From an uncultured Actinomycetes bacterium (lineage in GTDB: Bacteria > Actinomycetota > Thermoleophilia > Gaiellales > Gaiellaceae), in the NCBI GenBank assembly GCA_963720515.1, contig OY970397.1, forward strand, positions 223,363 through 287,362: 64,000 nucleotides of DNA, given 5' to 3'. The number at the start of each line of letters is the position of its first letter. Position 1 is the first letter of the stretch. The position numbers were made by a program, and so were the translations under genes. Below, piece by piece: positions 1 to 64,000 of this stretch. Under the pieces are notes generated by a model. It was not told where the DNA came from. It saw only the letters and a list, made by a program, of their open reading frames with translations, and made no database searches.

Positions 1-640
1 CGACCTGCGCCTCGATCGCGGCGCGGAGCCGCTCGGCCTGCCGGTCGAACGCCGGCCGCGCCCGGGCCACGATGCCGGTCCGCAGGGCCATCGGCCGTCC
101 TTCGGACGGCAGCGCGCCGGCCTCGTGCAGGCGCGACGCGAGCCGCTCGAGCGCGCCGTTGTCCCGGCCGCCCTCGATCGCCTCGATCTCGAGCTCGTCG
201 AAGCGGCGCTCGACGCGGCGCCCGTCCATGACGGCGACGCGGTCGACCAGGACGTTCGCCACCGGCTTCCCGTTCTCCGTCGCGCGGATCCCCGAGCGGC
301 GCGTCCGGAGGACGACGAGCGGCTCGAGCTCGCCGCGGCGGACGAGGCCGAGGATCATCGCGGCGATCCCTTCGGGCACCGCGCGAGGCCCGCCGGCGGC
401 CTCGAGCTCGAAGCACGAGTCGGCGTGGGGGATCTTGAGCTGCCAGACGCTCTTGCCGCGCTCGACCCGCCGCCTCAGGATGACGTCGAAGCGGCCCAGC
501 CGGCGGTCGGACGTGTCGAGATAGGTCGAGGTGAACGCCCTCGGCTCGAGGGCGCGGCCGGGCATGGCGGGCAGCTCGAAGCCGGGCGGAATCGCGAGCT
601 TCTGCCCGTGCTCGAAGCTCATCCGGACGGCGCTCGCCAT
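1..640 (-). CDS. CYTH domain protein (likely CYTH-CHAD family); N-terminal part only, gene runs off the left edge
   Basis: My own reverse-strand translation from ATG 640-638 gives MASAVRMSFEHGQKLAIPP...TSTYLDTSDRRLGRFDVILRRRVERGKSVWQLKIP. The YxDTxD...LRxR...LK pattern is typical of CYTH triphosphatases. Not in the ORF track because it has no stop in the window. Confidence 0.6.
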   Translation of the reverse strand, partial: MASAVRMSFEHGQKLAIPPGFELPAMPGRALEPRAFTSTYLDTSDRRLGRFDVILRRRVERGKSVWQLKIPHADSCFELEAAGGPRAVPEGIAAMILGLVRRGELEPLVVLRTRRSGIRATENGKPVANVLVDRVAVMDGRRVERRFDELEIEAIEGGRDNGALERLASRLHEAGALPSEGRPMALRTGIVARARPAFDRQAERLRAAIEAQV

Positions 641-1079
641 CTGCCACCGATCGTAGCCGAGTCCCTCTGCAGGGCTCCGGTCCTGTTACCAGATGGCACC
701 AGGAATGCGACTTCGCCGGCACCCATGTGGCAAGGGTGCGGTCGGTGACCGTCGAGGAGAACGGCCTCCCCGCGCCGGTCACGCCCCCCGGCGGCTAGGG
801 AGGCTCGGCGAAAGGACCGCTGAGCCGCAGGGCCGCGCTGAACGGCGCGAGCGCGGCGTCCTCAGTCGCGCCCGTACCGCCGGTACGAACGCTCCCTGCG
901 TCCATGGCTCACACCGCCCATCGCACCCTGCGACGAGCGCCTCGTTCCGCCGACCCTCCTAGTCGGCCCCCGGAACGTCGTCCGCGTCGCCGGCGTCCCG
1001 CTCGGGGTCCGGAACCGGTGAGCCTTGCTCGGTCTCCTCGGGGTCTTGGGCCTCGGGGGCCTCAGTATTCTCCGTCGTC

Positions 1080-2973
1080 ATGAAGGTCATCCTCCCCGAC
1101 GGCAAGGAACTCGAACTCGCCGACGACGCGACCGGGCTCGACGCCGCGCGCGCGATCGGGCCGAAGCTCGCGGAGCAGGCCGTCCTGGTGCGCTCGAACG
1201 GCTCCGTGCAGGACCTGCGGCTGCCGCTCACCGACGGCGCCGAGCTCCAGATCCTGACGACGCGCGACCGCCAGGACCCGGACGCCCTCTACGTGCTGCG
1301 CCACTCGACGGCGCACCTCCTCGCCGAGGCCGCGCGGCGGCTCTACCCGGGGACGAAGGTGGCGATCGGGCCGCCGATCGAGAACGGGTTCTACTACGAC
1401 TTCGAGTTCCCGGAGCCGATCGGGGACGACGCGCTCGAGCGCCTCGAGGAGGAGATCCGCCGCGAGATCGCCGAGGGCCGGATCTGGGAGCGGAGCGAGA
1501 CCACGCGCGAGGACGCGAAGCGGCTCTTCGAAGAGGCCGGCGAGCCGTACAAGGTCGAGCTCGTGGACACGGCCGAAGGGGACATCTCGCTCTACAAGCA
1601 GGGTGACTTCCTCGACCTCTGCCGCGGCCCGCACCTCCAGAACGCCGAGCCGATCAAGGCCGTGAAGCTCACGTCGCTCGCGGGCGCGTACTGGCGCGGG
1701 GACGAGAAGAACGCACAGCTCACGCGCGTGTACGGCACGGCGTTCTTCGACCAGAAGGACCTCGACGAGTACCTCGAGCGCCTCGAGGAGGCGAAGCGCC
1801 GCGACCACCGCCGGCTCGGCAAGGACCTCGACCTCTTCGACTTCTCGGAGATGGCGCCGGGCATGGCGTTCTGGCAGCCGCGCGGGATGGAGATCTGGAA
1901 CGTCCTCGAGGACCTGCGCCGCTCGGAGAACCGCAAGCGCGGCTACCACGAGGTGCGCACGCCGCAGCTCTACGACTCCGATCTCTGGCGCACGTCGGGC
2001 CACTGGGAGAAGTACGCCGAGCACATGTTCCGGCTCCAGATCGAGGACCGCGACTTCGGGCTCAAGCCGATGAACTGCCCCGGCCACTGCCTGCTCTTCT
2101 CCCTGCGGCCGCACTCCTACCGCGACCTGCCGCTCCGCCTCGCCGAGGCGGGGAACCTGCACCGCAACGAGCTCTCGGGCGTCCTCCACGGGCTCCTGCG
2201 CGTGCGGCACTTCGTCCAGGACGACGCGCACGTCTACTGCACGACCGAGCAGATCCACGACGAGCTCCTCGCCTGCCTCGACTACGGCTACTGGCTCTAC
2301 GACCTGTTCGGGCTCGACATACGCGTCGAGCTGTCTCTGCGCCCGGACAACAAGCTCGGGACGGACGAGGAGTGGGACTTCGCCGAGGAGGCGCTCCGCA
2401 AGGCGCTCGCCGCGCGCGGGCTCGAGTACACGGAGTCGAGCGGCGAGGGCTCCTTCTACGGGCCGAAGATCGACCTCCACATGTCGCGACTCGCTCGGCC
2501 GCTCCTGGCAGCTCGGCACGGTGCAGCTCGACCTCCAGATGCCGAAGCGCTTCGGCCTCACGTACCAGGGCGAGGACAACCAGGAGCACACGCCGGCGAT
2601 GATCCACCGCGCGCTCCTCGGCTCGCTCGAGCGCTTCATCGGCGTCTACCTCGAGCACACGGGCGGCGAGCTCCCCGTGTGGCTCGCGCCCGAGCAGGCC
2701 CGTGTCGTCCCGGTCGCCGAGGCCCATCGCGGCTTCGCCGAGGAGCTGGTCGCCGAGCTGGCCGAGCGCGGCGTGCGGGCGGGGCTCGACGAGCGGCCCG
2801 AGACGCTCGGCAAGCGGATCCGCGCGGCCGAGCTGGAGAAGATCCCGTACGTCCTCGTGGTCGGCGAGCGCGAGTCGCGCGACTCGCTGGCGGTGCGCCG
2901 GCGACACGGCGAGCAGACGACGGAGAGCCTCGACGCCCTTGCGGGCGAGATCCTCGATGCTGCTAAGGTCTAA
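1080..2973 (+). CDS. thrS: threonine--tRNA ligase, reading frame broken once near 2484
   Basis: ORF 1080..2966 carries the TGS, editing and class II core (HSTAHLLAEA, FYGPKIDLHM). The sequence continues in the frame of ORF 2521..2973 (DSLGRSWQLGTVQLDLQMPKRF...). One extra base at about 2484 (atg-t-cgc-gac). Confidence 0.93.
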
Positions 2974-3052
2974 CCCTGCAAGCAGGAGCTTCCGTTCCTC
3001 ACCTTCCGGGCCGCGGGCCTACGAAGGTTCAACCGCATCCGATGGTTGACGG

Positions 3053-3076
3053 AGAGCTGCTGTTGGCAGCTTTTTT
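3053..3076 (+). terminator. hairpin plus T-tract downstream of thrS, upstream of infC
   Basis: Stem agctgc (3055-3060) pairs with gcagct (3066-3071), loop tgttg, followed by tttttt (3071-3076). T-runs are rare in this sequence. Confidence 0.5.
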
Positions 3077-3117
3077 CGTGTGACGAGGAGGAAGTTCAGC
3101 GCTTTGGTGATTGATCA

Positions 3118-3699
3118 GTGAGGCCGCGCCGCTTCGTGGAGCCGGTTCGCCCGTCGGGGCCGGACACCCGCATCAACGAGGCGATCCGCTCCCCCCAGGT
3201 TCGTCTCGTGGACGAGAACGGAGGGCAGCTCGGGATCAAGACGCGTGACGAGGCGCTCGAGTACGCGGTGAGCAAGGACCTCGACCTGGTCGAGGTGGCG
3301 GCGAGCGCCGACCCGCCGGTCTGTCGGGTCATGGACTACGGCAAGTACCGGTACGAGCAGGAGCAGAAGGCCAAGGTCGCCCGGAAGCACCAGACGCAGA
3401 TCAACGTCAAGGAGATCAAGTTCCGCCCGAAGATCGGCGTCCACGACTACGAGACGAAGAAGGGGCACGTCATGCGGTTTTTGACCGCGAAGGCAAAGGT
3501 GAAGGTGACGATCATGTTCCGGGGCCGCGAGGCCACGCATCCGGAGCGCGGCCGCGACCTCCTCATGCGCCTCGCAGACGACGTCCAGGAGATCGGCCAC
3601 ATCGAGACGCAGCCCGTGCTCGACGGCCGCAACATGACGATGGTCCTCGCCCCGAACAAGACGACCACCCAGCAACCCGCGGAGGCCGCCAGTGCCTAA
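3118..3699 (+). CDS. infC: translation initiation factor IF-3
   Basis: [23 protein letters not shown]...[14 protein letters not shown]...[14 protein letters not shown]. The true start may be a non-canonical codon downstream of the listed GTG. Confidence 0.92.
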
Positions 3700-3886
3700 G
3701 CAGAAGACCAACAAGGCCGCGAAGAAGCGCTTCAAGGTGACGGGCACCGGCAAGCTGAAGCGCCAGCACGCGATGCAGAGCCACAACCTGGAGAAGAAGT
3801 CGGCGAAGCGCCGGCGCGCGTTCCGCCGCGACCACGACGTCGCGAAGGCGGACGAGCGCGAGGTCCGCCGGCTCCTCGGCCTCTGA
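3692..3886 (+). CDS. rpmI: 50S ribosomal protein L35
   Basis: [31 protein letters not shown]; position between infC and rplT. Confidence 0.95.
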
Positions 3887-3898
3887 GGAGAGGAAGCA

Positions 3899-4258
3899 AT
3901 GGCACGCGTCAAGCGATCGGTGCACGCCCGCAAGAAGCGCCGCAAGGTGCTCGAGGAGGCCAAGGGCTACTTCGGCCAGGGCCATGTCTCCTACCGCAAG
4001 GCGAAGGAGCAGCTCCTCAAGTCGGACGTCTACGCCTACCGCGACCGCAAGAACCGGAAGCGCGTCTTCCGCCGCCTCTGGATCATGCGGATCAACGCGG
4101 CCGCGCGCGCCGAGGGGCTCTCGTACAACCAGTTCGTCGCCGGCTGCAAGAAGGCCGAGATCGACCTCGACCGCAAGATCCTCGCCGACCTCGCGGTGAG
4201 CGACCCCGCGGCGTTCTCGGCCATCGCCGAGAAGGCCAAGGCCGCGCTCGCGAACTAG
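3899..4258 (+). CDS. rplT: 50S ribosomal protein L20
   Basis: [26 protein letters not shown]...[26 protein letters not shown]. Confidence 0.96.
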
Positions 4259-4298
4259 GGCCACGGCCGACGAGACCGTCCCGCAGGCCTTCCGCCGC

Positions 4299-5252
4299 AT
4301 GGCGACGGAGGCCTTCGAGGCGGGCGGGTCGCCGCTCTACGCCCGCCTCGCGCGCGAGTACGCCGACGATCCGGTCGTGGAGGAGATCGCGGGCGGCTAC
4401 AAGCCGCGCTGGAACGCGCCGCTCCTCGTCTTCGCCGGCGTCCACCTCCTCGCGCTGCGCGGGGAGGAGCAGGACCCGTGGTCGCGGCTCGGAGACGTGC
4501 TGCGCGAGCGGCGCGAGTTCCTCGCGCGCTTCGTCGCCGAGCAGGCGATCCAGACGAACGAGGTACAGCGCTCCTGGGCCCTTCTGCCCGCGTTCCTCTC
4601 GGTTGCCGGCGAGCGGCCGCTCGATCTCGTGGAGCTCGGGCCGAGCGCCGGCCTGAACCTCGTCTGGGATCGCTACCGCTACCGCTACCCCGCCGGGGAG
4701 TGGGGCGACCCGGACGCGGGGCTCGTGCTCGAGGGGGAGGCGCTCGGCGGGCCGCCGGCCGAGCTCCTCGCGCGGCGGCCGGTCGTGCGCGGCCGGCTCG
4801 GGATCGACCGGGCGCCCGTGGACGTCACTGACGACGATGCGGCCCTCATCCTCGAGGCGTTCGTCTGGCCCGACCAGGAGGCCAGGCTCGAACGCCTCCG
4901 CGCGGCGATCGAGATCGTGCGGCGGGACCCGCCCGAGATCGTGCGCGGCGACTACGTCGACGAGCTCCCACGCGTGCTCGCGGCGCGGCGCGAGGACGGC
5001 CTCACGGTCGTCTTCCACTCGGTGTCCACCGCCTACGTGCGCCGCGAGGAGCGCGAGGGCCTGTACGGGGAGATCGAGGCCGCGGGGGCGGAGGGGCCGC
5101 TCGCCTGGGTGTCGTACGAGTTCACGGACGAGGACGGCGCGGACCCGGCGTTCGAGGGCAGCGCGATCGACCTCCGCGTGTGGCCGGGCGGCGAGCGGAC
5201 GCGGCTCGCGCGCGCCGACGGGCATGGCAACCGGCTCCGGTGGCTCGCGTGA
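4299..5252 (+). CDS. DUF2332-like conserved hypothetical protein
   Basis: GSPLYARLAREYADD...ELGPSAGLNLVWDRYRY resembles the DUF2332 family as I recall it (unverified). Coding-like composition. Confidence 0.6.
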   Translation: MATEAFEAGGSPLYARLAREYADDPVVEEIAGGYKPRWNAPLLVFAGVHLLALRGEEQDPWSRLGDVLRERREFLARFVAEQAIQTNEVQRSWALLPAFLSVAGERPLDLVELGPSAGLNLVWDRYRYRYPAGEWGDPDAGLVLEGEALGGPPAELLARRPVVRGRLGIDRAPVDVTDDDAALILEAFVWPDQEARLERLRAAIEIVRRDPPEIVRGDYVDELPRVLAARREDGLTVVFHSVSTAYVRREEREGLYGEIEAAGAEGPLAWVSYEFTDEDGADPAFEGSAIDLRVWPGGERTRLARADGHGNRLRWLA

Positions 5253-5971
5253 TCACCTCCGCGGCCAACCCGAGGCTCAAGCTCGTCCGGCGCCTCGAGT
5301 CGCGCTCCCAGCGCGAGCGGCTCGGCCTCTTCGTCGCCGAGGGCGAGGACCTCGTCACGGCCGCGCTCGACGCGGGGCTCGAGCCCGCCGAGGCGCTGGT
5401 GGACGGCGAGCGTCCCGTGCTGGCCGACCGCCTCCCGGGGGCGGAGACGGTCGCACCGGAGCTCATGGCGTCGCTCTCCACGCTGCCGCACCCCGCGCGC
5501 GTGGTGGCCGTGTTTCGGCGGGCCGATCTTCCGTCCGGCGCGGAGGCGCCGGTCGGCCTCGCGCTCTGGCGCGTCCACGACCCCGGGAACGTGGGGACGC
5601 TCCTCCGCAGCGCGGATGCGCTCGGGCCGGCGTTCGTCGCGCTGTCGGCCGGCTGCGGCGACCCGACGGGCCCGAAGGGGCTCCGCGCGGCGATGGGCTC
5701 GACGTTCCGCGTGCCGCTCGTCCGCTTCGAGGACGCGCCCGGTCCGCGGATCGCGCTCGTTCCGCACGGCGGCATGCCGCTCGGCGAGGTGGAGATCGGC
5801 CCGCGCGTGACCTGGGTGCTCGGCGCGGAGCGGGAGGGACTGCCGGAGGACGTGCTCGCCGGCTGCGACGCCGCGGTGACGATCCCGCTCGCCGGCGATG
5901 CGGAGTCGCTGAACGTCTCCGCCGCCGGCGCGATCGCGCTCTACGAGACAGCGCGGCGCCGAGGCGCCTGA
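5249..5971 (+). CDS. TrmH/SpoU family RNA 2'-O-methyltransferase
   Basis: DPGNVGTLLRSADALG...LGAEREGLPEDVL...IPLAGDAESLNVSAAGAIALYE (SpoU motifs). GTG 5249 overlaps the upstream stop (GTGA). Confidence 0.85.
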   Translation: MITSAANPRLKLVRRLESRSQRERLGLFVAEGEDLVTAALDAGLEPAEALVDGERPVLADRLPGAETVAPELMASLSTLPHPARVVAVFRRADLPSGAEAPVGLALWRVHDPGNVGTLLRSADALGPAFVALSAGCGDPTGPKGLRAAMGSTFRVPLVRFEDAPGPRIALVPHGGMPLGEVEIGPRVTWVLGAEREGLPEDVLAGCDAAVTIPLAGDAESLNVSAAGAIALYETARRRGA

Positions 5972-6066
5972 CCTACCAGGCCCCGCCGCCCCCTCCTCCG
6001 CCCGCGCCGCTCCCCGGCGGGGAGAGCGCGCTTGCCGAAGCTGGGCCCGGTGGGGGATATTCCAGG

Positions 6067-6774
6067 TCAGGGCCGTTCGGCGACCCAGACCGTGTCCTCG
6101 CCGTCCGTGTACGGGCGGCGGTCGAACCAGCCGTAGGAGGCGACGACGCGGAAGCCCGCCTCCTCGAGCAGCTCGCCCCAGCGCTCGACGGGGAGCCAGG
6201 CGAGCCGCATCGACGTCTCGCCCGACGCGCCGCGCACGTCGAGGACGAGCACCCGCTCGCGCACGTTCCACGCCGCCCGTTCCCAGATGCCCGGCTCGCG
6301 CTCGAGCCAGCGGCCGTTCGTCTCCTCGATGTCCTCGCTCGACGGCGCGAAGACGTCGAAGACGAGCCGCCCGCCCGGGCGGAGGAGCGCGCGGATCGCG
6401 CCGAGCGCCTCGAGCCGCGTCGCGTCGGTCTCCATGTGGAGGAGCGCGCGGAACGGGACGATGACGAGCCCGACCGGCCCGTCCACGGGCGGCGAGCGCA
6501 GGTCGCCTTCGCGCAGGTCGAGGAGCTCCGCGACGCCGGCCGCCTCGGCGCGCGCCCGCGCGACCCCGAGCATGCCCGCCGAGGAGTCCACGCCGATCAC
6601 GCGGACGCCGGCCTGCGCGATCGGCACCGCGATCCGTCCCGTGCCGATGCCGAGCTCGACGACCGGGCCGCCGTCGGCGGCCGCCTCCTCGACGTAGAAC
6701 GCGACGTCCTCGGTCACGCTGCGGCTCCAGTCGTCGTAGAGCTCGGCGATCGAGTCGTACGCGCTGTCGGTCAC
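6067..6774 (-). CDS. class I SAM-dependent methyltransferase
   Basis: VVELGIGTGRIAVPIAQAGVRVIGVDSSAGML (motif I). Start trimmed to GTG at 6774 (VTDSAYDSIAELYD); the upstream part of ORF 6067..7044 is Arg/Pro-rich junk. Confidence 0.85.
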   Translation of the reverse strand: MTDSAYDSIAELYDDWSRSVTEDVAFYVEEAAADGGPVVELGIGTGRIAVPIAQAGVRVIGVDSSAGMLGVARARAEAAGVAELLDLREGDLRSPPVDGPVGLVIVPFRALLHMETDATRLEALGAIRALLRPGGRLVFDVFAPSSEDIEETNGRWLEREPGIWERAAWNVRERVLVLDVRGASGETSMRLAWLPVERWGELLEEAGFRVVASYGWFDRRPYTDGEDTVWVAERP

Positions 6775-6809
6775 AAGGCCCTCACGAGGCACGATGATAC
6801 GCTCCGCCG

Positions 6810-7805
6810 ATGGATGCGGAGGCCCTGCAAACCGAGGCAGAAAGCGCGATTGCGGGCGCTTCCACCACGGCCGAGCTCGATCAAGCGCGCGTCCGGTACC
6901 TGGGCCGTTCGAGCGACCTGAAGCTGGCGCTCCGCGAGGTCCGCGACCGCGAGACGGGCATGACGCTGAACGCGGTGCGCGAGCGGCTCGAGGCCGCGGT
7001 CGCCGAGCGCTCCGCCGTGCTCGAGCGCGCCGAGCTCGACGCACGGCTCGAGGGCGAGCTCCTCGACGTCACGCTCCCGGGCGAGGGCCGGCCGCGCGGG
7101 CACCTCCACCCGATCACCCAGATCCGCCGCGAGGTCGAGGACATCTTCCTCGGCCTCGGCTACCGCATCGTGGACGGCCGCGAGGTCGAGACGACGCACT
7201 ACAACTTCGACGCGCTCAACTTCCCGCACTGGCATCCGGCCCGGTCGCGGAGCGCCTCGCTCTTCCTCTCCGACGACGTGCTGCTCCGCACCGAGACGTC
7301 GCCTTCCCAGATCCGCGTGATGGAGGAGAGCCCGCCGCCGATCGCGATGATCTCGCTCGGCCGCGTCTACCGCCGCGACACCCCCGACGCCACGCACAGC
7401 CCGGTCTTCCACCAGGTCGAGGGGCTCGTCGTCGACCGCGGGATCACGCTCGCCGACCTCAAGGGCACGCTGCTCCACCTCATGCGCGCGCTCTTCGGCG
7501 AGGAGCGCGGCATGCGGTTCCGCACGCACTACTTCCCGTTCACGGAGCCTTCCATGGAGCCCGACGTCTCGTGCTTCAACTGCGACGGCGAGGGCTGCCG
7601 CATCTGCAAGTTCTCGGGCTGGATCGAGATGGGCGGCTCGGGGCTCGTCGACCCGGCGGTGCTCGAGTTCTGCGGCGTCGACCCCGAGGAGTACTCGGGC
7701 TTCGCGTTCGGCCTCGGGCTCGAGCGGATCGCGCAGCTTCGCCACGGCGTCACCGACATCCGACTCCTCTGGGAGAACGACCTGCGCTTCCTGGGCCAGT
7801 TCTGA
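6810..7805 (+). CDS. pheS: phenylalanine--tRNA ligase alpha subunit
   Basis: HPITQIRREVEDIFLGLGY...FPFTEPSMEPDV...GFAFGLGLERIAQL. Confidence 0.96.
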   Translation: MDAEALQTEAESAIAGASTTAELDQARVRYLGRSSDLKLALREVRDRETGMTLNAVRERLEAAVAERSAVLERAELDARLEGELLDVTLPGEGRPRGHLHPITQIRREVEDIFLGLGYRIVDGREVETTHYNFDALNFPHWHPARSRSASLFLSDDVLLRTETSPSQIRVMEESPPPIAMISLGRVYRRDTPDATHSPVFHQVEGLVVDRGITLADLKGTLLHLMRALFGEERGMRFRTHYFPFTEPSMEPDVSCFNCDGEGCRICKFSGWIEMGGSGLVDPAVLEFCGVDPEEYSGFAFGLGLERIAQLRHGVTDIRLLWENDLRFLGQF

Positions 7806-7806
7806 G

Positions 7807-10099
7807 ATGAAGGTCCCGGTCTCCTGGCTGCGCGAGTACGTGGACTTCGGCGTGCCGCTGCCCGACCTCGCCGACCGGCTAGTGATCACGACCTGCGAGG
7901 TCGAGCGCATTACGCGGCGCGGTGTCGCGGACGAGGACGGCAATCTGGCCCTGTTCAAGGTGGGCCGCGTCGTCGAGGCCGGCAAGCACCCGAACGCCGA
8001 CCGGCTCCAGCTCTGCCGCGTGGACATCGGCGAGGGCGAGCCGCGCCAGATCGTCTGCGGCGCCTGGAACTTCGGCGACGGGCGCGACGGTCGCGGTCGC
8101 CCTCGCCGGCGCGACGCTCCCCGACGGGACGGTGCTCGAGCGGCGCAAGCTCCGCGGTGAGCTCTCCGACGGGATGATCCTCTCCGAGCGCGAGCTCGAG
8201 CTCGGCCCGGACACCGAGGGGATCATGGTGCTCCCCGACGGGCCCGAGCCGGGGACGCCGCTCGCCGACGTGCTGCCGCTCGCCGACGCCGTGCTCGAGG
8301 TGGAGGTGACCGGCAACCGGCCCGACCTCCTCTCGGTCTACGGGATCGCGCGCGAGGTGGCCGCGATCATCCCCGGCGCCGAGCTCAAGCCGATGCCCGG
8401 CCGCGAGCCCGAGCGTGGAGGGGACGAGCCCGTGGACGTCCAGGTCGAGGACTTCGCCGCCGCGCCGCGCTACATCGGCCGGCTCTTCCGCGACGTGACG
8501 GTCGCGCCGTCGCCGCCGTGGCTTCGCGCCCGGCTCGCCGACGCCGGCATGCGCCCGATCTCGAACGTCGTGGACGTGACGAACTACGTCATGCACGCCT
8601 TCGGGAACCCGCTGCACGCGTTCGACCACTCGACGCTCCGCGAGGGCCGGATACTCGTCCGCCCGGCGCGCGACGGCGAGAAGCTCCGCACCCTCGACGG
8701 CGTGGAGCGCACGCTCGACCCGTCGGTGCTCGTGATCGCGGACGCCGAGCGGGCGATCGCGCTCGCGGCGATCATGGGCGGCGAGGAGACCGAGGTGCGG
8801 CCCGAGACCACGTCCGTCCTCCTCGAGGCGGCGAACTTCGAGCCGGCCGGGATCCTGCGCACCTCCGAGAGGCTGGGCCTCCGCACGGAGGGCTCCAACC
8901 GCTGGGAGAAGGGCGTCGACCCGCACCTGGCCGAGCCCGCGGCCGTCTACGCGACCGAGCTCATGGTCTGGCTGACCGGCGCCCGCTGGGTCGGGGCGAC
9001 CGATGTGCACGCGGAGCTGCCGGAGCGGCCGGTCGTCGCGTTCCGGCCGGCGCGGGCGAACGCGCTCTCGGGCATCGAGGTGCCGGAGGGCGAGCAGCGC
9101 GCGCTCCTCGCCCGGCTCGGCTTCGTCGTCCGCGACGACTGGACGGTGGTCGTGCCGACGTGGCGCGCCCGCGACGTGACGCGCGAGGCCGACCTCGTGG
9201 AGGAGATCGCGCGCGTGCATCTGGACGAGATCCCGTTCACGCTGCCGCGGCCGGGCGCCGTGGTCGGACGCCTGGCGCCCGACCAGCGGCTGCGGCGGAC
9301 GGTCGAGGACGCGCTCGTCGGCGCCGGCTTCAGCGAGGCGTACACGTCGAGCCTCGCCGGCTCCGACCCGGACCCCGACGCGCTTCGGCTGCCCGAGCCG
9401 CTCACGGCCGACCACGCCATGCTCCGGACCACGCTCTCCGGCGGGCTGATCGACGCGGCGAGGCACAACGTGGACGTCGGCAACGAGGACGTCGCGCTCT
9501 TCGAGATCGCGCGCGTCTACCTGCCGTCGGGCGAGACGCTGCCGAACGAGCGCCGGCACCTCGGCGGGATCGCGCAGGGCGGGTTCTCGCGCGCGAAGGG
9601 CGGGCTCGAGGCCGTGTTCGCCGCGCTCCGCCTCGACCTGCCTGTCACGCGGACGACGCATCCGCTCCTCCATCCCGGCAAGGCGGCCTCGGTGCCGGGC
9701 GGCTGGCTCGGCGAGCTCCACCCGACCGTGCTCGACGGCGGCTGGGGCGCATTCGAGCTCGACCTGGACGAGCTCTTCGCCGACGCGCCCGAGGCCGCGC
9801 GCTACGAGGACGTGGTCGCGTTCCCGTCCGTCCGGCAGGATCTCGCGTTCGTCGTGGACGAGGACGTGCTCGCCGGGGACCTGGTCGCGGCCGCGCGCGA
9901 GGCGGCGCCCGAGCTTCGCGAGGCGCGCGTCTTCGACGTCTACCGCGGCGACCCGGTGCCCGAGGGGCGCAAGTCGGTCGCCCTCCGCGTCGCGTTCCAG
10001 TCCGCCGAGGGAACGCTCTCGGACGAGGACGCCGCGGAGATCCGGAACCGGATCGTGGCCGCGCTCGCCGAGCGCTTCAAGGCCGAGCTGCGCGCCTAG
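7807..10099 (+). CDS. pheT: phenylalanine--tRNA ligase beta subunit, frame broken once near 8080
   Basis: N-terminus MKVPVSWLREYVD...IVCGAWNFGDG in ORF 7807..8160. The rest (ATVAVALAGATLPDG...VTGNRPDLLSVYGIAREVAA...) lies in the frame of ORF 7922..10099. One extra base in the GGG run 8080-8082. Confidence 0.93.
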
Positions 10100-10176
10100 C
10101 GGCGCCGGAAGAGCCGGTCCCAGAAGCTCGGCGGGTCGTCCGGCCGCCAGCGCTCGACCGGGACGTCCTTGTACTC

Positions 10177-10443
10177 CTAGAGCGCCTCGATGTCGGAGGG
10201 CTCGAGATCGATCTGGACGCGGTCGGGCCAGATGCCCGTGACGCGCTCGGCCTCGACGAACCGTTCCTTGCCAAGCGTGCGGAGGACGACCGCGAGCCCG
10301 GTGAAGATGTCTGCGTCCGTGTCGCCGACCACCTTCGAGACGCGGCCGACGCGCTCGCCGTCGCTCGCAAGTACCTCGGCGCCGTCGTCAATGAGGGTCC
10401 ACGCGACCTGCGGCTCGCCCTCGCCCCCGGAGGCCGAGCTCAT
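10177..10443 (-). CDS. small PRC-barrel / DUF2171-like protein
   Basis: MSSASGGEGEPQVAWTLIDDGAEVLASDGERVGRVSKVVGDTDADIFTGLAVV...; ATGA overlap with the upstream gene. See the finding on the in-frame TAG. Confidence 0.6.
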   Translation of the reverse strand: MSSASGGEGEPQVAWTLIDDGAEVLASDGERVGRVSKVVGDTDADIFTGLAVVLRTLGKERFVEAERVTGIWPDRVQIDLEPSDIEAL

Positions 10444-11084
10444 GCCACCCGCCCGCCCAGGCGCCACACGGGTCCCTGCGTGGCGACGGGCCGCGACTCC
10501 GAGACGACGTGGTCGATCGACACGCGGCCGCCGATCCCCTCGTGGTCGAGCCGCTCGAGCGAGCGGCCGGCCATCTCGGCCGAGATCCCGTAGCCCACGC
10601 GGCGCGCCGTGCGAAAGACGAGCGTGCGCGGGTTCGCCCCGGCCGACGGATTCGCGGGCGAGAGGAGGAGCGCGGCGCGGTCGCGGTAGTCGCTCGACCC
10701 GAGCTCGAGGCTCGCGAGCGCATGCGACCAGTCCGGCGGCAGCGCCTCGACGAGCTTGCGCCACTGCCCGGCGAGCGACCCGCCCTCGGGCCGTGCGGCC
10801 TCGGCTTCCTCGACGCTCGTCTCCTCGAGCCGGCCCCTGATGCCGTCGGCGTCGAGCCGGAGCAGCACGCGGCCGAGCAGCTCGGCGCCGACGCCGACCC
10901 CCGAGGACTCGCGCACGGCCTCGAGCCGGAAGCGGGCGCCGTCGCGGACGGGCGCGGCCGAGCCGAGCACGAGCGCGGCGCGGTCGGCCTCGGCCGGATC
11001 GTCGAGCTCGAGGGTGAGCCCGACCGACCGCCAACCCTGCGGCAGGCCTGCCTGGATCTCCGACCACTGCTCGGCGAGCCTCAC
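10440..11084 (-). CDS. hypothetical protein with an internal two-fold domain duplication
   Basis: Two similar halves (LAEQWSEIQAGLPQGWRSVGLTLEL...RLDADGIRGRL and LAGQWRKLVEALPPDWSHALASLEL...RLDHEGIGGRV). Start GTG 11084 is preceded by TAGCAT 8 nt upstream. Confidence 0.6.
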   Translation of the reverse strand: MRLAEQWSEIQAGLPQGWRSVGLTLELDDPAEADRAALVLGSAAPVRDGARFRLEAVRESSGVGVGAELLGRVLLRLDADGIRGRLEETSVEEAEAARPEGGSLAGQWRKLVEALPPDWSHALASLELGSSDYRDRAALLLSPANPSAGANPRTLVFRTARRVGYGISAEMAGRSLERLDHEGIGGRVSIDHVVSESRPVATQGPVWRLGGRVA

Positions 11085-11100
11085 GGCGGAGGATGCTAGC

Positions 11101-12084
11101 GTGCGAGACGTGGCGACAGCCGAGAGGAAGGGCCACGGGGTCGCGCCCGACACGCTTCGCGAGTGGCTTCGCGAGATGCTTCTCATCCGCCGGTTCGAGG
11201 AGATGGTCGAGGAGCGCTTCCGCGCGGGCGAGCTGCCGGGCTTCCTGCACGTCGCGATCGGCCAGGAGGCGGTCGCGGTCGGCGTCTGCCGCGCGCTCGC
11301 CGAGAGCGACGTCATCGCCTCGACCCACCGCGCGCACGGCCACACGCTCGCGAAGGGCACGCACCCGAACGAGGTCATGGCCGAGCTCTACGGGAAGCTC
11401 GAGGGCACGAGCCACGGCTACGGCGGCTCGATGCACCTCTACGACGTCGAGCGCGGGAACATGGGCGCGAACGCCGTCGTCGGCGGCGGGCTCCCCGCGA
11501 TCGTCGGCGCCGCGCTCGCGTTCAAGATGCGCGGCGAGCCGCGTGTCGCGGTCGCCTTCTTCGGTGACGGCGCGACGAACATCGGGACCTTCCACGAGGC
11601 GCTGAACCTCGCGCAGCTCTGGCGCGTCCCGGCCGTCTTCATCTGCGAGAACAACCACTACGCCGAGTCCACGCCGGCGGCGCAGCAGCTCCCGATCGAG
11701 GATCTGACGAAGCGCGCCGAGGCGTTCGGGATGCAGGCGATGAAGGTGGACGGCCAGGACATCGAGGCCGTGCACCGCACCGCACAGCGCGCGCTCAAGC
11801 ACGCGCGCGACGGCAAGGGCCCGGTCTACGTCGTCGCCGAGACCTTCCGCCTGACGGGCCACTACGTCGGCGACCCGCAGGTCTACCGCCCCAAGGAGGA
11901 GGTGCGCGAGCTCCGCCAGACGAAGGATCCGATCGAGCTCCTCCGCGCGAAGCTCGACGTCTCCGAGGCCGACTGGGCGGAGATGGACCGCGAGGTCACC
12001 GAGCTCGTCGAGCACTCGGTCGAGTTCGCGAAGGCCGGCACCGACCCGAAGCCGGAGGACGCGATGAAGAACGTCTATGCCTGA
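11101..12084 (+). CDS. pdhA: 2-oxoacid (pyruvate/branched-chain type) dehydrogenase E1 alpha subunit
   Basis: RRFEEMVEERFRAGELPGFLHVAIGQEAVAVG...YGGSMHLYD...FFGDGATNIGTFHEALNLA...ICENNHYA (TPP motif). Confidence 0.9.
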   Translation: MRDVATAERKGHGVAPDTLREWLREMLLIRRFEEMVEERFRAGELPGFLHVAIGQEAVAVGVCRALAESDVIASTHRAHGHTLAKGTHPNEVMAELYGKLEGTSHGYGGSMHLYDVERGNMGANAVVGGGLPAIVGAALAFKMRGEPRVAVAFFGDGATNIGTFHEALNLAQLWRVPAVFICENNHYAESTPAAQQLPIEDLTKRAEAFGMQAMKVDGQDIEAVHRTAQRALKHARDGKGPVYVVAETFRLTGHYVGDPQVYRPKEEVRELRQTKDPIELLRAKLDVSEADWAEMDREVTELVEHSVEFAKAGTDPKPEDAMKNVYA

Positions 12085-13057
12085 GACGACCTATCGCGAG
12101 GCGGTGCGCGACGCGATGAGCGAGGCGATGCGCCGCGACGACGACGTCTTCATCATGGGCGAGGACATCGCCGAGATGGGCGGCTCGATGGGCGTGACCC
12201 AGGGGATGCTGGCCGAGTTCGGGCCGGACCGGGTGCGCAACACGCCGATCTCCGAGATGGCGATCGTCGGCGCGGGCATCGGCGCGGCCATGGCGGGGAT
12301 GCGGCCGATCGTCGAGATCATGTACCAGGACTTCACGACGCTCGCGATGGAGCAGCTCGTGAACCAGGCGGCGAAGCACCGCTACATGTCGGGCGGCCAG
12401 CTCAAGGTGCCGCTCACGGTGCGCACGCAGGGCGGCGCGGGGTGGAGCCCGGGCGCGCAGCACGCGCAGCAGCTCGAGGCCTGGTTCGTCCACGTGCCCG
12501 GCTTGAAGGTCGTCTTCCCGTCGACGCCCGCCGACGTCCGCGGCCTGCTCTTCGCCTCGATCTACGACGACAACCCCGTGCTCTTCTTCGAGCACCGCAC
12601 GCTCTACGGCCTGAAGGGCGAGGTCTCCAAGGAGATCGAGCCGATCGAGCTCGGCAAGGCGCGCGTGCACCGCGAGGGCGAGGACGTGACCGTGGTCGCG
12701 ACCGGCCGGCTGGTGCACGAGGCGCTCGCCGCCGCCGACGAGGCGGAGAAGGACGGCATCTCGGTCGAGGTCGTGGACCCGCGGACGCTCCAGCCGCTCG
12801 ACGAGGACGCGATCGTCTCCTCGGTGCAGAAGACGAACCGCTGCGTCGTCGCGCACGAGGCGGTCGTCCGGATGGGCTGGGGCGCGGAGATCGCGGCCAT
12901 CGTCCAGGAGAAGGCGTTCGACTACCTCGACGCGCCGGTCGAGCGCGTCGGCGCGCGGTTCACGCCGCTCCCGTTCGCGCCCGTCATGGAGGAGTACGTC
13001 ATCCCGCACGCGGCCGACGTGCGCGCCGCGATCGACCGGACGGTGGGGCGGGGCTGA
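12077..13057 (+). CDS. pdhB: 2-oxoacid dehydrogenase E1 beta subunit
   Basis: TYREAVRDAMSEAMRRDDDVFIMGEDIAEMGG...RVRNTPISEMAIVGAGIGAAMAGMRPIVEIM. Confidence 0.93.
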   Translation: MPETTYREAVRDAMSEAMRRDDDVFIMGEDIAEMGGSMGVTQGMLAEFGPDRVRNTPISEMAIVGAGIGAAMAGMRPIVEIMYQDFTTLAMEQLVNQAAKHRYMSGGQLKVPLTVRTQGGAGWSPGAQHAQQLEAWFVHVPGLKVVFPSTPADVRGLLFASIYDDNPVLFFEHRTLYGLKGEVSKEIEPIELGKARVHREGEDVTVVATGRLVHEALAAADEAEKDGISVEVVDPRTLQPLDEDAIVSSVQKTNRCVVAHEAVVRMGWGAEIAAIVQEKAFDYLDAPVERVGARFTPLPFAPVMEEYVIPHAADVRAAIDRTVGRG

Positions 13058-14275
13058 TGGCCTCGCAGGTCACGCTCCCTCGGCTCGGCCAGGGCATGGA
13101 GTCCGGGACGATCGTCCGCTGGCTCAAGTCCGAAGGGGACAAGGTCGAGAAGGGCGAGCCGCTCTACGAGCTCGACACGGAGAAGGTGACGCAGGAGGTC
13201 GAGGCGGAGGCCTCCGGGATCCTGTTGAAGATTCTCGTCGCCGAGGGCGAGGTCGAGGTCGGCAAGCAGATCGCCGTGATCGGCGAGGCGGGCGAGGAGG
13301 TTCCCGACGAGCCGAGCGGCAACGGCTCCGCGCCCAAGGCCGAGGAGCCCGCCGAGGAGCCCGCGCCGGAGCCCGCGCGTGAGGAGCCTGCGCCCGAGGA
13401 GCAGCCTGCGCCCGCGCCGGCGCGCGACGGCGGCCGGGTGAAGGCGTCGCCGCTCGCGCGGCGCCTGGCGAAGGAGGCCGGGATCGATCTCGCGTCGCTC
13501 CGCGGCACGGGCCCGGAGGGCCGGATCGTCGCCGAGGACGTGGAGCGCGCCGGAACGGGTGCGGTCGCGGCGGCCGCAGCGGAGGTCCCGCCCGGCGAGG
13601 TCGAGACGGTCCCGTTCAATTCGATGCGCAAGACGATCGCCCGGCGCATGACCGAGGCGTGGTCGGCGCCGGCGTTCCAGATCGCCATGACCGCCGACAT
13701 GACCGCCGCGATCCGGCTGCGCGAGAAGCTCGTCGAGCGGATGCAGGAGGGCGACGCCAAGCCGACGTTCTCCGATGTCCTCACGAAGGCGAGCGCGGTT
13801 GCGCTCCTGCGCCATCGCGACGTGAACGCGCACTTCGCGGGCGACGCGGTGCGGATCTTCCCGACGGCGAACGTCGGGTTCGCGGTCGCGGTGCCGCACG
13901 GGCTCGTCGTGCCGGTCATCCGGAGCGCGGAGCGCAAGACGATCGCCGAGCTCGCGAACGCGCGGGCGGATCTCGTCGAGCGCACCCGCGGCGGCAAGCT
14001 CCAGCAGGCCGACCTCGAGGACGGCACGTTCACGATCTCGAACCTCGGCATGTACGGGGTCGATCGCTTCGTCGCCGTGCTCGAACCCGCCGCAGGCCGC
14101 GATCCTCGCGGTCGGCGCGATCGAGGAGCGCCCGGTCGTCCGCGACGGCGAGCTCGTCGCGCGGCCGCTGATGGAGCTCGTCCTCACGTGCGACCACCGC
14201 TCGATCGACGGCGCTACAGCTTCGGAGTTTCTGGGAACGGTGAAAGCGTTCCTCGAGGAACCCGCGCTGATGCTG
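13057..14275 (+). CDS. dihydrolipoamide acyltransferase E2, frame broken once near 14083; no stop codon before the next domain
   Basis: Lipoyl domain (LYELDTEKVTQEVEAEASG), Ala/Pro/Glu linker, E3-binding (ASPLARRLAKEAGIDL) and catalytic core. The frame shifts at ctc-g-aac (14083) into NPPQAAILAVGAIEE...CDHRSIDGATASEFL. Confidence 0.9.
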
Positions 14276-14608
14276 ATGAACGTCTGGTACCGAGTCACCG
14301 ACCTCGACACCGCCTGCCGCTTCTATGTCGAGCGGCTCGGGTTCATCGAGCGCTACCGCGACGACGAGGATCGCTGGGCGCGGCTCGAGCTCGGCGGGAT
14401 CGAGCTCGCGCTCACCGAGGATCCGAACGTGGTGTCCGGTGACGGCGTCGTCTTCACCGCCGACGTCCCGAACCTGAAGGACGAGGCCGAGCGGCTGCGC
14501 GCGGCGGGCGTCGACGTCAGCACCGTCGTCGAGATCCCCGGCTCCATGCGGCTGGTGGACATCCAGGATCCCGACGGCAACCGGATCCAGCTGACCGAGG
14601 AAGTCTGA
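14276..14608 (+). CDS. glyoxalase/VOC family domain, in frame with the E2 C-terminus as assembled
   Basis: MNVWYRVTDLDTACRFYVERLGF...VVEIPGSMRLVDIQDPDGNRIQL. Confidence 0.75.
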   Translation: MNVWYRVTDLDTACRFYVERLGFIERYRDDEDRWARLELGGIELALTEDPNVVSGDGVVFTADVPNLKDEAERLRAAGVDVSTVVEIPGSMRLVDIQDPDGNRIQLTEEV

Positions 14609-14685
14609 CCTTCCCTCAGCCGGGGGATGGCACCGCCCCGGATCCGGTCGCAGAGTGAGAGCGACCGGATTTCCCCCGGGTCAGT

Positions 14686-14719
14686 CGAGGGCGGCCTTGT
14701 GGCCGCCCTCGTCGTTTTT
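14686..14719 (+). terminator. intrinsic terminator after the dehydrogenase/VOC genes
   Basis: Perfect 11-bp stem cgagggcggcc / ggccgccctcg (14686-14696 and 14701-14711), loop ttgt, then tcgttttt (T-run 14715-14719). Confidence 0.75.
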
Positions 14720-14750
14720 GGTGCGACGGCACCATCTGTCCCGGGAGATC

Positions 14751-16580
14751 TCAGGCGGAGCGGGGGAGCACGAGCTCGAGCGGGGCCTCGCCGAGCGCGT
14801 CGTGCAGGGCGCTGACGACGGCCGGGTCGAACTGCGTGCCGGAGCAGCGGTCCATCTCGGCGAGCGCCTCGGCGCGCGTGACCTTCGCGCGGTAGACGCG
14901 GTCGGTCGTCATCGTGTCGTACGAGTCCGCGACGAAGAGGATGCGGGCGGGAAGCGGGATCTCCTCGCCGGCGAGGCCGTGCGGGTACCCGATGCCGTCC
15001 CAGCGCTCGTGGTGGTGCAGCACCCAGGTCGCGACCGGCTCGAGGGAGAGGGCCTCGAGCATCCGGTGGCCGATCTCGGAGTGCCGCTCGACGACGCAGC
15101 GCTCGGCCGGGCTGAGCGGGCCGGGCTTGTGGAGGATCTCCTCGGGGACGAGGAGCTTCCCGATGTCGTGCAGGGTCCCGGCGACGCGGATCATCTCCAC
15201 GAGCTCCGGGTCGAGGTCGAGGTGCGTCGCGATCCGTGCCGCGAGCTCGCCCACGTTGTGGGAGTGGGTGCCGATGTAGACGTCGCGCGCGACGACCTGG
15301 TGCGCGGCGCTCGCCGCGGCGCGGAGGCCGGCGACGCGCGCGTACGGGAGCTCGGGCACCTCGACCTGCGGAAGCCGAGAGTCCGGGCGGTACACGTGGA
15401 CGCGCGCCTTGCCGTGGCCCTTCGCCGAGTACAGCGCCTTGTCGGCGAGGCGGACGAGCTCGGCGCGGCCGACACCGTCGCTCGGGTACGCGGCCACGCC
15501 GATCGAGACCGACACCTTGCCGCCGTGCTCGTAGCGCTCGCCCGCGACCCGGCGTTCGATCGACTCGGCGATCTCACGGCCCTCGTCGAGGGTGCGCCCG
15601 GGGAGCACGACGGCGAACTCGTCGCCTCCCAGGCGGAAGGACTCGCCGCCGCGCCGCAGCCGCGCCGCGACCTGCGAGAGGACGCTGTCGCCGGCCGGGT
15701 GCCCGTACGTGTCGTTGATCGTCTTGAAGTTGTCGATGTCGACCATGCAGAGCGTCATGGGTGTGCCCGCCTCGTCCGCGTGGTCGAGGTAGCGCTGGAG
15801 GAGCTCTTCGAAGTGCCGCTTGTTGCCGAGGCCCGTCTGCTCGTCGGTGAGCGCGAGGCGCATCGCCCCGAGCGCACGGTGCACGGAGCGCTGGTAGAGC
15901 GCGACCGCGATGAGCGGCCCGACGAGCGCGACCATGAGCACCGGCGACTGCTTCCAGAGGACGGCCAGCATCAGGCTGACCGAGCCCATGATCGCGAACG
16001 GGCCGACATTGGCCTTGGTGCAAGGGACGAGCAGCGAGCCGAACGACTGCCCCGAGACTCGAGAGAAGATCGCCGTCGTGAGCAGCATGTTCGTCACGAA
16101 GAAGGCCGAGATCCCGACAATCGTTCCGAGCAGGAGGTTCATCGTCTCCGTGCCCTGCGAGAACAACACGACCGCGCCGCCTGCCGCCGCGCCTGCGAGC
16201 CCGTAGACCGAGCTGTTATAGGCGTACTGCACGGGCTGCTTCCGCCGGAGCCCGTCCACGATGACGACTGCGAGCGTCGCGACGACGACGGCGGCTGCCC
16301 AGCCGTACGTGAGCGCCGCGCCCGTGATGAAGACGGCCGCGAGCGACACCTCGCCCGCAGGCTCGAGCGGGACCGGGAACGCCTCGGCGAGCGCCGCCGC
16401 GACGAGCAGCATGACCAGGCCGACGAGAAGGCCCGGATCCGGCGAGGTCGCGAGGGTCCAGATCGCCAGCGCAAGCGCCGCTGCTCCCCCGACGATGACG
16501 GGCAGGGCGAGCGAGCGAACGGAGGGTTGCCGCAGTGGAGTGGTCGTCATATCCGCAGTCCTCGAGAACGAGGTCTTCAC
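14751..16580 (-). CDS. membrane-anchored GGDEF plus HD-GYP protein (c-di-GMP synthase/phosphodiesterase)
   Basis: Multi-TM N-terminus. GGDEF domain with intact RLGGDEF. HD-GYP domain with HDIGK and HHERWDGIGYP. Start could be the downstream ATG (MTTTPLRQ). Confidence 0.9.
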   Translation of the reverse strand: MKTSFSRTADMTTTPLRQPSVRSLALPVIVGGAAALALAIWTLATSPDPGLLVGLVMLLVAAALAEAFPVPLEPAGEVSLAAVFITGAALTYGWAAAVVVATLAVVIVDGLRRKQPVQYAYNSSVYGLAGAAAGGAVVLFSQGTETMNLLLGTIVGISAFFVTNMLLTTAIFSRVSGQSFGSLLVPCTKANVGPFAIMGSVSLMLAVLWKQSPVLMVALVGPLIAVALYQRSVHRALGAMRLALTDEQTGLGNKRHFEELLQRYLDHADEAGTPMTLCMVDIDNFKTINDTYGHPAGDSVLSQVAARLRRGGESFRLGGDEFAVVLPGRTLDEGREIAESIERRVAGERYEHGGKVSVSIGVAAYPSDGVGRAELVRLADKALYSAKGHGKARVHVYRPDSRLPQVEVPELPYARVAGLRAAASAAHQVVARDVYIGTHSHNVGELAARIATHLDLDPELVEMIRVAGTLHDIGKLLVPEEILHKPGPLSPAERCVVERHSEIGHRMLEALSLEPVATWVLHHHERWDGIGYPHGLAGEEIPLPARILFVADSYDTMTTDRVYRAKVTRAEALAEMDRCSGTQFDPAVVSALHDALGEAPLELVLPRSA

Positions 16581-16660
16581 GCCTCATCGCCCTGATTGAC
16601 GTATCGGCTGATCCCCAATAAAGGGGTTACGGGGTCGCCGGTCTGCCACCCTCCGCGTAG

Positions 16661-16753
16661 ACCCGTTCGGGGGATCGCCGTCCGTCGCGGCCCGGACGAC
16701 CATTAGAGGCGTGTGCGGGACTGGAGTTCAGCGGCATTCGCCTGTGCCTCAGG
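16661..16753 (-). repeat. intergenic element family, copy X (degenerate)
   Basis: Shares CCCGTTCGGGGG, CGTGTG..GGGACTG and CTGTGCC..CAGG blocks with copy H. The spacer and -10 region are deleted or diverged. Confidence 0.4.
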
Positions 16754-16796
16754 CCCGTCGTGCGCATGGTTCACCCACCTGCAAAAGGAGGAAGAG

Positions 16797-16883
16797 ATGC
16801 TGCGGCTTCGCATTTGGGCGTTCCGCTACGCGCTTCTCGCGGCCTTCGTTTTGGCCTCGGGCGCGGGTTGGAAGTGGGACTGA
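16797..16883 (+). CDS. 28-codon hydrophobic small ORF with a strong Shine-Dalgarno sequence (possible leader peptide)
   Basis: aaaaGGAGGaagag-ATG; MLRLRIWAFRYALLAAFVLASGAGWKWD. Too short for the ORF track; found by reading. Confidence 0.35.
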   Translation: MLRLRIWAFRYALLAAFVLASGAGWKWD

Positions 16884-16902
16884 GAGTCCACTGAAGGACG
16901 GG

Positions 16903-16931
16903 GTGGCCGGCCCGAGTCTCGGGTCGGCCAC
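16903..16931 (+). other. strong GC hairpin between the small ORF and the DUF5317 gene
   Basis: gtggccg-g-cccga-gtc-tcggg-t-cggccac; no T-tract follows. Confidence 0.5.
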
Positions 16932-16974
16932 AACGGCCATCTCCCTTCCTGCGGCGACCTTCTCGACGCACTAA

Positions 16975-17467
16975 GTGTTTCTTCTCCCAAGCATCGCCCT
17001 GGGCATCGCCTTCGCCCTGCTTCTCGGCGGAAAACCTTCGCGCGTCCTTCGTCTCGAGGTCCACCACGGCTGGGCGGTGTTCCTCTCGCTCGGCACTCCA
17101 GATCGTGCTGTTCTCCGGCGCTCGCGGCATGATCCCGACTCCGCTCCTCGAGCCGCTTCACCTCGCGAGCTACGTGCTGCTCTTCTGGTTCGCGTTCGCG
17201 AACTTCCGGCGTCTGATCTTGCTCCCGCTCTTTCTCGGTATGGCGCTGAATGCCGATCGCGATCGTCGCGAACGGCGGCCAGATGCCCGTGAACCCCGAG
17301 GCCTGGGCGAGCACCGGGCTCGACAGCGCGGCGGGCTCGAACGTGGCCGTCGGGGCCGACCGGCTTGCGTTCCTCGGCGACATCTTCGCGCTGCCGACGC
17401 GAGCTCCCGCTCACGAACGTCTTCTCGATCGGCGACCTGCTCCTCGGGATCGGAACCGTGATCCTGA
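16975..17467 (+). pseudogene. DUF5317-like membrane protein split over four frames
   Basis: MFLLPSIALGIAFALLLGG... / LQIVLFSGARGMIPT...FLGMALN / IAIVANGGQMPVNPEA...LAFLGDIFALP / ELPLTNVFSIGDLLLGIG. Frame changes near 17095, 17250 and 17397. May be assembly error rather than decay. Confidence 0.6.
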
Positions 17468-17475
17468 TCGTCACC

Positions 17476-18747
17476 GTGTCCACCACCGAGACGTCGCGTC
17501 CGGCGCTCTCGGTCGGGCGCCTGTTCGAGCCGCTTCGGCTCCAGTCGTTCCGGCGCCTCGCGACCGGCAAGCTCGTCTCGCAGTTCGGCGACTGGCTGAC
17601 CGTCGCAGCCCTCGTCGGCTGGGTCTACCAGACGACGGGCTCCGTGAGCCAGGTCGCCGCGCTGCTCGTGATCCGGCTCGTCCCGCCCGTGCTGGGCGGC
17701 GGCGTCGCGGCCGCGCTCGTGGACAAGTTCCCCCGCCAGCGCCTGCTCGTGCTCGTCGAGCTCGGGCGCGGCCTCCTCGTCGCCGTCGCGCTCGGCGGCA
17801 TCCTGCTCGACGTCCGCGCCATCGCGTTCGCCGCGATCGCGGTGTCCGGGCTGCTTTCCGCGGTCTCCTCGGCGACCGTGCGCGCGCTCGTCCCGTCCAT
17901 CCTCGACCGCTCCCAGCTCGCCCCCGGGAACGCGGTTCTCGGATTTGCACAGGACGGCGCGATGGCGCTCGGCGCGCTCGCCGCCGGCATCACGCTGACG
18001 GCCTCGAGCGCGGCCGTCGCGCTCGGCTTCGATCTTCTGACGTTCATGGTGGCCGCGGCGCTCTACACCGGCGTCCGCGCCAGGCCGATCGTCTCGCTCG
18101 CGCGCGGGACGCGCGGCGGCCTCGTGGAGGGCTTCCGCTACATCCTCGGTCGCCGGATCCTCCTGGTCGTGATCGGCGCGTTCGCCACGGCGACGCTCGC
18201 GACCGGCCTCACGAACGCGACGCTGCCGAGCTTCCTCGGCACCGAGCTCGGCCTCGGGCCGGGCGCCTACGGCTTCGGCGTCGCGGCGCTCGCCGGCGGA
18301 CTCGCCCTCGGCGGCGCAGTAACCGGGCTCGCGCCGGTCGGTGAGATCGGCGGCCGCTGGATCGGCGTCGCGCTCCTCATGATGGCCTCGATGTTCGGCG
18401 TGCTCGCAATGACCGAGCACGCGCCGACCGCGCTTCTCCTCCTCGGGATGATCGGCTTCCTCGACGGGACGACCGACGTCCTCTTCGACACGATCGTCCA
18501 GCGCGAGGTGGATCCCGCCTACTACGGCCGTGTCTTCGGCCTCGGCTCCTCGCTCTTCACCACGACGATGATCGGCGCCGTCGCGCTCGCGCCCGTCGCG
18601 AACGGGCTGGGCGCCCCGCACACGGTCATCTTCGTCGCGGCCGGCGGCCTGCTCGCGGCCGCGGTGGTCGCCCTCCTCGGCACCCGCCATCCCCTCGCGG
18701 CGGCTCCGTCGAGGCCCGGTAGGATCGCGCTCGACACGCGACCTTAA
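17476..18747 (+). CDS. MFS transporter
   Basis: FRRLATGKLVSQFGDWLTVAALVGWVY... with about 12 predicted TM segments. Start GTG 17476 is uncertain (no stop separates it from the DUF5317 tail). Confidence 0.8.
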   Translation: MSTTETSRPALSVGRLFEPLRLQSFRRLATGKLVSQFGDWLTVAALVGWVYQTTGSVSQVAALLVIRLVPPVLGGGVAAALVDKFPRQRLLVLVELGRGLLVAVALGGILLDVRAIAFAAIAVSGLLSAVSSATVRALVPSILDRSQLAPGNAVLGFAQDGAMALGALAAGITLTASSAAVALGFDLLTFMVAAALYTGVRARPIVSLARGTRGGLVEGFRYILGRRILLVVIGAFATATLATGLTNATLPSFLGTELGLGPGAYGFGVAALAGGLALGGAVTGLAPVGEIGGRWIGVALLMMASMFGVLAMTEHAPTALLLLGMIGFLDGTTDVLFDTIVQREVDPAYYGRVFGLGSSLFTTTMIGAVALAPVANGLGAPHTVIFVAAGGLLAAAVVALLGTRHPLAAAPSRPGRIALDTRP

Positions 18748-18758
18748 GGGGAGAATCC

Positions 18759-20163
18759 ATGGAATGTGACGTCGCCGTCCTCGGCGGCGGGCCGGGCGGC
18801 TACACGGCGGCCATCCGAGCCGCGCAGCTGGGCGCCAAGACCGTCTGCATCGAGAAGGAGCCGGAGCTCGGCGGCACGTGCCTCCGGATCGGCTGCATCC
18901 CGACGAAGGCCTGGGTCCAGACCGCCTTCTTCATCAAGGAGGCCGAGGAGAGCTTCGCCAAGCTCGGCGTGAAGGTCGGCCCGCCCGAGCTCGACTTCCC
19001 GGCCGCGAACGAGTGGAAGGCGAAGGTCGTGCACCAGCTCACGAGCGGCGTCGCGGGGCTCTTCAAGGCGAACGGCGTCGAGTGGGTGAAGGGCGTCGGC
19101 AAGTTCAAGGATGCAGAACACGATCGCGGTCGAGGGCGGGGAGGACGTCACGTTCACGAGCGCGATCATCGCGACCGGCTCGTTTCCCCTGCGACCGCCG
19201 ATCGAGGGCATCGACTCGGCCCGCTGCGTGGACTCGACCGGGCTCCTCGCGCAGACCGAGGTGCCGAAGCGCCTCGTCATCCTCGGCGGCGGCATCATCG
19301 GGTGCGAGTTCGCCTCGATCATGCAGCGCTTCGGGAGCGAGGTCACGATCGTCGAGATGCTCCCGTCGCTCATCCCGGCCGAGGACGCGGACGCGCAGAA
19401 GGAGCTCCTGAAGCAGTTCGGCAAGCGCGGCATCACCGTGCACCTCGAGTCGCAGTGCAAGAAGGTCGAGGAGACCGGCGACGGGCTGCTCGTGTCGTTC
19501 AACGACGATGCGGTCGAGTGCGACCTGATGCTCGTCGCGACCGGCCGCGGGCCGCTCGTCCAGGGGCTCGGCCTCGAGGAGATCGGCGTCGAGCTCGACC
19601 CGAAGAAGGGCATCGCGGCGAACGAGCAGCGCCGGACGAGCGTCAACCACATCTACGCGGTCGGCGACTGCGCCGGCTACTGGCAGCTCGCGCACACCGC
19701 GTTCCGCGAGGGGGAAGTAGCTGCCGAGAACGCCTGTGGCCACGAAGCGTTCGTGGACAACCGCGCGGTGCCGCGCCCGATCTACACGGATCCCGAGATC
19801 GCCGGCGTCGGCCTCACGGAGGCCGAGGCGCGCGAGCAGTTCGGCGACGACGTCGCGATCGGCGTCTTCCCCTGGTCGGCGAACGGCCGGGCGCTCATGC
19901 AGAACGAGACCGTCGGCTGGGTGAAGTCGATCCACGAGACCCGCTACGGCGAGCTCCTCGGCCTCGTGATGGTCGGGCCGCACGTGACGGATCTCATCGA
20001 GGCCGGCGTCGTCGCGATCGACGCCGAGTCCACGGTCGAGACGGTCGCGGACGGCATGACCGCGCACCCGACGCTCTCGGAGGCGATCAAGGAAGCGGGC
20101 CTCCTCGCCCTCGGCCGCGCCATCCACCTGCCGAACAAGAAGCGGGCGACGGCGAAGGCCTGA
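18759..20163 (+). CDS. lpdA: dihydrolipoyl dehydrogenase (E3), frame broken once near 19113
   Basis: DVAVLGGGPGGYTAAIRAAQLG...LGGTCLRIGCIPTK (redox-active CxxxxC) in ORF 18759. The rest (ILGGGIIGCEFAS...AHPTLSEAIKEA) is in the frame of ORF 19111..20163. Confidence 0.93.
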
Positions 20164-20185
20164 CCCGCGGCGCCATCTCGCCTGC

Positions 20186-20303
20186 GGAGTAGACGCGCGC
20201 GCGTCTGACTTCGGGTCCCGACCCGCCCCCTGCTCGCCGCTCAGGCTATCGCTGAAAACCGCACGTGTCTGTGACGGAACTGCACCAAAAGCGTGAAATC
20301 GGG
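20186..20303 (-). repeat. intergenic element family, copy A (hairpin module type 3)
   Basis: Minus-strand reading: ..GTTCCGTCACAGACA-17 nt-TAGCCT-GAGCGGCGAGCAGGGGGCGGGTCGGGACCCGAAGTCAGACGCGCGCGCGTCT. The -35-like hexamer is at 20266-20271 and the -10-like hexamer at 20243-20248 (plus-strand coordinates). Confidence 0.8.
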
Positions 20304-20360
20304 CAGCCCGGGTACCCGCGCGGAGTCACCCGGATAGACTCGGCGGCGGAAGGAGGCGCA

Positions 20361-20685
20361 ATGTTGAACCGGCGGAAGGCGACGATCGGCTGGCTCGCGT
20401 ACACGATCGGGAAGCCGGTTGTCGTCGGCACGATCAAGCGACGGGCGCGGCGAGCCGCGGCGAAGGACGACGAGCGGCGGCTCCACGGGCAAGACGGTCG
20501 CGAAGACGGCCGGGCTCCTCGCGGCGGCGGGCGCCGCTGCCGGGGCCGTGGTCTTCTGGCGCCGCTCCTCGAACGGGGCGGGCCCGGAGAGCGAGGCCCT
20601 CGCCGAGGCGAAGGGCGAGGACGAGAGCCGCAAGCCGGAGCCTGCACGCAGGGCGAACGGCGGCGGCGAGCCTCCCGAGAGCTGA
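20361..20685 (+). CDS. small membrane protein, frame broken once near 20475
   Basis: GGAAGGAGG then ATG 20361. MLNRRKATIGWLAYTIGKPVVVGTIKRR... continues in the frame of ORF 20419..20685 (GKTVAKTAGLLAAAGAAAGAVVFWRR...). Confidence 0.5.
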
Positions 20686-21815
20686 CCGCGGGGCGCGCCG
20701 ATACGGTCGTCGCGGGCGGCGGCCTGGCCGGGTGCGCCGTCGCGCGTTACCTCGCTGAGCGCGGCGAAGCGGTCGTCTGTGTCGAGCGCGGCTCGATCGG
20801 CGCGGGGGCGAGCGGGCGAAACGGCGGCTTCCTCTTCCGGCAACCCGCCGCGTGGATCAACGAGCTCCTGGCCGAGTCGGCGTCGATCTACGCCGAGCTC
20901 CAGGCCGGCGGGCCCGTCCCGTTCGAGTTCCGGCCGTGGCCGATGCTGCTCCTCGCCGCCGAGGAGGCCGAGCTCGAGCACGCCCGCGCCTACGCGGCCG
21001 CGGTCGGCGGCGCCGAGCACGACACGCGCGCCGATCCCTGGCTCGCCGACGACCTGGCCGGGCGGATTCCTCATCGACGGCGGCTACACGCTCGACGCGA
21101 TGGGCGCCACGAGCGCGATGGCCGAGGCCGCGCGCCGCGCCGGCGCCGAGCTCCGCACCGGCTGCGAGGCGAAGCGGATCCTCGTGGAGGGCGGCCGCGT
21201 GACCGGGCTCGTGACGGACGACGGCGTGATCGGGGCCGACCGCGTCGTGGTGGCGACCGGCCCTCGCACGCGGTTCCTGCTGCGCACCGCGGGCGTCGAT
21301 CTCCCGATCTCGTCCACGCGCGGCTGGCTGCTCGAGACCGCGCCGCTCGACCGGCGTCCCGCCGTACGCGATCGAGGAGGCGCGCTGGCCGGAACAGGAC
21401 GCGATGGGCGCGCTCGCGGCCGATCAGACGCTCGGCGAGCTCGCCGCCGGCGCCCGAGGATCCCGGCATCGTGTCGCTCCTCCTCGGCCCGCGCCCGGCG
21501 GGGCATCTGCTCATCGGCACGTCGCTGCGGCGCTCGCTCGTCGAGGACCCGGAGGGGCCGGAGACGCCTCGGGCGCTGGCCGAGCGCGCCGTCCGGATCG
21601 CCCCGCAGCTCCGGGACGTCCCCGTCGTCGCGGCCTGGTCGGGCCGCCGGGCCATGACGCCGGACGGTCTCCCCGCGGTCGGCCCGGTGCCGGGGGTCGA
21701 GGGGCTCGACGTCGCCGCCGGGTTCTCGTCGATCGGCATGGTCACGATCCCGGCCGCGTGCCGCCGCCTGGTCGAGGGCGGCGCCGAGGCCTTCGACCCC
21801 GGGCGCTTCGCGTGA
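20682..21815 (+). pseudogene. FAD-dependent oxidoreductase (DAO/DadA-like) with about three frame breaks
   Basis: DTVVAGGGLAGCAVARYLAERGEAVVCVE (dinucleotide-binding motif). Pieces lie in three frames, with breaks near 21060, 21355 and 21450. The C-terminus ends ...AAGFSSIGMVTIPAACRRL. The start codon is uncertain. Confidence 0.7.
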
Positions 21816-22750
21816 TCCGCGCGTACCGGCCCGACGACGTCGAGGCGTTCGCCGACCTGCTGGCGGAGATCGAGCCCGAGGAGGCGCGGTCGAACCCGGC
21901 GGGACTCGAGCACTGGATCGAGAGCCAGCCGGAGCGGTCGGCGCTCAGGATCTGGCTGCTCGAGGAGGACGGCCGGCTCGGCGGCGCCGCGTACGCCGGC
22001 CGGAACTGGACGCAGAGCGCGGGCGACACGGCCTGGCTCTGGGCCGGCGTGGCCAGGCGGTTGCGAGGCCATGGCGCCGGCGCCGGGCTGTTCGACCGCG
22101 CCGAGGCACACGCGGTCTCGCTCGGGCCGCGCACGATCGACACCTGGGCGTTCGAGGGCACGGGCGGCGAGGCGTTCGCCCTCGCACGCGGATTCGAGCC
22201 GTCGCGGCGCGACCTCGTCCAGCGCCTCGACCCGCGCGAGGCCGACCTCTCCGAGCTCGAGCCGCTTGCCGAGGCGCGGCGCGCGGACGGCTTCGAGGCG
22301 GTTCCGCTCGGCGCTGTCCGGGAGGACGAGACGGGACTCCACACGCTCTACCTCGCGGCGATGAACGACATCCCGTCGGACGAGCCGGAGGACTACCTGC
22401 CGTTCGACGAGTTCGTCTACCACGTCCTCGAGGACCCGAATCTCGATCCGGAGGCGAGCACGGTGATCGTCCACGACGGCCGGCCGGTCGCCCTCGCGCT
22501 CCTGCGCTCGATGCCCGAGTACGGGATCGGCGAGAGCGAGATGACCGGGACGCTGCCCGAGTTCCGTGGGCGCGGCCTCGCGCGGCTCGCGAAGCTCCGC
22601 GTCGTCCGCGGCGCGCGCGAGCTCGGGCTCGCGGAGCTGCTCACGGAGAACGACTCGGAGAACGCGCCGATCCTCGCCGTGAACCGCCGGCTCGGCTACC
22701 GCGTGACCCACACGCGGCTCACCCTCGTGCGCGCTACGCTGGGCGCATGA
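21812..22750 (+). CDS. GNAT family N-acetyltransferase (two GNAT-like halves)
   Basis: VIRAYRPDDVEAFADLL...RRLRGHGAGAGL and ...LPEFRGRGLARLAKL...ENAPILAVNRRLGY. GTGA overlap with the upstream gene. Confidence 0.8.
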   Translation: MIRAYRPDDVEAFADLLAEIEPEEARSNPAGLEHWIESQPERSALRIWLLEEDGRLGGAAYAGRNWTQSAGDTAWLWAGVARRLRGHGAGAGLFDRAEAHAVSLGPRTIDTWAFEGTGGEAFALARGFEPSRRDLVQRLDPREADLSELEPLAEARRADGFEAVPLGAVREDETGLHTLYLAAMNDIPSDEPEDYLPFDEFVYHVLEDPNLDPEASTVIVHDGRPVALALLRSMPEYGIGESEMTGTLPEFRGRGLARLAKLRVVRGARELGLAELLTENDSENAPILAVNRRLGYRVTHTRLTLVRATLGA

Positions 22751-23124
22751 GCGCGGTGACCGATCCGCTCGAGGGCGCCTCGACGAGCGAGGTGGGCGGG
22801 GCGCAGATCGACGTCGTCGACGTCGGCAAGGGCCGCGTGAAGCGCGTCGTCTACCCGGCCGGCTTCCGCTGGAGCGTGAACATGAAGCCGCACGTGGACA
22901 CCGACCTCTGCATGCACGCGCACATCGGCTTCCTGGCGCAGGGCGCGATCACGGGCGAGTACCCGGACGGCTGCACGTTCCACTACGAGGCGCCGGCGGT
23001 CGTCGCGATCGACCCGGGCCACGACGCGTGGGTCGAGGGCGACGAGCCCGCGGTGCTAATCGAGTTCGACGCCGGGCGCGACACGACCGAGATGTTCGGC
23101 GTCCCCGCCGAGCACTCGCACTAG
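22747..23124 (+). CDS. cupin domain protein
   Basis: 125 aa, small beta-barrel-like sequence (HAHIGFLAQGAITGEYPDG...AVLIEFD). ATGA overlap with the upstream gene. Confidence 0.6.
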   Translation: MSAVTDPLEGASTSEVGGAQIDVVDVGKGRVKRVVYPAGFRWSVNMKPHVDTDLCMHAHIGFLAQGAITGEYPDGCTFHYEAPAVVAIDPGHDAWVEGDEPAVLIEFDAGRDTTEMFGVPAEHSH

Positions 23125-23801
23125 GTCGCGGGCACGAGCCAGGTCGAGCGCGCGTAGGCCTTGAGCTCGCCGTGCGCGTCGAAGACGGCCGAGCCCGCAA
23201 AGCGCTTGCGCCCGTCCTCGCCGATCGGCCAGCCGATGACGACGTGCGGCTCGCCGGGGGTCACCGGGGCGACGATCCGCGCTGCAAGCCGCCCGAGCAG
23301 CACGCCGGAGCGCGAGAACTCGTCCACGGCCCAGCCGCTCGGGCAGTCGAGTGCGGCCCAGACGATCTCGTCCGGCAACGTCGGCCGGCGGCGTCCACGG
23401 CGAGGCGACGAGCTCGCGTCCGGCGACCGGCCCGGGGAAGATGCCAAGCCCGTCGTCCCGCGCAGGCCCGCAGACAAAGCACGTCTCGTAGGCGTGCGCG
23501 ACGAAACCCGGCGTAGCCCTTGCTCGCCTCTGCGGCGTCCTCCACGGACACCGGGCCGGGAACGTCGAGCTCGAACCCGTCGAGCGCGACCGCCTCCGCG
23601 ACGAGCGTCTCACCGTCGCGCACCTCGACTCGACCGTCCTCGCGCACCACCGCGAGCGGCCGGTCGAGCGGCGGCGGCACCCGCAGCGTCACCTCGGCAT
23701 GGCCGCCGAGTAGCGCGGCAGACGAGCCCGGCGGCATAGCCGCCGTTCGCGGAAGACGGGGGGCCATTGAAACGGCTGCGGATGGTGATGGTCTCGCTCA
23801 C
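23121..23801 (-). pseudogene. hotdog-fold thioesterase-like protein with about three frame breaks
   Basis: VSETITIRSRFNGPPSSANGGYAAGL / LGGHAEVTLRVPPPLDRPL... / AHAYETCFVCGPARDDGLGI / PDEIVWAALDCPSGW...VVIGWPIGEDGRKRFAGSAVF. Breaks near 23720, 23505 and 23390. TAGCTT lies 8 nt upstream of GTG 23801. Confidence 0.6.
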
Positions 23802-23824
23802 GGACGGCGAAGCTAGCAGGTGCC

Positions 23825-24499
23825 TTACACCCGGTAGAGCGCCGGCAGGAACACGTGGCCGGCGTGGGGGACCTCGACGTCCTCGAGGCCAAGCTCGTGG
23901 TCGATCGCCGGGAGCGCTCGCTCCCACTCGGTTTGCGTCGCGCCGATGTGCGTTGCGTCGTTCACGAACAGGACGTGGACGAGCCAGGCGTTCACGCCCG
24001 CGTCGCGCAGGAACTGGAGGTGTGCGTAGCGGGCGGCGGACTCGTAGAAGGAGCGCGTCCAGCGGTCCGGATCGGACTCGAGGCCGAGCGAGGCCTGCGT
24101 GTAGGCGAGCGCGCTCTTGATGCGCGAGGCCGACTTGGCGTTGGCTGCGCTCATCCGGCTTCGCAGCTCGCCCGGGTAGCTCGCGCCCTCGACGAGCAGC
24201 GCGCCCGGGTCGCCGTTGGGGAGCGTGAGGATCGCGGTCGCGTCCCACGCCGGGCCGCCCTTCGGCCAGAACGCCTTCAGCTTCGGCGCGAGCTGCTTGC
24301 AGCCGATCGCGCGCAGGAACGCCTCGTCCTGCGGTTCGCGGTAGTCGTTCGCCTCGAGCGGGGCCGTCCACTCGAACGTCGCGCCGTCGAGTTCCGGGAA
24401 CCGCTCGGCGACGGCGCGCTCGAGCTCGCCCGGGCGCTGGTTCACGTACTCGCGGACCTGGAACTTGCTGCCCTTCGCTCTTGGTGCGGGGCGCTCCAC
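23825..24499 (-). CDS. hypothetical protein (intact 224-aa ORF)
   Basis: Coding-like composition. Contains GGPAWDATAIL...ALLVEGASYPGEL, faintly reminiscent of PD-(D/E)xK cores but lacking the Lys. Confidence 0.6.
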   Translation of the reverse strand: MERPAPRAKGSKFQVREYVNQRPGELERAVAERFPELDGATFEWTAPLEANDYREPQDEAFLRAIGCKQLAPKLKAFWPKGGPAWDATAILTLPNGDPGALLVEGASYPGELRSRMSAANAKSASRIKSALAYTQASLGLESDPDRWTRSFYESAARYAHLQFLRDAGVNAWLVHVLFVNDATHIGATQTEWERALPAIDHELGLEDVEVPHAGHVFLPALYRV

Positions 24500-24543
24500 A
24501 CGCGCAGGATCGCACGCTGCGCCCGCGTCCGTATCATCGCCGC

Positions 24544-25707
24544 GTGCGTCCGCGTCCCGATCGGCTCGAGCGGCTGCCCGCGCAGTACTTCGCCGGGCTG
24601 CTCGGGCGCGTGCAGGCCGCGGCTGCGCTGGACGGGGAGCCGCTCGTCGATCTCGGGCGCGGGAACCCCGACGTGCCGCCGCCTGCGCACGTCGTCGAGC
24701 GGCTCGTCGAGGCGGCGCGCGAGCCGACGCCGCTCCAGCACGGGTACGCGCCGTTCCTCGGGCTGCCCGAGCTGAGGGAGGCGATCGCGGCGCGTTACCG
24801 CGACGTGTACGGGGTCGAGCTCGATCCCGCGCGCGAGGTTGCGGTGATGCCGGGGACGAAGACCGCGCTCGTCGAGTTCGCGCTCGCCGTGGCGGAGCGG
24901 GGCGAGACGATCCTGCTGCCGGACCCGGGGTATCCGGACTACACGTCGGCGGTCGCGCTCGCCGGCGCGCGCGAGGTGCGCGTGCGGCTCGACCCTGATG
25001 CGGGGTGGGCGCCCGATCTCGACGCCGCGCCGCGCGACGGGGTGGCGGGGCTCTACCTCAACTACCCGTCCAACCCGTGCGCGGCGTGCGCGGAGCCCGG
25101 CGTGTTCGAGGCTGCGGTGCGGTTCGCGGAGGAGACGGGCGCGGTGGTCGTGCACGACTTCGCGTACGGCGACCTCGTCTACGACGGGCGCTCGCCGGAG
25201 AGCTTTCTCGCGTGCGCGGGCGCGCGCGAGGTCGGCGTCGAGCTGTTCTCGATGTCGAAGAGCTACGGGATGGCCGGGTGGCGGCTCGGGTTCGTCGTCG
25301 GGAACGCGGAGATCGTGGCGCGGATGAACCTGCTCTCCGACCACGTGCGCGCGGGGATCTTCCGGCCGGTGCAGGAGGCGGGGATCGCGGCGCTCACCGG
25401 GCCGCAGGAGACGGTCGCCGAGCGGCGCGCGCTCTACGAGGGGCGGCGCGACCGGGTGTTCGCGGCGCTGCGCGGGGCCGGGGTGGAGGAGGTGCGCTGC
25501 GACGGGACGTTCTTCGTGTGGTTCCGGCTGCCGGGCGGCGTCACGGCGGACGGGATCCTCGCGGACGCGCGGGTCGCGATCGCGCCGGGCGAGGGCTTCG
25601 GGCCGAGCGGCGCCGGGTGGGCGCGGATCTCACTCGCGACCGCGGACGACGTGCTCGACACCGGGCTCGAGCGTGTCGCGGGCGTGCTCGCGACTGCCGC
25701 GCGCTGA
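24544..25707 (+). CDS. class I/II pyridoxal-phosphate-dependent aminotransferase
   Basis: NYPSNPCAA...FSMSKSYGMAGWRLGF (PLP-lysine motif). TATCAT lies 6 nt upstream of GTG 24544. Confidence 0.88.
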   Translation: MRPRPDRLERLPAQYFAGLLGRVQAAAALDGEPLVDLGRGNPDVPPPAHVVERLVEAAREPTPLQHGYAPFLGLPELREAIAARYRDVYGVELDPAREVAVMPGTKTALVEFALAVAERGETILLPDPGYPDYTSAVALAGAREVRVRLDPDAGWAPDLDAAPRDGVAGLYLNYPSNPCAACAEPGVFEAAVRFAEETGAVVVHDFAYGDLVYDGRSPESFLACAGAREVGVELFSMSKSYGMAGWRLGFVVGNAEIVARMNLLSDHVRAGIFRPVQEAGIAALTGPQETVAERRALYEGRRDRVFAALRGAGVEEVRCDGTFFVWFRLPGGVTADGILADARVAIAPGEGFGPSGAGWARISLATADDVLDTGLERVAGVLATAAR

Positions 25708-25708
25708 A

Positions 25709-25815
25709 TGGCACACCTCGTCACACATCCGGCACATTCCGTCACAGACACGTGACGAAGTTCGCGCTACCGTCGAAAGCGGGGGAAGAGGGCCGAAGGC
25801 CCCGGGGGCAATCTC
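25709..25815 (+). repeat. intergenic element family, copy B (hairpin module type 2)
   Basis: TGGCACACCT CGTCACACATC CGGCACATTC CGTCACAGACA-17 nt-TACCGT (25768-25773), then GGGGGAAGAGGGCCGAAGGCCCCGGGGG. Confidence 0.85.
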
Positions 25816-25825
25816 GCGCGAAGGG

Positions 25826-26743
25826 CTACACGCGGCCCATCGTCGCCAGCACGTCCGCCGCGAACCGCCGGGCCTCGCGGGATGCGCCGTAGCGCCGCAC
25901 CGACGTCGGGCCCTGGTTGTACGCGGCCAGCGCGCGCCGGATGTGGCCGTGGAACTCCCGGTACATCTGGCGCAGGAAGAGGACGCCGACGCGGATGTTC
26001 CCGTCCGTCGAGCGCGCGATCTGCTCGCCGACGAGCACCGTCTCGACGTAGTCCCACGTCGCCGGCGTGACCTGCATCACGCCGAACGCGCCCACGGGCG
26101 ACACCACGTTCGGCTGCCAGCCGGACTCGATCCACGCGAGCGCGCGCACGAGGCGGGTCGACATGCCGTAGCGCACCGCCCAGTAGTCGAGCTTCCCGCG
26201 GATCGTGCTTCGGCCCGAGGACGAGGTTGACGCCGGCCGTACCGCCCGCGACCCGCCGAGCGCCCGCCGCGTCACCGGGCCCGCAACGGCATCCGCGGCC
26301 AGTCCCGCGCGCTTCTGGAACCGTCGCAGCGCGAGCGAGGTCTCCCGGCCGAAGTAGCCGTCCACGATCCCGGTCGGCGCGCCGCGGCGCGACAGCATGA
26401 ACTGGAGCACGGCGACGTCCCAGCCGACCATTCCGATCCGGAGGATGCGCTTCCCGTAGAGCGGGCGGCCCAGCCGGCCGAGCGCGCGCCGCGTCGCCGG
26501 GCCGGGGATCCCGTCCACGGTCAGCCCCTTCCGCTTCTGGAAGTGGCGTACGGCCGCCGCGGTCATCGGCCCCGCGATCCCGTCGATCGCCCCGCGGTAC
26601 TCGCCCCAGGAGCGCAAGGCCACCTGGAGCCCGGCGTGCTGCGGGTTCACGCTCGACCCCGCACGCGCGGCTTCCGCCGGCTGAGCGGCGGCACAGAGGA
26701 CGGCCATTGCGCACGCGGCCGCGATGACGATTCGCGCCGGCAT
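25826..26743 (-). CDS. secreted lytic transglycosylase with two peptidoglycan-binding domains
   Basis: Signal peptide. Two copies of GxIDGIxGPxTxxAVRxFQ. SLT motif ALAWIESGWQPNVVSPVGAFGVMQV. Confidence 0.85.
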   Translation of the reverse strand: MPARIVIAAACAMAVLCAAAQPAEAARAGSSVNPQHAGLQVALRSWGEYRGAIDGIAGPMTAAAVRHFQKRKGLTVDGIPGPATRRALGRLGRPLYGKRILRIGMVGWDVAVLQFMLSRRGAPTGIVDGYFGRETSLALRRFQKRAGLAADAVAGPVTRRALGGSRAVRPASTSSSGRSTIRGKLDYWAVRYGMSTRLVRALAWIESGWQPNVVSPVGAFGVMQVTPATWDYVETVLVGEQIARSTDGNIRVGVLFLRQMYREFHGHIRRALAAYNQGPTSVRRYGASREARRFAADVLATMGRV

Positions 26744-26828
26744 GGACGGACCCCATTGGGGACCCGTCCGCGAACTCCTCCCCCGAAATCGAACGGGCCC
26801 CGGAGCCGAAGCCCCGGGGCCCCTCGAG

Positions 26829-27494
26829 CTAGACGGTCGGCGTCGCGACGGTCGGCGTCGCCGCCGGTACCGCGGTGGTCACCGGCCGCATCCACATGAG
26901 GATCGACAGGACGATGATCCAGAGCGGCACCGCGAAGATGAGCGCCGCCCACCCGATCGGCCCGATGAGGAGCACGAGCGCGATCAGGAGGCTCACCCAC
27001 GCGAGCCACTTCGGCAAGACGCGCGTCTGAAGCGCGACGAGCCCGGTCCCGGCGAGCAGGACCGCGGCGCTGATCTCGGCCCCCACGAAGAACAGGTCGC
27101 CGAGGTTGTGCAGCGCGTCGGCAGTCGTCGCGTTCAGGCTGTCCTCGCTGATTCCCGCGGCCAGGTCGCCTCCGAGGAATCCCAGCGCGAAGACGGCCAT
27201 CGCGACGCCGCCCGCGAAGGTCGTCGCCGTGAGCGCGGCACTTCCGCCCTCGGCGAGGAAGAGCCGCTCGCGCAGCGCGCCGAGGAACCAGAAGAAGAAG
27301 AACACGCCGATCATGAACAGGAACGACCCGATCGTGATCGTGTCCGCGTTGTCCTGGACCCACGCGAGGACCTGGTCGGCCGACGCGTCGTCCGCCGGCA
27401 TGTCAGTGCTCTCCGTGATCAAGAGCCCGATCACCCAGAGCGCCACCGCGAGGATGCCCGTCAGCGGAAGCCACCGTTGAAGCCGCAGAGCCAT
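26829..27494 (-). CDS. integral membrane protein, function unknown
   Basis: About six hydrophobic segments and coding-like composition. Confidence 0.65.
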   Translation of the reverse strand: MALRLQRWLPLTGILAVALWVIGLLITESTDMPADDASADQVLAWVQDNADTITIGSFLFMIGVFFFFWFLGALRERLFLAEGGSAALTATTFAGGVAMAVFALGFLGGDLAAGISEDSLNATTADALHNLGDLFFVGAEISAAVLLAGTGLVALQTRVLPKWLAWVSLLIALVLLIGPIGWAALIFAVPLWIIVLSILMWMRPVTTAVPAATPTVATPTV

Positions 27495-27580
27495 CGTTCC
27501 CCCTTCGTCGTAGATGACGGCGGGAGTGTAGGACGAGCCTCGGCCGAAAGCATCTCGTCGGGCCTGGCTCCTAGACTGGG

Positions 27581-30500
27581 ATGCCCGTGCCCGACGCGTC
27601 CTTCGTTCACCTGCACGTCCACTCCGAGTTCTCGATCCTCGACGGGGCGTGCCGGATCCCGGCGCTCGCCGCGCGGGCCGCCGAGCTCGACATGCCGGCC
27701 GTCGGGCTCACCGACCACGGCTCGCTCGCGGGGGCGGTCGAGCTCTACAAACAGGCCGGAACGCAAGGAATCAAGCCGATTCTGGGCTGCGAGGTCTACG
27801 TCGCCGACGATCGCCGCGCGCTCAAGAAGGGTTATGCGCACCTGACGCTCCTGGCCGAGTCCAACGAGGGCTACGCGAACCTGATCCGCCTCGTCTCGTC
27901 GGGCTACCTCGAGGGCTACTACTACAAGCCGCGCGTCGACTGGGAGCTCCTCGAGCGCCACTCGAAGGGGCTCGTCGCGCTCTCCGGCTGCCTCTCCGGC
28001 CGGGTGTCGAAGGCGCTCGAGCAGGGGAGCCGCGGCCAGGCCGAGGCCGAGCTCGCGCGCCTGCGCGACGTCTTCGGCGCCGACTCGACGTACGTCGAGC
28101 TCCAGAACGCCGGCCTCCCGGTGCAGGAGCGGATCGTCGCCGAGCTCACGGAGATGGCGGCCCAGTTCAACCTCCCGACGGTCGCGACCGGGGACGTCCA
28201 CTACCTGAACCACGCGGACGCGCGCGCACACGAGGCGCTCCTCTGCATCCAGTCGGGCGACTCGCTCTCGAACCCGAACCGGTGGCGCTTCGACACCGAC
28301 CAGTTCTTCTTCAAGAGCCCCGACGAGATGGCGCTCGACTTCCCGGGCCACGAGGACGCGATGCGGCGCACGCTCGAGATCGCCGAGCGCTGCACGGTCA
28401 CGATGGAGCTCGGCCGGATCCTGCTGCCGACCTTCCCGGTGCCCGACGGCCGCGACGCGTTCGACTACCTGGTCGAGCTCTGCGAGAAGGGCCTCGAGCG
28501 CCGCTACGAGCGCGCGACCCCGGAGCTCACCGACCGGCTCAAGTTCGAGCTCAAGACGATCAAGGAGATGGGGTTCGCGGACTACTTCCTGATCGTCTGG
28601 GACTTCATCCAGTTCGCGAAGCGCGAGGGGATCGGCGTCGGCCCGGGCCGCGGCTCGGCGGCCGGCTCGCTGGTCGCCTACTGCCTCGAGGTCACGGACA
28701 TCGACCCGATCCGCTACGACCTGCTCTTCGAGCGGTTCCTGAACCCGGGCCGCAAGTCGATGCCGGACATCGACATCGACTTCTCCGTCCACGGCCGCGA
28801 CCGCGTCATCAACTACGTGGCCGACAAGTACGGGCGCGACCGGGTGGCCCAGATCATCACGTTCGGGACGATGATGGCGCGGGCCGCGGTGCGCGACGCC
28901 GGGCGCGTGCTCGACGTGCCGTACGGGACGGTCGACCGGATCGCGAAGCTCATCCCCGAAGGCCCGAAGGTCTACCTCGAGGAGTCGATGAAGCGCGGCT
29001 CCGACCTGCGCGAGGCCTACGACTCGGACGAGCAAGTGCGCCAGATCGTGGACCTCGCGCGGCCGCTCGAGGGGCTGGTCAGGCAGGACTCGATCCACGC
29101 GGCGGGCGTCGTGATCGGCGACCGGCCGCTCACCGAGTACGTGCCGCTCCAGCAGAAGGGGCCAGAGCAGGAGGTCGTGACGCAGTTCTCGATGGGCGAC
29201 GTCGAGGCGCTCGGTCTGCTCAAGATGGACTTCCTCGGCCTGCGCAACCTGGACGTGATCGACGAGGCGGTCGCGCTCATCGGCAACGGCCTCGACATGC
29301 GGACGGTGCCGCTCGACGACCCGAAGACCTACGCGCTCCTCCAGCGCGGCGAGGCGAACGGCGTCTTCCAGTTCGAGTCCTCCGGGATGCGCGAGGCGCT
29401 CCGGCAGGTGAAGCCCACGGAGTTCGAGGATCTCATCGCGCTCGTCGCGCTCTACCGGCCGGGGCCGATGGCCTACATCCCGGTCTACGCGCGGCGAAAG
29501 CACGGCGGCGAGGCGGTCGCGTTCGCCGATCCGCGGCTCGAGCCGATCACCGGGCCGACCTACGGGATCTGCATCTACCAGGAGCAGTACATGGAGATCG
29601 CCAAGCAACTCGCGGGGTTCACGCCCGCCGAGGCGGACGACCTGCGCAAGGCGATCGGCAAGAAGATCCACGCGCTCATGGCGTCCCTCAAGGACAAGCT
29701 CCTCGAGGGCTGCGCCGCGAACGGGGTCACGCCGCAGGTCGCGCAGCAGCTCTGGAAGGACATGGAGCAGGCGCAGGACTACTCGTTCAACAAGTCGCAC
29801 GCCGCCTGCTACGCGCTCATCGCCTACCGCACCGCGTACCTCAAGGCGAACTTCCCGGCGGAGTACATGGCGGCGCTCATCTCGTCGGTCATGAACACGA
29901 AGGACAAGGTGCCGTACTACGTCGCGGCCTGCGACGAGCTCGGGATCGAGGTGCTGCCGCCCGACGTGAACTCCTCTGCCGCGGACTTCGCGGTCGTCGA
30001 GGGGAAGATCCGGTTCGGGCTGAACGCGGTGAAGAACGTGGGCGGGTCGGCCGCGCAGTCGATCGTCGCGGCGCGCGAGGACGGCGGGCCGTTCGAGTCC
30101 GTCTGGGACTTCGTCGAGCGGGTGGACGCCCAGCTCGTGAACAAGCGCGCGCTCGAGGCCTTGGCGAAGTGCGGCGCGCTGGACTCCACGGGCGCGACGC
30201 GGCGCGGGCTGCTCGACGACGAGATGCTCGAGCGGGTCGTCGGCTGGGGCGTGAAGCACCAGGCCGACCGGCTCTCCGGGCAGGGCTCGATCTTCGACCT
30301 GGGCCTCGAGGACGCGGGGGAGGCCGGCCCGGCGCGGCACCACCCGGTGCTGCCGACGGCGGAGTACGAGAAGCGGACGCTGCTCGCGTTGGAGAAGGAG
30401 AGCCTTGGGCTCTACGTGTCCGAGCATCCCTTGGATGCCGTTCGGGGCGCGCTGCGGCGGAAGACGGACTGCACGCTGGCCGAGCTCGAGCGTCGTCGCG

Positions 30501-31001
30501 ACGGCGACGTCGTCACGGTCGGCGGGCTCGTCGGCGCATCGAAGGCGATCACGACGAAGAAGGGCGACCCGATGGTCTTCCTGCGGCTCGACGACCTGTC
30601 CGGGTCGGTCGAGGTGGTCGTATTCAACTCGGTGCTGGCCGGCTCGCGCGAGCTCCTCGACGTCGATCGCATGCTCGTCCTCAAGGGGCGCGTGGACCAC
30701 AAGCAGGAGGGCGAGACGAAGGTGATCGCGATGGAGGTTGCGCCGTTCGACGCCGCGCCGGATGCGGAGTCGGACCGCGAGGTGCGGCTCCGGGTCGATG
30801 CGCGCGCGGCGCTCGGCGGGGCTCATCCGCGAGTTGGCCGACGTGGCGAAGCGCTACCCGGGCGAGGCGTCAGTGGTGGTCGCGCTCGAGACGTCGCAGG
30901 GCCCACAGACATACGCCTTCGGCCCCGGCTTCCGCGTGAAGCCCGCGCCGGACTTCTACGCCGAGGTGAAGGCGTTGCTCGGCGAAGCCGCCGTCGCGTA
31001 G
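27581..31001 (+). CDS. dnaE: DNA polymerase III alpha subunit, frame broken once near 30810
   Basis: PHP domain (FVHLHVHSEFSILDG), the polymerase core, and the OB fold. The last ~65 codons (SAGLIRELADVAKRYPGEASVVVALE...) lie in the frame of ORF 30738..31001. Confidence 0.95.
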
Positions 31002-31019
31002 CCGGCGCTCCCGACCGGC

Positions 31020-31676
31020 TCAGGAGAGCGCGTGCTCGAGGGCGGTCCGATTGTGCGGACCACCGTGCGTGGCGAGCACATCCTCGACCGGCCGCTCGAG
31101 CAAGGGGCGCAACGCCTCCTTGACCTGCTCGGGCGTCACGCCGTCAGGTAGCCAATCCGGCGGGATCTCGAGGCCGTGGCCGAAGTCGACGAGTGTGTCG
31201 CCGGCGATGACCGCACGGCGGCTCTCGACCCAAAGCACGAGGTCGTTCGGCTCCTTTCCCGGGAACGCCTCGACTCCGACCGACAGCCGATCGCCGGCCG
31301 AGAACAGATGCCCCTCGACCGCGTCCCCGGCTAGCAGCCAGGCCACGTCGGGGCTGCCTTCGTCGGGCGGAGGCACGAATACCGGCGCGCTGAGCCGCTC
31401 CGCCAAGCTCTGGGTGTCGCGCTCGTGCCACGGGCACGTCAGCACGATCGCCGCCTGGCGGTCGGCCGCAAGCTCGACGATCTCTCTCGGCACCGCCAGC
31501 GGATCGAACAGCAGCACCTGGTCGCCGTTGTCGATCGCGTAGGACGAAACCACTCCCGCCTCACTCGGCGTCTCAGCGGTCGCCGCAAGGCGCTGGCGAA
31601 GCGACTCGGTCTCAGGCCCCGACCAGTCCGGGTGCGGTGCCTCCCAGTGCCACAAGCCCGTTCGCAACTCGCGCAC
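31020..31676 (-). CDS. MBL-fold metallo-hydrolase
   Basis: ...AAIVLTCPWHERD...VIAGDTLV...THGGP, beta-lactamase-fold-like histidine/aspartate motifs. Confidence 0.6.
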   Translation of the reverse strand: MRELRTGLWHWEAPHPDWSGPETESLRQRLAATAETPSEAGVVSSYAIDNGDQVLLFDPLAVPREIVELAADRQAAIVLTCPWHERDTQSLAERLSAPVFVPPPDEGSPDVAWLLAGDAVEGHLFSAGDRLSVGVEAFPGKEPNDLVLWVESRRAVIAGDTLVDFGHGLEIPPDWLPDGVTPEQVKEALRPLLERPVEDVLATHGGPHNRTALEHALS

Positions 31677-31751
31677 GGCGGCATCCTAAATCACATGGAC
31701 GCAGTCGCCGACGCTCGCCCAGGGGCAGAGCTCGCGGGCGCATCCGGCGTG

Positions 31752-31779
31752 TAACTACTGGGCCGCGATAACCCCTGAC
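31752..31779 (+). repeat. cassette-boundary repeat R1 (5' 28 nt only)
   Basis: TAACTACTGGGCCGCGATAACCCCTGAC; 27 of 28 identical to R2. Confidence 0.75.
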
Positions 31780-31897
31780 GAGCCTAGAAAGCGCATGGAC
31801 GGCAGGATGGGGAGCCGTGGCCCAAAGGTACTGCGCGGCCCTCCTCGCTCCGGTCGTCGAGGCAAAGCGTCCTCCCGCCTGGCGCTAACCTGCTGGC

Positions 31898-32578
31898 ATG
31901 GCCGACTCGCCTCAGAACACATGGAAAGTCACGCACCTGGACGAGTTGCCGCGGGTCGGAAACGGCAGCCTCTGGCGGCCGGTCCGGCGACAGCTCGGTG
32001 TGACGGGCTTCGGCATCAACGCATATACGGCCGAGGAGATCGGGGCTGAGCTCATCGAGCCCCACGACGAGACGAGCCCCGGCTCGGGGCGCCACGAAGA
32101 GGTCTACCTCGTCGTCGAGGGCACGGCACGATTCCGGGTCGCGGACTCCGACCTCGAGGCGTCCAGCGGCACTTTCGTGTTCGTACCGCCCGGCGTACAC
32201 CGCGAGGCGACGGCCGGTGCAGCCCCGACCACGGTTGTCGTCGTCGGGGGCCGCCCCGGCACCGCCCTACCCGTGTCACCGTTCGAGTACTGGTACGCGG
32301 CAGAACCGGCCTACCAGGCAGGCGACTTCGAGGAGGCGGTCGCGATTGCCCGCGAAGGCTTGGTCGATTATCCCGACCACCCACACCTGCACTACCAGCT
32401 GGCCTGCTACGAAGCTCGCGCGGGGAATGCCGACGCCGCCCTGGCGCACCTGGAGGTCGCGTGCCGTGACGAGCGTGTGTCCGGCTGGGCGGCGGACGAC
32501 GAGGACTTTTCGAGCCTTCGCGGCGACGAGCGTTTCACCCGGCTACTCCAGTCCGGCGCGTCGAGCCCATCAGCGTAG
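31898..32578 (+). CDS. cupin domain protein with TPR-like C-terminal extension
   Basis: HDETSPGSGRHEEVYLVVEGTARF...FVFVPPGVHRE, then a helical repeat region. TAACCT lies 6 nt upstream of the ATG. Confidence 0.65.
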   Translation: MADSPQNTWKVTHLDELPRVGNGSLWRPVRRQLGVTGFGINAYTAEEIGAELIEPHDETSPGSGRHEEVYLVVEGTARFRVADSDLEASSGTFVFVPPGVHREATAGAAPTTVVVVGGRPGTALPVSPFEYWYAAEPAYQAGDFEEAVAIAREGLVDYPDHPHLHYQLACYEARAGNADAALAHLEVACRDERVSGWAADDEDFSSLRGDERFTRLLQSGASSPSA

Positions 32579-32596
32579 GTCGAGACCGCCGATCGG

Positions 32597-32660
32597 TAAC
32601 TACTGGGCCGCGATTACCCCTGACTGCGCTCAGGCGACAGTACGCTCGCGCAAGCGAGCG
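32597..32660 (+). repeat. cassette-boundary repeat R2 (full length)
   Basis: TAACTACTGGGCCGCGATTACCCCTGACTGCGCTCAGGCGACAGTACGCTCGCGCAAGCGAGCG; starts about 18 nt after the stop of the upstream gene. Confidence 0.8.
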
Positions 32661-32730
32661 TTCGCAGATGACGCCAGAGCTGGGCGGGGTCGACTTGGCA
32701 TTGACCGGCAGGTCGTAGCGTTGACCGGAC

Positions 32731-33750
32731 GTGCCGGCGGGTGTTAGATCGGTGCCGCATGCCGGCCGTGTGGCGGCAACCGTGAGCACCGACCCCGTCG
32801 AGCGACGCGAGCGGCTTGCGCGAGCGACCGCGGCCCGCGCGCAGCGGGATCGCGACGTCGGGTTCACGGTCATTTGCGTCGGCCTGATGATCTTCCTGAT
32901 CCCGTGCCTCGTCGTGTTCGTCCTGTACTGGACGGGAGTGGCTACAAGCGACCTGACCGGCCTGGTCCTACTGCCCGCCTGGTTTGCGTCGACGTGGGTG
33001 ATCAAGCGCGGGCGACGCATGCGGGTCGCTGCCGGCGAGCGCGTGCTCGCCGAGGATGAGCGAGCGCCGATCGTCTTCCTGCGGCCGTTCGACGCCGACG
33101 ACTCGGAGTCCGACAGATCATGGTCGTCACGGGTGCGGGCGTCGCCGTGGGAGCGCTACATCACGCACGAGCAGCGGCTGGCCCGCACGCTCCGCAAGGT
33201 CGGCCCGTTCGTGGCCGTCGGCGACCCGACCGAGGAGCTGCCCCAGCTCGGTGCTGCGCGCGTGTACGCGGCCGACGAGGACTGGCAGGCGACGGTCGAC
33301 GAGTGGACCGCCCGCGCGGGCGTGGTGCTCCTGCAGACAGGTGAGAGCGAGGGCCTGGCCTGGGAGGTGCAGCACGTGGTCGCCCTCGGCACTCCCGAGC
33401 GCGTAATCCTGTCGCTGCCGCCGGCTGGCAAGCGCAAGGGGCGCTCGCGGCAGGAGCGTTACGACGCGTTCCGGCGTCGCTTCGGCGACGTGTTCCCGCG
33501 CGGCTTGCCCGAGTCGATCGGGCACTGCCTGTTCGCCTACTTCAACTCGGACTGGACGCCGCGGCTGCTCGGAAAACGCGGCGTGCCGCTCCCCGCCGGC
33601 GACGCGCCCCGCGACGTCGCGCTACGGCGGCTCGCGCGCGAGTTCAAGATCATGTGGGGGCCGCGCTGGGCACGCTATACGGGTTACATCGCAGCATCCA
33701 TCGCAGCCGTCGACGTCGTCTACTACTTCGGTGGCGATCTCGTGTCGTGA
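32731..33750 (+). CDS. membrane protein: N-terminal two TM helices plus a cytoplasmic Rossmann-like (TIR/SLOG-like?) domain
   Basis: VGFTVICVGLMIFLIPCLVVFVLYW and LVLLPAWFASTWVI, then PIVFLRPFDADD...GPFVAVGDP...GAARVY...AGVVLLQTGESEGLAWEVQHVV...RVILSLP (alternating strand/helix pattern). Start codon uncertain. Confidence 0.6.
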   Translation: MPAGVRSVPHAGRVAATVSTDPVERRERLARATAARAQRDRDVGFTVICVGLMIFLIPCLVVFVLYWTGVATSDLTGLVLLPAWFASTWVIKRGRRMRVAAGERVLAEDERAPIVFLRPFDADDSESDRSWSSRVRASPWERYITHEQRLARTLRKVGPFVAVGDPTEELPQLGAARVYAADEDWQATVDEWTARAGVVLLQTGESEGLAWEVQHVVALGTPERVILSLPPAGKRKGRSRQERYDAFRRRFGDVFPRGLPESIGHCLFAYFNSDWTPRLLGKRGVPLPAGDAPRDVALRRLAREFKIMWGPRWARYTGYIAASIAAVDVVYYFGGDLVS

Positions 33751-33854
33751 TGCCGCGCGGGAATCCACGCGGCCAGCAATTGGGCGCGGTTCGTCTCGCG
33801 CCCGTGCCTTGTCGCTCGGCGAGGGGACGAAGGGCTAGGCGAGGGTCCTTCACG

Positions 33855-33908
33855 CGACTACAGAGTTGCGTTTACCCCCGACTGCGCTCCAGCGACAGTA
33901 CGCTCGCG
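33855..33908 (+). repeat. cassette-boundary repeat R3
   Basis: CGACTACAGAGTTGCGTTTACCCCCGACTGCGCTCCAGCGACAGTACGCTCGCG. Confidence 0.8.
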
Positions 33909-33919
33909 GATTGAGGAGT

Positions 33920-34606
33920 TCATCTTGTGGCGGTGTGCGCGAGCGCCGAGGGTGTCTGGCAGCCGACGATCGCGGGGGCCTCGTGGACGAGCTCGTCGTT
34001 CTCGAGGGCCTCCACCATGAACAGGGCGAAGTCGACGCGGCGCGTGAGGTTGCTCTCGAGGATGGGATCGCCCACGTGCCGGCTCCAGACGGGCAGGCCC
34101 TGACTCTCGCCCTCCTCGAGGTCGCTCCCGCGCACGACGGTCCACCGAGTGTCGCTGGCAAACACCCGCCGACAGGCCTCCACTTGGTCGTCGAGGTCGG
34201 CGAAGCGAGCCAGACGCGCGAGCGGCCCGAACACTTTCACGATGGCCTTGAGCTTCCACGAATACACGTCCTGGCCGTCTCGCGTGATGTGCCACCCGCA
34301 TGAGAACACGAGTCGCGCCTCAGGACGTGCGTAGTCGAGCACGGCCTGAGCTGTCCCCGACGCGTATCCGTGGACGCCCCGCGGAACCAGCACGACGAGC
34401 ACCCCGTCACACCCCGCGACAGCTCTCTTGATGACCTCTCGGTCGTCCGTCGCGCCCGGCAGCACGTGGATGCGCCCCTTGAACGCATCCAGCTTCTGCA
34501 CGCTTTGCTCCCGGCATACGCCAACCACCTCGTAGCCCCGATCCAGTGCGTGCTGCACCATGTACTGCCCGAGCTTCCCTGAAGCCCCGACGATGCACAC
34601 CCTCAT
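33920..34606 (-). CDS. NAD(P)-binding atypical SDR / NmrA-like protein
   Basis: MRVCIVGASGKLGQYMVQHALDRGYEVVGVCR (GxxGxxG). I prefer the ATG at 34606 to the listed GTG at 34621. Confidence 0.8.
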   Translation of the reverse strand: MRVCIVGASGKLGQYMVQHALDRGYEVVGVCREQSVQKLDAFKGRIHVLPGATDDREVIKRAVAGCDGVLVVLVPRGVHGYASGTAQAVLDYARPEARLVFSCGWHITRDGQDVYSWKLKAIVKVFGPLARLARFADLDDQVEACRRVFASDTRWTVVRGSDLEEGESQGLPVWSRHVGDPILESNLTRRVDFALFMVEALENDELVHEAPAIVGCQTPSALAHTATR

Positions 34607-34660
34607 CGTGTGCTCGCTCACCCATCCAGGCTATCGCTCGCCGCCGCCGCATCTCGCCAG

Positions 34661-34712
34661 CGACTACAGAGCTGTCTTTATCCCCGACTGCCCTCGAGCG
34701 ACAGCACGCACG
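34661..34712 (+). repeat. cassette-boundary repeat R4
   Basis: CGACTACAGAGCTGTCTTTATCCCCGACTGCCCTCGAGCGACAGCACGCACG. Confidence 0.75.
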
Positions 34713-34724
34713 TGCAGTCCTCGG

Positions 34725-34922
34725 TCATCTCGCCTCAGACCTGCCGCGACCGCGTGTTACGAGGAGCGCCAGCGCGATGACTGCCGCCGCCGCCAGGAGA
34801 AGGCCGTCATCCAGAGCCCAGCTGGCGCTGAAGAGCGAGTCGACCACTACGCCGGCGAAGATGATGATGAGCGCGACCACTAACCCGACACGAACCTTGT
34901 GCCAACGAACGTGGCGGGGCAT
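34725..34922 (-). CDS. small two-TM membrane protein (65 aa)
   Basis: MPRHVRWHKVRVGLVVALIIIFAGVVVDSLFSASWALDDGLLLAAAAVIALALLV. TATATT lies 6 nt upstream of ATG 34922. The longer listed ORF has a Pro/Arg-rich, unconvincing N-terminus. Confidence 0.5.
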   Translation of the reverse strand: MPRHVRWHKVRVGLVVALIIIFAGVVVDSLFSASWALDDGLLLAAAAVIALALLVTRGRGRSEAR

Positions 34923-35165
34923 GAGCCAAATATAGATCGACGGCCCATCCGCCGCTTGCTCGGCCGTCCGCAGAGGCTCGAATCGGTAACTGCGCGGTGG
35001 ATGCGGGACTGGATGCGCTCTCCGGCTGGGACGGGCCCAGCGCTTCAACACAGGCGGTCGTTTGTGAGGCGCGATCGGACGTGACGCGAGCGGACCAAGA
35101 ACTGCTTCGTTCGGCCGTGGCCCGGTGCCAGGCATCCGTCCAGGTTGAAGTGGACGTGGCCGGCG

Positions 35166-35324
35166 CTAGGAGCTGCGCTCGCGGAGCCGGTCGAGGATGA
35201 ACTTCGCGTACCAGGCGGGCCAGTCGTCGTCCCGCCGGCCCAGTTCCTTCTCGTAGGCGCCGTGCGCCTGCTCGGCCTCGCGGAGGAGCGCGGCGAGCTC
35301 GTCGGCGGTGAGCGCGTCGTCCAT
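35166..35324 (-). CDS. small conserved hypothetical protein (52 aa)
   Basis: MDDALTADELAALLREAEQAHGAYEKELGRRDDDWPAWYAKFILDRL; trimmed from ORF 35166..35450. Confidence 0.5.
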   Translation of the reverse strand: MDDALTADELAALLREAEQAHGAYEKELGRRDDDWPAWYAKFILDRLRERSS

Positions 35325-35334
35325 GCGGCGGAGC

Positions 35335-35781
35335 CTACTCCGGCGCGAGGCCCTTGGCCCGGAGCTCATCCAGGGCGGACTCCGACTTCTCGAGTCCGTC
35401 GAGCCCCATGCCGTGCAGGACGTGGTCGGCCTTCGTGAACTGGATGTCACCGTAGCCGACGATCTCGATCCGGTTGCCCCACGGGTCGCGCGTCTCGAGC
35501 CCGCGTCCCGGCAGGATCTCGGCGCCAGCCTCTTCGAGGGCGCGGCGCGCGAGCTCCTTGTCGTCCACGACGAATCCGACGTGGCGGTTGCGGTCCGGCT
35601 CCTGCGTCTTCCCCTCCGAGAGCGCGACGAACTGGTCGCCGAGGTCGAGGAACGCCATACCTCCGACCCGGCCGCGGAGCGTGAACTCGAAGATCCGCCC
35701 GTACCAGGCGAGCGCCTCCTCGATGTCGCCGACCTCGAACGCGACGTGGTTCAGGCCGACGAGTCGCGGCCGGCCGGCCAC
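35335..35781 (-). CDS. glyoxalase/VOC family protein
   Basis: LNHVAFEVGDIEEALAWYGRIF...HVGFVVDD...RDPWGNRIEIV. Confidence 0.85.
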   Translation of the reverse strand: MAGRPRLVGLNHVAFEVGDIEEALAWYGRIFEFTLRGRVGGMAFLDLGDQFVALSEGKTQEPDRNRHVGFVVDDKELARRALEEAGAEILPGRGLETRDPWGNRIEIVGYGDIQFTKADHVLHGMGLDGLEKSESALDELRAKGLAPE

Positions 35782-35782
35782 G

Positions 35783-36613
35783 TCAGCTGCGGCGCCAGCC
35801 GCGCCGCTCGCCGTTGCCGCCGCCGGCCTGGTCGCGCTTCGGCTCCTCCGGCTCGGCTTCCGCCTCGGGCTCTGGCTCGGCTTCCGCCTCGGGCTCGGGC
35901 TCCGGTTCAGGTTCGGGCTCCGGTTCAGGTTCGGGCTCCGGTTCAGGTTCGGGCTCCGGTTCAGGTTCGGGCTCCGGCTCAGGTTCGGGCTCCGGCTCAG
36001 GTTCGGGCTCCGGCTCAGGTTCGGGCTCCGGCTCCGGCTCAGGTTCCGGCTCCGGTTCGGGCGGTGGGGACGGCGGGCCCGCCATGCGTGCGGCCGGCGG
36101 CACCTCCACGATCTGCTCGGCCGGGGGCGGCTCGACCTCGGGCCACTGGGCGGGAGTCCGCACCGCGAACTCGTTCATCCGCGAGACCACGTTCTCGAGT
36201 CCGCGGCGCGCCCATTCGGCCCGCTCGACCATGAGCCGGACGCCTTCGTCGATCCACTCCTCGCGCCGGTGCGCGGCCTCCTCGACGATCGCGGCCTGCC
36301 GGCGGGCCTCGGCCAGGATCTGATCCGCCTCGGTGCGCGCGGCGTCGAGGATCAGACGGGCGTCGGCCTCGGCCTCGCGGCTCCGGTCCGAGCGGAGACC
36401 CGACACCTCGGACTCGGCCTGGCGGCGCATGTCCTCGACCTCGGCGCGGGCCATCTCGAGGATGTGCTCGGCGGCCTGCTCGGCCGCGGTGAAGACGGCG
36501 GAGACTCGCGGGCCGATGCCTGCGGCCGAGTCGAGTTCGCGCTCATCGGCGCGCTCGCCGCCCGCCCCCGACGAGGGTGGGCCGCCGCCGGCTTGGTCGT
36601 CCGGGGGCCGCAC
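35783..36613 (-). CDS. coiled-coil protein with a long C-terminal (Pro-Glu)n repeat
   Basis: [26 protein letters not shown]...[21 protein letters not shown] (ATPase b/E- or DivIVA-like coiled coil), then about 45 PE dipeptides. TACGCT lies 7 nt upstream of GTG 36613. Confidence 0.7.
35846..36062. repeat. tandem 6/18-bp coding repeat (encodes the PE dipeptide array)
   Basis: ggctccggttcaggttcg repeated several times, then the ggctccggctcaggttcg variant, read directly from the sequence. Confidence 0.9.
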
Positions 36614-36687
36614 GTGAGTGAGCGTAGTCCTTTCGCAGGACGACGACCGCGGAACCCTGGGGCGCGGAACGGTGTAGAACCGGCAGC

Positions 36688-37251
36688 GTGGAGGGCCGGC
36701 CACGAGAAGACGACCGCCTCGTCGAGCGCGCGATGCGCGGCGACGCCGAGGCCTACGAGGAGCTGGTTCAGCTGCATCAGGGCATCGCCTTTCGCACCGC
36801 CGTGCTCGTCTGCGGGAACGCCGCGGACGCCGAGGAGGCCGCGCAGGACGGGTTCGTCAAGGCCTACCGGGCGCTCGGGCGCTTCCGCCGCGGGGCGCCG
36901 TTTCGCCCCTGGCTCCTCGCGATCGTCGCCAACGAGGCGCGCAACCGCCGACGCTCGGCCGGGCGGCGCGGCGCGCTCGACATCAGGCTCGCGGCGGAGC
37001 TCTCGGGGGACGCGGCCCCGTCCCCCGAGGTGTCCGCCGTGGCGGACGAGCAGCGCCGGGAACTCCTGGCCGCGCTCGGAACGCTGCGGGAGGAGGACCG
37101 CCAGGTGCTCGCCTGCCGGTTCTTCCTCGACCTGTCGGAGGACGAGACCGCGGCCGCGCTCGGCGTGCGCCGCGGCACCGTGAAGTCGCGCCAGTCGCGC
37201 GCGCTCGTGCGCCTGCGCGCCGTCCTGGAGGAGCCCGATGCACGCGCCTGA
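36688..37251 (+). CDS. ECF-type RNA polymerase sigma factor
   Basis: [39 protein letters not shown] (region 2) and [25 protein letters not shown] (region 4). Confidence 0.9.
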
Positions 37252-38014
37252 CCTCGAGCGGCAGCTCCGCGACCTCGGCCCGGCGCTCGACTGGCCGGCC
37301 GCGCCGAACCTCGCGCCGGCCGTGCGCGCGCGGATCGCCGAGGCGCACCGCCGCCCGTTCCCATGGCGCCGCACGGTCGTGATCGCGCTCGCAGTCGCCG
37401 TCGTCGCCGTCGGCGCCGCGATGGCCGTCCCGGGCGCGCGCACCGCGATCCTCGACTGGCTCGGCATCCGCGGGGTCGCGATCCACCGCGTCGAGACGCT
37501 TCCGCCGACGCCGACCTACGCCGACGACCTCGGCGTCGGGAAGCCGGTCACCCTCGCCGAGGCGCGCGAGCGCGTGAGCTTCCCTGTCCCGGATCCGTCC
37601 GCGGCCGGTCTCGGCGAGCCCGACGAGATCCGCTTCGACCCCGGCTCGAACCAGGTCGCGTTCATCTGGCGCGACGACAAGGGCGCGATCGCGACGCTTC
37701 TCACCGTCTTCCGAGCCAGCGTGGACCAACAGTTCATCGAGAAGTGGGTCGACGCCGGCATCCCGATCGAGCCGGTGGACGTGCCCGGCGCGGGTCGCGG
37801 GGTCTGGATCGGCGGGTCGCTCGCCGAGGCGCCGCACGCGTTCGTCTATCGCGACCGGCGCGGCGAGTACCGCGAGGAGACCTTCCGCCTCGCGGGCTCG
37901 GCGCTCATCTGGCAGGACGGCGACCTCACGTGGCGCCTCGAGGGCGACCGGACCCGCAAGGAGGCGCTCGAGATCGCGGAGTCCGTCGCTCGAACGAGTG
38001 AAACCCCGAGGTAA
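37238..38014 (+). CDS. putative membrane-anchored anti-sigma factor
   Basis: Overlaps the sigma gene. Single TM (VVIALAVAVVAVGAAMAV) followed by an extracytoplasmic domain. Confidence 0.65.
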   Translation: MHAPDLERQLRDLGPALDWPAAPNLAPAVRARIAEAHRRPFPWRRTVVIALAVAVVAVGAAMAVPGARTAILDWLGIRGVAIHRVETLPPTPTYADDLGVGKPVTLAEARERVSFPVPDPSAAGLGEPDEIRFDPGSNQVAFIWRDDKGAIATLLTVFRASVDQQFIEKWVDAGIPIEPVDVPGAGRGVWIGGSLAEAPHAFVYRDRRGEYREETFRLAGSALIWQDGDLTWRLEGDRTRKEALEIAESVARTSETPR

Positions 38015-38144
38015 GCGAAGACCGATCCGCGTTTCGGGTTTTCGCGAATCACGTAACCACCAAGCGAAACCCGCGTTAAGAAGGAGATGCAATTCACCCT
38101 TCTGGGGACGCAGACCGAGGGGCTTGCGGGCGATGGAGGTTCGT

Positions 38145-38348
38145 ATGGCGGCGACACACCTCATCGACGAACGGGAAACCGAAGCGGAGCGCGTGATGGG
38201 CTGGCGGCTTCGGGAGCTCGAGCGGGCCGGCTACGAGCCGACTGCCGCGTTCGAGCTGGCCGGGCGGACGGACATCGACCTGCATCGCGCAGTCGAGCTC
38301 GCCCGCGGCGGTTGCCCGGTCGACACGGCACTGCGGATCCTGCTCTAG
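38145..38348 (+). CDS. small hypothetical protein (67 aa)
   Basis: GGAGG lies 5 nt upstream of ATG 38145. MAATHLIDERETEAERVMGWRLRELERAGYEPTAAFELAGRTDIDLHRAVELARGGCPVDTALRILL. Confidence 0.5.
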   Translation: MAATHLIDERETEAERVMGWRLRELERAGYEPTAAFELAGRTDIDLHRAVELARGGCPVDTALRILL

Positions 38349-38398
38349 GGCGAACCGGCTGCGGCCGAGGCTGCGCGAGGCTCTAGAGTCTCGCGGGC

Positions 38399-39286
38399 AT
38401 GACGGCCCTGCTCGCGTCCATCCCGAGCCCCTCGAGCGGAGAGATTCACGCGGGCCCGCTCACGCTGCACGCGTACGGGCTCATGCTCCTCATCGCGATC
38501 GTCGCGGCCACCTGGCTGACCGGCGTCCTCTGGACGCGCGAGGGGGGCGACTGGGATCTCGTCTACCGCACCGCGCTCTGGGGCGTCGCGGGCGGGATCA
38601 TCGGCGCGCGGCTCTACCACGTGCTGACGAGCTGGGCCGAGGTGCCCGACCCGAAGTGGAAGGGCGTCTTCGAGATCTGGAACGGCGGCCTCGGGATCTG
38701 GGGCGGGATCATCGGCGGCACGCTCGCCGGCTGGATCGTCATCCACCGCGCGGGCGCGAGCATGTTCCGGTTCATGGACTGCGTCGCGCCCGGCCTGCTC
38801 CTCGCGCAGGCGATCGGGCGCTGGGGCAACTACTTCAACCAGGAGCTCTTCGGCGTGCCGACCAACCAGCCGTGGGGCCTCGAGATCGACCCGGTCAACC
38901 GGCCGCCGCAGTACGCCTCCTCGGACACGTTCCACCCGGTGTTCCTGTACGAGTCGCTCTGGAACCTGCTCGGCGTCGGCGTGCTGCTCTTCGTCCGCAA
39001 GCGCTTCAACGTGAAGGCGCCCGGGCTCTTCTGCCTCTACGTGGCCTGGTACACGTTCGCGCGCTTCTTCCTCGAGAACATCCGGACGGACGTGGCGCAC
39101 GAGTATCTCGGGCTCCGGCTGAACGCCTGGGTGTCCGTCGTGTTCTTCGTCGGCGCGGTCGTCTGCTTCATCTGGGCGCAGCGCAGCGGCCGTCCGCGGC
39201 CCGCGAAGAAGCCCAAGGCGAAGGAGCCGCCGAAGCCGCAGAAGACGATGGCGATCCCCAAGGGCCGCGTCCGGGGACGGCGCTAG
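38399..39286 (+). CDS. lgt: prolipoprotein diacylglyceryl transferase
   Basis: HAYGLMLLIAIV...GGLGIWGGIIGG...AQAIGRWGNYFNQELFG. Confidence 0.93.
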   Translation: MTALLASIPSPSSGEIHAGPLTLHAYGLMLLIAIVAATWLTGVLWTREGGDWDLVYRTALWGVAGGIIGARLYHVLTSWAEVPDPKWKGVFEIWNGGLGIWGGIIGGTLAGWIVIHRAGASMFRFMDCVAPGLLLAQAIGRWGNYFNQELFGVPTNQPWGLEIDPVNRPPQYASSDTFHPVFLYESLWNLLGVGVLLFVRKRFNVKAPGLFCLYVAWYTFARFFLENIRTDVAHEYLGLRLNAWVSVVFFVGAVVCFIWAQRSGRPRPAKKPKAKEPPKPQKTMAIPKGRVRGRR

Positions 39287-39296
39287 CATCGCCCGC

Positions 39297-40031
39297 GTGG
39301 CAGGGGTCGTCGGCGTACGGGAGCTCGATCTCGACCTGGATGCGTTCCAGGGCCCGTTCGACCTGCTCCTGACGCTCGTCCTGCGTGAGGAGCTCGCGCT
39401 CTCCGACGTGGAGGTGGCCGCGATCGTCCTCGCCTGGTGCGAGCGCGCCGCCGAGCGGGACGAGCCAGACCTCGACGCGACCGGGGAGTTCCTGGTGCTG
39501 GTCTCGGCGCTTTTGGAGCTCAAAGCCCGCGGGCTCTTCCCCGAGGACATCGACCTCGAGGATCTCGACCCGGAGGAGGCGGCCGGCGAGCTCGCCGAGC
39601 GCCTCGCCGCGTACCGGAGATTCCGGGCCGCGGCCGGCTGGCTCGAGGAGCGCCTCGAGGCCGAGGGCGACCGCTGGTTCCGCACGGGTCCCGCACCGCT
39701 CGCGCCGGCGCCGGTCGCGCCGCCCGTCCCGCCGCAGCAGCCGGCCGAGCTCGCGGCTGCCATTCGCCGGCTCGCGGTCGAGCCGCCCGCGCCGTCGCTC
39801 CGCCACCTCGGCGTATTCCCGCCGCTCTCCCGCTTCCTCGAGCGCTTCCGCGCCGTCCTCTCGCGCCGCGGCAAGTTCCTGTTCGACCGCGAGGTCGAGG
39901 GCCTCACGCGCGTCGAGCAGGCCGTCGCGTTCCTCGCCCTCCTCGAGCTCCGCAAGTCCGACGAGGTGGAGCTCCGCCAGCTCGCGCCCTTCGAGCCCAT
40001 CGCCGTATGCAGCAGCCGAATCTCCGCGTAA
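39297..40031 (+). CDS. scpA: segregation and condensation protein A
   Basis: LDAFQGPFDLLLTLVLREEL...TGEFLVLVSALLELKAR. Confidence 0.9.
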   Translation: MAGVVGVRELDLDLDAFQGPFDLLLTLVLREELALSDVEVAAIVLAWCERAAERDEPDLDATGEFLVLVSALLELKARGLFPEDIDLEDLDPEEAAGELAERLAAYRRFRAAAGWLEERLEAEGDRWFRTGPAPLAPAPVAPPVPPQQPAELAAAIRRLAVEPPAPSLRHLGVFPPLSRFLERFRAVLSRRGKFLFDREVEGLTRVEQAVAFLALLELRKSDEVELRQLAPFEPIAVCSSRISA

Positions 40032-40607
40032 TCGACAACCCCGTCGACCGTCTCGCCCGCATCGTGGAGGGCCTCCTCGTCGTGGCCGCGCGGCCGCTGA
40101 CGACCGACGAGCTCGCCGCCGCGTGCGACGACGACCGGGACCGCGTGGAAACCGGGATCGCGCTCCTCGTCGGGCGCTACCGCGAGGGCCGGAGCGGCAT
40201 CATCCTCGAGCAGGTCGGCGGCGGCTGGGCTTTTCGCGCGGCGCGCGAGGCGGCCGACGCGTGCGCGCGGCTCTTCGAGCGGCCCGTCTCGCGCGGGCTC
40301 TCGCAGGCGGCGCTCGAGACGATGGCGGTGATCGCCTACCTCGGCCCGGTGAGCCGGCCGGAGATCGCCCGAATCCGCGGCGTCGCGGCCGACTCGGCCG
40401 TGGCAGGCCTCGTCGAGCGCGGCCTCGCCCGCGAGGCGGGCCGAGACTCCGAAGGTGGGGCGGTGCGCTACGAGGCCGACGCCGCTCTTCGACCGCGTGT
40501 TCGGCCTCGCCGGCCGCGACGAGCTCCCGAGCCTCGACGACCTCGGCGGCGACGCGGAGGAGATCCGCGAGCGGCTCGAGTCAGTCGCCGAGCGCCGCGG
40601 CGCTTGA
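40007..40607 (+). CDS. scpB: segregation and condensation protein B, frame broken once near 40477
   Basis: IVEGLLVVAARPLTTDELA...LSQAALETMAVIAYLGPVSRPEIARIRGV. The C-terminus TPLFDRVFGLAGRDELPSLDDL lies in another frame. Confidence 0.88.
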
Positions 40608-40697
40608 CCCCGGCGCCCGGTGCGTGCCCAAGACGGCCGGACGTCGCCCCCATGCGTTTGAAGTGGTCATGCTCGGCGCGGAAGCGCCGGGCGGACT

Positions 40698-40991
40698 TCA
40701 AACGTTCTTGACGATGGCCTCGGCCTGGTCGCGCGTGAAGCAGCGGAGCGTCTCGGTGGTGACGGCGCCGTGCTTCGACGCCGCGAGGACGATCTGGGCG
40801 GCGCTCTCGTCGTCCGGCGCCTCGAAGATCTCGACCACGTCGTAGCGGCCGAGCGTCACGTAGACGTCCACGAGCGTGCCGCCGCGGCGCTCGATCTCCC
40901 GCTCCGCCTCGTCGATGCGGTCGCGCCAGGCGGGAAGCCCGCCCAGGCCCTGCGACGAGGTCCACTTCATCAGGGAGATGTAGACGGGCAC
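40698..40991 (-). CDS. GYD domain protein
   Basis: MPVYISLMKWT...VDVYVTLGRYDVVEIFEAPDDESAAQIVLA. Confidence 0.8.
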   Translation of the reverse strand: MPVYISLMKWTSSQGLGGLPAWRDRIDEAEREIERRGGTLVDVYVTLGRYDVVEIFEAPDDESAAQIVLAASKHGAVTTETLRCFTRDQAEAIVKNV

Positions 40992-41033
40992 GGCCGAATC
41001 ATGACGGGTTCTGCAAGCCGTTCCTAGCCGACC

Positions 41034-41061
41034 TTGACAATCGGGCCGTGAGGTCTACTCT
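41034..41061 (+). promoter_or_regulatory. sigma-70-type promoter of the M1 peptidase gene
   Basis: TTGACA (41034-41039), 16-nt spacer, TACTCT (41056-41061), with ATG 9 nt downstream (leaderless or near-leaderless). Confidence 0.55.
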
Positions 41062-41070
41062 CGGTCGCTG

Positions 41071-42441
41071 ATGCGGACCTGGCGTCTCCTCATCGCGGCC
41101 GCGGCCCTTGCCCTCGTCTCGGCGGGGCCGGCGTCCGCCGCGTTCACGCCGGGCACGCCCGGCGTCGGCGATCCGTACTACCCGCTCGCCGGGAACGGCG
41201 GCTACGACGTCCAGCACTACAACCTGACGATCGACTGGACGCAGACGACCAACCAGATGCGCTCGACGGCCGTCATCACGGCCAGGGCCACGCAGGATCT
41301 CTCGCGCTTCGACCTCGACCTCGTCGGCTTCTCGATCCCGCGGCTCCTCGTGAACGGCGCGCCCGCGACCTTCACGCGGAACGGCCAGGAGCTCGTGATC
41401 ACGCCGGCAGCGGGCATCCCGAACGGCTCGACGTTCACCGTGACCATCGACTACGTGGGCCAGCCGTCCGTCATCACCGATCCGGACAACGCGATCGAGG
41501 GCTGGGTGCCGACGCAGGACGGCGCGTTCGTCGTCGGCGAGCCGCAGGGCTCTCCGGGCTGGTATCCCGCGAACGACACGCCGAAGGACAAGGCCACCTT
41601 CGACTTCGCCGTGACCGTCAAGGACGGGCTCACCGTGATGTCGAACGGGCGACTCGTCTCGAAGACCTCGTCGGCCGGCAAGACGACCTGGGTCTGGCAC
41701 GAGGGCGACCCGATGGTCCCGTACCTCGCGACGGCGTCGGTGGGCAAGTTCGACCTGACCGTCACGACGGTGATGGGAATGCCGAACTACGTGGCGATCG
41801 ACCCGACACTCTCGACCGGAAACGTGCTCCGCAAGATCCCGGACATCATCGCGTTCTACACGTCCATCTACGGGCCGTATCCGTTCGACGCGGTCGGCGC
41901 GGTCGTGGACGACGCGAAGCAGGTCGGCTACGCGCTCGAGACGCAGACGAAGCCGTCCTTCGACCGCATGCCGGACGAGGCGACGCTCGCGCACGAGCTC
42001 TCCCACCAGTGGTTCGGCGACTCGGTGACGCTCACCTCGTGGAACGAGATCTGGCTCCACGAAGGCTTCGCGACCTGGTCGGAGTGGATCTGGAGCGAGT
42101 ACAACGGCCAGAAGACGGCGCACAAGTTCTTCGTGAACGACTACAACGTGCCCGCCCAGCAGACCTGGTTCTGGGAGCCGCCGCCCGGCATCCCCGGCGA
42201 CGCGGCGCACGTCTTCGACGGGACGATCTACGACCGCGGCGGGATGACGCTCCAGGCGCTCCGCGAGAAGATCGGCGACACCGCGTTCTTCGCGCTCCTC
42301 AAGCAGTGGCTCGCGGCGAACCGGCACGGCTCGATCACGACGCCGGCATTCGTCGCCATGGCCGAGTCGATCTCCGGCCAGGATCTGGATCACTTCTTCG
42401 ACGTCTGGCTCTACCAGGCGGCGAAGCCCACGTCCTGGTAG
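41071..42441 (+). CDS. secreted M1 family zinc metallopeptidase
   Basis: Signal peptide. HELSHQWFGD...WLHEGFATWSE (HExxH-18-E). Confidence 0.9.
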   Translation: MRTWRLLIAAAALALVSAGPASAAFTPGTPGVGDPYYPLAGNGGYDVQHYNLTIDWTQTTNQMRSTAVITARATQDLSRFDLDLVGFSIPRLLVNGAPATFTRNGQELVITPAAGIPNGSTFTVTIDYVGQPSVITDPDNAIEGWVPTQDGAFVVGEPQGSPGWYPANDTPKDKATFDFAVTVKDGLTVMSNGRLVSKTSSAGKTTWVWHEGDPMVPYLATASVGKFDLTVTTVMGMPNYVAIDPTLSTGNVLRKIPDIIAFYTSIYGPYPFDAVGAVVDDAKQVGYALETQTKPSFDRMPDEATLAHELSHQWFGDSVTLTSWNEIWLHEGFATWSEWIWSEYNGQKTAHKFFVNDYNVPAQQTWFWEPPPGIPGDAAHVFDGTIYDRGGMTLQALREKIGDTAFFALLKQWLAANRHGSITTPAFVAMAESISGQDLDHFFDVWLYQAAKPTSW

Positions 42442-42463
42442 CACTCGCGCTACGATCGACCCG

Positions 42464-42937
42464 ATGACCGCGACGCTGGCGCCTCCTGAGCCGGCCGTCG
42501 AGGAGCTCGAGTCCGCGCTCTTCGACGACGAAGAGCTTGCGCGGCTTCTCGCGCCGACCGCAGCGCCCCCTCGGCGGTCGTGGCTTCGCCGCCACTACGA
42601 CGTTCTCGCGCGGGCAGTGATCTTCGGCTGGCCGGCGTTCATCCTCTTCCTGGCGCTCTTCGAGCCGGTCTCGACGGGCATTCCGCGGCCGCTCTGGGTG
42701 GACATCGCGAGCGCGGCGATCCTCATCGGCCTTCCGATCCTCGCGTTCACCGGCTCGGCATTTCCGACGCCCGCGTTCCTCGGCTCCGCGTTGCTCGGCG
42801 GGCTCGGGATCGCGGTGGGGATCGCGTGCCGGGCGACCGCGCACCATCTCGGGCCGTGGTGGATCGTCGAGACGGCCGGCTTCGCCGCCATCACGGCGCT
42901 GAGCGTCGCCTGCGTCACCGCCCGCGTCCGGCGCTGA
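42464..42937 (+). CDS. integral membrane protein, function unknown
   Basis: Four hydrophobic segments. TACGAT lies 7 nt upstream of the ATG. Confidence 0.6.
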   Translation: MTATLAPPEPAVEELESALFDDEELARLLAPTAAPPRRSWLRRHYDVLARAVIFGWPAFILFLALFEPVSTGIPRPLWVDIASAAILIGLPILAFTGSAFPTPAFLGSALLGGLGIAVGIACRATAHHLGPWWIVETAGFAAITALSVACVTARVRR

Positions 42938-42944
42938 CCGGCCC

Positions 42945-43625
42945 GTGCGGCTGAACGCCTACCTCGCGCGGGCGGGCGTCGCGTCGCGGCGCGGGGCGGA
43001 GGAGCTGATCCGCGCCGGGCGCGTCCGCGTGAACGGGGAGGAGGCCGGCCTCGTGACGTTCGTGGATGCGGGAGACCGGGTCGAGCTGGACGGCGTCGAG
43101 CTCGCGCCCGAGCCGCTCGTCTACGTGCTGCTGCACAAGCCGACCGGTGTCGTCACGACGGCGAGCGACCCGCACGGGCGCCCGACCGTCGTCGGGCTCG
43201 TCGGACACGAGCGGCGCATCGTCCCGGTCGGTCGCCTCGACACCGACACGACCGGCGCACTGCTCCTCACGAACGACGGGCCGCTCGCCCACGCGCTCGC
43301 CCACCCGCGCTACGAGGTGGACAAGGTCTACGAGGCCGACGTCGAGGGCGAGCCGGACGACGAGGTCTTGCGACGGCTCGCGGAGGGCGTCGAGCTCGAG
43401 GACGGGATGACCGCGCCCGCCCGCGTGCGCCGCCTCGGGCCCTCGCGCGTGGAGCTCGTGCTCCACGAGGGGCGAAAGCACCAGGTAAAGCGGATGCTCG
43501 AGGCGGTCGGCCATCCCGTACGGCGGCTGCACCGGCCGAGCTACGCGGGGCTCGGGCTCGAGGGTCTCGCGCCCGGCGAGTGGCGCGAGCTCACGCCGGA
43601 CGAGGTCGCCTCGCTCCGGCGCTGA
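42945..43625 (+). CDS. rluB: pseudouridine synthase (RsuA/RluB family, S4 domain)
   Basis: MRLNAYLARAGVASRRGAEELIRAGRVRVNG...VGRLDTDTTGALLLTNDG...GRKHQVKRM. Confidence 0.88.
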   Translation: MRLNAYLARAGVASRRGAEELIRAGRVRVNGEEAGLVTFVDAGDRVELDGVELAPEPLVYVLLHKPTGVVTTASDPHGRPTVVGLVGHERRIVPVGRLDTDTTGALLLTNDGPLAHALAHPRYEVDKVYEADVEGEPDDEVLRRLAEGVELEDGMTAPARVRRLGPSRVELVLHEGRKHQVKRMLEAVGHPVRRLHRPSYAGLGLEGLAPGEWRELTPDEVASLRR

Positions 43626-43735
43626 CCCCGTTTCTTTCGGCCCTCCACGTCGCACAATTGGCCCTGTCCTGGCCGCACAGGAAGGAGCGCGGCGCCGAAG
43701 GTAGAGCGCTTGTTAGCCGCCGGAGACACCTTCGC

Positions 43736-43880
43736 CGCGCTGTGCACGAATCGGCACAAGATCTGTCCGTTTGGGACGCAGACAAGCCAGCGCTTCGGCG
43801 TTAGCCTAGGCGGCGAGAAGGGGGCGGGTCGGGAGCCCGAATCAGACGCGCGCGTGAATCAGCGCGCCGCGCGCTCGCCT
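43736..43880 (+). repeat. intergenic element family, copy C (diverged; hairpin module type 3)
   Basis: GCTGTGCACGAATCGGCACAAGAT...GACGCAGACA (43779-43784)-17 nt-TAGCCT (43802-43807)-AGGCGGCGAGAAGGGGGCGGGTCGGGAGCCCGAATCAGACGCGCGCG. Confidence 0.6.
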
Positions 43881-43882
43881 GT

Positions 43883-44908
43883 TTAGAGCCCGTTCTTGGG
43901 GCGCGCCGCGCCGAACATCCGCCCGGCGTCCGACCGGACGAAGCCCATGCGGTCGAGGATCGTGTCGAGCGTCGGCTGCGACGCCTCGCGCGCCTTCGCG
44001 GCGCCCAGGGCGAGGAGGCGCTGGAGCTCCCGCTCGTCCGCGCGGAGCGCCTGGTAGCGCTCCTGGATCGGGGCGAGGAGCTCGACGACCGACTCGCCAA
44101 CGGCCTCCTTGAAGCTGCCGTAGCCCTGGCCGTCGAACTCGGCTTCGATCGCGTCCATGTCGGTGCCGGTCGCGACGGACATGATCTCGATCAGGTTCGT
44201 GATCCCCGGCTTGTCGTCGCCGCGGCGGATCTCCGAGCCCGAGTCGGTCACAGCGCTCTTGAACTTCTTGCGGACGACGTCGGGCTCGTCGAGCATCCGC
44301 ACCGTGCCCTGCGGCGACCCGCCCGTGGTGGACATCTTCCGCTCAGGCTCCTGAAGGTCCATGATCCGGCCGCCGACCGACGGGGCGATCATCTTCGGCA
44401 GAGCGAACGTCTCGCCGTAGCGCGAGTTGAACCGCTCGGCGACGTCGCGGGCGAGCTCGATGTGCTGGCGCTGGTCCTCGCCGACCGGGACCGCGTCGGT
44501 CTGGTAGAGCAGGATGTCGGCCGCCTGGAGGACGGGATACGTGAAGAGGCTGGACGAGACGAACTCCTGCCGGTCGGCCTTGTCCTTGAACTGGGTCATC
44601 CGGCGCAGCTCGCCGAAGCTCGTGACCGAGCCCAGGAGCCAAGCAGCTTCCGGGTGCGCGGGGTTGTGGCTCTGGATGAAGACGGTCGAGCGCTCGGGGT
44701 CGAGCCCGGTCGCGAAGAGCATCGCGGCGAGGTCGAGGCAGGCCTCGCGGAGCTCCACCGGGTCGTACTCGACCGAGATCGAGTGCAGGTCGACGATGCA
44801 GAAGAACGCGTCGCCCTGCTCCTGCGTCGCCGCGTACTGGCGGAAGCCGCCCGAGTAGTTCCCGAGATGCTTGTCGCCGGTCGGCTGGATGCCCGAGAAG
44901 ATCCTCAC
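43883..44908 (-). CDS. trpS: tryptophan--tRNA ligase
   Basis: VRIFSGIQPTGDKHLGNYSGG (HIGH-type motif)...KMSTTGG (KMSKS-type). Start trimmed to GTG 44908. Confidence 0.93.
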   Translation of the reverse strand: MRIFSGIQPTGDKHLGNYSGGFRQYAATQEQGDAFFCIVDLHSISVEYDPVELREACLDLAAMLFATGLDPERSTVFIQSHNPAHPEAAWLLGSVTSFGELRRMTQFKDKADRQEFVSSSLFTYPVLQAADILLYQTDAVPVGEDQRQHIELARDVAERFNSRYGETFALPKMIAPSVGGRIMDLQEPERKMSTTGGSPQGTVRMLDEPDVVRKKFKSAVTDSGSEIRRGDDKPGITNLIEIMSVATGTDMDAIEAEFDGQGYGSFKEAVGESVVELLAPIQERYQALRADERELQRLLALGAAKAREASQPTLDTILDRMGFVRSDAGRMFGAARPKNGL

Positions 44909-44936
44909 GACGGGGCAAACTACACTCCGAATACGT

Positions 44937-45977
44937 ATGGCAGTGACCGGATCTCCCGAGCTCCTGATCGTCATGGGCGCGGCCGCGACCACCGAGCAGG
45001 TGGAGGACGTGGTCGCGCGCCTCGCCGAGGCGGGCGCCGACGCGCACGTCACGCCGGGGAAGGACGCCACGGTGATCGGAGCGATCGGCGAGCGCGATCT
45101 CCTGTCGCAGCTTCCGCTCGAGAGCTACCCCGGCGTCGAGCAGGTGCTGCCGATCCTGAAGCCGTACAAGCTCGTCTCGAAGGAGATGCGGAGCGGCCCC
45201 ACCGTGATCGACGTGCGGGGGCGGCGCGTGGGCGACGGCTACTTCGGGTTGATCGCAGGGCCCTGTTCCGTGGAATACAGGGAGCAGACGATGGAGGCGG
45301 CGCACGCGGTGCGCGACGCGGGCGCGTCCATGCTCCGCGGCGGTGCGTTCAAGCCGCGCTCCTCGCCGTACGCGTTCCAGGGGCTCGGCCAGGAGGGGCT
45401 CGACATCCTGAAGGAGGCGCGGGAGGAGACCGGCCTGCCGATCGTGACCGAGCTCATGGACGCGCGCGACGTCGAGGCGGTCGTGGACGCGGCCGACGTG
45501 ATCCAGATCGGCGCGCGGAACATGCAGAACTTCACGCTCCTCGCGGAGGTCGGCCGCTCCGGCAAGGCGGTGCTCCTGAAGCGCGGCGCGTCGGCGACGA
45601 TCGAGGAGCTCCTCATGGCGGCCGAGTACGTGCTGCGTGAGGGGAACTCGGAGGTCATGCTCTGCGAGCGCGGCATCCGCACGTTCGAGCGGGCGACGCG
45701 CTTCACGCTCGACCTCGGCGCCGTGCCCGTGCTGAAGCTCGAGACGCACCTCCCCGTGATCGTCGATCCGTCGCACGCAGCGGGCCGGCGCGACCTCGTG
45801 GCGCCGCTGGCGCGAGCGGCGGTTGCGGCCGGCGCGGACGGGATCATCGTCGAGGTGCACCCGAGGCCGGACGAGGCGCTCTCGGACGCGTCCCAGCAGA
45901 TCCCCTCGGCGGAGTTCGCGCGCTTCGCAGACGAGATCCGCGCACTCGCCTCGCTGATGGGCAAGGTCATCGGCTAG
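44937..45977 (+). CDS. aroF: 3-deoxy-7-phosphoheptulonate (DAHP) synthase, type I-beta with N-terminal regulatory domain
   Basis: IAGPCSVE...LRGGAFKPRSSPYAFQGLG...IQIGARNMQN...VIVDPSHAAGRRDLV. Confidence 0.9.
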   Translation: MAVTGSPELLIVMGAAATTEQVEDVVARLAEAGADAHVTPGKDATVIGAIGERDLLSQLPLESYPGVEQVLPILKPYKLVSKEMRSGPTVIDVRGRRVGDGYFGLIAGPCSVEYREQTMEAAHAVRDAGASMLRGGAFKPRSSPYAFQGLGQEGLDILKEAREETGLPIVTELMDARDVEAVVDAADVIQIGARNMQNFTLLAEVGRSGKAVLLKRGASATIEELLMAAEYVLREGNSEVMLCERGIRTFERATRFTLDLGAVPVLKLETHLPVIVDPSHAAGRRDLVAPLARAAVAAGADGIIVEVHPRPDEALSDASQQIPSAEFARFADEIRALASLMGKVIG

Positions 45978-45998
45978 CCCCGCGGCGCGGAGGACCTC

Positions 45999-47105
45999 AT
46001 GACGGACGTCTCGCGGCTCGCCATCGTCGGCACCGGCCTGATCGGGGCCTCGATCGGCCTGGCCGCGAAGGCGGCGGGGGTCGGGTCCGTTGTCGGGTAC
46101 GACGCGAACGTCGATGCGCTCGGCGTGGCGCGGGAGCGCGGCGCCGTGGACGAGGCGGCCGCCTCGCTCGCGGATGCGGTGGACGGCGCGGACCTCGCCG
46201 TGGTGGCGACGCCGGTGGCGACGCTCGCGGCCGCGGTCGGCGCGACGCTCGCGGCGAGCGGGGACGGGACGACCGTGACGGACGTCGGCTCGACCAAGCG
46301 GGCCGTGTGCTCGTCGGTCGAGGAGCGCGCGCGGTTCATCGGCGGGCATCCCGTGTCCGGCTCGGAGGCGCACGGCCCGGAGCACGCGCGCGGCGAGATC
46401 TTCGAGGGCGCCACGTGGTACCTGACGCCGGTCTCCGAGACGGATCCGGCGCGCTACAAGCGGCTGCACGGGTTCGTCGCGTCGCTCGGCGCCGTCCCGG
46501 TCGCCGTGGACCCGCGCGCGCACGACCGGCTCGTCGCGCTGACCTCGCACGTCCCGCACGCGCTCGCGAACGTCCTCGCGAACCAGGTCGGCTCCGTCCG
46601 GGTGGACGGGCACGAGCCGCTGGCCGGCGCCGGCGGGTCGCTGCGGGACATGACGCGCGTCGCCGGCGCGAACCCGCGGATCTGGGTGGACATCTTCCTC
46701 GAGAACGCCGACGAGCTCTCGAGCGCGCTGGCCGAGCACCGGCGGCGCGTCGAGGAGGTCGAGCGCGCGCTCGCCGAGGGCGACGCCGGCTACCTCGCGC
46801 GCTGGATCGGCGAGGCGGCGCAGCACCGGCGGCGGATGCTCGAGACCTCGTACCCCGATCCCGGTTCGCTCCAGCGGCTGCGGGTGCACGTGCCCGACCG
46901 GCCGGGCGTGCTCTCCGGGATCACGCAGGCGCTCGGCGCGGAGGGGATCAACATCGAGGACTTCGACCTCCACCACATGACGCCGGAGCGCGGCGGCACG
47001 CTCGTCATCCTCGTCGCCGGGGAGAAGGAGGCGCTGCGCGCCGCCGACCTCCTCGAGGCGCAGGGCTACGCGGTCGTCGTCACGCCGGTCCTCGAGGACG
47101 AGTAG
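45999..47105 (+). CDS. tyrA: prephenate dehydrogenase with C-terminal ACT domain
   Basis: LAIVGTGLIGASIGLAAK...FIGGHPVSGSE...LTSHVPHALAN; ACT-like tail. Confidence 0.9.
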   Translation: MTDVSRLAIVGTGLIGASIGLAAKAAGVGSVVGYDANVDALGVARERGAVDEAAASLADAVDGADLAVVATPVATLAAAVGATLAASGDGTTVTDVGSTKRAVCSSVEERARFIGGHPVSGSEAHGPEHARGEIFEGATWYLTPVSETDPARYKRLHGFVASLGAVPVAVDPRAHDRLVALTSHVPHALANVLANQVGSVRVDGHEPLAGAGGSLRDMTRVAGANPRIWVDIFLENADELSSALAEHRRRVEEVERALAEGDAGYLARWIGEAAQHRRRMLETSYPDPGSLQRLRVHVPDRPGVLSGITQALGAEGINIEDFDLHHMTPERGGTLVILVAGEKEALRAADLLEAQGYAVVVTPVLEDE

Positions 47106-47149
47106 GGCTCCCGCGCCGGGCAACCCGGCGGGTGCGTTCCGTAGGGTGG

Positions 47150-47275
47150 GGGCGTGCTAGAACCGGCGCGCTTCCGGCACGATTTCGGCACACGGGCGCC
47201 CCGCGCGCGGGGCTATCGTGACTCTGGGGACGCGCGCTCCCCCAAGGGGGGAGTACGCCTCGGGGGAGACATGGC
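47150..47275 (+). repeat. intergenic element family, copy D (hairpin module type 1; -35 position degenerate)
   Basis: CTTCCGGCACGATTTCGGCACACGGG-17 nt-TATCGT (47214-47219)-GACTCTGGGGACGCGCGCTCCCCCAAGGGGGGAGTACGCCTCGGGGGAGACATGGCC. Confidence 0.65.
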
Positions 47276-47395
47276 CGGTCGGGCCGCGGCTGTCCGCGCC
47301 ACGGCCGGTTGCCTGGCACCGGGGCATGTCCCCCGGGGCCAGGGCAGGGGTCTGACCGCGGTCGTGTCCGGAAGGGGCGTGGCCAAGGAGGGCTC

Positions 47396-48679
47396 GTGCA
47401 CATAGCGCCCGCCGCCTCGCTCGTCGGCGACCTCGCCGTGCCGGGTGACAAGTCGATCTCGCACCGGGCGCTCATCCTCGGCGGGCTCGCCGACGGCGAC
47501 TCCGAGGTGCGCGGCTTCGGCGCCTCGGCCGACACGCTCGCGACCGCGGACGCGATGCAGGCGCTCGGCGCCGACGTCGAGCTCGACGGGGAGACCGTCC
47601 GCATCACCGGTGCCGGGCTGCGCGGGCTCACGCCGCCAGGCGGGCCGATCGACTGCGCGAACGCCGGCACGCTCATGCGGCTCCTGCCGGGCGCGCTCGC
47701 CGGCCAGACGGGACGGTTCGTCCTGACGGGCGACGAGTCCCTCTCGCGCCGCCCGCTCGACCGCGTCGCCGACCCACTCCGCGAGATGGGCGCGACTCTC
47801 AAGACGACCGACGGGCACGCTCCGCTCATCGTGGACGGCGGGCCGCTCCGCCCGATCCGCTACGAGCTGCCGGTCGCAAGCGCGCAGGTGAAGTCCGCGA
47901 TCCTGCTCGCAGGGCTCCTCGCCGAGGACGGGCCGACCACGGTCGTCGAGCGCCACCCGAGCCGCGACCACACCGAGCGGCTGCTGTCCGCCATGGGCGC
48001 GCGCATCACGACGAGCCCGCGCCAGGCGGCCGTCTGGCCGGCCGAGCGGCTGCGGCCGATCGACCTCGCGATCCCCGGCGACTTCTCCTCCGCCGCGCCG
48101 TTCATCGTCGCGGCCACGCTGCTGAACGGCTCGAGCCTGCGCATCCACGACGTCGGCGTGAACCCGACGCGCACCGGCCTCCTCTCCGTGCTCGAGCGCA
48201 TGGGCGCCCGCGTCTCGCTCTTCAACCGGCGCAGCGAGGCCGGAGAGCCGGTCGCCGACATCGAGGTCGTCCCGGCCGAGCTCGTCGCGACGAGCATCCC
48301 GCCGTCCGAGGTGCCGCTCCTCGTGGACGAGCTGCCGCTCTTCGCGCTCGTCGCGTCGATGGCGCGCGGGGAAAGCGTGGTGCGCGGCGCGCAGGAGCTG
48401 CGCGTCAAGGAGTCCGACCGGCTCGAGGCCGTGAAGGACGTGCTGCGCCCGATCGGCGTGCGGATCGAGACGACCGCCGACGGCATGCGGATCCGCGGCG
48501 TCCCCGCCCGGCCGCGCGGCGACACCGCCGTGGACGCCCGCGGCGACCACCGGATCGCCATGCTCGCGGCGATCGCGGGCGTCGTCTCGCGCGAGGGCAT
48601 CGAGATCCGCGACCCGGAGTGCGTGGCCGTCAGCTACCCGGAGTTCTTCTCCGTGCTCGATTCCGTCGCGCTGCGATGA
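47396..48679 (+). CDS. aroA: 3-phosphoshikimate 1-carboxyvinyltransferase (EPSP synthase)
   Basis: AAGGAGG then GTG 47396. LAVPGDKSISHRALILGGLADG...ANAGTLMRLL...DHRIAMLAAIAG. Confidence 0.93.
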   Translation: MHIAPAASLVGDLAVPGDKSISHRALILGGLADGDSEVRGFGASADTLATADAMQALGADVELDGETVRITGAGLRGLTPPGGPIDCANAGTLMRLLPGALAGQTGRFVLTGDESLSRRPLDRVADPLREMGATLKTTDGHAPLIVDGGPLRPIRYELPVASAQVKSAILLAGLLAEDGPTTVVERHPSRDHTERLLSAMGARITTSPRQAAVWPAERLRPIDLAIPGDFSSAAPFIVAATLLNGSSLRIHDVGVNPTRTGLLSVLERMGARVSLFNRRSEAGEPVADIEVVPAELVATSIPPSEVPLLVDELPLFALVASMARGESVVRGAQELRVKESDRLEAVKDVLRPIGVRIETTADGMRIRGVPARPRGDTAVDARGDHRIAMLAAIAGVVSREGIEIRDPECVAVSYPEFFSVLDSVALR

Positions 48680-48686
48680 TGCGGCC

Positions 48687-49319
48687 GTGATCATCGCGAT
48701 CGACGGCCCGGCGGGGGCGGGGAAGAGCACGGTGGCCAAGCGCGTCGCGGAGCGGCTCGGCTTCCGCTACCTCGACACGGGCGCGATGTACCGGGCGCTC
48801 ACGCTGCTCGCGCTCGAGCAGGGCGTCCCGCTCGACGATGGCGAGGCGCTCGCCGCGCTCGCCCGCGCGAACCCGGCGACGGTCGAGCGCGACCGCGTCC
48901 TCGTCGGCGACCGCGACGTGACGGCGGAGATCCGCACCGTCGAGATCGACCGCGTGGTCTCGTCCGTGGCGCGCCACCCCGAGGTGCGGGAGGTGCTGCG
49001 CGCGCGCCAGCGGACGCTCGCGGCCGACGGCGACGCCGTCATGGAGGGCCGCGACATCGGCGCCGTCGTCTGCCCCAATGCGGACGTGAAGGTCTTCCTC
49101 ACCGCGGATACGGCGGAGCGTGCGCGCCGGCGGACGGACGACCGGCCCGGGCTCGGCGTGGACGCCCTCGCGACCGACCTCGAGGACCGCGACGCGCGCG
49201 ACGCCGGCCAGATGGGCGCTGCGCCGGACGCGGAGCCGATCGACACGACACACCTTTCCATCGACGAGGTCGTCGACCACATCGTCGAGCTTGCGAGCGC
49301 ACGGGCGGGGCGCGCATGA
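48687..49319 (+). CDS. cmk: cytidylate kinase
   Basis: IIAIDGPAGAGKSTVAKRVAERLGFRYLDTGAMYRA. Confidence 0.93.
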   Translation: MIIAIDGPAGAGKSTVAKRVAERLGFRYLDTGAMYRALTLLALEQGVPLDDGEALAALARANPATVERDRVLVGDRDVTAEIRTVEIDRVVSSVARHPEVREVLRARQRTLAADGDAVMEGRDIGAVVCPNADVKVFLTADTAERARRRTDDRPGLGVDALATDLEDRDARDAGQMGAAPDAEPIDTTHLSIDEVVDHIVELASARAGRA

Positions 49320-50000
49320 GGGCGCCGAGCGTCAACGGCGTCATCTACTGGACGGTCGGCAAGGGCCTCTTCGCGAGCATCGCAAGGGGGGTCGTGCGGA
49401 TGAAGGACTACGGGCGCGAGCGCGTCCCGCGCGACGGCGGCGCCGTCCTCGCGGTGAACCACGCCGCCTGGATCGACGTCCCCGTCGTCGGCACGCTCTG
49501 CCCGCGGCGCATCGTCTTCCTCGCCAAGGCCGAGGCGCACGCCGTCCCGGGGCTCGGCCCACTGATCCGGTCGTTCGGCACGCTCTCCGTGCGCCGCGGC
49601 GAGTCCGACCGGGAGGCGGTGCGGCTCGCGCGGGAGGCCGTACGGGAGAACAACCTCCTCGGCGTGTTCGTCGAGGGCACGCGGCAGCGGGGCGGCGAGC
49701 CGGGGAAGGCGATGCCGGGCGCCGCGATGATCGCCATGGCGGAGGGCGTCCCGGTCGTGCCGGCCGCGATCTACGGCTCGCACCTCTGGACGCCGACGAA
49801 CCGCGCGCCGATCTCGGTCGCGTGGGGCGAGCCGATGCGCTTCGAGCACCTGCCCCGAAACTCGAAGGGCTACAAGGCGGCGACGGCCGAGATCGAGGCG
49901 GAGATCCGGCGCCTGTGGGAGTTCCTCGGCGAGATGCACCGCCTGGGGCGCCCCGAAGGCGTGCCGCCGCGCCGGGCCGCGCTGCCGTCACGCACTGTGA
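49316..50000 (+). CDS. plsC: 1-acyl-sn-glycerol-3-phosphate acyltransferase; 3' end unresolved
   Basis: AVNHAAWIDVPV (HX4D-type motif)...VFVEGTRQRGG...PVVPAAIYG. Its frame has no stop until 50902, so a frame break near the plsC/der junction is likely. Confidence 0.75.
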
Positions 50001-50021
50001 GCGGCGACGCTCGTCGGGACG

Positions 50022-51314
50022 GTGGCGGTGGTCGGCTTCCCGAACGTCGGCAAGTCCACGCTCGTGAATCGGCTCTCCGCCACGCGTCAGGCGGTCGTCT
50101 TCGAGACGCCCGGCGTGACCCGGGACCGCAAGGAGGTCGTGTGCGAGTGGGCGGGCAAGAAGCTCCTGCTCGTGGACACGGGCGGCGTAGACGTGGCCGA
50201 CACCTCGCCGATCACGCGCCAGGTGGCCGAGCAGGCGCGCCGGGCGGTGGAGGCGGCCGACCTCGTCCTGTTCGTCGTGGACGCAAAGTTGGGCGTGACG
50301 CCGGGCGACGAGGAGGTGGCAGCAATCCTGCGCCGGTCCGGCAAGCCCGTGATCGTGCTCGCGAACAAGGTGGACGACCCGAGCCGCGACGACGACGCAC
50401 TCGAGTTCCACCGGCTCGGCCTCGGCGACCCGTTTCCCTCGTCCGCGCTGCACGGGCACGGCACCGGCGACCTGCTCGACCGGCTCGTCGCCGACCTCGG
50501 GGCGCTCGGCGCGGCGGCCCCGGCCGAGGTGGGGGAGGAGGCTATCCGCGTGGCGGTGCTCGGGCGGCCGAACGTCGGCAAGTCGAGCCTCGTGAACACG
50601 ATCGCGGGCGAGGAGCGGGTGATCGTCTCCGACGTGCCGGGGACGACGCGCGACGCGATCGACACGGTCGTCCGCCGCGGCGACGAGACGTTCCTCTTCG
50701 TGGACACGGCGGGCCTGCGGCGGAAGCGCCGGCAGCGGCAGGGGATCGAGTACTACTCCGAGCTCCGTGCGATCCAGGCGGCGGAGCGGGCCGACGTCGC
50801 GCTCGTCCTCGTGGACGCGACCGAGGGCCTCGTCGACCAGGACCTGGCCGTGGCCGACGTGGCCCGGAACGCCGGGTGCTCGACGCTCGTCGTGCTGTCT
50901 AAGTGGGACGAGTCGGAGATCGACGTCGAGGACGTCCGGCCGAAGCTCGAGGACCGTCTGCGCCAGCGCCCGCCGGTCGTCACGGTCTCGGCCAAGACGA
51001 AGCGCGGCGTGCACCGCCTGCTCGACCGCGTCGCCGAGCTCTACGCCAAGCACACGGCGCGGATCCAGACCGCCGAGCTGAACAAGGCCATCCAGGATCT
51101 CCGAGCGCAGCGGCCGGGCCCGAGCAAGGCGGGGCGGCGGCTGAACCTGCTCTACGGCACGCAGGTGGAGACGCGCCCGCCGCGCTTTCGCATCTTCGTG
51201 AACGATCCCGGTCTCATGACCCGCGACTACGGCTACTGGGTCGAGAACCGCCTCCGGGAGCGCTTCGGCCTCTCCGGGGTTCCCGTCATCATCGACTTCG
51301 TGCGGCGCGGATGA
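50022..51314 (+). CDS. der: ribosome-associated GTPase Der (EngA)
   Basis: Two G domains (GFPNVGKSTLVNRL and GRPNVGKSSLVN) plus a KH-like tail. The true start may be GTG 49997 in another frame. Confidence 0.92.
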   Translation: MAVVGFPNVGKSTLVNRLSATRQAVVFETPGVTRDRKEVVCEWAGKKLLLVDTGGVDVADTSPITRQVAEQARRAVEAADLVLFVVDAKLGVTPGDEEVAAILRRSGKPVIVLANKVDDPSRDDDALEFHRLGLGDPFPSSALHGHGTGDLLDRLVADLGALGAAAPAEVGEEAIRVAVLGRPNVGKSSLVNTIAGEERVIVSDVPGTTRDAIDTVVRRGDETFLFVDTAGLRRKRRQRQGIEYYSELRAIQAAERADVALVLVDATEGLVDQDLAVADVARNAGCSTLVVLSKWDESEIDVEDVRPKLEDRLRQRPPVVTVSAKTKRGVHRLLDRVAELYAKHTARIQTAELNKAIQDLRAQRPGPSKAGRRLNLLYGTQVETRPPRFRIFVNDPGLMTRDYGYWVENRLRERFGLSGVPVIIDFVRRG

Positions 51315-51339
51315 CCCACGCGGCCCCGTCCCAACCGGC

Positions 51340-51467
51340 CATGTCCTCGGCGAGGCGCACTCCCCCCTTGGGGGCGCGCGGGCCCCAGCACGAACGCTAT
51401 CGAGGCCGGGCGCGCGTGTCTGTCACGGAACTGCGCCGATTGTGTGCCGATCGCTCCACAGGCGGTG
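51340..51467 (-). repeat. intergenic element family, copy E (hairpin module type 1)
   Basis: Minus-strand reading: CCTGTGGAGCGATCGGCACACAATCGGCGCAGTTCCGTGACAGACA-17 nt-TAGCGT-TCGTGCTGGGGCCCGCGCGCCCCCAAGGGGGGAGTGCGCCTCGCCGAGGACATGGCC. Confidence 0.85.
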
Positions 51468-51474
51468 GGCGGCC

Positions 51475-52434
51475 GTGAGAATCGCGGTCCTCGGCGGCGG
51501 GTCGTGGGGATCGGCGGTCGCCGCGCTCCTCGCCGAGGAGCACCACGACGTCACGCTCGTCTGCCGCGACCCGGAGCAGGCGCGCACGATCTCCGAGACC
51601 GGTCGGAACCCGCGCTACCTGCGCGACCTCGACCTCTCCGCCGTCCGCGCGGTCTCGTTCGAGGACGCCGACCTCGCCTCCGCGGAGCTCTTCGCGATCG
51701 CGGTGCCGAGCCGCGCCTTCCGCGAGGTCGTCGAGGGGCTCCCGCCGAACGACGCGCCCGTGCTCTCCCTGGTGAAGGGCCTCGATCCCGCGTCCGGCGG
51801 GCGCCTCTCGCGCGTCGTCCGTGACCGGCCGGTCGCCGTCCTCTCGGGGCCCAACCACGCGGAGGAGATCGCCGCCGGCCTGCCCGCCGCCGCCGTGATC
51901 GCGAGCGACGACGAGGCGCTCGCGACGCGTCTCCAGCACGCGGTCTTCACGCCGCGCTTCCGCGTCTACGTGAACACCGACTTGGTCGGCGTCGAGCTTT
52001 GCGCGGCGGCGAAGAACGTGATCGCGCTCGGCGCGGGCGCCGTGGACGGGCTCGGCATGGGCGACAACGGCAAGGCGGCGCTCATGACGCGCGGCCTCGC
52101 CGAGATGGTGCGGCTCGGTGACGCGGCCGGGGCGCGGCCCGAAACCTTCTCCGGCCTCGCCGGGATGGGCGACCTCATGGTCACCTGCTGGAGCCGTCAC
52201 AGCCGCAACCGCCGCGCCGGCGAGCTGATCGCGCGCGGCGCGTCCCCCGACGAGGCCAGGGCCGAGATCGCGATGGCCGTCGAGGGCCTGACGACCGCAC
52301 CGATCCTCCGCGACCTCGGCCGCAGCCTCGGAACCGAGCTCCCGATCACCGAGGCGGTGTGCGACGTCCTCGACGGCGCGTCGCCGCGTGAGGCCGTCGC
52401 GGATCTCATGGGCAGAGCCCCCACAGGGGAGTAG
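51475..52434 (+). CDS. gpsA: NAD(P)H-dependent glycerol-3-phosphate dehydrogenase
   Basis: VRIAVLGGGSWGSAVAALLA...GRNPRYL...AAKNVIALGAG. Confidence 0.92.
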   Translation: MRIAVLGGGSWGSAVAALLAEEHHDVTLVCRDPEQARTISETGRNPRYLRDLDLSAVRAVSFEDADLASAELFAIAVPSRAFREVVEGLPPNDAPVLSLVKGLDPASGGRLSRVVRDRPVAVLSGPNHAEEIAAGLPAAAVIASDDEALATRLQHAVFTPRFRVYVNTDLVGVELCAAAKNVIALGAGAVDGLGMGDNGKAALMTRGLAEMVRLGDAAGARPETFSGLAGMGDLMVTCWSRHSRNRRAGELIARGASPDEARAEIAMAVEGLTTAPILRDLGRSLGTELPITEAVCDVLDGASPREAVADLMGRAPTGE

Positions 52435-52466
52435 CGGCCGCCCGGGGCGGCATCTACCCTCAGGTC

Positions 52467-53912
52467 GTGCGATCGCTCCGACTCACGATCGGCCTCGCCG
52501 CCGTCCTCGCCTCGCTCGCCGTCGCCGGCTGCGGCGGCCAGAGCGCGGCGCCGACAAGCGCGGGCGCGTCGCTCGCGCCGGCCACGACTGCGGTGCTCGT
52601 GAGCGTCGACACGAATTTCGACGCCGCATCCTGGTCGCAGTTCCAGTCCCAGCTCGAGCAGCTCGGCGGGGAGGATCTTCTCTCGAATGCGTTCGGCGGC
52701 GACGGTCTCGACCTCGAGCGCGACGTGGAGCCCGCCCTCGGCCCCGAGACCTACGTGGTCGTGCTCAGCCTCGCCGACGAGACGAGCACCATCCTCCTCA
52801 CGCAGCCGAACGATCCGGCGAAACTCCAAGCGCTCGTGGAGAAGAGCGGCGAGCCCGCCGTGACGCGCGAGATCGAAGGCTGGTCAGCTGTCGCCGACAC
52901 CGAGGCGGCGCTCGATCGCTTCGAGGCGGCGCGCGAGCGCGGCACGCTCGAAGGCGAGGACGACTACCGCGATGCGACCGAGGACCTTCCCGGGGACGCG
53001 CTCGCGACCGTCTACCTCTCGGGGGCGGCCGCCGCGCAGGCGCAGGGCATGACGGGCGCCGGCGCGGACGACAAGACGCTCGCGTGCATCTTCGGTTCCG
53101 ACGACGGCGTTCCATCGAGCGCGTTCGCGCTGACGTCCCAGACGGACGGGCTGCGGCTCGTCGGCACGTCCGGGGGCTCGCCACTCACGGGCAACGCGTC
53201 CAAGGCGGCCGAGAATTCGCTTCCCGAGAGGGTGCCGGCCGGCGCGCTCGCGTTCATCGAGGCGCACGAGCTCGGCGACACGCTCGCGCGCGCGATCGGC
53301 TGCAGCGCCGGCAAGGAGAACGCCATGGCGCTCGGCCTCGTCGAGAGCGCGCTCGGGCAGCCGCTCGAGCAGGCGGCGAAGTCGCTCTTCGCCGGCGAGA
53401 CGGCGATCCTCGTCTATCCGCCGAAGAACCCCGAGCAGGACGGTTTCAAGTCGTTCGCGCTCGTCACGCAGGTGGACGACGGCGAGAAGGCGCTCGAGCT
53501 CGTTGACCACGTGGCGCAGGTGGCGAAGACGTTCGAGCCGGAGCTCACGTTCTCCATGACGAAGGGCGTGAACGGGTGGCAGCTCCGCATACTCGGCTAC
53601 GAGGACACGGAGGTGACGTTCGCCGTGAAGGACGATCTCCTGGTCGTGACGCCCGACCCGCTGGTCGTCGGCCGCTTCGCCGATGACGGCGAGCGCCTCG
53701 CGGACAGCGCCGGCTACAGGGACACGCTCGCTGCCGCGGGCACGCCGGACGAGACCTCGGGCCTCGCCTGGGTGGACGTTCCGGGCATCGCGAAGCTCTT
53801 CGGCGGAGGCGGCGGCGAGGCCAAGGCGCTCAAGTCGCTGGGCGGCCTCGTCCTCTGGAGCGAGCCCAAGGGCGACCGGGTTGGCATCGAGGGCTTTCTC
53901 CAGATCGGCTAG
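52467..53912 (+). CDS. putative lipoprotein, function unknown
   Basis: Signal peptide with lipobox LAVAGC. 481 aa with no motif I can assign. Confidence 0.7.
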
Positions 53913-53923
53913 CGTTCCCGCCC

Positions 53924-55201
53924 ATGTCCGACTCCTCCTTCTCCCGGCGCGACGGCGAGCGCGCGCACGAGTTCCTCTTCACCTCCGAGTCCGTCACGGA
54001 GGGGCACCCCGACAAGGTGGCCGACCAGATCTCCGACTCGGTGCTGGACGCCGTCCTCGCGGACGACCCGCAGGGCCGCGTCGCGTGCGAGACGCTCGTC
54101 ACGACGGGCCTCGTGGTCGTCGCGGGCGAGATCACCACCGAGACCTACGTGGACATCCCGCGGCTCGTCCGCGACAAGATCGCCGCGATCGGCTACGACC
54201 GCGCGAAGTACGGCTTCGACGCGCATACGTGCGGCGTCGTCGTCGCGATCGACGAGCAGTCGCCCGACATCGCCCGCGGCGTGGACGCCTCCTACGAGGC
54301 GCAGCACGGCGACGAGGATCCACTCGACCGGATCGGCGCCGGCGACCAGGGGATGATGTTCGGCTACGCCTGCACCGAGACCGAGGAGCTGATGCCGCTC
54401 CCGATCATGCTCGCGCACGGGATGACGCGGAAGCTCGCCGAGGTGCGGCGCGACCAGTCGCTCGCGTACCTGCGGCCGGACGGGAAGTCGCAGGTGACGG
54501 TGCGCTACGAGGTGGACGAGCACGGCCGGCAGAAGCCCGCCGAGATCGAGCGCGTGCTCATCTCGACGCAGCACCGCGAGGGGCTCGACATGGGCGACCT
54601 CAAGCGCGACCTCATCGAGCACGTCATCGGCCCGGTGCTCGCCGCGCGGCCGGACCTCTGCGACGAGCGGAAGCTCGCCGACCCGGACTTCGTCTACGTG
54701 AACCCGACCGGCAACTTCGTGATCGGGGGCCCGATGGGCGACTCCGGCGTCACCGGCCGCAAGATCATCGTGGACACGTACGGCGGCATGGCCCGCCACG
54801 GCGGCGGCGCGTTCTCCGGCAAGGATCCGACCAAGGTCGACCGCTCGGCCGCCTACGCGGCGCGCTACGCGGCGAAGAACGTCGTGGCCGCAGGCCTGGC
54901 CGACCGGTGCGAGCTCCAGGTCGCGTACGCGATCGGCGTCGCGCACCCGGTCTCGGTCTCGGTGGACTGCTTCGGCACGGAGCGGCTGCCGACCGGGCAG
55001 ATCGAGGCGCTCGTCCGCGAGCACGTCGACCTGCGCCCCGGCGCGATCCTCCGCGACCTCGACCTGCGGCGCCCGATCTACGCGGCCACCGCGGCGTACG
55101 GGCATTTCGGCCGCGTGGAGCCCGAGTTCACCTGGGAGCGCACGGACAAGGCCGACGCGCTCCGCCGGGCCGCGGGCGTCGCCGAGCCCGTCGCGTCCTA
55201 G
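53924..55201 (+). CDS. metK: S-adenosylmethionine synthase
   Basis: [20 protein letters not shown]...[12 protein letters not shown]...[19 protein letters not shown]. Confidence 0.96.
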
Positions 55202-55254
55202 CGCCTCCGGCTCCGGCTCCGGCGCACGAGCCGCGCTCCGCGCCCGCACCGGCA

Positions 55255-55385
55255 CCGGCTGTGGACGAACCGGCACAGACTCGGCACGGTCCCGTGACAG
55301 ACACGCGCGCCCGGCCCCGATAGCGTTCGTGCTGGGGCCCGCGCGCCCCCCAAGGGGGGAGTGCGCCTCGCCGGGGACATGGCTC
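55255..55385 (+). repeat. intergenic element family, copy F (hairpin module type 1)
   Basis: GCTGTGGACGAACCGGCACAGACTCGGCACGGTCCCGTGACAGACA (CAGACA 55298-55303)-17 nt-TAGCGT (55321-55326)-TCGTGCTGGGGCCCGCGCGCCCCCCAAGGGGGGAGTGCGCCTCGCCGGGGACATGGC. Confidence 0.85.
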
Positions 55386-55426
55386 CGGCGGACGGGTCTG
55401 AAAGGGCGTGCGAGGGCGCGGCGGCG

Positions 55427-56101
55427 CTACGCGGCGCGGACGAACAGCCCGGCGGCGGCCTTCTCGCCGAAGGAGAGCTCCTCGCCGTCTCGCCCGACGC
55501 GGAACGTCCCGTCCTCGACCGCGCGGAGCTCGACCTTCGTCCCCGGCGCGAGGCCCGCGTCGTAGTACCAGTGGAGGAGCTCGCCGTCGTGCTCGGCGAG
55601 CCGCACGACCTCCGCCTTCGACCCCGGCTCGAGCTCGGCGAGGGCCTGGAGCTCCTTGTTCTCGGCCTGCTCGAACGTCGTGTCCACCGGCCAGCCATGC
55701 GGGCAGCGCTCGGGATTCCCGAGCTTCTCGGAGATCCGCTCGATCATCTCGTCCGTGAAGGTGTCGCCCAGGAGGTCGGCCTGCACGTGCGACTCCGCCG
55801 GCGTGTAGCCCATGAAGTCCGTGAGGAGCCGCTCGATCAGCCGGTGCCGGCGCACGACGCGCTCGGCGAGGTCGCGGCCCTTCGGCGTCAGGATCGCCTC
55901 CTTCTGCTCGCCGCGCTCGACGAGCCCCTCGGCCTCGAGCCGCTTCAGCATCTCGCCCGCCGACGCCCGCGAGACGCCGAGCATGTCGGCCACGCGCACC
56001 GCGAGCGTGGGCGCGCCCTTCGTCGCCGGGTGGTACTCGCCGATCGGGAACGCGAGGAAGTAGATCGTCTCGATGTAGTCCTCGACCGAATGCCCTGCCA
56101 T
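55427..56101 (-). CDS. DtxR/IdeR/MntR family metal-dependent transcriptional regulator with FeoA/SH3-like C-terminal domain
   Basis: SVEDYIETIYFL...RVADMLGVSRASAGEMLKRLEAEGLV...RRHRLIERLL...CPHG. Confidence 0.88.
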   Translation of the reverse strand: MAGHSVEDYIETIYFLAFPIGEYHPATKGAPTLAVRVADMLGVSRASAGEMLKRLEAEGLVERGEQKEAILTPKGRDLAERVVRRHRLIERLLTDFMGYTPAESHVQADLLGDTFTDEMIERISEKLGNPERCPHGWPVDTTFEQAENKELQALAELEPGSKAEVVRLAEHDGELLHWYYDAGLAPGTKVELRAVEDGTFRVGRDGEELSFGEKAAAGLFVRAA

Positions 56102-56142
56102 GGAGCCGATTCTAGGGCGCCGTCCTCGCCTGGGGCGATCCT

Positions 56143-58080
56143 GTGTCCGTGAGCCGCTACGCCTCGGTCGTGCCGCTCGTGTCCACGCGCGCCCTCGCGC
56201 GGCCGTTCACGTACCTCGTGGACGACGCCGAGGTCGGGACGATCGTCTCCGTCCCGTTCGGCCGTGCGCGGCGCCGCGGGGTGGTCGTCGCCCTCGACGA
56301 CGCGCCTCCGCCCGACGTCGAGCCGGTCGCGGTCGAGGCGGTCATCGGTGCCGTCCCGCCCGCACTCGTCGCCCTCGCACTCTGGCTCGCCGACTACTAC
56401 GGCTCGACGCCGGCCCGCGCGCTCGCGCTCGTCGCGCCGCCTTCGCGCGCCCGCCGGGCAGGGGCGAAGCGTCGTGCCGTCCCCGAGGATCCCCCCGGCG
56501 AGGCCGCGCCCGCCGCGCTCACCGCGTCGCAGGAGGTCGCCCTCGCCCGGATCGTCGGCGCGCTCGGCTCGACCGCGCACGTCCTCCTCCACGGCGCGAC
56601 CGGGAGCGGCAAGACGGAGGTGTACCTCCGCGCCTGCGAGGCGGCCCTCGCGCGCGGGCGCGGCGCGATCGTGCTCGTTCCCGAGATCGCGCTCACGCCG
56701 CAGACCGCCGGCCGGTTCCGCACCCGCTTCGGGGATCGTGTCGCCGTGCTCCATTCGCGGCTCACAGAGGCCGAGCGCCGCGACGAGCGCGCCCGCATCG
56801 CGGCCGGCGAGGCCCGCGTCGTCGTCGGCGCGCGCTCGGCGATCTTCGCGCCCGTCGAAGGCCTCGGGCTCGTCTGCGTGGACGAGGAGCACGACGCGTC
56901 GTACAAGCAGGACTCGGACCCGCGCTACGACGCCCGCACCGTCGCGGCGAAGCGGGCGGCGCTCGAGGACGCGGTCGTCGTCTACGGCTCCGCAACCCCG
57001 CGCCCGGAGAGCTGGGCGCGGCTCGAGCGGCTCGACCTCGGCGCCCGTCTCGGCGCGCCGATGCCGCCCGTGAAGATCGTGGATCTCCGCCGCGAGACCG
57101 GCTACCCGCTCTCCACGCCGCTCCTCGCCGCGCTCGGCGCGGTCGCCGACGCGCGCGGCAAGGCCGTGCTCCTCCTGAACCGACGCGGCGTCGCGCCCGC
57201 GCTCCACTGCCGCGCCTGCGGCCTCACCGAACGCTGCGAGCTCTGCGACGTCGCGCTGACGCTCCACGCGGACGGGCGCCTCCACTGCCATCACTGCGGC
57301 GCGGCGCGGCAGGCGCCCGAGGTCTGCCGGAGCTGCGGCGCGGCCGAGGTCGCGCGCCTCGGCTCGGGCACGGAGCACCTGGAGGCCGAGCTGGCCGCGC
57401 GGGTCCCCGAGCTCGATCTGTTCCGCCTCGACGCGGACACGACCGCGCAGCCGGGGCGGCTCGCCGAGACGCTCGCGCGCTTCCGCGAGACCGACGGCGC
57501 GGTGCTCCTCGGCACGCAGATGGTCGCCAAGGGCCACCACTTCCAGGGCGTGTCCCTCGCCGCCGTGGTCGATGCGGACACGGGGCTCGGCCTGCCCGAC
57601 TTCCGCGCCGAGGAGCGCACGTTCCAGCTCGTGACGCAGCTCGCGGGGCGCAGCGGCCGCGACGCGCCGGGGCGCGTGATCGTGCAGACGTACCAGCCGG
57701 ACGCGCGGCCGATCGCCCTCGCCGCGCGCCACGCGGTGGACGAGTTCCTCGCGGGCGAGCTCGCCCGGCGCGAGCTGCTCGGCTACCCGCCGTACCGCCA
57801 GCTCGTCCGGATCGTGGTCTCCGGGCCGACCCCGGACGGCCCGCTCGCCGTGCTCGGCCAGCTCCGGGCGCGGCTCGACGGCGTCGAAGGCGTCGACCTG
57901 CTCGGCCCGGCGCCGCTTCTGCGCCTCCGCGGCCGCTCGCGCGCGCAGCTCCTGGCGAAGACGGACACGCCGCGCCGCGTCGCGCTCCCCGCCGGGCGGC
58001 TGCTCGCGGCCGCGGCCGCCGCGATGCGGAAGGACGGCCTGGCGGTTTCAGTGGACGTCGAGCCGCAGCACCAGGGCTAG
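56143..58080 (+). CDS. priA: primosomal protein N' (replication restart helicase PriA)
   Basis: LHGATGSGKTEVY (Walker A), VDEEHD, and the Cys-rich zinc region CRACG...CELCD...CHHCG...CRSCG. Confidence 0.92.
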   Translation: MSVSRYASVVPLVSTRALARPFTYLVDDAEVGTIVSVPFGRARRRGVVVALDDAPPPDVEPVAVEAVIGAVPPALVALALWLADYYGSTPARALALVAPPSRARRAGAKRRAVPEDPPGEAAPAALTASQEVALARIVGALGSTAHVLLHGATGSGKTEVYLRACEAALARGRGAIVLVPEIALTPQTAGRFRTRFGDRVAVLHSRLTEAERRDERARIAAGEARVVVGARSAIFAPVEGLGLVCVDEEHDASYKQDSDPRYDARTVAAKRAALEDAVVVYGSATPRPESWARLERLDLGARLGAPMPPVKIVDLRRETGYPLSTPLLAALGAVADARGKAVLLLNRRGVAPALHCRACGLTERCELCDVALTLHADGRLHCHHCGAARQAPEVCRSCGAAEVARLGSGTEHLEAELAARVPELDLFRLDADTTAQPGRLAETLARFRETDGAVLLGTQMVAKGHHFQGVSLAAVVDADTGLGLPDFRAEERTFQLVTQLAGRSGRDAPGRVIVQTYQPDARPIALAARHAVDEFLAGELARRELLGYPPYRQLVRIVVSGPTPDGPLAVLGQLRARLDGVEGVDLLGPAPLLRLRGRSRAQLLAKTDTPRRVALPAGRLLAAAAAAMRKDGLAVSVDVEPQHQG

Positions 58081-58092
58081 ACTGGCGCGTCG

Positions 58093-58671
58093 ATGGCCGA
58101 GGAGATCGAGGGGCAGGTCCGCGAGGGCGAGGAGCTCGACGCCGAGCGCGAAGGGCGGCGCCGGCTCGCGCTCGCGCAGGTTCGGCAGTACCCGGACCCA
58201 GTCCTGCGGCTGCGCGCCCGCGAGGTGACCGAGTTCGACGACGCGCTCGCCTCGCTCGTCGACCGCATGGGGCGGCTCATGAACGACGCGCGCGGCGTCG
58301 GGCTTGCGGCGCCGCAGCTCGGCCTGTCCCAGCGCGTGCTCGTCTACCAGATCGCCGAGGACAGCCCGGTCGTAGCGCTCGTGAACCCGACCATCGTGGA
58401 GTCCTCCGAGGAGACCGAGACGGGCGACGAGGGCTGCCTGTCGCTCGGCGCGGCGACGATCGCCGTCCCGGTCGAGCGGCCCGTGCGGATCACGGTCGAG
58501 GCCGTGGACGCCGCCGGGGAGCCGATCCGCGCCGAGGCCGAGGGGCTCGAGGCGCGCGTGATCCAGCACGAGCTCGACCACCTGGACGGCGTGCTCACGA
58601 TCGACCGGACGACGCCCGAGGCGAAGCGGGACGCGCTCGCCAAGCTGCGCCCGCAGCCCGTTCTCGGGTGA
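58093..58671 (+). CDS. def: peptide deformylase
   Basis: GVGLAAPQLG...EGCLS...HELDHLDG. Confidence 0.95.
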   Translation: MAEEIEGQVREGEELDAEREGRRRLALAQVRQYPDPVLRLRAREVTEFDDALASLVDRMGRLMNDARGVGLAAPQLGLSQRVLVYQIAEDSPVVALVNPTIVESSEETETGDEGCLSLGAATIAVPVERPVRITVEAVDAAGEPIRAEAEGLEARVIQHELDHLDGVLTIDRTTPEAKRDALAKLRPQPVLG

Positions 58672-59457
58672 AGATCGACGTCGCGGCGACCGCCCCGCTG
58701 GGGGCGGCCGTGCTCGAAGGGCTTGCCGAGCGCGGACGACGTCGAGCTGCTCGTCACGCGGCCGGACCGCCCGCGCGGGCGGGGCCGGAAGCTCGGCGCG
58801 CCGCCGGCCAAGGAGGTCGCCGAGCGGCTCGGCATCCCGGTGGAGCAGCCGGAGCGGCTGGACGACTGGCCCGGCGACGCGCCGGTCGTGGTCGTCGCCG
58901 CGTACGGGGCGCTGATTCCCTCGGCGCTGCTCGAGGACCGGCTCTGGCTGAACGTCCATCCGTCGCTCCTGCCGCGCTGGCGCGGGGCGGCGCCGGTCGA
59001 GCGCGCGATCATGGCCGGCGACGCGGAGACCGGCGTGACGATCCACCGGACGACCGCCGAGCTCGACGCGGGGCCGATCGCCGCGCAGCGGGCGTTCCCG
59101 ATCGGGCCGGACGACGACGCGGGCGTCGTGTACGAGCGGGCGGCCGCGACCGCGCTCGAGCTGCTCGACGAGGTGCTGCCCGAGCCGGCCTTCCAGCCGC
59201 AGCCGGAGGAGGGCGCGACCTACGCCGAGAAGATCGGGCCGAAGGACCGCGAGCTCGACTGGTCGCGCCCGCCGCAGGAGCTGCACGACCGGATCCGCGG
59301 GTTGGCGCCGCACATCGGCGCCCGCGGCGAGGTCGAGGGCCGCCCCGTGATCGTGTGGCGCTCGCGCCTTGTGGACGGCGGACTCGAGATCCTCGAGGTC
59401 CAGCCGGAGGGCGGGAAGCGCATGCCGCTCGAAGCCTTCCGCCGCGGTCTCCGGTGA
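58668..59457 (+). CDS. fmt: methionyl-tRNA formyltransferase, frame broken once near 58735
   Basis: GTGA overlap with def. VKIDVAATAPLGAAVLEGLAERG, then DDVELLVTRPDRPRGRGRK...HPSLLPRWRGAAP in the frame of ORF 58723..59457. Confidence 0.88.
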
Positions 59458-59580
59458 GCGCGGTCACGAACTCGGCGCAGGTCGTGACACTCTCGGCACG
59501 TTCCGTCACAGACACGCGCGGATTTCGCGCGTATCGTCAACGGCGGGGGCAAGGGGCCGAAGGCCCCCGGGGGAAGTCTC
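59458..59580 (+). repeat. intergenic element family, copy G (hairpin module type 2)
   Basis: CGGCGCAGGT CGTGACACTCT CGGCACGTTC CGTCACAGACA (59473-59514)-17 nt-TATCGT (59532-59537), then GGCGGGGGCAAGGGGCCGAAGGCCCCCGGGGGAAG. Confidence 0.85.
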
Positions 59581-59596
59581 ACGAGCGGGTTGCGGC

Positions 59597-60835
59597 GTGA
59601 CCGCGCGCGACGTCGCCTTCCAGGTCGTCCGCCGCGTCTTCGAAGACGACGCGTACGCCGACCGCGCCTTCCGCTCGGCGGCCGACGCGGCCGCGCTCGA
59701 CGAGCGCGACCGCGCCTTCGCCATGCAGCTCGCCTACGGGACGGTGCAGCGCGTCCGCACGCTCGACCACGCGATCGACACGCTCGGCCGGCGTCCCGTC
59801 CGCAAGCTCGATGCACCCGTACTGGCCGCGCTCCGCCTCGGCGCCTACCAGCTCGGCTTCATGGACGGCGTCCCCGCCCATGCCGCGGCGAACGAATCCG
59901 TCGAGCTCGTCCGCGCGGCCGGGCTCGAGCGCGCGGTCGCGTTCACGAACGCGGTCATGCGCCGCCTGGCCGAGGGCATCCGCGAGCTCGTGGCATCGCT
60001 CCCCGAGGCGACGCCCGCCGAGGCCGCGCTCCGCCACTCCTACCCGGACTGGATCGCCGAGACCTTCTGGCGCGAGCTCGGGCCCCCCGACGCGCTCGCG
60101 CTCATGGCCGCGCAGAACGAGCCGCCGCCGACCGTCGTCCGCGTGGCGGCGCGCGGCGTCGATCTCCCGGGCGAGCGGGATCCCGAGGTCCCCACCGCGC
60201 TCACGGTCGACCGGATCGCGCCCGAGTGGATCGAGCAGGGGCTCGCCTGGCCGCAGAGCCGCGGGTCCCAGCTCGCAGCACTCGCCGTCGGCGCGCAGCC
60301 CGGCGAGCGGATCCTCGACCTCTGCGCGGCCCCGGGCGGCAAGGCGATGCAGCTCGCCGAGGCCGCCGCCGAGGTGGTCGCGGTCGAGCTCCACGAGGGC
60401 CGCGCGCGTGAGCTCGAGGACACCGCCGCGCGATTCGGCCTCGCGAACGTCCGCGTCGTCAACGCCGACGCGCTGGAGCTCGACCCCGCCTACACGGGCT
60501 TCGACCGGGTGCTCGTGGACGCGCCGTGCTCCGGCCTCGGCGTCCTCGCCTCGCGGCCCGATCTGCGCTGGCGCGCCGAGCCGCTGCCCGAACTTCAGCG
60601 AGGGCTGCTCGCGGTGGCCGCCGAGCGCGTGCGCCCTGGCGGCACGATCACCTACTCCGTGTGCACGATCACCCGCGCCGAGACCGACGACATCGTGGAC
60701 GCCGGAGGCCTCCCGCTCGACGACCTCGGGGCCGAGTGGCCAGCCTTCCGCCACCCGCGGCGCCCTGAGGCGCTGCTCACGCTCCCGCATGTCCACGGCA
60801 CGTCCGGCTTCTTCACGGCGAGAATGCGCGCATGA
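59597..60835 (+). CDS. rsmB: 16S rRNA (cytosine-C5)-methyltransferase RsmB/Sun
   Basis: NusB-like N-terminus, then LDLCAAPGGK...VDAPCSGLGV...YSVCT. Confidence 0.9.
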   Translation: MTARDVAFQVVRRVFEDDAYADRAFRSAADAAALDERDRAFAMQLAYGTVQRVRTLDHAIDTLGRRPVRKLDAPVLAALRLGAYQLGFMDGVPAHAAANESVELVRAAGLERAVAFTNAVMRRLAEGIRELVASLPEATPAEAALRHSYPDWIAETFWRELGPPDALALMAAQNEPPPTVVRVAARGVDLPGERDPEVPTALTVDRIAPEWIEQGLAWPQSRGSQLAALAVGAQPGERILDLCAAPGGKAMQLAEAAAEVVAVELHEGRARELEDTAARFGLANVRVVNADALELDPAYTGFDRVLVDAPCSGLGVLASRPDLRWRAEPLPELQRGLLAVAAERVRPGGTITYSVCTITRAETDDIVDAGGLPLDDLGAEWPAFRHPRRPEALLTLPHVHGTSGFFTARMRA

Positions 60836-61509
60836 GCTGGGAGACGTGGTCGCGTGGGCCGGAGATCGAGCCGTCGCTCTACGCGGCCGACTTCGCGCGG
60901 CTCGGCGAGCAGATCGAGACGCTCCTCGACGCGGGCGTCCGGATCTTTCACTTCGACGTCGGCGACGGGCACTTCGTCGAGCCGGTCACCATCGGTCCCG
61001 TCGTCCTCCAGTCGATCTCCGGCCTCGTCCACGACCGCGGAGGCGTGCTCGACTGCCATCTCATGGTGACGAACCCTGAGCGCCACTTTCCGCAGATCGC
61101 GCGGGCCGGGGGCGACAGCGTCACGTTCCACCACGAGGTCGCGGACGATCCGGCCGCGCTGGTCGCGCAGGCGCGCGACCTCGGGCTCGGCGTCGGGCTC
61201 GCGTTCAACCCGGAGAGCGCGGTGGCCGACGCGGTCGCCGTGGCGGACGGCGTCGACCTCGTGCTGTGCATGAGCATCCATCCCGGCTACTCCGGCCAGG
61301 AGTTCATGCCCGAGGCGATCGACCGGCTCCGCGCCACGCGCGACGCGCTCCCCGCCGAGGTGCACGTGCAGGTGGACGGCGGGATCACGGACGAGAACGT
61401 CGCAGCCGTGCGCGAGGCGGGCGCCGATCTGATCGTCGCCGGGAGCGCCGTCTTCGGGGCCTCGTCCATCGCGGACGCCTACCGCGGGCTCGCGTCCGCG
61501 ATCGCGTGA
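60832..61509 (+). CDS. rpe: ribulose-phosphate 3-epimerase
   Basis: IEPSLYAADFARLGEQIE...HFDVGDGHFV...HLMV...MSIHPGYSGQ. Confidence 0.93.
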   Translation: MSWETWSRGPEIEPSLYAADFARLGEQIETLLDAGVRIFHFDVGDGHFVEPVTIGPVVLQSISGLVHDRGGVLDCHLMVTNPERHFPQIARAGGDSVTFHHEVADDPAALVAQARDLGLGVGLAFNPESAVADAVAVADGVDLVLCMSIHPGYSGQEFMPEAIDRLRATRDALPAEVHVQVDGGITDENVAAVREAGADLIVAGSAVFGASSIADAYRGLASAIA

Positions 61510-62500
61510 GCGACGACGCCCGGCACCTCGAGCGCGCGATCGAGCTCGCCGAGCAGGGCCGCGGGACGACGCGGCCGAACCCGCTCGTCGGCGCCGTCGT
61601 CGTCAGCGGACGGCGAGGTGGTGGGGGAGGGCTGGCACGAGCGGCCGGGGCTTCCGCACGCCGAAGCACTCGCGCTCGAGGCGGCGGGGGAGCGGACGCG
61701 CGGCGCGACGCTCTACGTGACGCTCGAGCCGTGCGTCCACACCGGGCGGACGCCCCCGTGCGCGGACGCCGTGGTCGCGGCCGGGATCGCGCGGGCCGTG
61801 GTCGGCGCCCAGGATCCGTACGCGCCCGTGAACGGGCGGGGTCTCACACGAATTCGCGAGGCGGGAATCGAGGTCTCGCTCGCCGAGGGCGATCTCGCCC
61901 GGCGCGTCCGGCGGCAGAACGAGGCGTTCCTCACCTGGGCGGCCGAGGAGCGTCCGTTCGTCACGTACAAGGCGGCGATGACGCTCGACGGTCGGCTGGC
62001 CGCGTCCTCCGGAGATGCGCGCTGGATCTCGGGCGAGGAGAGCCGGCGGCGCGCGCACGAGTTGCGCGCGCTCGCGGATGCGGTCGCGGTCGGCATGGGC
62101 ACCGTGCGTGCGGAGAATCCGCGCCTCGACGCCCGTGACGTGGGAGCGGAGCGCCAGCCACGCCGGCTCGCGTTCGGGCAAGGGCCGCTTCCCGAGGGCT
62201 CGGAGCTCGAGCTCGTCGAAGGCCCGCTCGACGAGGCGCTGCGCCGGCTCGCGGAGGAGGAGGTGCAGTCGCTGCTGCTGGAGGGCGGGCCCACGTTGGC
62301 CGGCGCGTTTCTGCGCGCCGGCCTCCTGGACAAGCTCGTCCTGTTCGTGGCGCCGACGCTCATCGGCGGCGACGACGCGCCGCCGCTCTTCGCGGGCCCG
62401 GGCGCGCAGACGCTTGCGGAGGCGGTTCCCCTGTCTCGCCCTCGAGACCGACCGCGCGGGCGACGACGTCGTCCTGACGGCGTACGTCCGCGAGCCCTAG
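61506..62500 (+). CDS. ribD: bifunctional riboflavin biosynthesis deaminase/reductase RibD, frame broken near 61610 and 62430
   Basis: RAIELAEQGRGTTRPNPLVGAVVV / GEVVGEGWHERPGLPHAEALALE...LEPCVHTGRTPPC...KAAMTLDGR...LLLEGGPTLA / ETDRAGDDVVLTAYVREP. Confidence 0.88.
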
Positions 62501-62534
62501 CCTCCGAGGCAGCCGTCCGACGCGCCGCTGGCGC

Positions 62535-62655
62535 CCGCAAGCGGGCGCTCCCCCCGTTCGGGGGCGCGAGGCTCCCAGCACGAACGCTATCGGGGCCGGG
62601 CGCACGTGTGTGTCGCGGAACTGCACCGAATCTGTGCCGATCGCTCCACAGGCCG
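62535..62655 (-). repeat. intergenic element family, copy H (hairpin module type 1 variant) between ribD and ribE
   Basis: Minus-strand reading: CCTGTGGAGCGATCGGCACAGATTCGGTGCAGTTCCGCGACACACA-17 nt-TAGCGT-TCGTGCTGGGAGCCTCGCGCCCCCGAACGGGGGGAGCGCCCGCTTGCGGGCGC. Confidence 0.8.
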
Positions 62656-62703
62656 GGGGCCCCGGCCTCGGCAGGCGCGACCCGCCCGCGTATCGTTTCC
62701 CGC

Positions 62704-63300
62704 ATGTTCACGGGGATCGTGCGCGAGGTCGGGACCGTCGAGTCGGTCGAGCCCGTCGCCGAAGGCGGCGCGCGCCTGCGCGTGCGCGCGGCCCGGACCG
62801 CGGCCCGCACGGCCACCGGCGACTCCGTCTCCGTCGCAGGCGTGTGCCTCACGGCGATCGAGGTCGTCGAAGGGTCGATCGCCTTCGACGCCGTGCCGGA
62901 GACGCTCGCCCGCACGACGCTCGGGGCGCTCGAGCCGGGCGCGCGCGCGAACCTCGAGGCCGCGCTCCGCGCCGGCGATCCGATGGGCGGCCACGTCGTC
63001 CAGGGCCACGTCGACGGCGTCGGCACGGTCGTCTCGCTCGCGCCCGAGGGCGACGGCGCGCGCCTCACTGTTGAGCTCCCCGAGTCGCTCGCGCACCTCG
63101 CGGCCGAGAAGGGCTCGATCGCGCTCGACGGCGTCAGCCTCACCGTCGCGGCGCTCGACGGCGCGCACGTCGAGATCGCGCTCGTGCCGCACACGCTTGC
63201 CGAGACCACGCTCGGCGCCCTCGCCCGGGGCGACCGCGTCAACGTCGAGACGGACATCCTTGCCCGGCAGGTCGAGCGCCTCCTCGAAGCGCGCCGGTAG
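62704..63300 (+). CDS. ribE: riboflavin synthase alpha subunit
   Basis: MFTGIVREVGTV...GDSVSVAGVCLT...MGGHVVQGHVDG...GSIALDGVSLTV. TATCGT lies 7 nt upstream of the ATG. Confidence 0.94.
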   Translation: MFTGIVREVGTVESVEPVAEGGARLRVRAARTAARTATGDSVSVAGVCLTAIEVVEGSIAFDAVPETLARTTLGALEPGARANLEAALRAGDPMGGHVVQGHVDGVGTVVSLAPEGDGARLTVELPESLAHLAAEKGSIALDGVSLTVAALDGAHVEIALVPHTLAETTLGALARGDRVNVETDILARQVERLLEARR

Positions 63301-63322
63301 CGCCGCGATACGATTCACCACG

Positions 63323-64000
63323 ATGCGAGACGACTATGAGGCGCGCGACGAGACGACCCCCTTCGCGCCGATCGAGCAGGCGATCGAGGACATCCGCGAC
63401 GGCAAGTTCGTCGTGGTCGTCGACGCTGCCGATCGCGAGAACGAGGGCGACCTCACGATCGCCGCGCAGTTCGCGACGCCCGAGGCGATCAACTTCATGG
63501 CCACACACGGCCGCGGCCTCATCTGTCTCTGCCTGACCGGCGAGCGCTGCGACGCGCTCGGGCTTCGCCCGATGACGCACGAGAACGAGACGCCGTACGG
63601 CACCGCGTTCACCGTGTCCGTCGAGGCCCGCGAGGGGATCTCGACGGGGATCTCGGCACAGGACCGCTCCCGGACGATCCAGGTCGCGATCGACCCTTCG
63701 AAAGGCCCGCGCGACCTCGTCCAGCCAGGTCACACCTTTCCGCTGCGCGCAAAGCCGGGCGGCGTCCTCCAGCGCGCCGGCCAGACCGAGGCGGCCGTCG
63801 ATCTCGCGCGGCTGGCGGGTCTCAACCCCGCGGGCGTGGTCTGCGAGATCATGAACGAGGACGGGACGATGGCCCGCGTGCCCGATCTCATCCCGTTCTG
63901 CGAGCGCCACGGCCTCACCATGGTCACCGTCGCCGATCTGATCGAGTACCGGCGGCGCACAGAGAAGCTCGTCGAGCGCGCGACCTCCGTCCGCCTACCG
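63323..64000 (+). CDS. ribBA: bifunctional DHBP synthase / GTP cyclohydrolase II (5' part only; runs off the right edge)
   Basis: My own translation from ATG 63323: MRDDYEARDETTPFAPIEQAIEDIRDGKFVVVVDAADRENEGDLTIAAQF...VSVEAREGISTGISAQDR...VLQRAGQTEAAVDLARLAG. Not in the ORF track because it has no stop. Confidence 0.93.
   Translation, partial: MRDDYEARDETTPFAPIEQAIEDIRDGKFVVVVDAADRENEGDLTIAAQFATPEAINFMATHGRGLICLCLTGERCDALGLRPMTHENETPYGTAFTVSVEAREGISTGISAQDRSRTIQVAIDPSKGPRDLVQPGHTFPLRAKPGGVLQRAGQTEAAVDLARLAGLNPAGVVCEIMNEDGTMARVPDLIPFCERHGLTMVTVADLIEYRRRTEKLVERATSVRLP

Follow-up and report, generated by a model that had tools for sequence, protein, structure and literature searches.

Correia elements (CREE/NEMIS) of Neisseria are dispersed intergenic sequences of about 100-150 bp that contain promoters, form RNA hairpins and lie beside or inside operons in either orientation; inverted repeats of 26 bp form their termini, and a TA target is duplicated. 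The actinobacterial MIRUs (mycobacterial interspersed repetitive units) are repeats at operon junctions with the flanking stop and start codons at the element ends; their units of 40-100 bp are often tandem, contain short ORFs but no promoter, and keep a single orientation relative to the operon. Putative mobile promoters (Matus-Garcia, Nijveen and van Passel, 2012) are highly similar promoter-bearing sequences before unrelated genes of a genome, are common to related taxa, and mostly form families without an Rfam match or a known mobilisation mechanism (PMC3575422). In the MtrA-class motif a GTnAC-like unit is repeated twice at a period of 11 bp (PMC5650626, PMC4285127), and the WhiA motif is GACAC, the studied target sepX being leaderless (PMC10243135).

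The element described here, from a Gaiellales-type actinobacterium and its relatives, appears from its sequence to be a dispersed intergenic unit of about 120 bases in which a highly conserved promoter is joined to a short, G-rich, hairpin-forming predicted transcript. It resembles Correia elements in size, dispersal, promoters, hairpins and occurrence in both orientations, but belongs to a different phylum; inverted repeats and a TA duplication were not seen, and its complete promoter lies inside the element instead of arising at the junction. Like MIRUs, it shows RTGA at both ends at sites E and G, whereas its copies are single, non-coding, promoter-bearing and found in both orientations. 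With putative mobile promoters, a descriptive category and not a defined family, it shares the reuse of promoter sequences before unrelated genes in related taxa (PMC3575422); however, about half of the copies here face no gene, and the promoter is fused to conserved, predicted-transcribed modules with phased repeats in front.

Copies in the window

Nine related copies had been proposed in the initial annotation of the window, i.e. the whole stretch of 64,000 nucleotides that was analysed, and all nine stretches were found at the coordinates and on the strands given (Table 1). Relatedness of the copies was measured by local alignment scored against dinucleotide shuffles (z). Copies E, F, H and D formed one subfamily (type 1), B and G a second (type 2) and A and C a third (type 3), while copies of different subfamilies were alike in the promoter half (z=12 for A-G, 9.6 for B-E and 9.4 for A-E). 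A repeat search recovered, unprompted, E/F/H (83-88% over >100 nt) and A/C (79% over 76 nt). The ninth stretch, X, aligned marginally with H and D and not at all with the remaining copies; it was not found by the promoter HMM, has TAATGG where TAnnnT is expected, and the core is absent at 17 nt. On this sequence evidence eight copies, A to H, are solid and X is a doubtful relic.

The core CCGTSACAGACACG, given as shared in the initial annotation, is exact in five of them and has two mismatches in H, but C and D do not contain it in full; CAGACA is retained in C and lost in D. At ≤2 mismatches the core gave 8 matches in the window against 1.83 expected, a number reached in 0/100 shuffles; the matches at 53986 and 55270 (the latter within F) are not independent copies. 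The pattern CASACA-N17-TANNNT occurred seven times against 0.04 expected (seven reached in 0/100 shuffles), and all seven matches are listed copies, namely A, B, C, E, F, G and H, with the -10 hexamers as annotated.

The neighbouring genes, named by Pfam, are unrelated housekeeping genes, and codon periodicity is absent from the stretches holding all copies, in agreement with the intergenic location claimed for them. Some copies are overrun by long chance ORFs; the ORF at 61618-63300 is open across H only because of a frameshift in ribD. Six copies are directed at the 3' end of a neighbouring gene and the other three at a gene start, the split originally reported. Terminal inverted repeats were looked for in the element copies and none was found. 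An Rfam search gave no match at the gathering threshold and none at E≤1, and no paper containing the core was found in a literature search; the element thus appears to match no described RNA or repeat family.

Table 1. Element copies in the window: extent, promoter, predicted transcribed module and neighbouring genes. Predicted starts were inferred from leaderless genes at other loci.
Feature	Position	Strand	Detail	Neighbouring genes
A, whole (type 3)	20186..20303	-	exact core; z=24 to C	lpdA-like / DAO oxidoreductase; directed at 3' end of lpdA-like gene
A promoter	20243..20271	-	CAGACA 20266-20271, 17 nt, TAGCCT 20243-20248; predicted start ~20236	
A module	20194..20232	-	predicted transcribed; GCAGGGGGCGGGTCGGGACCCG...GACGCGCGCGCGTC; nhmmer type-3 match E=9e-9; predicted fold	
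B, whole (type 2)	25709..25815	+	exact core; z=37 to G	aminotransferase / SLT(-); flanked by both 3' ends
B promoter	25745..25773	+	CAGACA, 17 nt, TACCGT; predicted start ~25780	
B module	25781..25822	+	GGGGGAAGAGGGCCGAAGGCCCCGGGGGCAATCTCGCGCG; nhmmer type-2 match E=5e-6; predicted fold	
C, whole (type 3)	43736..43880	+	upstream half diverged; z=24 to A	rluB / trpS(-); flanked by both 3' ends
C promoter	43779..43807	+	CAGACA, 17 nt, TAGCCT; predicted start ~43814	
C module (type 3)	43818..43856	+	nhmmer match E=7e-8	
D, whole (type 1)	47150..47275	+	z=21 to E and F	tyrA / aroA; sense-oriented
D -10	47214..47219	+	TATCGT; -35 position degenerate, GGCACA 21 nt upstream	
D module (type 1)	47227..47275	+	nhmmer match E=4e-7	
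E, whole (type 1)	51340..51467	-	exact core; z=49 to H	der (stop 51314) / gpsA (GTG 51475); directed at der
E promoter	51394..51422	-	CAGACA 51417-51422, 17 nt, TAGCGT 51394-51399; predicted start ~51387	
E module	51338..51386	-	GGGGCCCGCGCGCCCCCAAGGGGGGAGTGCGCC and second predicted hairpin CCTCGCCGAGG; profile match and fold	
F, whole (type 1)	55255..55385	+	exact core; z=36 to H	metK / DtxR-like(-); flanked by both 3' ends
F promoter	55298..55326	+	CAGACA, 17 nt, TAGCGT; predicted start ~55333	
F module (type 1)	55335..55383	+	nhmmer	
G, whole (type 2)	59458..59580	+	exact core; z=37 to B	fmt (stop 59457) / rsmB (GTG of GTGACCGCGCGCGAC, near 59597); sense-oriented
G promoter	59509..59537	+	CAGACA, 17 nt, TATCGT; predicted start ~59544	
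G module (type 2)	59545..59590	+	nhmmer match E=4e-9	
H, whole (type 1)	62535..62655	-	core with 2 mismatches; z=49 to E	ribD (true stop 62498-62500) / ribE; directed at ribD
H promoter	62584..62612	-	CACACA, 17 nt, TAGCGT; predicted start ~62577	
H module (type 1)	62532..62575	-	second predicted hairpin GCCCGCTTGCGGGC; profile match and fold	
X, doubtful decayed relic	16661..16753	-	marginal z=3.1 (H), 2.1 (D)	GGDEF-HD(-) / MFS; upstream of GGDEF-HD gene

Fixed spacing and the conserved block

Public genomes were scanned with an 18-nt core pattern that excluded the -10. Among the 107 core matches listed, TAnnnT followed exactly 17 nt downstream in 80 and at +/-1 in two; the 25 matches lacking it are chance matches in coding sequence, mostly from unrelated phyla, so that among the matches listed from other genomes the spacing rule is kept in 80/82 genuine members. 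At five loci (L060, L093, L008, L009 and L077) a coding-like ORF starts 6-7 nt past the -10; it is ComM/Mg-chelatase in the first two and an orthologous conserved protein of 88-96 aa in the next two. Leaderless mRNAs of actinobacteria have this arrangement, which fixes both direction and start site. At L019 and L098/L099 a Shine-Dalgarno sequence and start codon follow immediately past the predicted +1.

The sequences therefore support a -35 (xxGACA) and a -10 (TAnnnT) paired at a constant distance of 17 nt, and the view that this is a promoter and not a palindromic REP-type repeat agrees with the spacing rule, the leaderless ORFs and the lack of terminal inverted repeats. The -35 reading fails to cover every lineage, since in the relative L109 the core differs (..ACCACGCG..) and the -35 position at 17 nt is not GACA-like. 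The conserved block is also far longer than a -35 hexamer, extending from about -75 to +1 with GTCAC/GGCAC/GTSAC units at 11-nt intervals. CAGACA is embedded in the unusually conserved TYCCGTSACAGACACGYG, in front of which TCGGCAC and GTCAC stand at 11-nt steps (one helical turn); TCGGCAC, for which the scan did not select, reaches 1.0-1.8 bits/position, with GTCAC 11 nt farther up. The spacer, described as unconserved between subfamilies, is not wholly free, as it tends to start with CGYGCG and to include TTTCC.

A canonical TTGACA promoter is present in the window near 41030, indicating that CAGACA is a weak -35 for this host. Given this weak -35 and the phased direct repeats, the promoter probably depends on a DNA-binding activator. 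In promoters activated by the OmpR/PhoB family (MtrA, GlnR, PhoP and AfsQ1 boxes; SARP-type repeats), GTnAC-like 11-bp repeats likewise reach a poor -35 (PMC5650626, PMC4285127), and by this analogy an OmpR/PhoB-class winged-helix response regulator (MtrA/GlnR/PhoP type, GTnAC-n6-GTnAC) would be our best guess as the most likely candidate. Sites of this family are, however, loosely conserved and define functional regulons, whereas the block of this element, up to 18 nt long, is identical over dozens of species, and no common theme links the genes downstream of it. The exactly conserved 14-18-nt block exceeds the usual response-regulator half-site, and C/G variation in the proximal unit is uncorrelated with the distal unit; both argue against such an activator.

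It is highly improbable that the copies form an untranscribed DNA-level protein-binding array (nucleoid-associated or for replication or segregation, with DnaA-like or WhiA-like sites) whose resemblance to a promoter is incidental. Phasing of the units by one helical turn would suit an array, as would TGTGGA(C), which is similar to the DnaA-box consensus and lies one turn farther upstream in 17/80 copies, including E, F and H, but the fixed-distance TAnnnT and the genes starting 6-7 nt beyond it are left unexplained, and a G run is kept at the predicted +1 in every module type. The core also includes GACAC, the published WhiA motif of WhiA/WhiB-activated promoters, which has GACA in common with the -35 hexamer here; the WhiA site of sepX lies upstream of the -35 (PMC10243135), whereas GACAC here occupies the -35 position and is thus probably read by sigma region 4.

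Modules behind the promoter

The conserved block is immediately followed by a G-rich hairpin module, of which there are several types. Of the modules of types 1, 2 and 3 detected in about 1 Mb of DNA, 19/19 adjoin a promoter copy, intact or decayed, and their sequences are kept between species (GGGGGCGGGTCGGGACCCG, for example, in 8 copies). On a slight balance of probability, the copies are self-contained transcription units that multiply or are homogenised within Gaiellales genomes. The upstream half (about -75 to -7) would be a housekeeping-sigma-type promoter with the -10 TAnnnT and, 17 nt upstream, the weak -35 CAGACA; RNA polymerase would start about 7 nt past the -10, on the G run, and the predicted transcript would come from a small conserved set of G-run/C-run/G-run modules, each with one or two GC-rich hairpins. 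Sense copies (D, G and possibly X) may serve as promoters within operons that add a structured leader. Antisense copies in former operons (A, E and H) would give convergent transcription that opposes both the 3' end of the upstream gene and read-through, and copies between convergent genes (B, C and F) only a short orphan RNA.

The modules (types 1-6) might instead be the functional products, paralogous sRNAs acting in trans, whose G-rich, Shine-Dalgarno-like 5' ends would let them titrate a protein or ribosomes or pair with targets; the promoter would then be a common regulatory signal, and position and orientation would be irrelevant. We consider this unlikely, although the invariable promoter linkage of the modules, their conservation across species as strong as that of the core, the random orientation to neighbours and the location of B, C and F between two gene ends, where they can only be orphan units, would all be expected of sRNA genes. 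The second hairpin of type 1 likewise varies between copies (CCTCG..CGAGG vs GCCCGC..GCGGGC) with the predicted helix retained, as in a terminator stem. However, modules double as predicted 5' leaders before genes that are unrelated (aroA has that of D, rsmB that of G, and purD and hutH have type 5), and genomes differ in module type at the same orthologous site, which is hard to square with a specific sRNA gene maintained for its sequence. The commonest module, type 5, is conserved over only about 33 nt and barely structured. No U tails were found at the predicted hairpins, and no covariation within them, the paired columns being invariant G/C runs. There is no space behind E for a gpsA promoter, so E must permit read-through, which fits poorly with the hairpin as a terminator.

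Distribution in related genomes

The 80 spacing-conforming members represent about 80 loci, nearly all in MAGs of Gaiellaceae, Gaiellales or Thermoleophilia. A very abundant genome-wide family had been predicted, but the copy numbers do not show this: other Gaiellales genomes hold at least 3-5 exact-core copies each, and in three relatives at 79% MetK identity no copy was found in the syntenic 21 kb. Where MetK identity is 80%, relatives have 2-3 copies per 21 kb, and the window has 8-9 per 64 kb; the high density looks specific to this lineage.

Such lineage-specific density would also be expected of a miniature selfish element that is mobile in the manner of MITEs, REPs or Correia elements and has an incidental outward promoter; it would spread by a transposase or recombinase encoded elsewhere and owe its conservation to recent amplification and not to function, an explanation we regard as quite unlikely. 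E, F and H share even functionally indifferent spacer positions at 83-88% identity over their full length, copies favour gene junctions and gaps between convergent genes, and soil metagenomes contain a 93%-identical type-1 copy in other genomic surroundings. Orthologous sites also occur both filled, with RTGA at both ends, and empty, with a single overlapping GTGA; this duplication is, however, a stop and a start codon that selection would demand anyway. The element has no terminal inverted repeats, its core is non-palindromic, and no transposase was seen beside copies. Relatives keep the element in matching orientation at 5/5 comparable sites (D, E, F, G and H). Over dozens of species the promoter is the best-conserved part and the remainder is variable, and the -10 is retained even in orphan copies, indicating selection on promoter function.

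Copies within one genome are more alike than same-site copies of different genomes, as multiplication or homogenisation of transcription units might produce. Genes downstream on the same strand are unrelated housekeeping genes, among them hutH, purD, tgt, recG, hemD, tyrA and aroA. Orientation relative to neighbours, based on crude gene calling, is near random (14, 15, 12 and 11 over four contexts), copies directed towards a neighbouring gene being roughly as frequent as those directed away from one.

Predicted promoter shared by the intergenic copies

Nine copies of an intergenic element of 95-145 nt had been described in the window in the initial annotation. Eight of these (A-H) proved solid, while the ninth (X) is a doubtful relic with marginal similarity to the others (z = 3.1 against H and z = 2.1 against D). 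At a window composition of 70-76% G+C, the core CCGTSACAGACACG was found exactly in five listed copies (A, B, E, F and G) and with two mismatches in H; allowing up to two mismatches gave 8 matches in the window versus 1.8 expected by chance. The pattern CASACA-N17-TANNNT occurred exactly seven times in the window, i.e. in A, B, C, E, F, G and H, with a chance expectation of 0.04. The -10 hexamer TAnnnT was present in A-H, and CAGACA or CACACA lay exactly 17 nt upstream of it in seven copies, but not in D, X or the variants of a syntenic region from a relative (L109; L-numbers denote loci of other genomes). Pairwise local alignment against dinucleotide shuffles revealed three subfamilies, E/F/H/D (z = 7 to 49), A/C (z = 24) and B/G (z = 37). 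It is the promoter half that connects these subfamilies (z = 8-12). The stretches holding the copies show no codon periodicity, and all copies are strictly intergenic, as had been claimed; Pfam identities of the flanking genes agreed with the names assigned earlier, and the orientations were correct. The copies fill nine of approx. 21 non-coding stretches of at least 100 nt in the window, and no further member was found in its other long intergenic regions.

Public genomes, one per species, were scanned with the pattern TYCCGTSACAGACACGYG, which yielded at least 108 stretches. Since this pattern stops 15 nt short of the -10, the latter had no role in match selection. TAnnnT was observed exactly 17 nt after CAGACA in 80 of the 107 usable matches listed and at a spacing of +/-1 in two; the 25 usable matches listed that showed no TAnnnT are chance matches. 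Of the 82 genuine members outside the window among the matches listed, 80 thus showed the exact spacing. The whole architecture was common to approx. 80 of the matches listed, nearly all from Gaiellaceae, Gaiellales, Thermoleophilia or Actinomycetota MAGs, and the remaining listed matches (Proteobacteria, Firmicutes and others) were chance occurrences within coding sequence. Housekeeping (group 1/2 sigma) promoters of Actinobacteria combine a -10 TAnnnT with a TTGACA-related -35 hexamer 16-18 nt upstream, an arrangement seen in seven window copies.

A run of G started 7 nt past the -10 in almost every copy. Leaderless mRNAs with a start codon approx. 7 nt after TAnnnT are the norm in Actinobacteria, and in five loci (L008, L009, L060, L077 and L093) a coding-like ORF started 6-7 nt after the -10. 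This ORF was a ComM/Mg-chelatase according to Pfam in L060 and L093 (two species) and an orthologous protein of 88-96 aa in L008 and L009 (two species). Such leaderless-type ORFs would set the start site of the shared promoter as well as its direction. At L019 and L098/L099, a start codon came after the G-rich start, which there was a real Shine-Dalgarno sequence. The earlier proposal of a -35/-10 pair at a fixed distance of 17 nt, as opposed to a REP-type palindrome, agrees with the spacing in the listed matches and with the start predicted from the leaderless ORFs, and the interpretation of the elements as putative promoters is supported.

Other explanations were also considered. Recognition of GGAAC on the opposite strand by an ECF sigma factor was rejected by inspection, as more than half of the copies had GGGAC at this place and no CGTT-type -10 followed. 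Phage origin was rejected, as the one match in a viral contig had an AT-rich context without a -10 and was due to chance. A stable-RNA promoter was dismissed because the element precedes only one of eight tRNA genes in the loci (L033). Neither promoters nor U-tailed terminators were found at the copies in E. coli-type scans, which are uninformative at 72% GC.

Conservation of the block extended to about -75. Units of the form G-N-S-A-C are laid out at 11-nt intervals as GTCAC, n6, GGCAC, n6, GTSAC and then GACAC. The distal unit is GTCAC (24 of 80 listed copies) or GGCAC, and the middle unit is GGCAC or GTCAC. The upstream unit TCGGCAC, located outside the selection pattern, carried 1.0-1.8 bits per position, with GTCAC, GGCAC or GACAC 11 nt further up. 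The 17-nt spacer tended to have CGYGCG at its start and TTTCC within. By motif resemblance alone, the direct GTnAC-like repeats with a period of 11 bp are similar to sites of OmpR/PhoB-family response regulators (MtrA/GlnR/PhoP type); the published MtrA consensus comprises two GTnAC-like repeats five to six bases apart, and GTCACAgcg repeats were described in M. tuberculosis (PMC5650626, PMC4285127). Up to 18 nt of the block are exactly identical over dozens of species, a degree of conservation above the usual for sites of this kind. GACAC, which occupies the -35 position in the element and has GACA in common with the -35 hexamer, likewise resembles the WhiA motif GACAC (PMC10243135), a likeness of motif only. 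A palindromic or dimer site GTCAC...GTGAC is argued against by the proximal unit, whose choice of C or G was independent of the distal unit (32 vs 27).

A canonical promoter with TTGACA, approx. 17 nt and TACTCT was observed upstream of another gene of the window. This predicted promoter near 41030 shows the standard housekeeping -35 in this organism, and CAGACA would accordingly be a weak -35. The shared predicted promoter would be under strong selection and is probably activator-dependent. In 17 of 80 listed copies, including the type-1 copies, a TGTGGA(C)-like sequence was seen one helical turn further up than the first phased unit; it resembles the actinobacterial DnaA box TTGTCCACA read in reverse complement, which is matched at nine of nine positions in L089.

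Positions of features in the window and in loci of other genomes
Feature	Copy or locus	Position	Strand	Remark
TGTGGA(C)-like sequence	E	51455-51461		also in L089, L108 and others
TGTGGA(C)-like sequence	F	55261-55267		
TGTGGA(C)-like sequence	H	62643-62649		
Element with type-3 module	L033	4279-4524	-	approx. 50 nt upstream of tRNA-Leu, same strand
D site filled	L109, L110, weakly L112			
E site filled	L110			
F site filled	L112			
G site filled	L109			
H site filled	L109			
Long palindrome CCCGCCCCTAC...GTAGGGGCGGG	L109	12061-12210		at the F site
TTGACA-type promoter	window	~41025-41060		upstream of gene starting at 41071
Leaderless-type promoter of ribE	window	~62680-62702		between H and start codon
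Second repeat family	window	31756-31779, 32596-32648, 33854-33906, 34660-34712		
18-nt tandem array	window	35846-36062		
ORF containing the array	window	35335-36174	-	
ribD frame change	window	62440-62500		stop 62498-62500, other frame
lpdA-like gene, two frames	window	18759-20163		
Repeated switches of best frame	window	20300-24500		
L20 leader-like match (RF00558)	window	2974-3084	+	30.4 bits vs gathering 58.7, E=0.055

Predicted transcribed modules and orthologous sites

The hairpin modules downstream of the promoter could be divided into several types. Type 1 (D, E, F and H in the window) consists of GGGG..CCCCC-loop-GGGGGG and a second hairpin, type 2 (B and G) of GGGGG..GGGGCCGAAGGCCCC..GGGGG, and type 3 (A and C) of GGGGGCGGGTCGGGACCCG and then a (CG)n run. 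Types 4-6 were present in other genomes only, type 5 being GGGGAGGAGGCCGGGCGAACC. The layout G-run/C-run/G-run is common to all module types and a 3' CACGCGCGCGTGAAC-like motif to types 2-4. A profile search with types 1-3 in approx. 1 Mb (window and loci) detected 19 modules, all of them directly behind a promoter, either intact or decayed with a -10, indicating that promoter and module form one unit. The predicted folds are strong. Alignment folding of types 1 and 2 revealed no informative covariation (at most one pair with a double change), because the paired columns are invariant G:C runs; among only seven sequences, the second hairpin of type 1 varied as a whole helix. Some type-3 copies begin with ATGGCAGGGGGG.., but peptide coding was rejected, since the variable length of the G run puts copies out of frame and those in the window lack a start codon. 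Leaderless ComF genes at L034 and L082 were also discarded, as codon statistics were non-coding in that frame. Type 6 corresponds to a canonical G-quadruplex motif (CCCCGGGTGGGTGGGGGTTAGGGATGGGACCC), which lies in the 5' leader before hemD in L052 and L107 and before tyrA in L096 and L108. G-quadruplexes bind haemin, and the position before the haem-biosynthesis gene hemD is intriguing.

Six syntenic 21-kb regions were fetched via homologues of MetK; the window MetK shares 77-88% identity with proteins named Gaiellaceae or Thermoleophilia, which places the source in this group. The three closest relatives carried elements at junctions of the window, with orientation kept. At shared sites, module type and spacer differed between genomes, whereas copies within one genome were alike: D, E, F and H of the window are all type 1, and in L109, D and H belong to type 2 and share a spacer as well as the variant core ..ACCACGCG... 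In the somewhat more distant L113-L115 no element was found, and the corresponding gene pairs overlap or abut. Empty sites showed a single overlapping stop/start GTGA and the filled sites E and G showed RTGA at both ends, which would fit either a 4-bp target duplication or selection for one stop and one start. Terminal inverted repeats between the first and last 40 nt were no better than shuffles in all eight copies, and no transposase was seen adjoining any copy. Searching metagenomes with a 31-nt type-1 pattern, which proved overly specific, gave one extra locus, seen in two soil samples, where a 93%-identical type-1 copy sits in a different context. The density of exact cores (5 in 64 kb) was far above the at least 3-5 per genome elsewhere. 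Taken together, these observations suggest that the sites are long-lived, that copies are homogenised or replaced inside each genome and that the family has expanded in this lineage. The F site of L109 held a different long palindrome, which may belong to another intergenic element family.

Neighbouring genes and classification of the element

Downstream genes on the same strand in other genomes were hutH, purD (four species), tgt, recG, comM, hemD, tyrA and genes for a sugar transferase, a peptidase C26, a permease, an amidase, a DsrE-family protein and a methyltransferase. As downstream genes are unrelated housekeeping genes, a thematic regulon was rejected. According to a crude gene caller, the four gene contexts were about equally frequent (14, 15, 12 and 11), and in same-strand gene pairs, orientations toward and away from the downstream gene were equally common. 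B, C and F are located between two gene ends and could thus be orphan units only. Only 8 nt separate E from the start codon of gpsA, so that gpsA would have to be read through E from der, against the promoter of E. The sense copies D and G would have put a promoter and a structured leader inside operons that are tightly coupled in relatives, and the aroA ribosome-binding site of L109 and L110 takes its GAGG from the 3' end of the module. Behind H, ribE appears to have acquired its own predicted leaderless promoter of the form TATCGT-N7-ATG (TATCGT-TTCCCGC-ATG); a GGCCGGGGGCCCCGGCC palindrome lies just upstream of it.

The initial annotation could not assign the element to a family, and indeed no Rfam match was obtained at gathering score or E<=1 for any window copy, nor any in 18 related loci. 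A literature search by sequence and for Gaiella also gave no match. Unlike MITE and Correia elements, the element has no terminal inverted repeats. REP/REPIN sequences are short imperfect palindromes, usually in inverted pairs and accompanied by a RAYT gene in the genome, whereas the core is not palindromic and the copies are single. MIRUs are tandem units of 40-100 bp with in-frame short ORFs, in contrast to the single copies observed here, in which indels in the G run break all frames between copies of the same type. Judged by its sequence, the element is outside the Rfam families and the MITE, Correia, REP and MIRU classes. As a concept, putative mobile promoters (PMC3575422) come closest to it.

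With a confidence slightly better than even, we regard the family as self-contained units that would have been copied or homogenised within Gaiellales genomes, each comprising a promoter, with an activator probable, and then a short structured transcript. A wider reading, which we consider improbable, is a genome-wide regulatory layer in which one activator would switch on hundreds of identical junction promoters in both orientations. Sense genes (aroA, rsmB, purD and others) would go up and antisense-flanked genes (der/gpsA, ribD/ribE, lpdA) down via convergent transcription and antisense RNA, and the G-run/C-run/G-run start, G-quadruplex-capable in some types, would act as a switch or R-loop former.

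Gaiellales are abundant soil actinobacteria, for which we know of one cultured species and of no promoter or sRNA biology on record. The family of self-contained units offers a precisely defined and extremely conserved predicted promoter with a start predictable to the base, together with a candidate site for factor binding and a number of candidate small RNAs or leaders. It would also be a clear natural example of promoter copying or homogenisation inside one genome that bears no hallmarks of a transposon. Gene pairs that once overlapped and were coupled in translation are here separated by an element that would fire with or against them. If the activator idea were true, the family would show how one signal lets a small genome rewire many of its housekeeping operons. 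For MAG annotation the units are of value as marks of operon boundaries, with assembly or frameshift errors clustering nearby.

Other features of the window

A second, unrelated repeat family (GTAACTACTGGGCCGCGATTACCCCTGACTGCGCTC.GGCGACAGTACGCTCG) showed 3-4 copies within 3 kb of lower GC (~69%), each in a non-coding gap, and may mark an island. An 18-nt unit (CTCCGGCTCAGGTTCGGG, 88% matches) is repeated twelve times in tandem within an ORF on the minus strand and would encode a 6-residue protein repeat. The frame of ribD changes near 62440, its true C-terminus being ..DDVVLTAYVREP followed by the stop codon; the lpdA-like gene is split over two frames, with repeated changes of the best frame from 20.3 to 24.5 kb. 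The breaks in ribD and lpdA are likely to be indel errors of long-read assembly, or pseudogenes. A match to the leader of ribosomal protein L20 fell below the threshold, and the ORFs just downstream are presumed to be infC-rpmI-rplT from their order and sizes.

Follow-up and report, generated by a model that had tools for sequence, protein, structure and literature searches.

A dnaE-adjacent island of single-gene modules between direct copies of a polar repeat, possible att-like sites or scars, in a Gaiellaceae-like soil actinobacterium

The DNA analysed here, a stretch of 64 kb (the window) from a Gaiellaceae-like soil actinobacterium, contains a 4.2-kb island of five genes and four repeat copies (31003-35171). 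By blastn, homology to the syntenic relatives L053, L054 and L055 ends at 30996-31002 and resumes at 35172-35183. These three relatives, all with the dnaE–sigma–lgt–scpA synteny, are without the island and have in its position either a single F420H2-quinone-reductase gene or BON and 131-aa genes. Compared with them, the island is an insertion, and the GC3 of its genes is 0.83-0.87 vs 0.93-0.98 for the neighbours. The left border is formed by dnaE (DNA polymerase III alpha by Pfam, 27581-31123, + strand), the final ~40 codons of which are encoded by island DNA, homology stopping at ~31000; the DnaE of the window is 1180 aa long as against 1100-1135 aa among at least 119 relatives listed. The right border (35166-35781, - strand) is ancestral and consists of a small ORF (35166-35327) and a VOC/glyoxalase gene (35335-35781), both kept in relatives and not cassettes. 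Of the interval that the original prediction had marked out for alignment across relatives, the metallo-beta-lactamase (MBL) end lies inside the unusual region and the VOC end outside it. The four genes that it had placed between repeats are absent from the locus in these relatives, rather than present there without repeats.

Two of the island genes are on the + strand and three on the - strand. The first encodes an MBL-fold protein of 218 aa (31020-31676, -; Pfam Lactamase_B, 1.4e-6) and starts ~25 nt from the remnant of a module, E, that forms part of the first repeat copy, R1. It is followed by a cupin + TPR protein of 226 aa (31898-32578, +; Pfam and NCBIfam) and by a called ORF of 339 aa with an uncertain start codon (32731-33750, +), earlier described as '2TM plus Rossmann-like', which has zero matches in Pfam, NCBIfam or PADLOC. 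An NAD(P)-binding NmrA-like protein of 233 aa (33920-34621, -; Pfam NAD_binding_10/NmrA) is closely framed by the repeats R3 and R4, and the last gene is a 65-aa ORF (34725-34922, -), a candidate membrane protein with marginal family matches only. The cupin-TPR and NmrA-like identities, first assigned from the sequence alone, are those that Pfam returns. In line with the original prediction, the ~50 ORFs checked throughout the 64 kb include no recombinase, transposase or HUH protein; Pfam gave no Phage_integrase, resolvase or transposase domain in these ORFs, and all of its matches were housekeeping or metabolic.

A repeat search of the window recovered a ~57-nt repeat that occurs, always on the + strand, in three complete copies and once as a left half. 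The full copies (R2, 32596-32648; R3, 33854-33906; R4, 34660-34712) are 81-85% identical, and the 29-nt left-half copy (R1, 31751-31779) is 97% identical to R2 (28/29). At a tolerance of up to 3 mismatches the core pattern CCCYGACTGCSCTCNNGCGACAG matches the window 3 times vs 0.05 expected, a number attained in 0 of 100 shuffles. Spacings are 845, 1258 and 806 nt, with one gene per interval; all copies fall within 3.2 kb, and the other ~60 kb of the window contain no further copy. The repeat search and the significance of the pattern confirm the four same-orientation copies of the original prediction, whose coordinates were correct to 1-2 nt, and support its picture of single unrelated genes bounded by repeats of constant orientation.

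An extended HMM was used for the extents of the copies. R1 (31701-31779, HMM positions 11-76) is made up of a degenerate E module and the left core half, family similarity stopping past CCCCTGAC. R2 (32590-32662) is a full core (32596-32650) and then an 8-bp GC hairpin (ACGCTCGC-GCAA-GCGAGCGT, 32642-32661). R3 (33825-33911) combines an E remnant (..CTAGGCGAGGGTCC), a full core and a degenerate right extension, and the stop codon of the NmrA-like gene (-; 33920-33922) lies 9 nt beyond its end. R4 (34649-34739) is a full core with a right extension (GCAGTCCTCGGTCA) that includes the stop codon of the 65-aa ORF (-; 34725-34727). The stem ACTGCGC/GCG-A-CAGT described earlier is present, but co-variation is never seen in it. 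The 10-nt 'echo' at 34982-34991 is at chance level, as 33% of shuffles show an equal number of recurrences of edge 10-mers.

The repeat is a family: about 25 loci contain homologous copies, and the composite polar repeat was found here only in MAGs labelled Gaiellaceae/Thermoleophilia and in soil metagenomes. Genome and metagenome scans yielded 48 loci, of which 24 reach the repeat HMM cut-off of at least 30 bits, with copies that align across most of the core. The core consensus (~57 nt) is AACTACAGAGTTGCGWTTAYCCCYGAC|TGCGCTCNNGCGACAGYACGCTCG, preceded in most other genomes by module E (~35-45 nt, CTCGGGTGACATTCCCGAACACTGGCCCAGGCGAGGG). Mean column identity of the aligned copies is 80%, and the core is conserved at 86-95% between genomes. 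Same-strand arrays recur, L011 having 5 matches at E<=0.05 and up to 7 with weaker ones within about 5 kb, L015 three core copies, L005 three, and L020, L044 and L030 two each. Copies in these arrays are spaced about 0.4-2 kb apart with single small accessory genes between them, encoding small enzymes (GNAT, MBL, RibD_C, VOC, cupin). In other genomes all copies are intergenic, and core and E matches are one-stranded in every locus (9/9, 7/7, 6/6, 5/5, 5/5, 4/4 etc.), independently of coding strand and GC skew. In L052, whose DnaE is 69% identical, the dnaE 3' end is likewise adjoined by a series of small genes carrying E remnants, in the same relative orientation. The original prediction would have failed had the repeat been confined to this locus or scattered in REP fashion; it occurs elsewhere in same-orientation arrays between single small genes, and it clusters at gene boundaries. 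A repeat that marks the boundaries of gene modules in related soil genomes too suggests a cassette system different from integrons.

Could the repeat instead be a cis-acting signal (a terminator or insulator, a promoter, or a structured RNA such as a 3' UTR or small RNA) carried on horizontally acquired genes? Copies are always intergenic, minus-strand genes end 0-13 nt from the right-hand end of a copy (R3, R4 and GNAT), R2 terminates in its GC hairpin, and E abuts start codons in several loci. Copies are nevertheless found between convergent, divergent and tandem genes, in one orientation irrespective of strand, and none of them overlaps a sigma-70-type promoter or terminator consensus, so that the leaderless promoters of the original prediction stay putative. 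Rfam 15 has no match to the repeat, with 0 matches in the window and, in 11 related loci, one tRNA unrelated to it. Folding is mostly in the range of shuffles (10/14 folds have z above -1.4, the strongest being -3.0 and -2.1) and fold energies differ between copies. Among 25 copies there are no compensatory changes (0 pairs altered on both sides), and pairing is not above that of shuffles. A cis-acting signal is a very improbable account of the family.

The layout was originally likened to an integron cassette array or CALIN, an array without an integrase in which the repeats would be attC sites. The four direct copies do provide at least two same-orientation sites with single ORFs between them, 0.8-1.3 kb apart, and the gene content is of cassette type. 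An attC site is bounded by the inverse core sites R'' (RYYYAAC) and R' (GTTRRRY), which lie 57-141 nt from each other; a regex search of both strands for the pair at 50-150 nt found none in the island or the window, and neither box lies within or beside R1-R4. Recognition of attC is as a folded single strand, an imperfect hairpin with extrahelical bases whose structure is kept while its sequence varies; in the present repeats there is no fold or covariation signal, and sequence is conserved rather than structure. No IntI, the tyrosine recombinase that together with attI adjoins the array in a complete integron, was found (~50 ORFs in 64 kb by Pfam), and the ORFs, two on one strand and three on the other, are not co-oriented with it; nor is gene orientation relative to the site fixed, as the cupin-TPR gene in L032 illustrates. 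In published surveys a complete integron was not found in Actinobacteria (PMC9024848, PMC4889954). That the repeats are attC sites is barely credible.

What is shared with integron arrays is more general: direct sites 0.5-1.4 kb apart with mostly one small accessory gene between them that seemingly travel with the genes, arrays with no integrase nearby, and a content of GNAT, VOC, MBL and DHFR-like genes. In contrast to integrons, RYYYAAC/GTTRRRY boxes and a hairpin kept by covariation are lacking, the sequence as such is 85-95% conserved from genome to genome, genes occupy both strands, exchange would take place mid-site so that half-sites assort, and the host belongs to the Actinomycetota. 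The pdif modules of Acinetobacter (XerC/XerD) are also small modules bounded by short sites, with no dedicated recombinase adjoining them and a host enzyme presumed to act in trans. Unlike these plasmid-borne modules with 28-bp dif-like sites (11-6-11) in alternating orientation, the present repeats are 57-130 nt long, direct and chromosomal. With all sites direct and no dif-like dyad seen in the core by eye, I set Xer/dif-type modules aside.

Signs of breakage and joining at the repeats come from hybrid and half copies. L042 and L046 have the right half of a copy and 730 nt of flank in common at 98.8%, whereas their left halves are 77% identical and their left flanks differ; similarity switches directly before GACTGC. 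L002 and L004 have the left flank and core in common, but not the right flank. Copies consisting of the left half only (R1, L005+36, L011-5016 and L015+4335) stop within 5 nt of one another, at CCCY GAC T. Break points recur at several places (the left core edge, mid-core and the end of E), only a handful are independent, and some that had looked like half copies are in fact full copies that have diverged. The core is not dyad-symmetric about the proposed crossover.

Other evidence concerns the histories of sites and genes. The copies of the window share 86-89% identity with those of other genomes vs 71-82% among themselves, and listed homologues of the NmrA protein (at least 120, from soil metagenomes) are ~89-97% identical in amino acids, whereas the best non-self DnaE among the relatives listed is ~80% identical. 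Sites and genes thus have histories other than that of the chromosome. The cupin-TPR gene has a homologue of 90% nt identity in L032 (367-1069, equivalent to window 31881-32583), followed there by core + E in the opposite orientation relative to the gene; homology stops a few nt past the ORF, at no fixed point of the repeat. The NmrA gene lies beside a core in the window and beside E only in L074, where E follows the gene, and its homology to L063, L073 and L074 is confined to the ORF. A GNAT gene is closely flanked by E, with or without core, near dnaE, clpB-like, adnAB-like and aminotransferase genes. For both the GNAT and the NmrA gene, close homologues that have no repeat nearby also exist.

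The reading that I favour, although I put it at slightly below an even chance, is that the repeats are att-like sites, or scars of them, that join single-gene modules. Modules would have been inserted, one or a few at once, between dnaE and the small conserved gene convergent with it. Their source would be DNA circles or segments, each with one small accessory gene, that are joined or swapped at the repeats and belong to a pool common to soil relatives. Exchange at or beside CCCY-GAC-T, in mid-core, would let left and right halves assort independently. Breakage and joining would be enzymatic and site-specific, whole modules would move as units, and the recombining enzyme would act in trans; neither the called genes of L049-L055 and L063-L074 nor those of the other contexts fetched (±10 kb) include a recombinase, transposase or HUH protein. 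Against this reading count the lack of such a protein here and in the window, the GNAT and NmrA homologues without repeats, the reversed cupin-TPR gene of L032 with its homology ending at no fixed point of the repeat, the several recurrent break points, few of them independent, and the lack of dyad symmetry in the core. The recombination-site scars of the original prediction are consistent with the hybrid and half copies; that the repeats cause the mobility of the genes I infer.

Might the modules be joined with no dedicated enzyme at all? RecA-type recombination between direct copies could loop out genes, with reinsertion of the Campbell type at any other copy, or anchor incoming DNA after its uptake, and the array layout and uniform orientation would then follow automatically. 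R1 and R2 flank the cupin module with a private 29-nt variant (28/29) absent from other copies, as a single crossover between identical segments would give, and the L011 copies at 2563 and 995, which flank two genes, have by eye a private left-half variant of their own (GTGACTACGGAGTAGCGGTAATACC). At 57-130 nt and 85-97% identity the repeats could serve as substrates for homologous recombination, and no recombinase was found. Homologous exchange cannot, however, join left halves to unrelated sequence at a recurrent position; array-mates at 71-82% identity are a poor substrate, and the conservation of the core between genomes suggests selection on the sequence itself. I consider homologous recombination with no dedicated enzyme unlikely.

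A stronger rival to att-like sites, doubtful but to be taken seriously, is a selfish non-autonomous repeat (cf. MITE, REP/BIME and Neisseria NIME), the core colonizing intergenic DNA, especially E, in a fixed orientation while the genes move by other means. Copies would build up in flexible islands, which tolerate insertions, and would mark accessory DNA rather than mobilize it. The core does look inserted in E-linked copies: the empty form reads ..CCAGCCGAGG.. (L049) and the filled form CCAGGCGAGG-[core]-CCAGCCGAGG, and these copies contain an inner inverted repeat (GCGAGGGTCCTGTCGC / GCGACAGGACGCTCGC) and are flanked by a CCAGSCGAGG duplication, the flanks of the window copies being degenerate. 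In L008, L032 and L015b the flanking direct repeats match at 11/12 positions, above all cross-copy matches, but over 22 copies the match within a copy is no better than that between different copies (permutation p = 0.44). The mosaic build from modules, the multiple break points, the homologous genes without repeats, the variable gene-to-repeat orientation and the lack of a nearby recombinase also suit a selfish repeat. Against this stand the hybrid copies, which have just one half and its flank in common, and the low number and clustering of copies, with 4 in 3.2 kb, none in the other 60 kb, one exact match in a complete 2.6-Mb MAG chromosome and 1-2 per MAG contig. Dispersal in many copies and either orientation, as in MITE and REP families, is not what is seen, for orientation is uniform in every locus with zero exceptions. 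E. coli BIME/REP, Neisseria NIME/dRS3 and 'minimal mobile elements' are mosaic intergenic repeats, high-copy, dispersed and often in both orientations, at places where strains differ in the genes that they carry between conserved neighbours. The present family resembles these in its several short modules and variable genes between conserved flanks, and differs in being low-copy, clustered and strictly polar within a locus.

A wider proposal may be ventured, which I hold only tentatively and regard as unlikely as it stands: Gaiellales and related soil Actinomycetota would possess a second gene-cassette system, independent of integrons, with a sequence-conserved, polar, double-stranded E/core site, a trans-acting recombinase and hot spots such as the dnaE 3' end. 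Single small genes from a common soil pool would then be captured and shuffled by a non-integron system. The island also recalls tandem accretion of integrative elements at an att site in the 3' end of a conserved gene, as it adjoins the dnaE 3' end in two genomes, is bounded and subdivided by direct repeats and alters the C-terminus of its target; it differs in that its units are single genes of 0.8-1.3 kb without an integrase of their own. Repeats derived from a tRNA or tmRNA att site were considered and rejected, ARAGORN finding neither gene in the window. Finally, elements of the IS1111-attC group and group IIC-attC introns target attC sites in one orientation, and the core likewise occupies a single position in E and always points the same way there, like a parasite of a recombination site. 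Unlike these elements it is ~60 nt long and non-coding, and the only hint of an autonomous partner is an IS110-family fragment near the L008 array.

Nucleotide homology to three syntenic relatives ends at window positions 30996-31002 and restarts at 35172-35183; therefore, the unusual DNA is a 4.2-kb island (31003-35171), located in the gap between dnaE and a convergent, small conserved gene. The surrounding gene order is kept in all three relatives (dnaE … small ORF, VOC, 184/193-aa ORF, sigma factor, lgt, scpAB), with the position of the island taken by one F420H2-quinone-reductase gene in two of them and by BON and 131-aa genes in the third, and nucleotide comparison finds no copy of the repeat in any of them. 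The original prediction had proposed comparing the interval from the metallo-beta-lactamase-fold (MBL) gene to VOC; the MBL gene does lie inside the island, but VOC lies outside it. The island encodes the MBL protein (-), a cupin-TPR protein (+), a 339-aa ORF without a family match (+), an NmrA-like NAD-binding protein (-) and a 65-aa ORF (-). Pfam matches identify the MBL protein and bear out the cupin-TPR and NmrA-like assignments, strands included, that had been made for genes between the repeats. GC3 is 0.83-0.87 in the island genes (31020-34922) against 0.93-0.98 in the surrounding housekeeping genes, and overall GC falls to 0.65-0.67 at 34100-35000. PADLOC returned no credible match to anti-phage defence genes in the island.

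The window is part of a complete chromosome of 2.6 Mb. One record is identical to its DnaE, the next best being from Gaiellaceae MAGs (~80% identical), and there are no exact-sequence records for its cupin-TPR and sigma proteins. At 1180 aa, this DnaE (27581-31123) compares with 1100-1135 aa among the 119 other relatives listed; homology ends at ~31000, so the last ~40 codons (31003-31123) are read from island DNA. This 3' extension of dnaE overlaps the minus-strand MBL gene at its 3' end, and it seems that the native dnaE stop region was replaced by the insertion. On the far side of the island, a minus-strand 306-aa ORF (35783-36703), whose N-terminal part is 40% identical to its homologue in the related locus L049, contains an 18-nt tandem repeat of at least 11 units (35810-36097). 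ORFs at this position in relatives are 184-193 aa, and the tandem repeat probably reflects a Pro/Glu-rich segment that expanded in this lineage.

A repeat search places three full copies of the core on the + strand, R2 at 32596-32648, R3 at 33854-33906 and R4 at 34660-34712, and a longer model, an HMM built from the relatives' copies, extends these to 32590-32662, 33825-33911 and 34649-34739, respectively. R1, also on the + strand, is a left half only (29 nt, 31751-31779; 31701-31779 with the longer model) and is 97% identical to R2. The full copies are direct repeats of ~55 nt, 81-85% identical to each other. With at most 3 mismatches, a degenerate core pattern matches the 64 kb at the three full copies and nowhere else, where 0.05 matches are expected and none of 100 shuffles reaches three, confirming beyond chance the predicted same-orientation repeat with three full copies and one left half. 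A 10-nt echo at 34982-34991, previously noted where the unusual region ends, was rejected as an end-site, since it is equalled in 33% of shuffles and the extended HMM places no copy there; nor does that HMM find a further copy anywhere in 30900-35400. Degenerate remnants of a second conserved module, E, accompany R1 and R3, and the window contains no intact E.

An exact-pattern scan yielded 17 loci from a collection of one genome per species and 31 from metagenomes, and true homologues were sorted from chance matches by alignment and an HMM of the aligned copies. Eleven of the 17 genome loci are true homologues (the other six being chance), all in MAGs labelled Gaiellaceae, Thermoleophilia or Actinomycetota. 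Of the 31 metagenome loci, 13 reach 30 bits or more with the repeat HMM, their alignments covering most of the core; in the remaining 18 the 23-nt pattern region alone matched, or nothing. The search in relatives that had been suggested at the outset thus revealed a repeat family, in same-strand arrays between single small genes. Locus L011 contains 5 HMM matches at an E-value of 0.05 or less, and up to 7 including weaker ones, across ~5 kb, while the HMM finds three core copies in each of L015 and L005 and two in each of L020, L044 and L030. Neighbouring copies are mostly 0.4-1.4 kb apart (widest gaps ~2 kb), and between them lie single small enzymes (GNAT, MBL-fold, RibD_C) and unknowns. E, with the + strand sequence CTCGGGTGACATTCCCGAACACTGGCCCAGGCGAGGG, precedes the core in most related loci; it is also found by itself, and more often (e.g., five copies in L008 and four in L039). 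An IS110-family transposase fragment (DEDD_Tnp_IS110, 1.3e-7) at 5407-5778 of L008 adjoins, perhaps by coincidence, the array of five E modules; IS110/IS1111 elements target repeats and attC sites.

Core and E matches are one-stranded within every locus (9/9, 7/7, 6/6, 5/5, 5/5, 4/4 etc.), and the claim that repeat orientation is constant regardless of gene strand holds within the window and within each related locus. Replication-strand polarity was rejected as the cause, as the repeat strand does not consistently follow either the majority coding strand or GC skew from locus to locus, in a test made weak by short contigs. A 750-nt module, comprising a 234-aa gene with E at its start, occurs twice on contig CAVXTG010000013.1 (L004 1030-1776 and L015 5865-6617); the two are 92.8% identical, with E placed identically with respect to the gene, and are inverted to each other, so array orientation is local rather than genome-wide.

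What kind of element is this repeat? The cassette-like reading in the original prediction stands in part: the layout works like that of an integron array, but the label of integron or CALIN (a cassette array without an integrase) does not survive, since the repeat fails the defining attC tests. There is no RYYYAAC…GTTRRRY pair in the island or window, and neither core box in or beside any of R1-R4; a canonical integron is unlikely. Structured RNA was rejected: Rfam has no match in the window or 11 related loci, both strands, folded as RNA or as DNA, have energies mostly within the shuffle range and structures that differ between copies, and an alignment of 25 copies contains no compensatory change in any predicted pair, pairing no higher than in column shuffles, and no covariation in three candidate helices. 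The repeat is conserved in sequence, not structure. An expression signal is also unlikely, as no promoter or terminator consensus was found on the repeats, which occur between genes in any arrangement, be it convergent, divergent or tandem. I further rejected an att site derived from a tRNA (the window has neither tRNA nor tmRNA), E as a coding remnant or leader peptide (its variable positions lack 3-nt periodicity), and carriage by plasmids, phages or viruses (PLSDB and INPHARED gave no match; the IMG/VR scans gave 0 matches and one chance match, in an AT-rich contig). No description of the repeat was found, by sequence strings or topic, in the papers searched. Finally, that no recombinase is in view was confirmed: no recombinase, transposase or relaxase domain occurs among the ORFs tested across the 64 kb, and all Pfam matches among the other ORFs tested are to housekeeping or metabolic families (e.g., thrS, infC, pheST, dnaE, lgt, scpA, aro genes, cmk, der, metK, priA, fmt and ribD).

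The island's genes recur in other contexts. The cupin-TPR gene has a 90% identical nucleotide homologue in L032, with homology confined to window 31881-32583, followed there by core and E in an orientation opposite to the window's, and the NmrA gene has a 93% identical nucleotide homologue in L074, followed by E without core. E, alone or together with the core, closely flanks a GNAT gene in several contexts, the gene's neighbours including dnaE, a Clp-type ATPase, AdnAB-like helicases and an aminotransferase. The dnaE 3' end of L052 (DnaE 69% identical) is likewise adjoined, in the same relative orientation, by consecutive small genes accompanied by E remnants, a hot spot common to L052 and the window. 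The window copies are 86-89% identical to copies elsewhere versus 71-82% to their array-mates, and the NmrA-like protein, among 120 relatives listed, has ~89-97% amino acid identity in soil metagenomes, against ~80% for DnaE. Judging from these sequences, the repeat sites and genes have histories decoupled from that of the chromosome. GNAT, NmrA-like and cupin genes have matches of 85-98% identity among hundreds to thousands of soil-metagenome proteins; the RimJ/RimL-type GNAT of L008 (4610-5122, -) has 2518 relatives at an E-value of 1e-20 or less, with soil-metagenome clusters of up to 558 members and representatives 85-98% identical to the query (homologues P0001-P0120). Six contigs carrying one GNAT homologue (P0061) have the same context and all end 150-500 nt upstream of the gene, as though a variable or repeated region there had interrupted assembly, and thus provided no new arrays.

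Of the systems known to build arrays of single, promoter-poor genes, only integrons are well understood. Actinobacteria are a dominant soil phylum. Published surveys contain no complete integron from Actinobacteria (PMC9024848, PMC4889954). An array of single genes bounded by repeats in a Gaiellaceae-like chromosome would suggest a different gene-capture route in abundant uncultured soil bacteria, because related soil genomes have further small-gene islands punctuated by the repeat and because GNAT, NmrA-like and cupin genes are widespread in soil-metagenome proteins. The E/core repeat would also serve as a sequence handle for PCR or read mining of a flexible gene pool, the same role in recovery that attC primers have for integrons.

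The window repeat is clearly not just an ordinary repeat. The explanation I tentatively favour, while holding it somewhat short of probable, is that the repeats are att-like joints. Single-gene modules from a gene pool common to soil relatives would be inserted and exchanged at these joints by a putative enzyme acting in trans, with the exchange point at or adjoining CCCY-GAC-T. L042 and L046 are 98.8% identical across 730 nt, through the right half of the core, yet their left halves are 77% identical and their left flanks unlike; the final mismatch falls directly before GACTGC. L002 and L004 have the left flank and core in common and diverge on the right. In left-half-only copies (R1, L005+36, L011-5016 and L015+4335), similarity runs out within the same 5 nt, at CCCY GAC T, although L011-2563 and L011-995 may be strongly diverged full copies rather than half copies, as perhaps may R1, and independent half-copy cases are fewer than first counted. 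R1 and R2 flank the cupin module with a private left-half variant (ACTACTGGGCCGCGAT) absent from all other copies. Such a pair would be accounted for if the repeats were portable homology for Campbell-type homologous recombination, needing no special enzyme, but this would not account for left halves joined to unrelated DNA, and I consider it improbable.

Against att-like joints, no recombinase was found in the window or around the other contexts, GNAT and NmrA homologues also occur without any repeat, and gene-to-site orientation is variable (cupin-TPR in the window versus L032). The main rival, which I regard as rather unlikely, is a selfish, polar intergenic repeat merely accumulating in flexible islands. 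The core does resemble an insertion into E (empty CCAGCCGAGG versus filled CCAGGCGAGG-[core]-CCAGCCGAGG, with an inner inverted repeat), and three copies have a target-duplication signature at the core, but over 22 copies that signature is not significant (p = 0.44). A purely selfish repeat would be of modest interest, though still useful as a marker of flexible islands in the Gaiellaceae-like lineage.

The repeats have several different recurrent break points, which also weighs against att-like joints. On the 3' side of the GNAT module, E is cut identically (..CCAG(C/T)GT|) at L052 10526-10590 and L056 1057-1090, with unrelated DNA beyond the cut and junctions with the core genes dnaE (L052) and aminotransferase (L056); this is another recurrent break point, distinct from that of the core. 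The core at L031 669-743 contains 21 nt duplicated in tandem (GCGTCTTATCCCCGACTGCG|GCGTCTTTATCCCCGACTGCG), and this duplication extends across the exchange point proposed above.

Follow-up and report, generated by a model that had tools for sequence, protein, structure and literature searches.

A dispersed family of putative promoter-leader cassettes with alternative G-run-initiated modules in an uncultured Gaiellaceae-like soil actinobacterium

Introduction

BOX, RUP, and REP/BIME elements are promoter-bearing intergenic repeats, and Qrr1-5, LhrC, and PrrF are multi-copy sibling small RNAs in which the siblings share an RNA and differ little from each other. In Bacillus subtilis, pyrG is attenuated through GTP/NTP-dependent reiterative transcription. 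The example of the Correia repeat enclosed elements of Neisseria shows that a dispersed repeat can carry promoters (PMC2649163). Known 5' stabilisers include 5'-terminal stem-loops, the cryIIIA STAB-SD, and the B. subtilis polypurine stabiliser of Hue et al. (as listed in PMC3997798).

By analogy with the 5' mRNA stabilisers, the cassettes described here would provide a short structured or purine-rich element at the 5' end that is portable between genes, but the cassette module is welded to one promoter family, falls into at least eight classes, and precedes tRNAs and often nothing. Like Correia, BOX, RUP, and REP-BIME elements, they show lineage-specific insertions, are present in about 100 intergenic copies of about 100-150 bp near gene ends, contain hairpins, and can supply promoters. 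Unlike Correia-type repeats, they have no terminal inverted repeats or target duplications that could be seen and no linked transposase, while their promoter is internal and directional and has phased repeats of the activator type. Several short paralogous units with one promoter type also recall sibling small RNAs, but the RNAs of the cassettes are of unrelated classes, and their modules are also found at the head of mRNAs and tRNAs. The likeness to pyrG lies in a G-run at the predicted +1 position followed by a pairable pyrimidine-rich strand; in contrast to pyrG, the cassettes have no U-tract terminator and many have no downstream gene. A search of the literature on Gaiella promoters or small RNAs found nothing relevant.

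An earlier note on this DNA had described three interchangeable hairpin modules downstream of one promoter core and had suggested a modular small-RNA family or, alternatively, a promoter cassette recombined with different modules. Here we analyzed the cassettes of the window, that is, the whole stretch of 64,000 nucleotides, and their relatives in the host and related genomes.

Cassettes of the window

The window belongs to a 2.615-Mb genome (G000), represented by a single contig with a G+C content of 71.4% and assigned to an uncultured Gaiellaceae-like soil actinobacterium. In genome and metagenome scans, the identity of its MetK to that of MAGs labelled Thermoleophilia or Gaiellaceae did not exceed 80%.

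The stretch under study is the type-1 module (positions 55327-55385, plus strand) of the cassette designated F. The whole unit, from CTGTGGA to approximately GGACGGG, occupies positions 55255-55407 of the plus strand, with the ends taken from the alignment of cassettes E and F, and lies in the interval from the stop of metK (55201) to that of a convergent gene (55427). Its upstream part (55258-55305, plus strand) comprises CTGTGGA, GKCACA repeats phased at 11 bp, and the -35 block GTGACAGACACG (55294-55305); the -10 hexamer TAGCGT (55321-55326, plus strand) is a variant specific to type 1. The module itself consists of a G-run at 55334, the predicted start, followed by a C-run, the second G-run GGGGGGAG, and the tail unit GGACATGG.

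The sequences and coordinates previously given for eight cassettes in the window were all verified. The nearest relative of F is cassette E (51340-51470, minus strand), also of type 1 and located antisense in the der/gpsA interval; the two are mutually closest, with an identity of 0.87 over 114 nt. Cassette E occupies a 160-nt insert between der and gpsA (51314-51475). Two more copies carry type-1 modules. Cassette D (47150-47395, plus strand) has a diverged promoter with the -10 hexamer TATCGT (47214-47219) and a long leader with GACATGGCC / TGCCTGGCAC repeat units reaching the GTG at 47396. Cassette H (62500-62655, minus strand) is antisense, facing the 3' end of an upstream rib gene, and has a second hairpin, GCCCGC-UUG-GCGGGC, 3' of the module; the reported change of its loop was confirmed (C5-GAAC-G6 in H versus C6-AA-G6 in F). 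The GACAYGGCC / TGCCTGGCAC units that fill the long leader of D (47265-47395) constitute a second dispersed repeat family, found, for example, at genome positions 154468, 1361395, 1545044, and 2169535.

Type 2 is represented by cassette B (25709-25815, plus strand; -10 hexamer TACCGT at 25768-25773 and module at 25774-25815), which faces a convergent stop at 25826, and by cassette G (59458-59580, plus strand; -10 hexamer TATCGT at 59532-59537 and module at 59538-59580), which sits 17 nt 5' of the GTG of an rsmB-like gene (59597). The stem GGGGCC/GGCCCC reported for G is present at 59553-59567. Type 3 includes cassette A (20186-20310, minus strand), with the -10 hexamer TAGCCT at 20243-20248 in the minus-strand reading and the reported 16-bp palindrome AGACGCGCGCGCGTCT indeed present at 20191-20206, and cassette C (43736-43860, plus strand), with a diverged promoter and the -10 hexamer TAGCCT at 43802-43807. 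A 53-nt direct repeat, GYRACTACWGRG...GACAGYACGCWCG, that recurs through a small gene island at 31751-34712 belongs to a different family, unrelated to the cassettes.

Copy number and distribution

The core CCGTSACAGACACG had eight matches in the window versus 1.83 expected, and eight matches were reached in none of 100 shuffles. An nhmmer profile of the promoter part identified 96 copies in the G000 genome, and about six additional copies with a diverged -35 block were found beyond these. Matches to the strict pattern occurred in 17 of the 41 related genomes, with a maximum of 20 in G007 and 17 in G023, and the module classes of G000 recur in other genera of the family. No matches to Rfam 15 were found in the window at gathering thresholds; for 20 representative cassettes of all classes, the search at E<=5 returned only a spurious HOTTIP_2 hit of 12.5 bits. 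The finding is real and extensive and is best described as a dispersed family of promoter-leader cassettes comprising at least eight lineages of G-run-initiated modules.

Promoter half

The promoter consists of the CTGTGGA block, three GKCACA repeats phased at 11 bp, a weak -35 element (CAGACA), a 17-bp spacer, and a -10 hexamer TAnnnT. In aligned copies, the phased repeats read CGGCACA-N4-CGGCGCA-N4-CGTGACA; these direct repeats abut the weak -35 element, and the core is GTCACAGACACG or GTGACAGACACG. Direct repeats with a phasing of about 11 bp that replace or abut the -35 element characterize promoters of the OmpR/PhoB (MtrA-like) type, and by its sequence the promoter half of the cassette, modules excluded, has the features expected of this type. 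The rRNA promoter of G000 is plain, TTGACA-N17-TAGTAT, with a consensus -35 element and no phased repeats. Compared with it, the weak -35 element and the phased GKCACA repeats make the cassette promoter look activator-dependent.

The first G-run begins 7 nt (57 copies) or 8 nt (9 copies) past the -10 hexamer, that is, in 66 of 92 copies, and this position is the transcription start site predicted from the sequence. Alternating purine-pyrimidine runs, which are Z-DNA-prone, are present in most cassettes as ACACGCGCGC in the spacer and as (CG)3-5 near module tails, for example, at positions 55300-55312 and 20191-20206 of the window.

Module classes and their linkage to the promoter

Clustering of the 70 nt past the -10 box revealed at least eight recurrent module classes genome-wide. 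The largest, with 32 copies, is characterized by GGYTGGTTGGGGGTGGGYTGGGAGCCC, and type 3 (cassettes A and C) is its variant or subtype. Type 1 (T1) comprises 13-17 copies and is related to T7, the GGGGGGCGCTCGCCCCCTTGGGGGCACGTGGGGCC class; type 2 (T2) has 10-11 copies; T4 is a 55-nt GCTGAGG...CCTCAGC class and T5 a GGGTGGCGGGYGG...CCCCACCC...GGGTGGGG class. Several smaller classes and singletons account for the remaining modules. The modules are 35-70 nt long and G-rich, mostly with the order G-run / C-run / G-run: the first 40 nt contain 44.6% G versus 29.6% C, and G exceeds C in 79 of 92 copies. A palindrome AGAC(G/C)nGTCT was considered as a general tail and discarded, being present in six cassettes only.

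Module profiles searched against the genome found the modules behind a cassette promoter in 26/26 cases for class A, 10/11 for T2, 9/9 for T4, and 7/7 for T5. Apparently promoter-less modules have diverged copies of the same promoter upstream, so that no module without the phased-repeat promoter was found in this genome-wide search. In the -35 block, differences are as frequent within classes as between them (0.147 versus 0.143 per site). In contrast, members of one class resemble each other more than members of different classes do in the spacer, the -10 hexamer, the discriminator, and the phased repeats, and the observed difference was reached in none of 500 permutations; the hexamers TAGCAT, TAGCGT, TAGTNT, and TACGCT are each typical of a class. 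Since the spacer, -10 hexamer, and repeats co-vary with the module class, the cassettes evolve as whole lineages.

These data refine the picture of one promoter core with three unrelated, interchangeable modules. The core is the same with respect to the -35 block, but the spacer, -10 hexamer, and phased repeats depend on the class. Alternative modules behind the promoter are real, although their classes number at least eight, and type 3 is only a subtype of the 32-copy class. Nor are the classes fully unrelated, given the common G-run start and the shared G-run / C-run / G-run build. Co-variation between class and promoter limits the swapping of modules; the class does, however, differ at two of nine orthologous sites.

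Two further explanations of the modules were rejected. A leaderless micro-peptide starting at the GTG or ATG found past the -10 hexamer in class A would have its first codon only 1-2 nt from the hexamer, and its stops are inconsistent and its frame is interrupted by 1-nt indels. Mimicry of Shine-Dalgarno or anti-Shine-Dalgarno sequences does not hold as a general rule: the 16S rRNA has the standard tail CCUCCUUUCU, and GGAGG-like runs such as GAGGGAGG and GGGAGG are found in several classes only. The distance from the module to the start codon varies from 10 to more than 400 nt.

Genomic context

The context was assessed with crude gene calls based on third-position G+C (2,296 genes, 85% of the genome). 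In 37 cassettes both the upstream and the downstream gene have the direction of the cassette, and in 5 the upstream gene is divergent and the downstream gene co-directed; a co-oriented gene thus lies downstream of 42 of the 95 cassettes. The downstream gene is convergent in the other 53, with the upstream gene divergent in 28 and co-directed in 25. In these 53 cases the convergent gene ends 35-100 nt past the predicted start, and such cassettes could therefore make only short or antisense RNA. A gene 3' end adjoins 90 of the 95 copies, and divergent gaps hold only five.

The co-oriented targets are housekeeping genes of unrelated functions, including rpoZ, an EF-G-like gene, mqnA, miaA, rsmB, purN/H, fdhD, and others, as judged by inspection of the predicted products rather than by family searches. 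Co-oriented cassettes were also found about 100 nt 5' of tRNA-Gly(tcc) (class T7; G000:C1:26600-27100, locus L289) and tRNA-Lys(ctt) (class T5; G000:C1:2009350-2009850, L290), and from this arrangement the promoter-leader unit appears to drive tRNA genes. Two other cassettes converge on tRNA-Phe and tRNA-Arg (G000:C1:1900650-1901150, L291, and 2058550-2059060, L292). This pair shares about 200 nt of similarity past the module, which may represent another conserved non-coding element near tRNA 3' ends.

Gains and losses at orthologous sites

Orthologous sites were compared with G007, which represents another genus and has about 78% protein identity and a 400-kb stretch collinear with positions 76-512 kb of G000; only sites with both flanking orthologs found were considered. 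A cassette in the same orientation is present in G007 at nine of them, namely at 78127, 83956, D, G, H, 292790, 296719, 324785, and 504823. The class is kept at D, H, miaA, mqnA, 292790, and 296719, while it changed at 83956 and 324785 (2/9 pairs); at the G site, G007 has the promoter and a related CCCCCGGGGGA module. The ortholog of H belongs to the same class and carries the hairpin GCCCGC-GGA-GCGGGC.

Six cassettes, C, E, F, 306850, 462704, and 503323, are absent from G007, where the gaps at these sites are 0-66 nt: 4 nt for C, 58 nt for F, 33 nt for 306850, 66 nt for 462704, and 18 nt for 503323. In place of E, der and gpsA overlap by ATGA without a spacer. Cassette F is also absent from G001, with a gap of 34 nt. 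Overall, 7/9 co-oriented and 2/6 stand-alone cassettes are kept in G007, both numbers being small; of the testable stand-alone copies, H and the minus-strand copy at 296719 are kept, and C, E, F, and the minus-strand copy at 306850 are absent. T1 paralogs within G000 are closer than positional orthologs (H and E, 0.82; H and its G007 ortholog, 0.67), which indicates that cassettes were gained, or homogenised, within the lineage.

RNA structure

The fold energies of ten representative modules gave z-scores from -1.85 to +1.7 relative to dinucleotide shuffles, and both T2 examples folded worse than their own shuffles. In the minimum free energy structures, the 5'-terminal G-run is paired in the T1, T2, T6, and T7 examples and unpaired in class A and T5. 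The C-run of T1 and T7 has two possible partners, the 5' G-run (mean -9.1 kcal/mol) and the 3' G-run plus its flanks (mean -16.6 kcal/mol), and in 30 of 32 copies the second gives the more stable pairing. Two mutually exclusive pairings, as proposed earlier from the alternating G- and C-runs, are thus possible on paper for T1 and T7, according to the folding models.

Evidence of covariation, suggested as a check on the stems, was absent from the T1 consensus and modest elsewhere. RNAalifold applied to 25 T1 modules left four invariant C:G pairs and zero compensatory changes. By anchored counting, the first pair flanking the 5' G:C core of T1 is complementary in 21 of 30 distinct copies versus 14.8 expected (83/5,000 permutations), with both A-U and C-G types present, and the second flanking pair gave no signal; the T1 C-run is 1-3 nt longer than the 5' G-run. 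In 32 class-A hairpins of the form GGG-YY-GGG-RR-CCC, the fourth pair is C-G in 7, U.G in 12, U-A in 7, and A-U in 1, and in the related G023 class, three of 17 pairs are compensated and several are G.U. Such wobble pairs are consistent with RNA of the sense strand and inconsistent with a DNA palindrome or the antisense RNA. In T5, GGG-N-GG-N-GGG-N-GG, the G positions are fixed and the N linkers vary, and the central A/U of the C-strand is uncompensated. A G4Hunter score of at least 1.2 was obtained for 49 of 92 cassettes, in no case for the opposite strand, versus 3.4% of intergenic windows taken at random; modelling predicts two-tier quadruplexes for class A and T5.

Termination and decay machinery

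Searches for Rho (TIGR00767, PF07497) gave no hit in G000 or in any of 24 further members of its family, including genomes with a completeness of 96-98%; one other family of the order has it (4/4 genomes). A G-rich leader counteracting Rho was thus rejected, which leaves 5'-end protection as the most economical role at the RNA level; RNase J is encoded in G000. No canonical terminator, that is, a hairpin with a U-tract, follows the modules, and a 19.5-kb part of the window (43500-63000) contains one terminator-like site, outside the cassettes, versus 2.6 in shuffles. The absence of a detected Rho and the scarcity of terminators in these 19.5 kb suggest that hairpins near promoters and at gene ends may be of greater importance here than they are in model bacteria.

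On the reverse strand, T2 modules have a terminator-like form, GGGGCC-UUCG-GGCCCC followed by UUUU, UCUU, or UUUG, which may serve the five of ten T2 copies that face a convergent gene. In the der-gpsA unit, no promoter-like hexamer for gpsA was seen in the short gap between E and gpsA. Since E is antisense inside this unit, which must be read through, the modules cannot be efficient terminators in that direction.

Relation to mobile elements

Neither terminal inverted repeats nor target duplications were seen in 14 close pairs or in the comparison of filled and empty sites of E and F, although the flanks are diverged and short duplications could be missed. Being without these hallmarks, the cassettes were not classified as MITEs. 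The genome encodes a single RAYT-like Y1 transposase (G000:C1:66618-67247, minus strand), located between maf and mreB and flanked not by cassettes but by direct repeats GTGCCAGGCA (GTGCCAGGCAxC)..CATGGCCG..GACxCGGCC. The T1 tail alone shares the GACATGGCC unit with these repeats. Cassettes and RAYT genes do not co-occur across genomes: G007 has more than 20 cassettes and no RAYT homolog, while G002-G004 have homologs and no strict cassette matches. A RAYT-driven REP family was rejected on these grounds, together with the different repeat flanking the RAYT-like gene. With no terminal repeats or target duplications and no link to this gene, no copying mechanism was identified.

Interpretation and alternatives

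Our tentative interpretation is that the stretch under study belongs to one copy of a dispersed promoter-leader cassette, of which it is the transcribed 5' module, a 5'-end structure acting in cis. Since modules precede genes, tRNAs, or nothing, we take them to be leaders built into a cassette that spreads rather than established genes for small RNAs. The module would form the 5' end of a downstream mRNA, of a tRNA precursor, or of nothing further, and would most likely serve to provide the transcript with a 5' end that is base-paired or formed by a G-tract. Because RNase J is encoded, such an end could shield the RNA from decay that depends on the 5' end; the module may also shape early transcription. 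Copying into gene boundaries would create orphan or antisense promoters, a few of which would then be retained. Several observations argue against a leader function: 53/95 cassettes lead nothing, the folds are not exceptional, T1 lacks compensatory changes, and the 5' G-tract is unpaired in class A and T5. The invariant G- and C-runs could equally be DNA-level signals.

The stand-alone copies might instead be true small-RNA genes, members of a modular multi-copy family that is controlled by one regulator and works in trans; one such role would be that of decoys, drawing off a factor whose other binding sites are the same modules in mRNA leaders. The layout of one promoter with alternative modules, found genome-wide and in other genera, agrees with this part of the earlier note, as do the 53/95 cassettes that stop at a convergent gene within 35-100 nt. 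So does the retention in G007, with the same class, of two stand-alone copies whose structures outlast their sequences: in H the terminal hairpin is kept and its loop changed (UUG versus GGA), and at 296719 the palindrome is kept with its sequence changed (AGACGCGCG...CGCGUCU versus CCGGGUACCCGG). Yet the same modules lead 42 genes and two tRNAs, 4/6 testable stand-alone copies are lineage-specific, a canonical terminator is lacking, the T1 consensus shows no covariation, and E lies antisense within a der-gpsA unit that must be read through; we therefore consider a small-RNA family unlikely. The other proposal of the note, a promoter cassette recombined with modules, is nearer to the data, but promoter and module mostly travel together, with class changes at two of nine sites. 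We consider it quite unlikely that the cassette is a dispersed repeat functioning at the DNA level, as REP, MITE, or Correia elements do, with palindromes and repeats serving mobilisation or protein binding and the promoter incidental or secondary. Such a repeat would account for the roughly 100 intergenic copies, 90/95 of them beside a gene 3' end, for insertions relative to G007 and G001 at gaps of 0-66 nt, for paralogs homogenised within the genome, and for the GACATGGCC unit common to T1 tails and the RAYT-flanking repeats; moreover, C-run/G-run inverted repeats with loops of 0-4 nt make poor RNA hairpins and good DNA palindromes. It fits less well with the lack of terminal inverted repeats and target-site duplications, the abundance of cassettes in G007 without a RAYT homolog, the U.G wobbles that favour a sense-strand RNA stem, a -10/-35 geometry like that of the organism's own rRNA promoter, and the conservation of many copies before orthologous genes.

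The arrangement of runs also allows for a bistable, attenuator-like leader in which the 5' and 3' G-runs compete for the C-run, with an outcome that might be set by the length of the start-site G-run through GTP/NTP-dependent reiterative transcription. The G-run lies exactly at the predicted +1, the T1 C-run exceeds the 5' G-run by 1-3 nt, T1 and T7 have two exclusive pairings, and the first flanking pair of T1 is complementary more often than expected, with A-U and C-G types. This explanation is improbable: there is no U-tract terminator, the start codon lies anywhere from 10 to more than 400 nt away, half of the copies control no gene, and class A and T5 fall outside the three-segment scheme. 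Very improbable is a role of the hairpins limited to terminating the transcripts of the flanking genes or stabilising their 3' ends; the note had named action as terminators alone as refuting its own proposal. The terminator-like reverse strand of T2, half of whose copies face a convergent gene, and the scarcity of canonical terminators in a family without detected Rho speak for it. However, 42/95 cassettes have no convergent gene, and on this ground the refutation fails; in addition, modules never occur without the promoter, E inside der-gpsA must be read through, and classes other than T2 have no U-tract on either strand.

A more far-reaching version of the cassette interpretation, which we give little credence, is that a self-spreading cassette rewires a regulon of about 100 promoters in a family without detected Rho, with copies that arrive at gene boundaries in either orientation being co-opted as gene, tRNA, or antisense promoters and with G-run / C-run / G-run leaders working as bistable switches at the first nucleotides.

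If the interpretation of the modules as cis-acting leaders is true, an uncultured but abundant soil lineage, the Gaiellaceae, relies on a single portable cassette for a large proportion of its transcription units, among them tRNAs, rpoZ, miaA, and rsmB. The module classes would then be new leader or small-RNA motifs absent from Rfam, and the gains or losses of copies between genera would document, in nature, how regulons grow as promoters spread. Another use of the cassettes could be as ready-made parts for expression in high-G+C actinobacteria.
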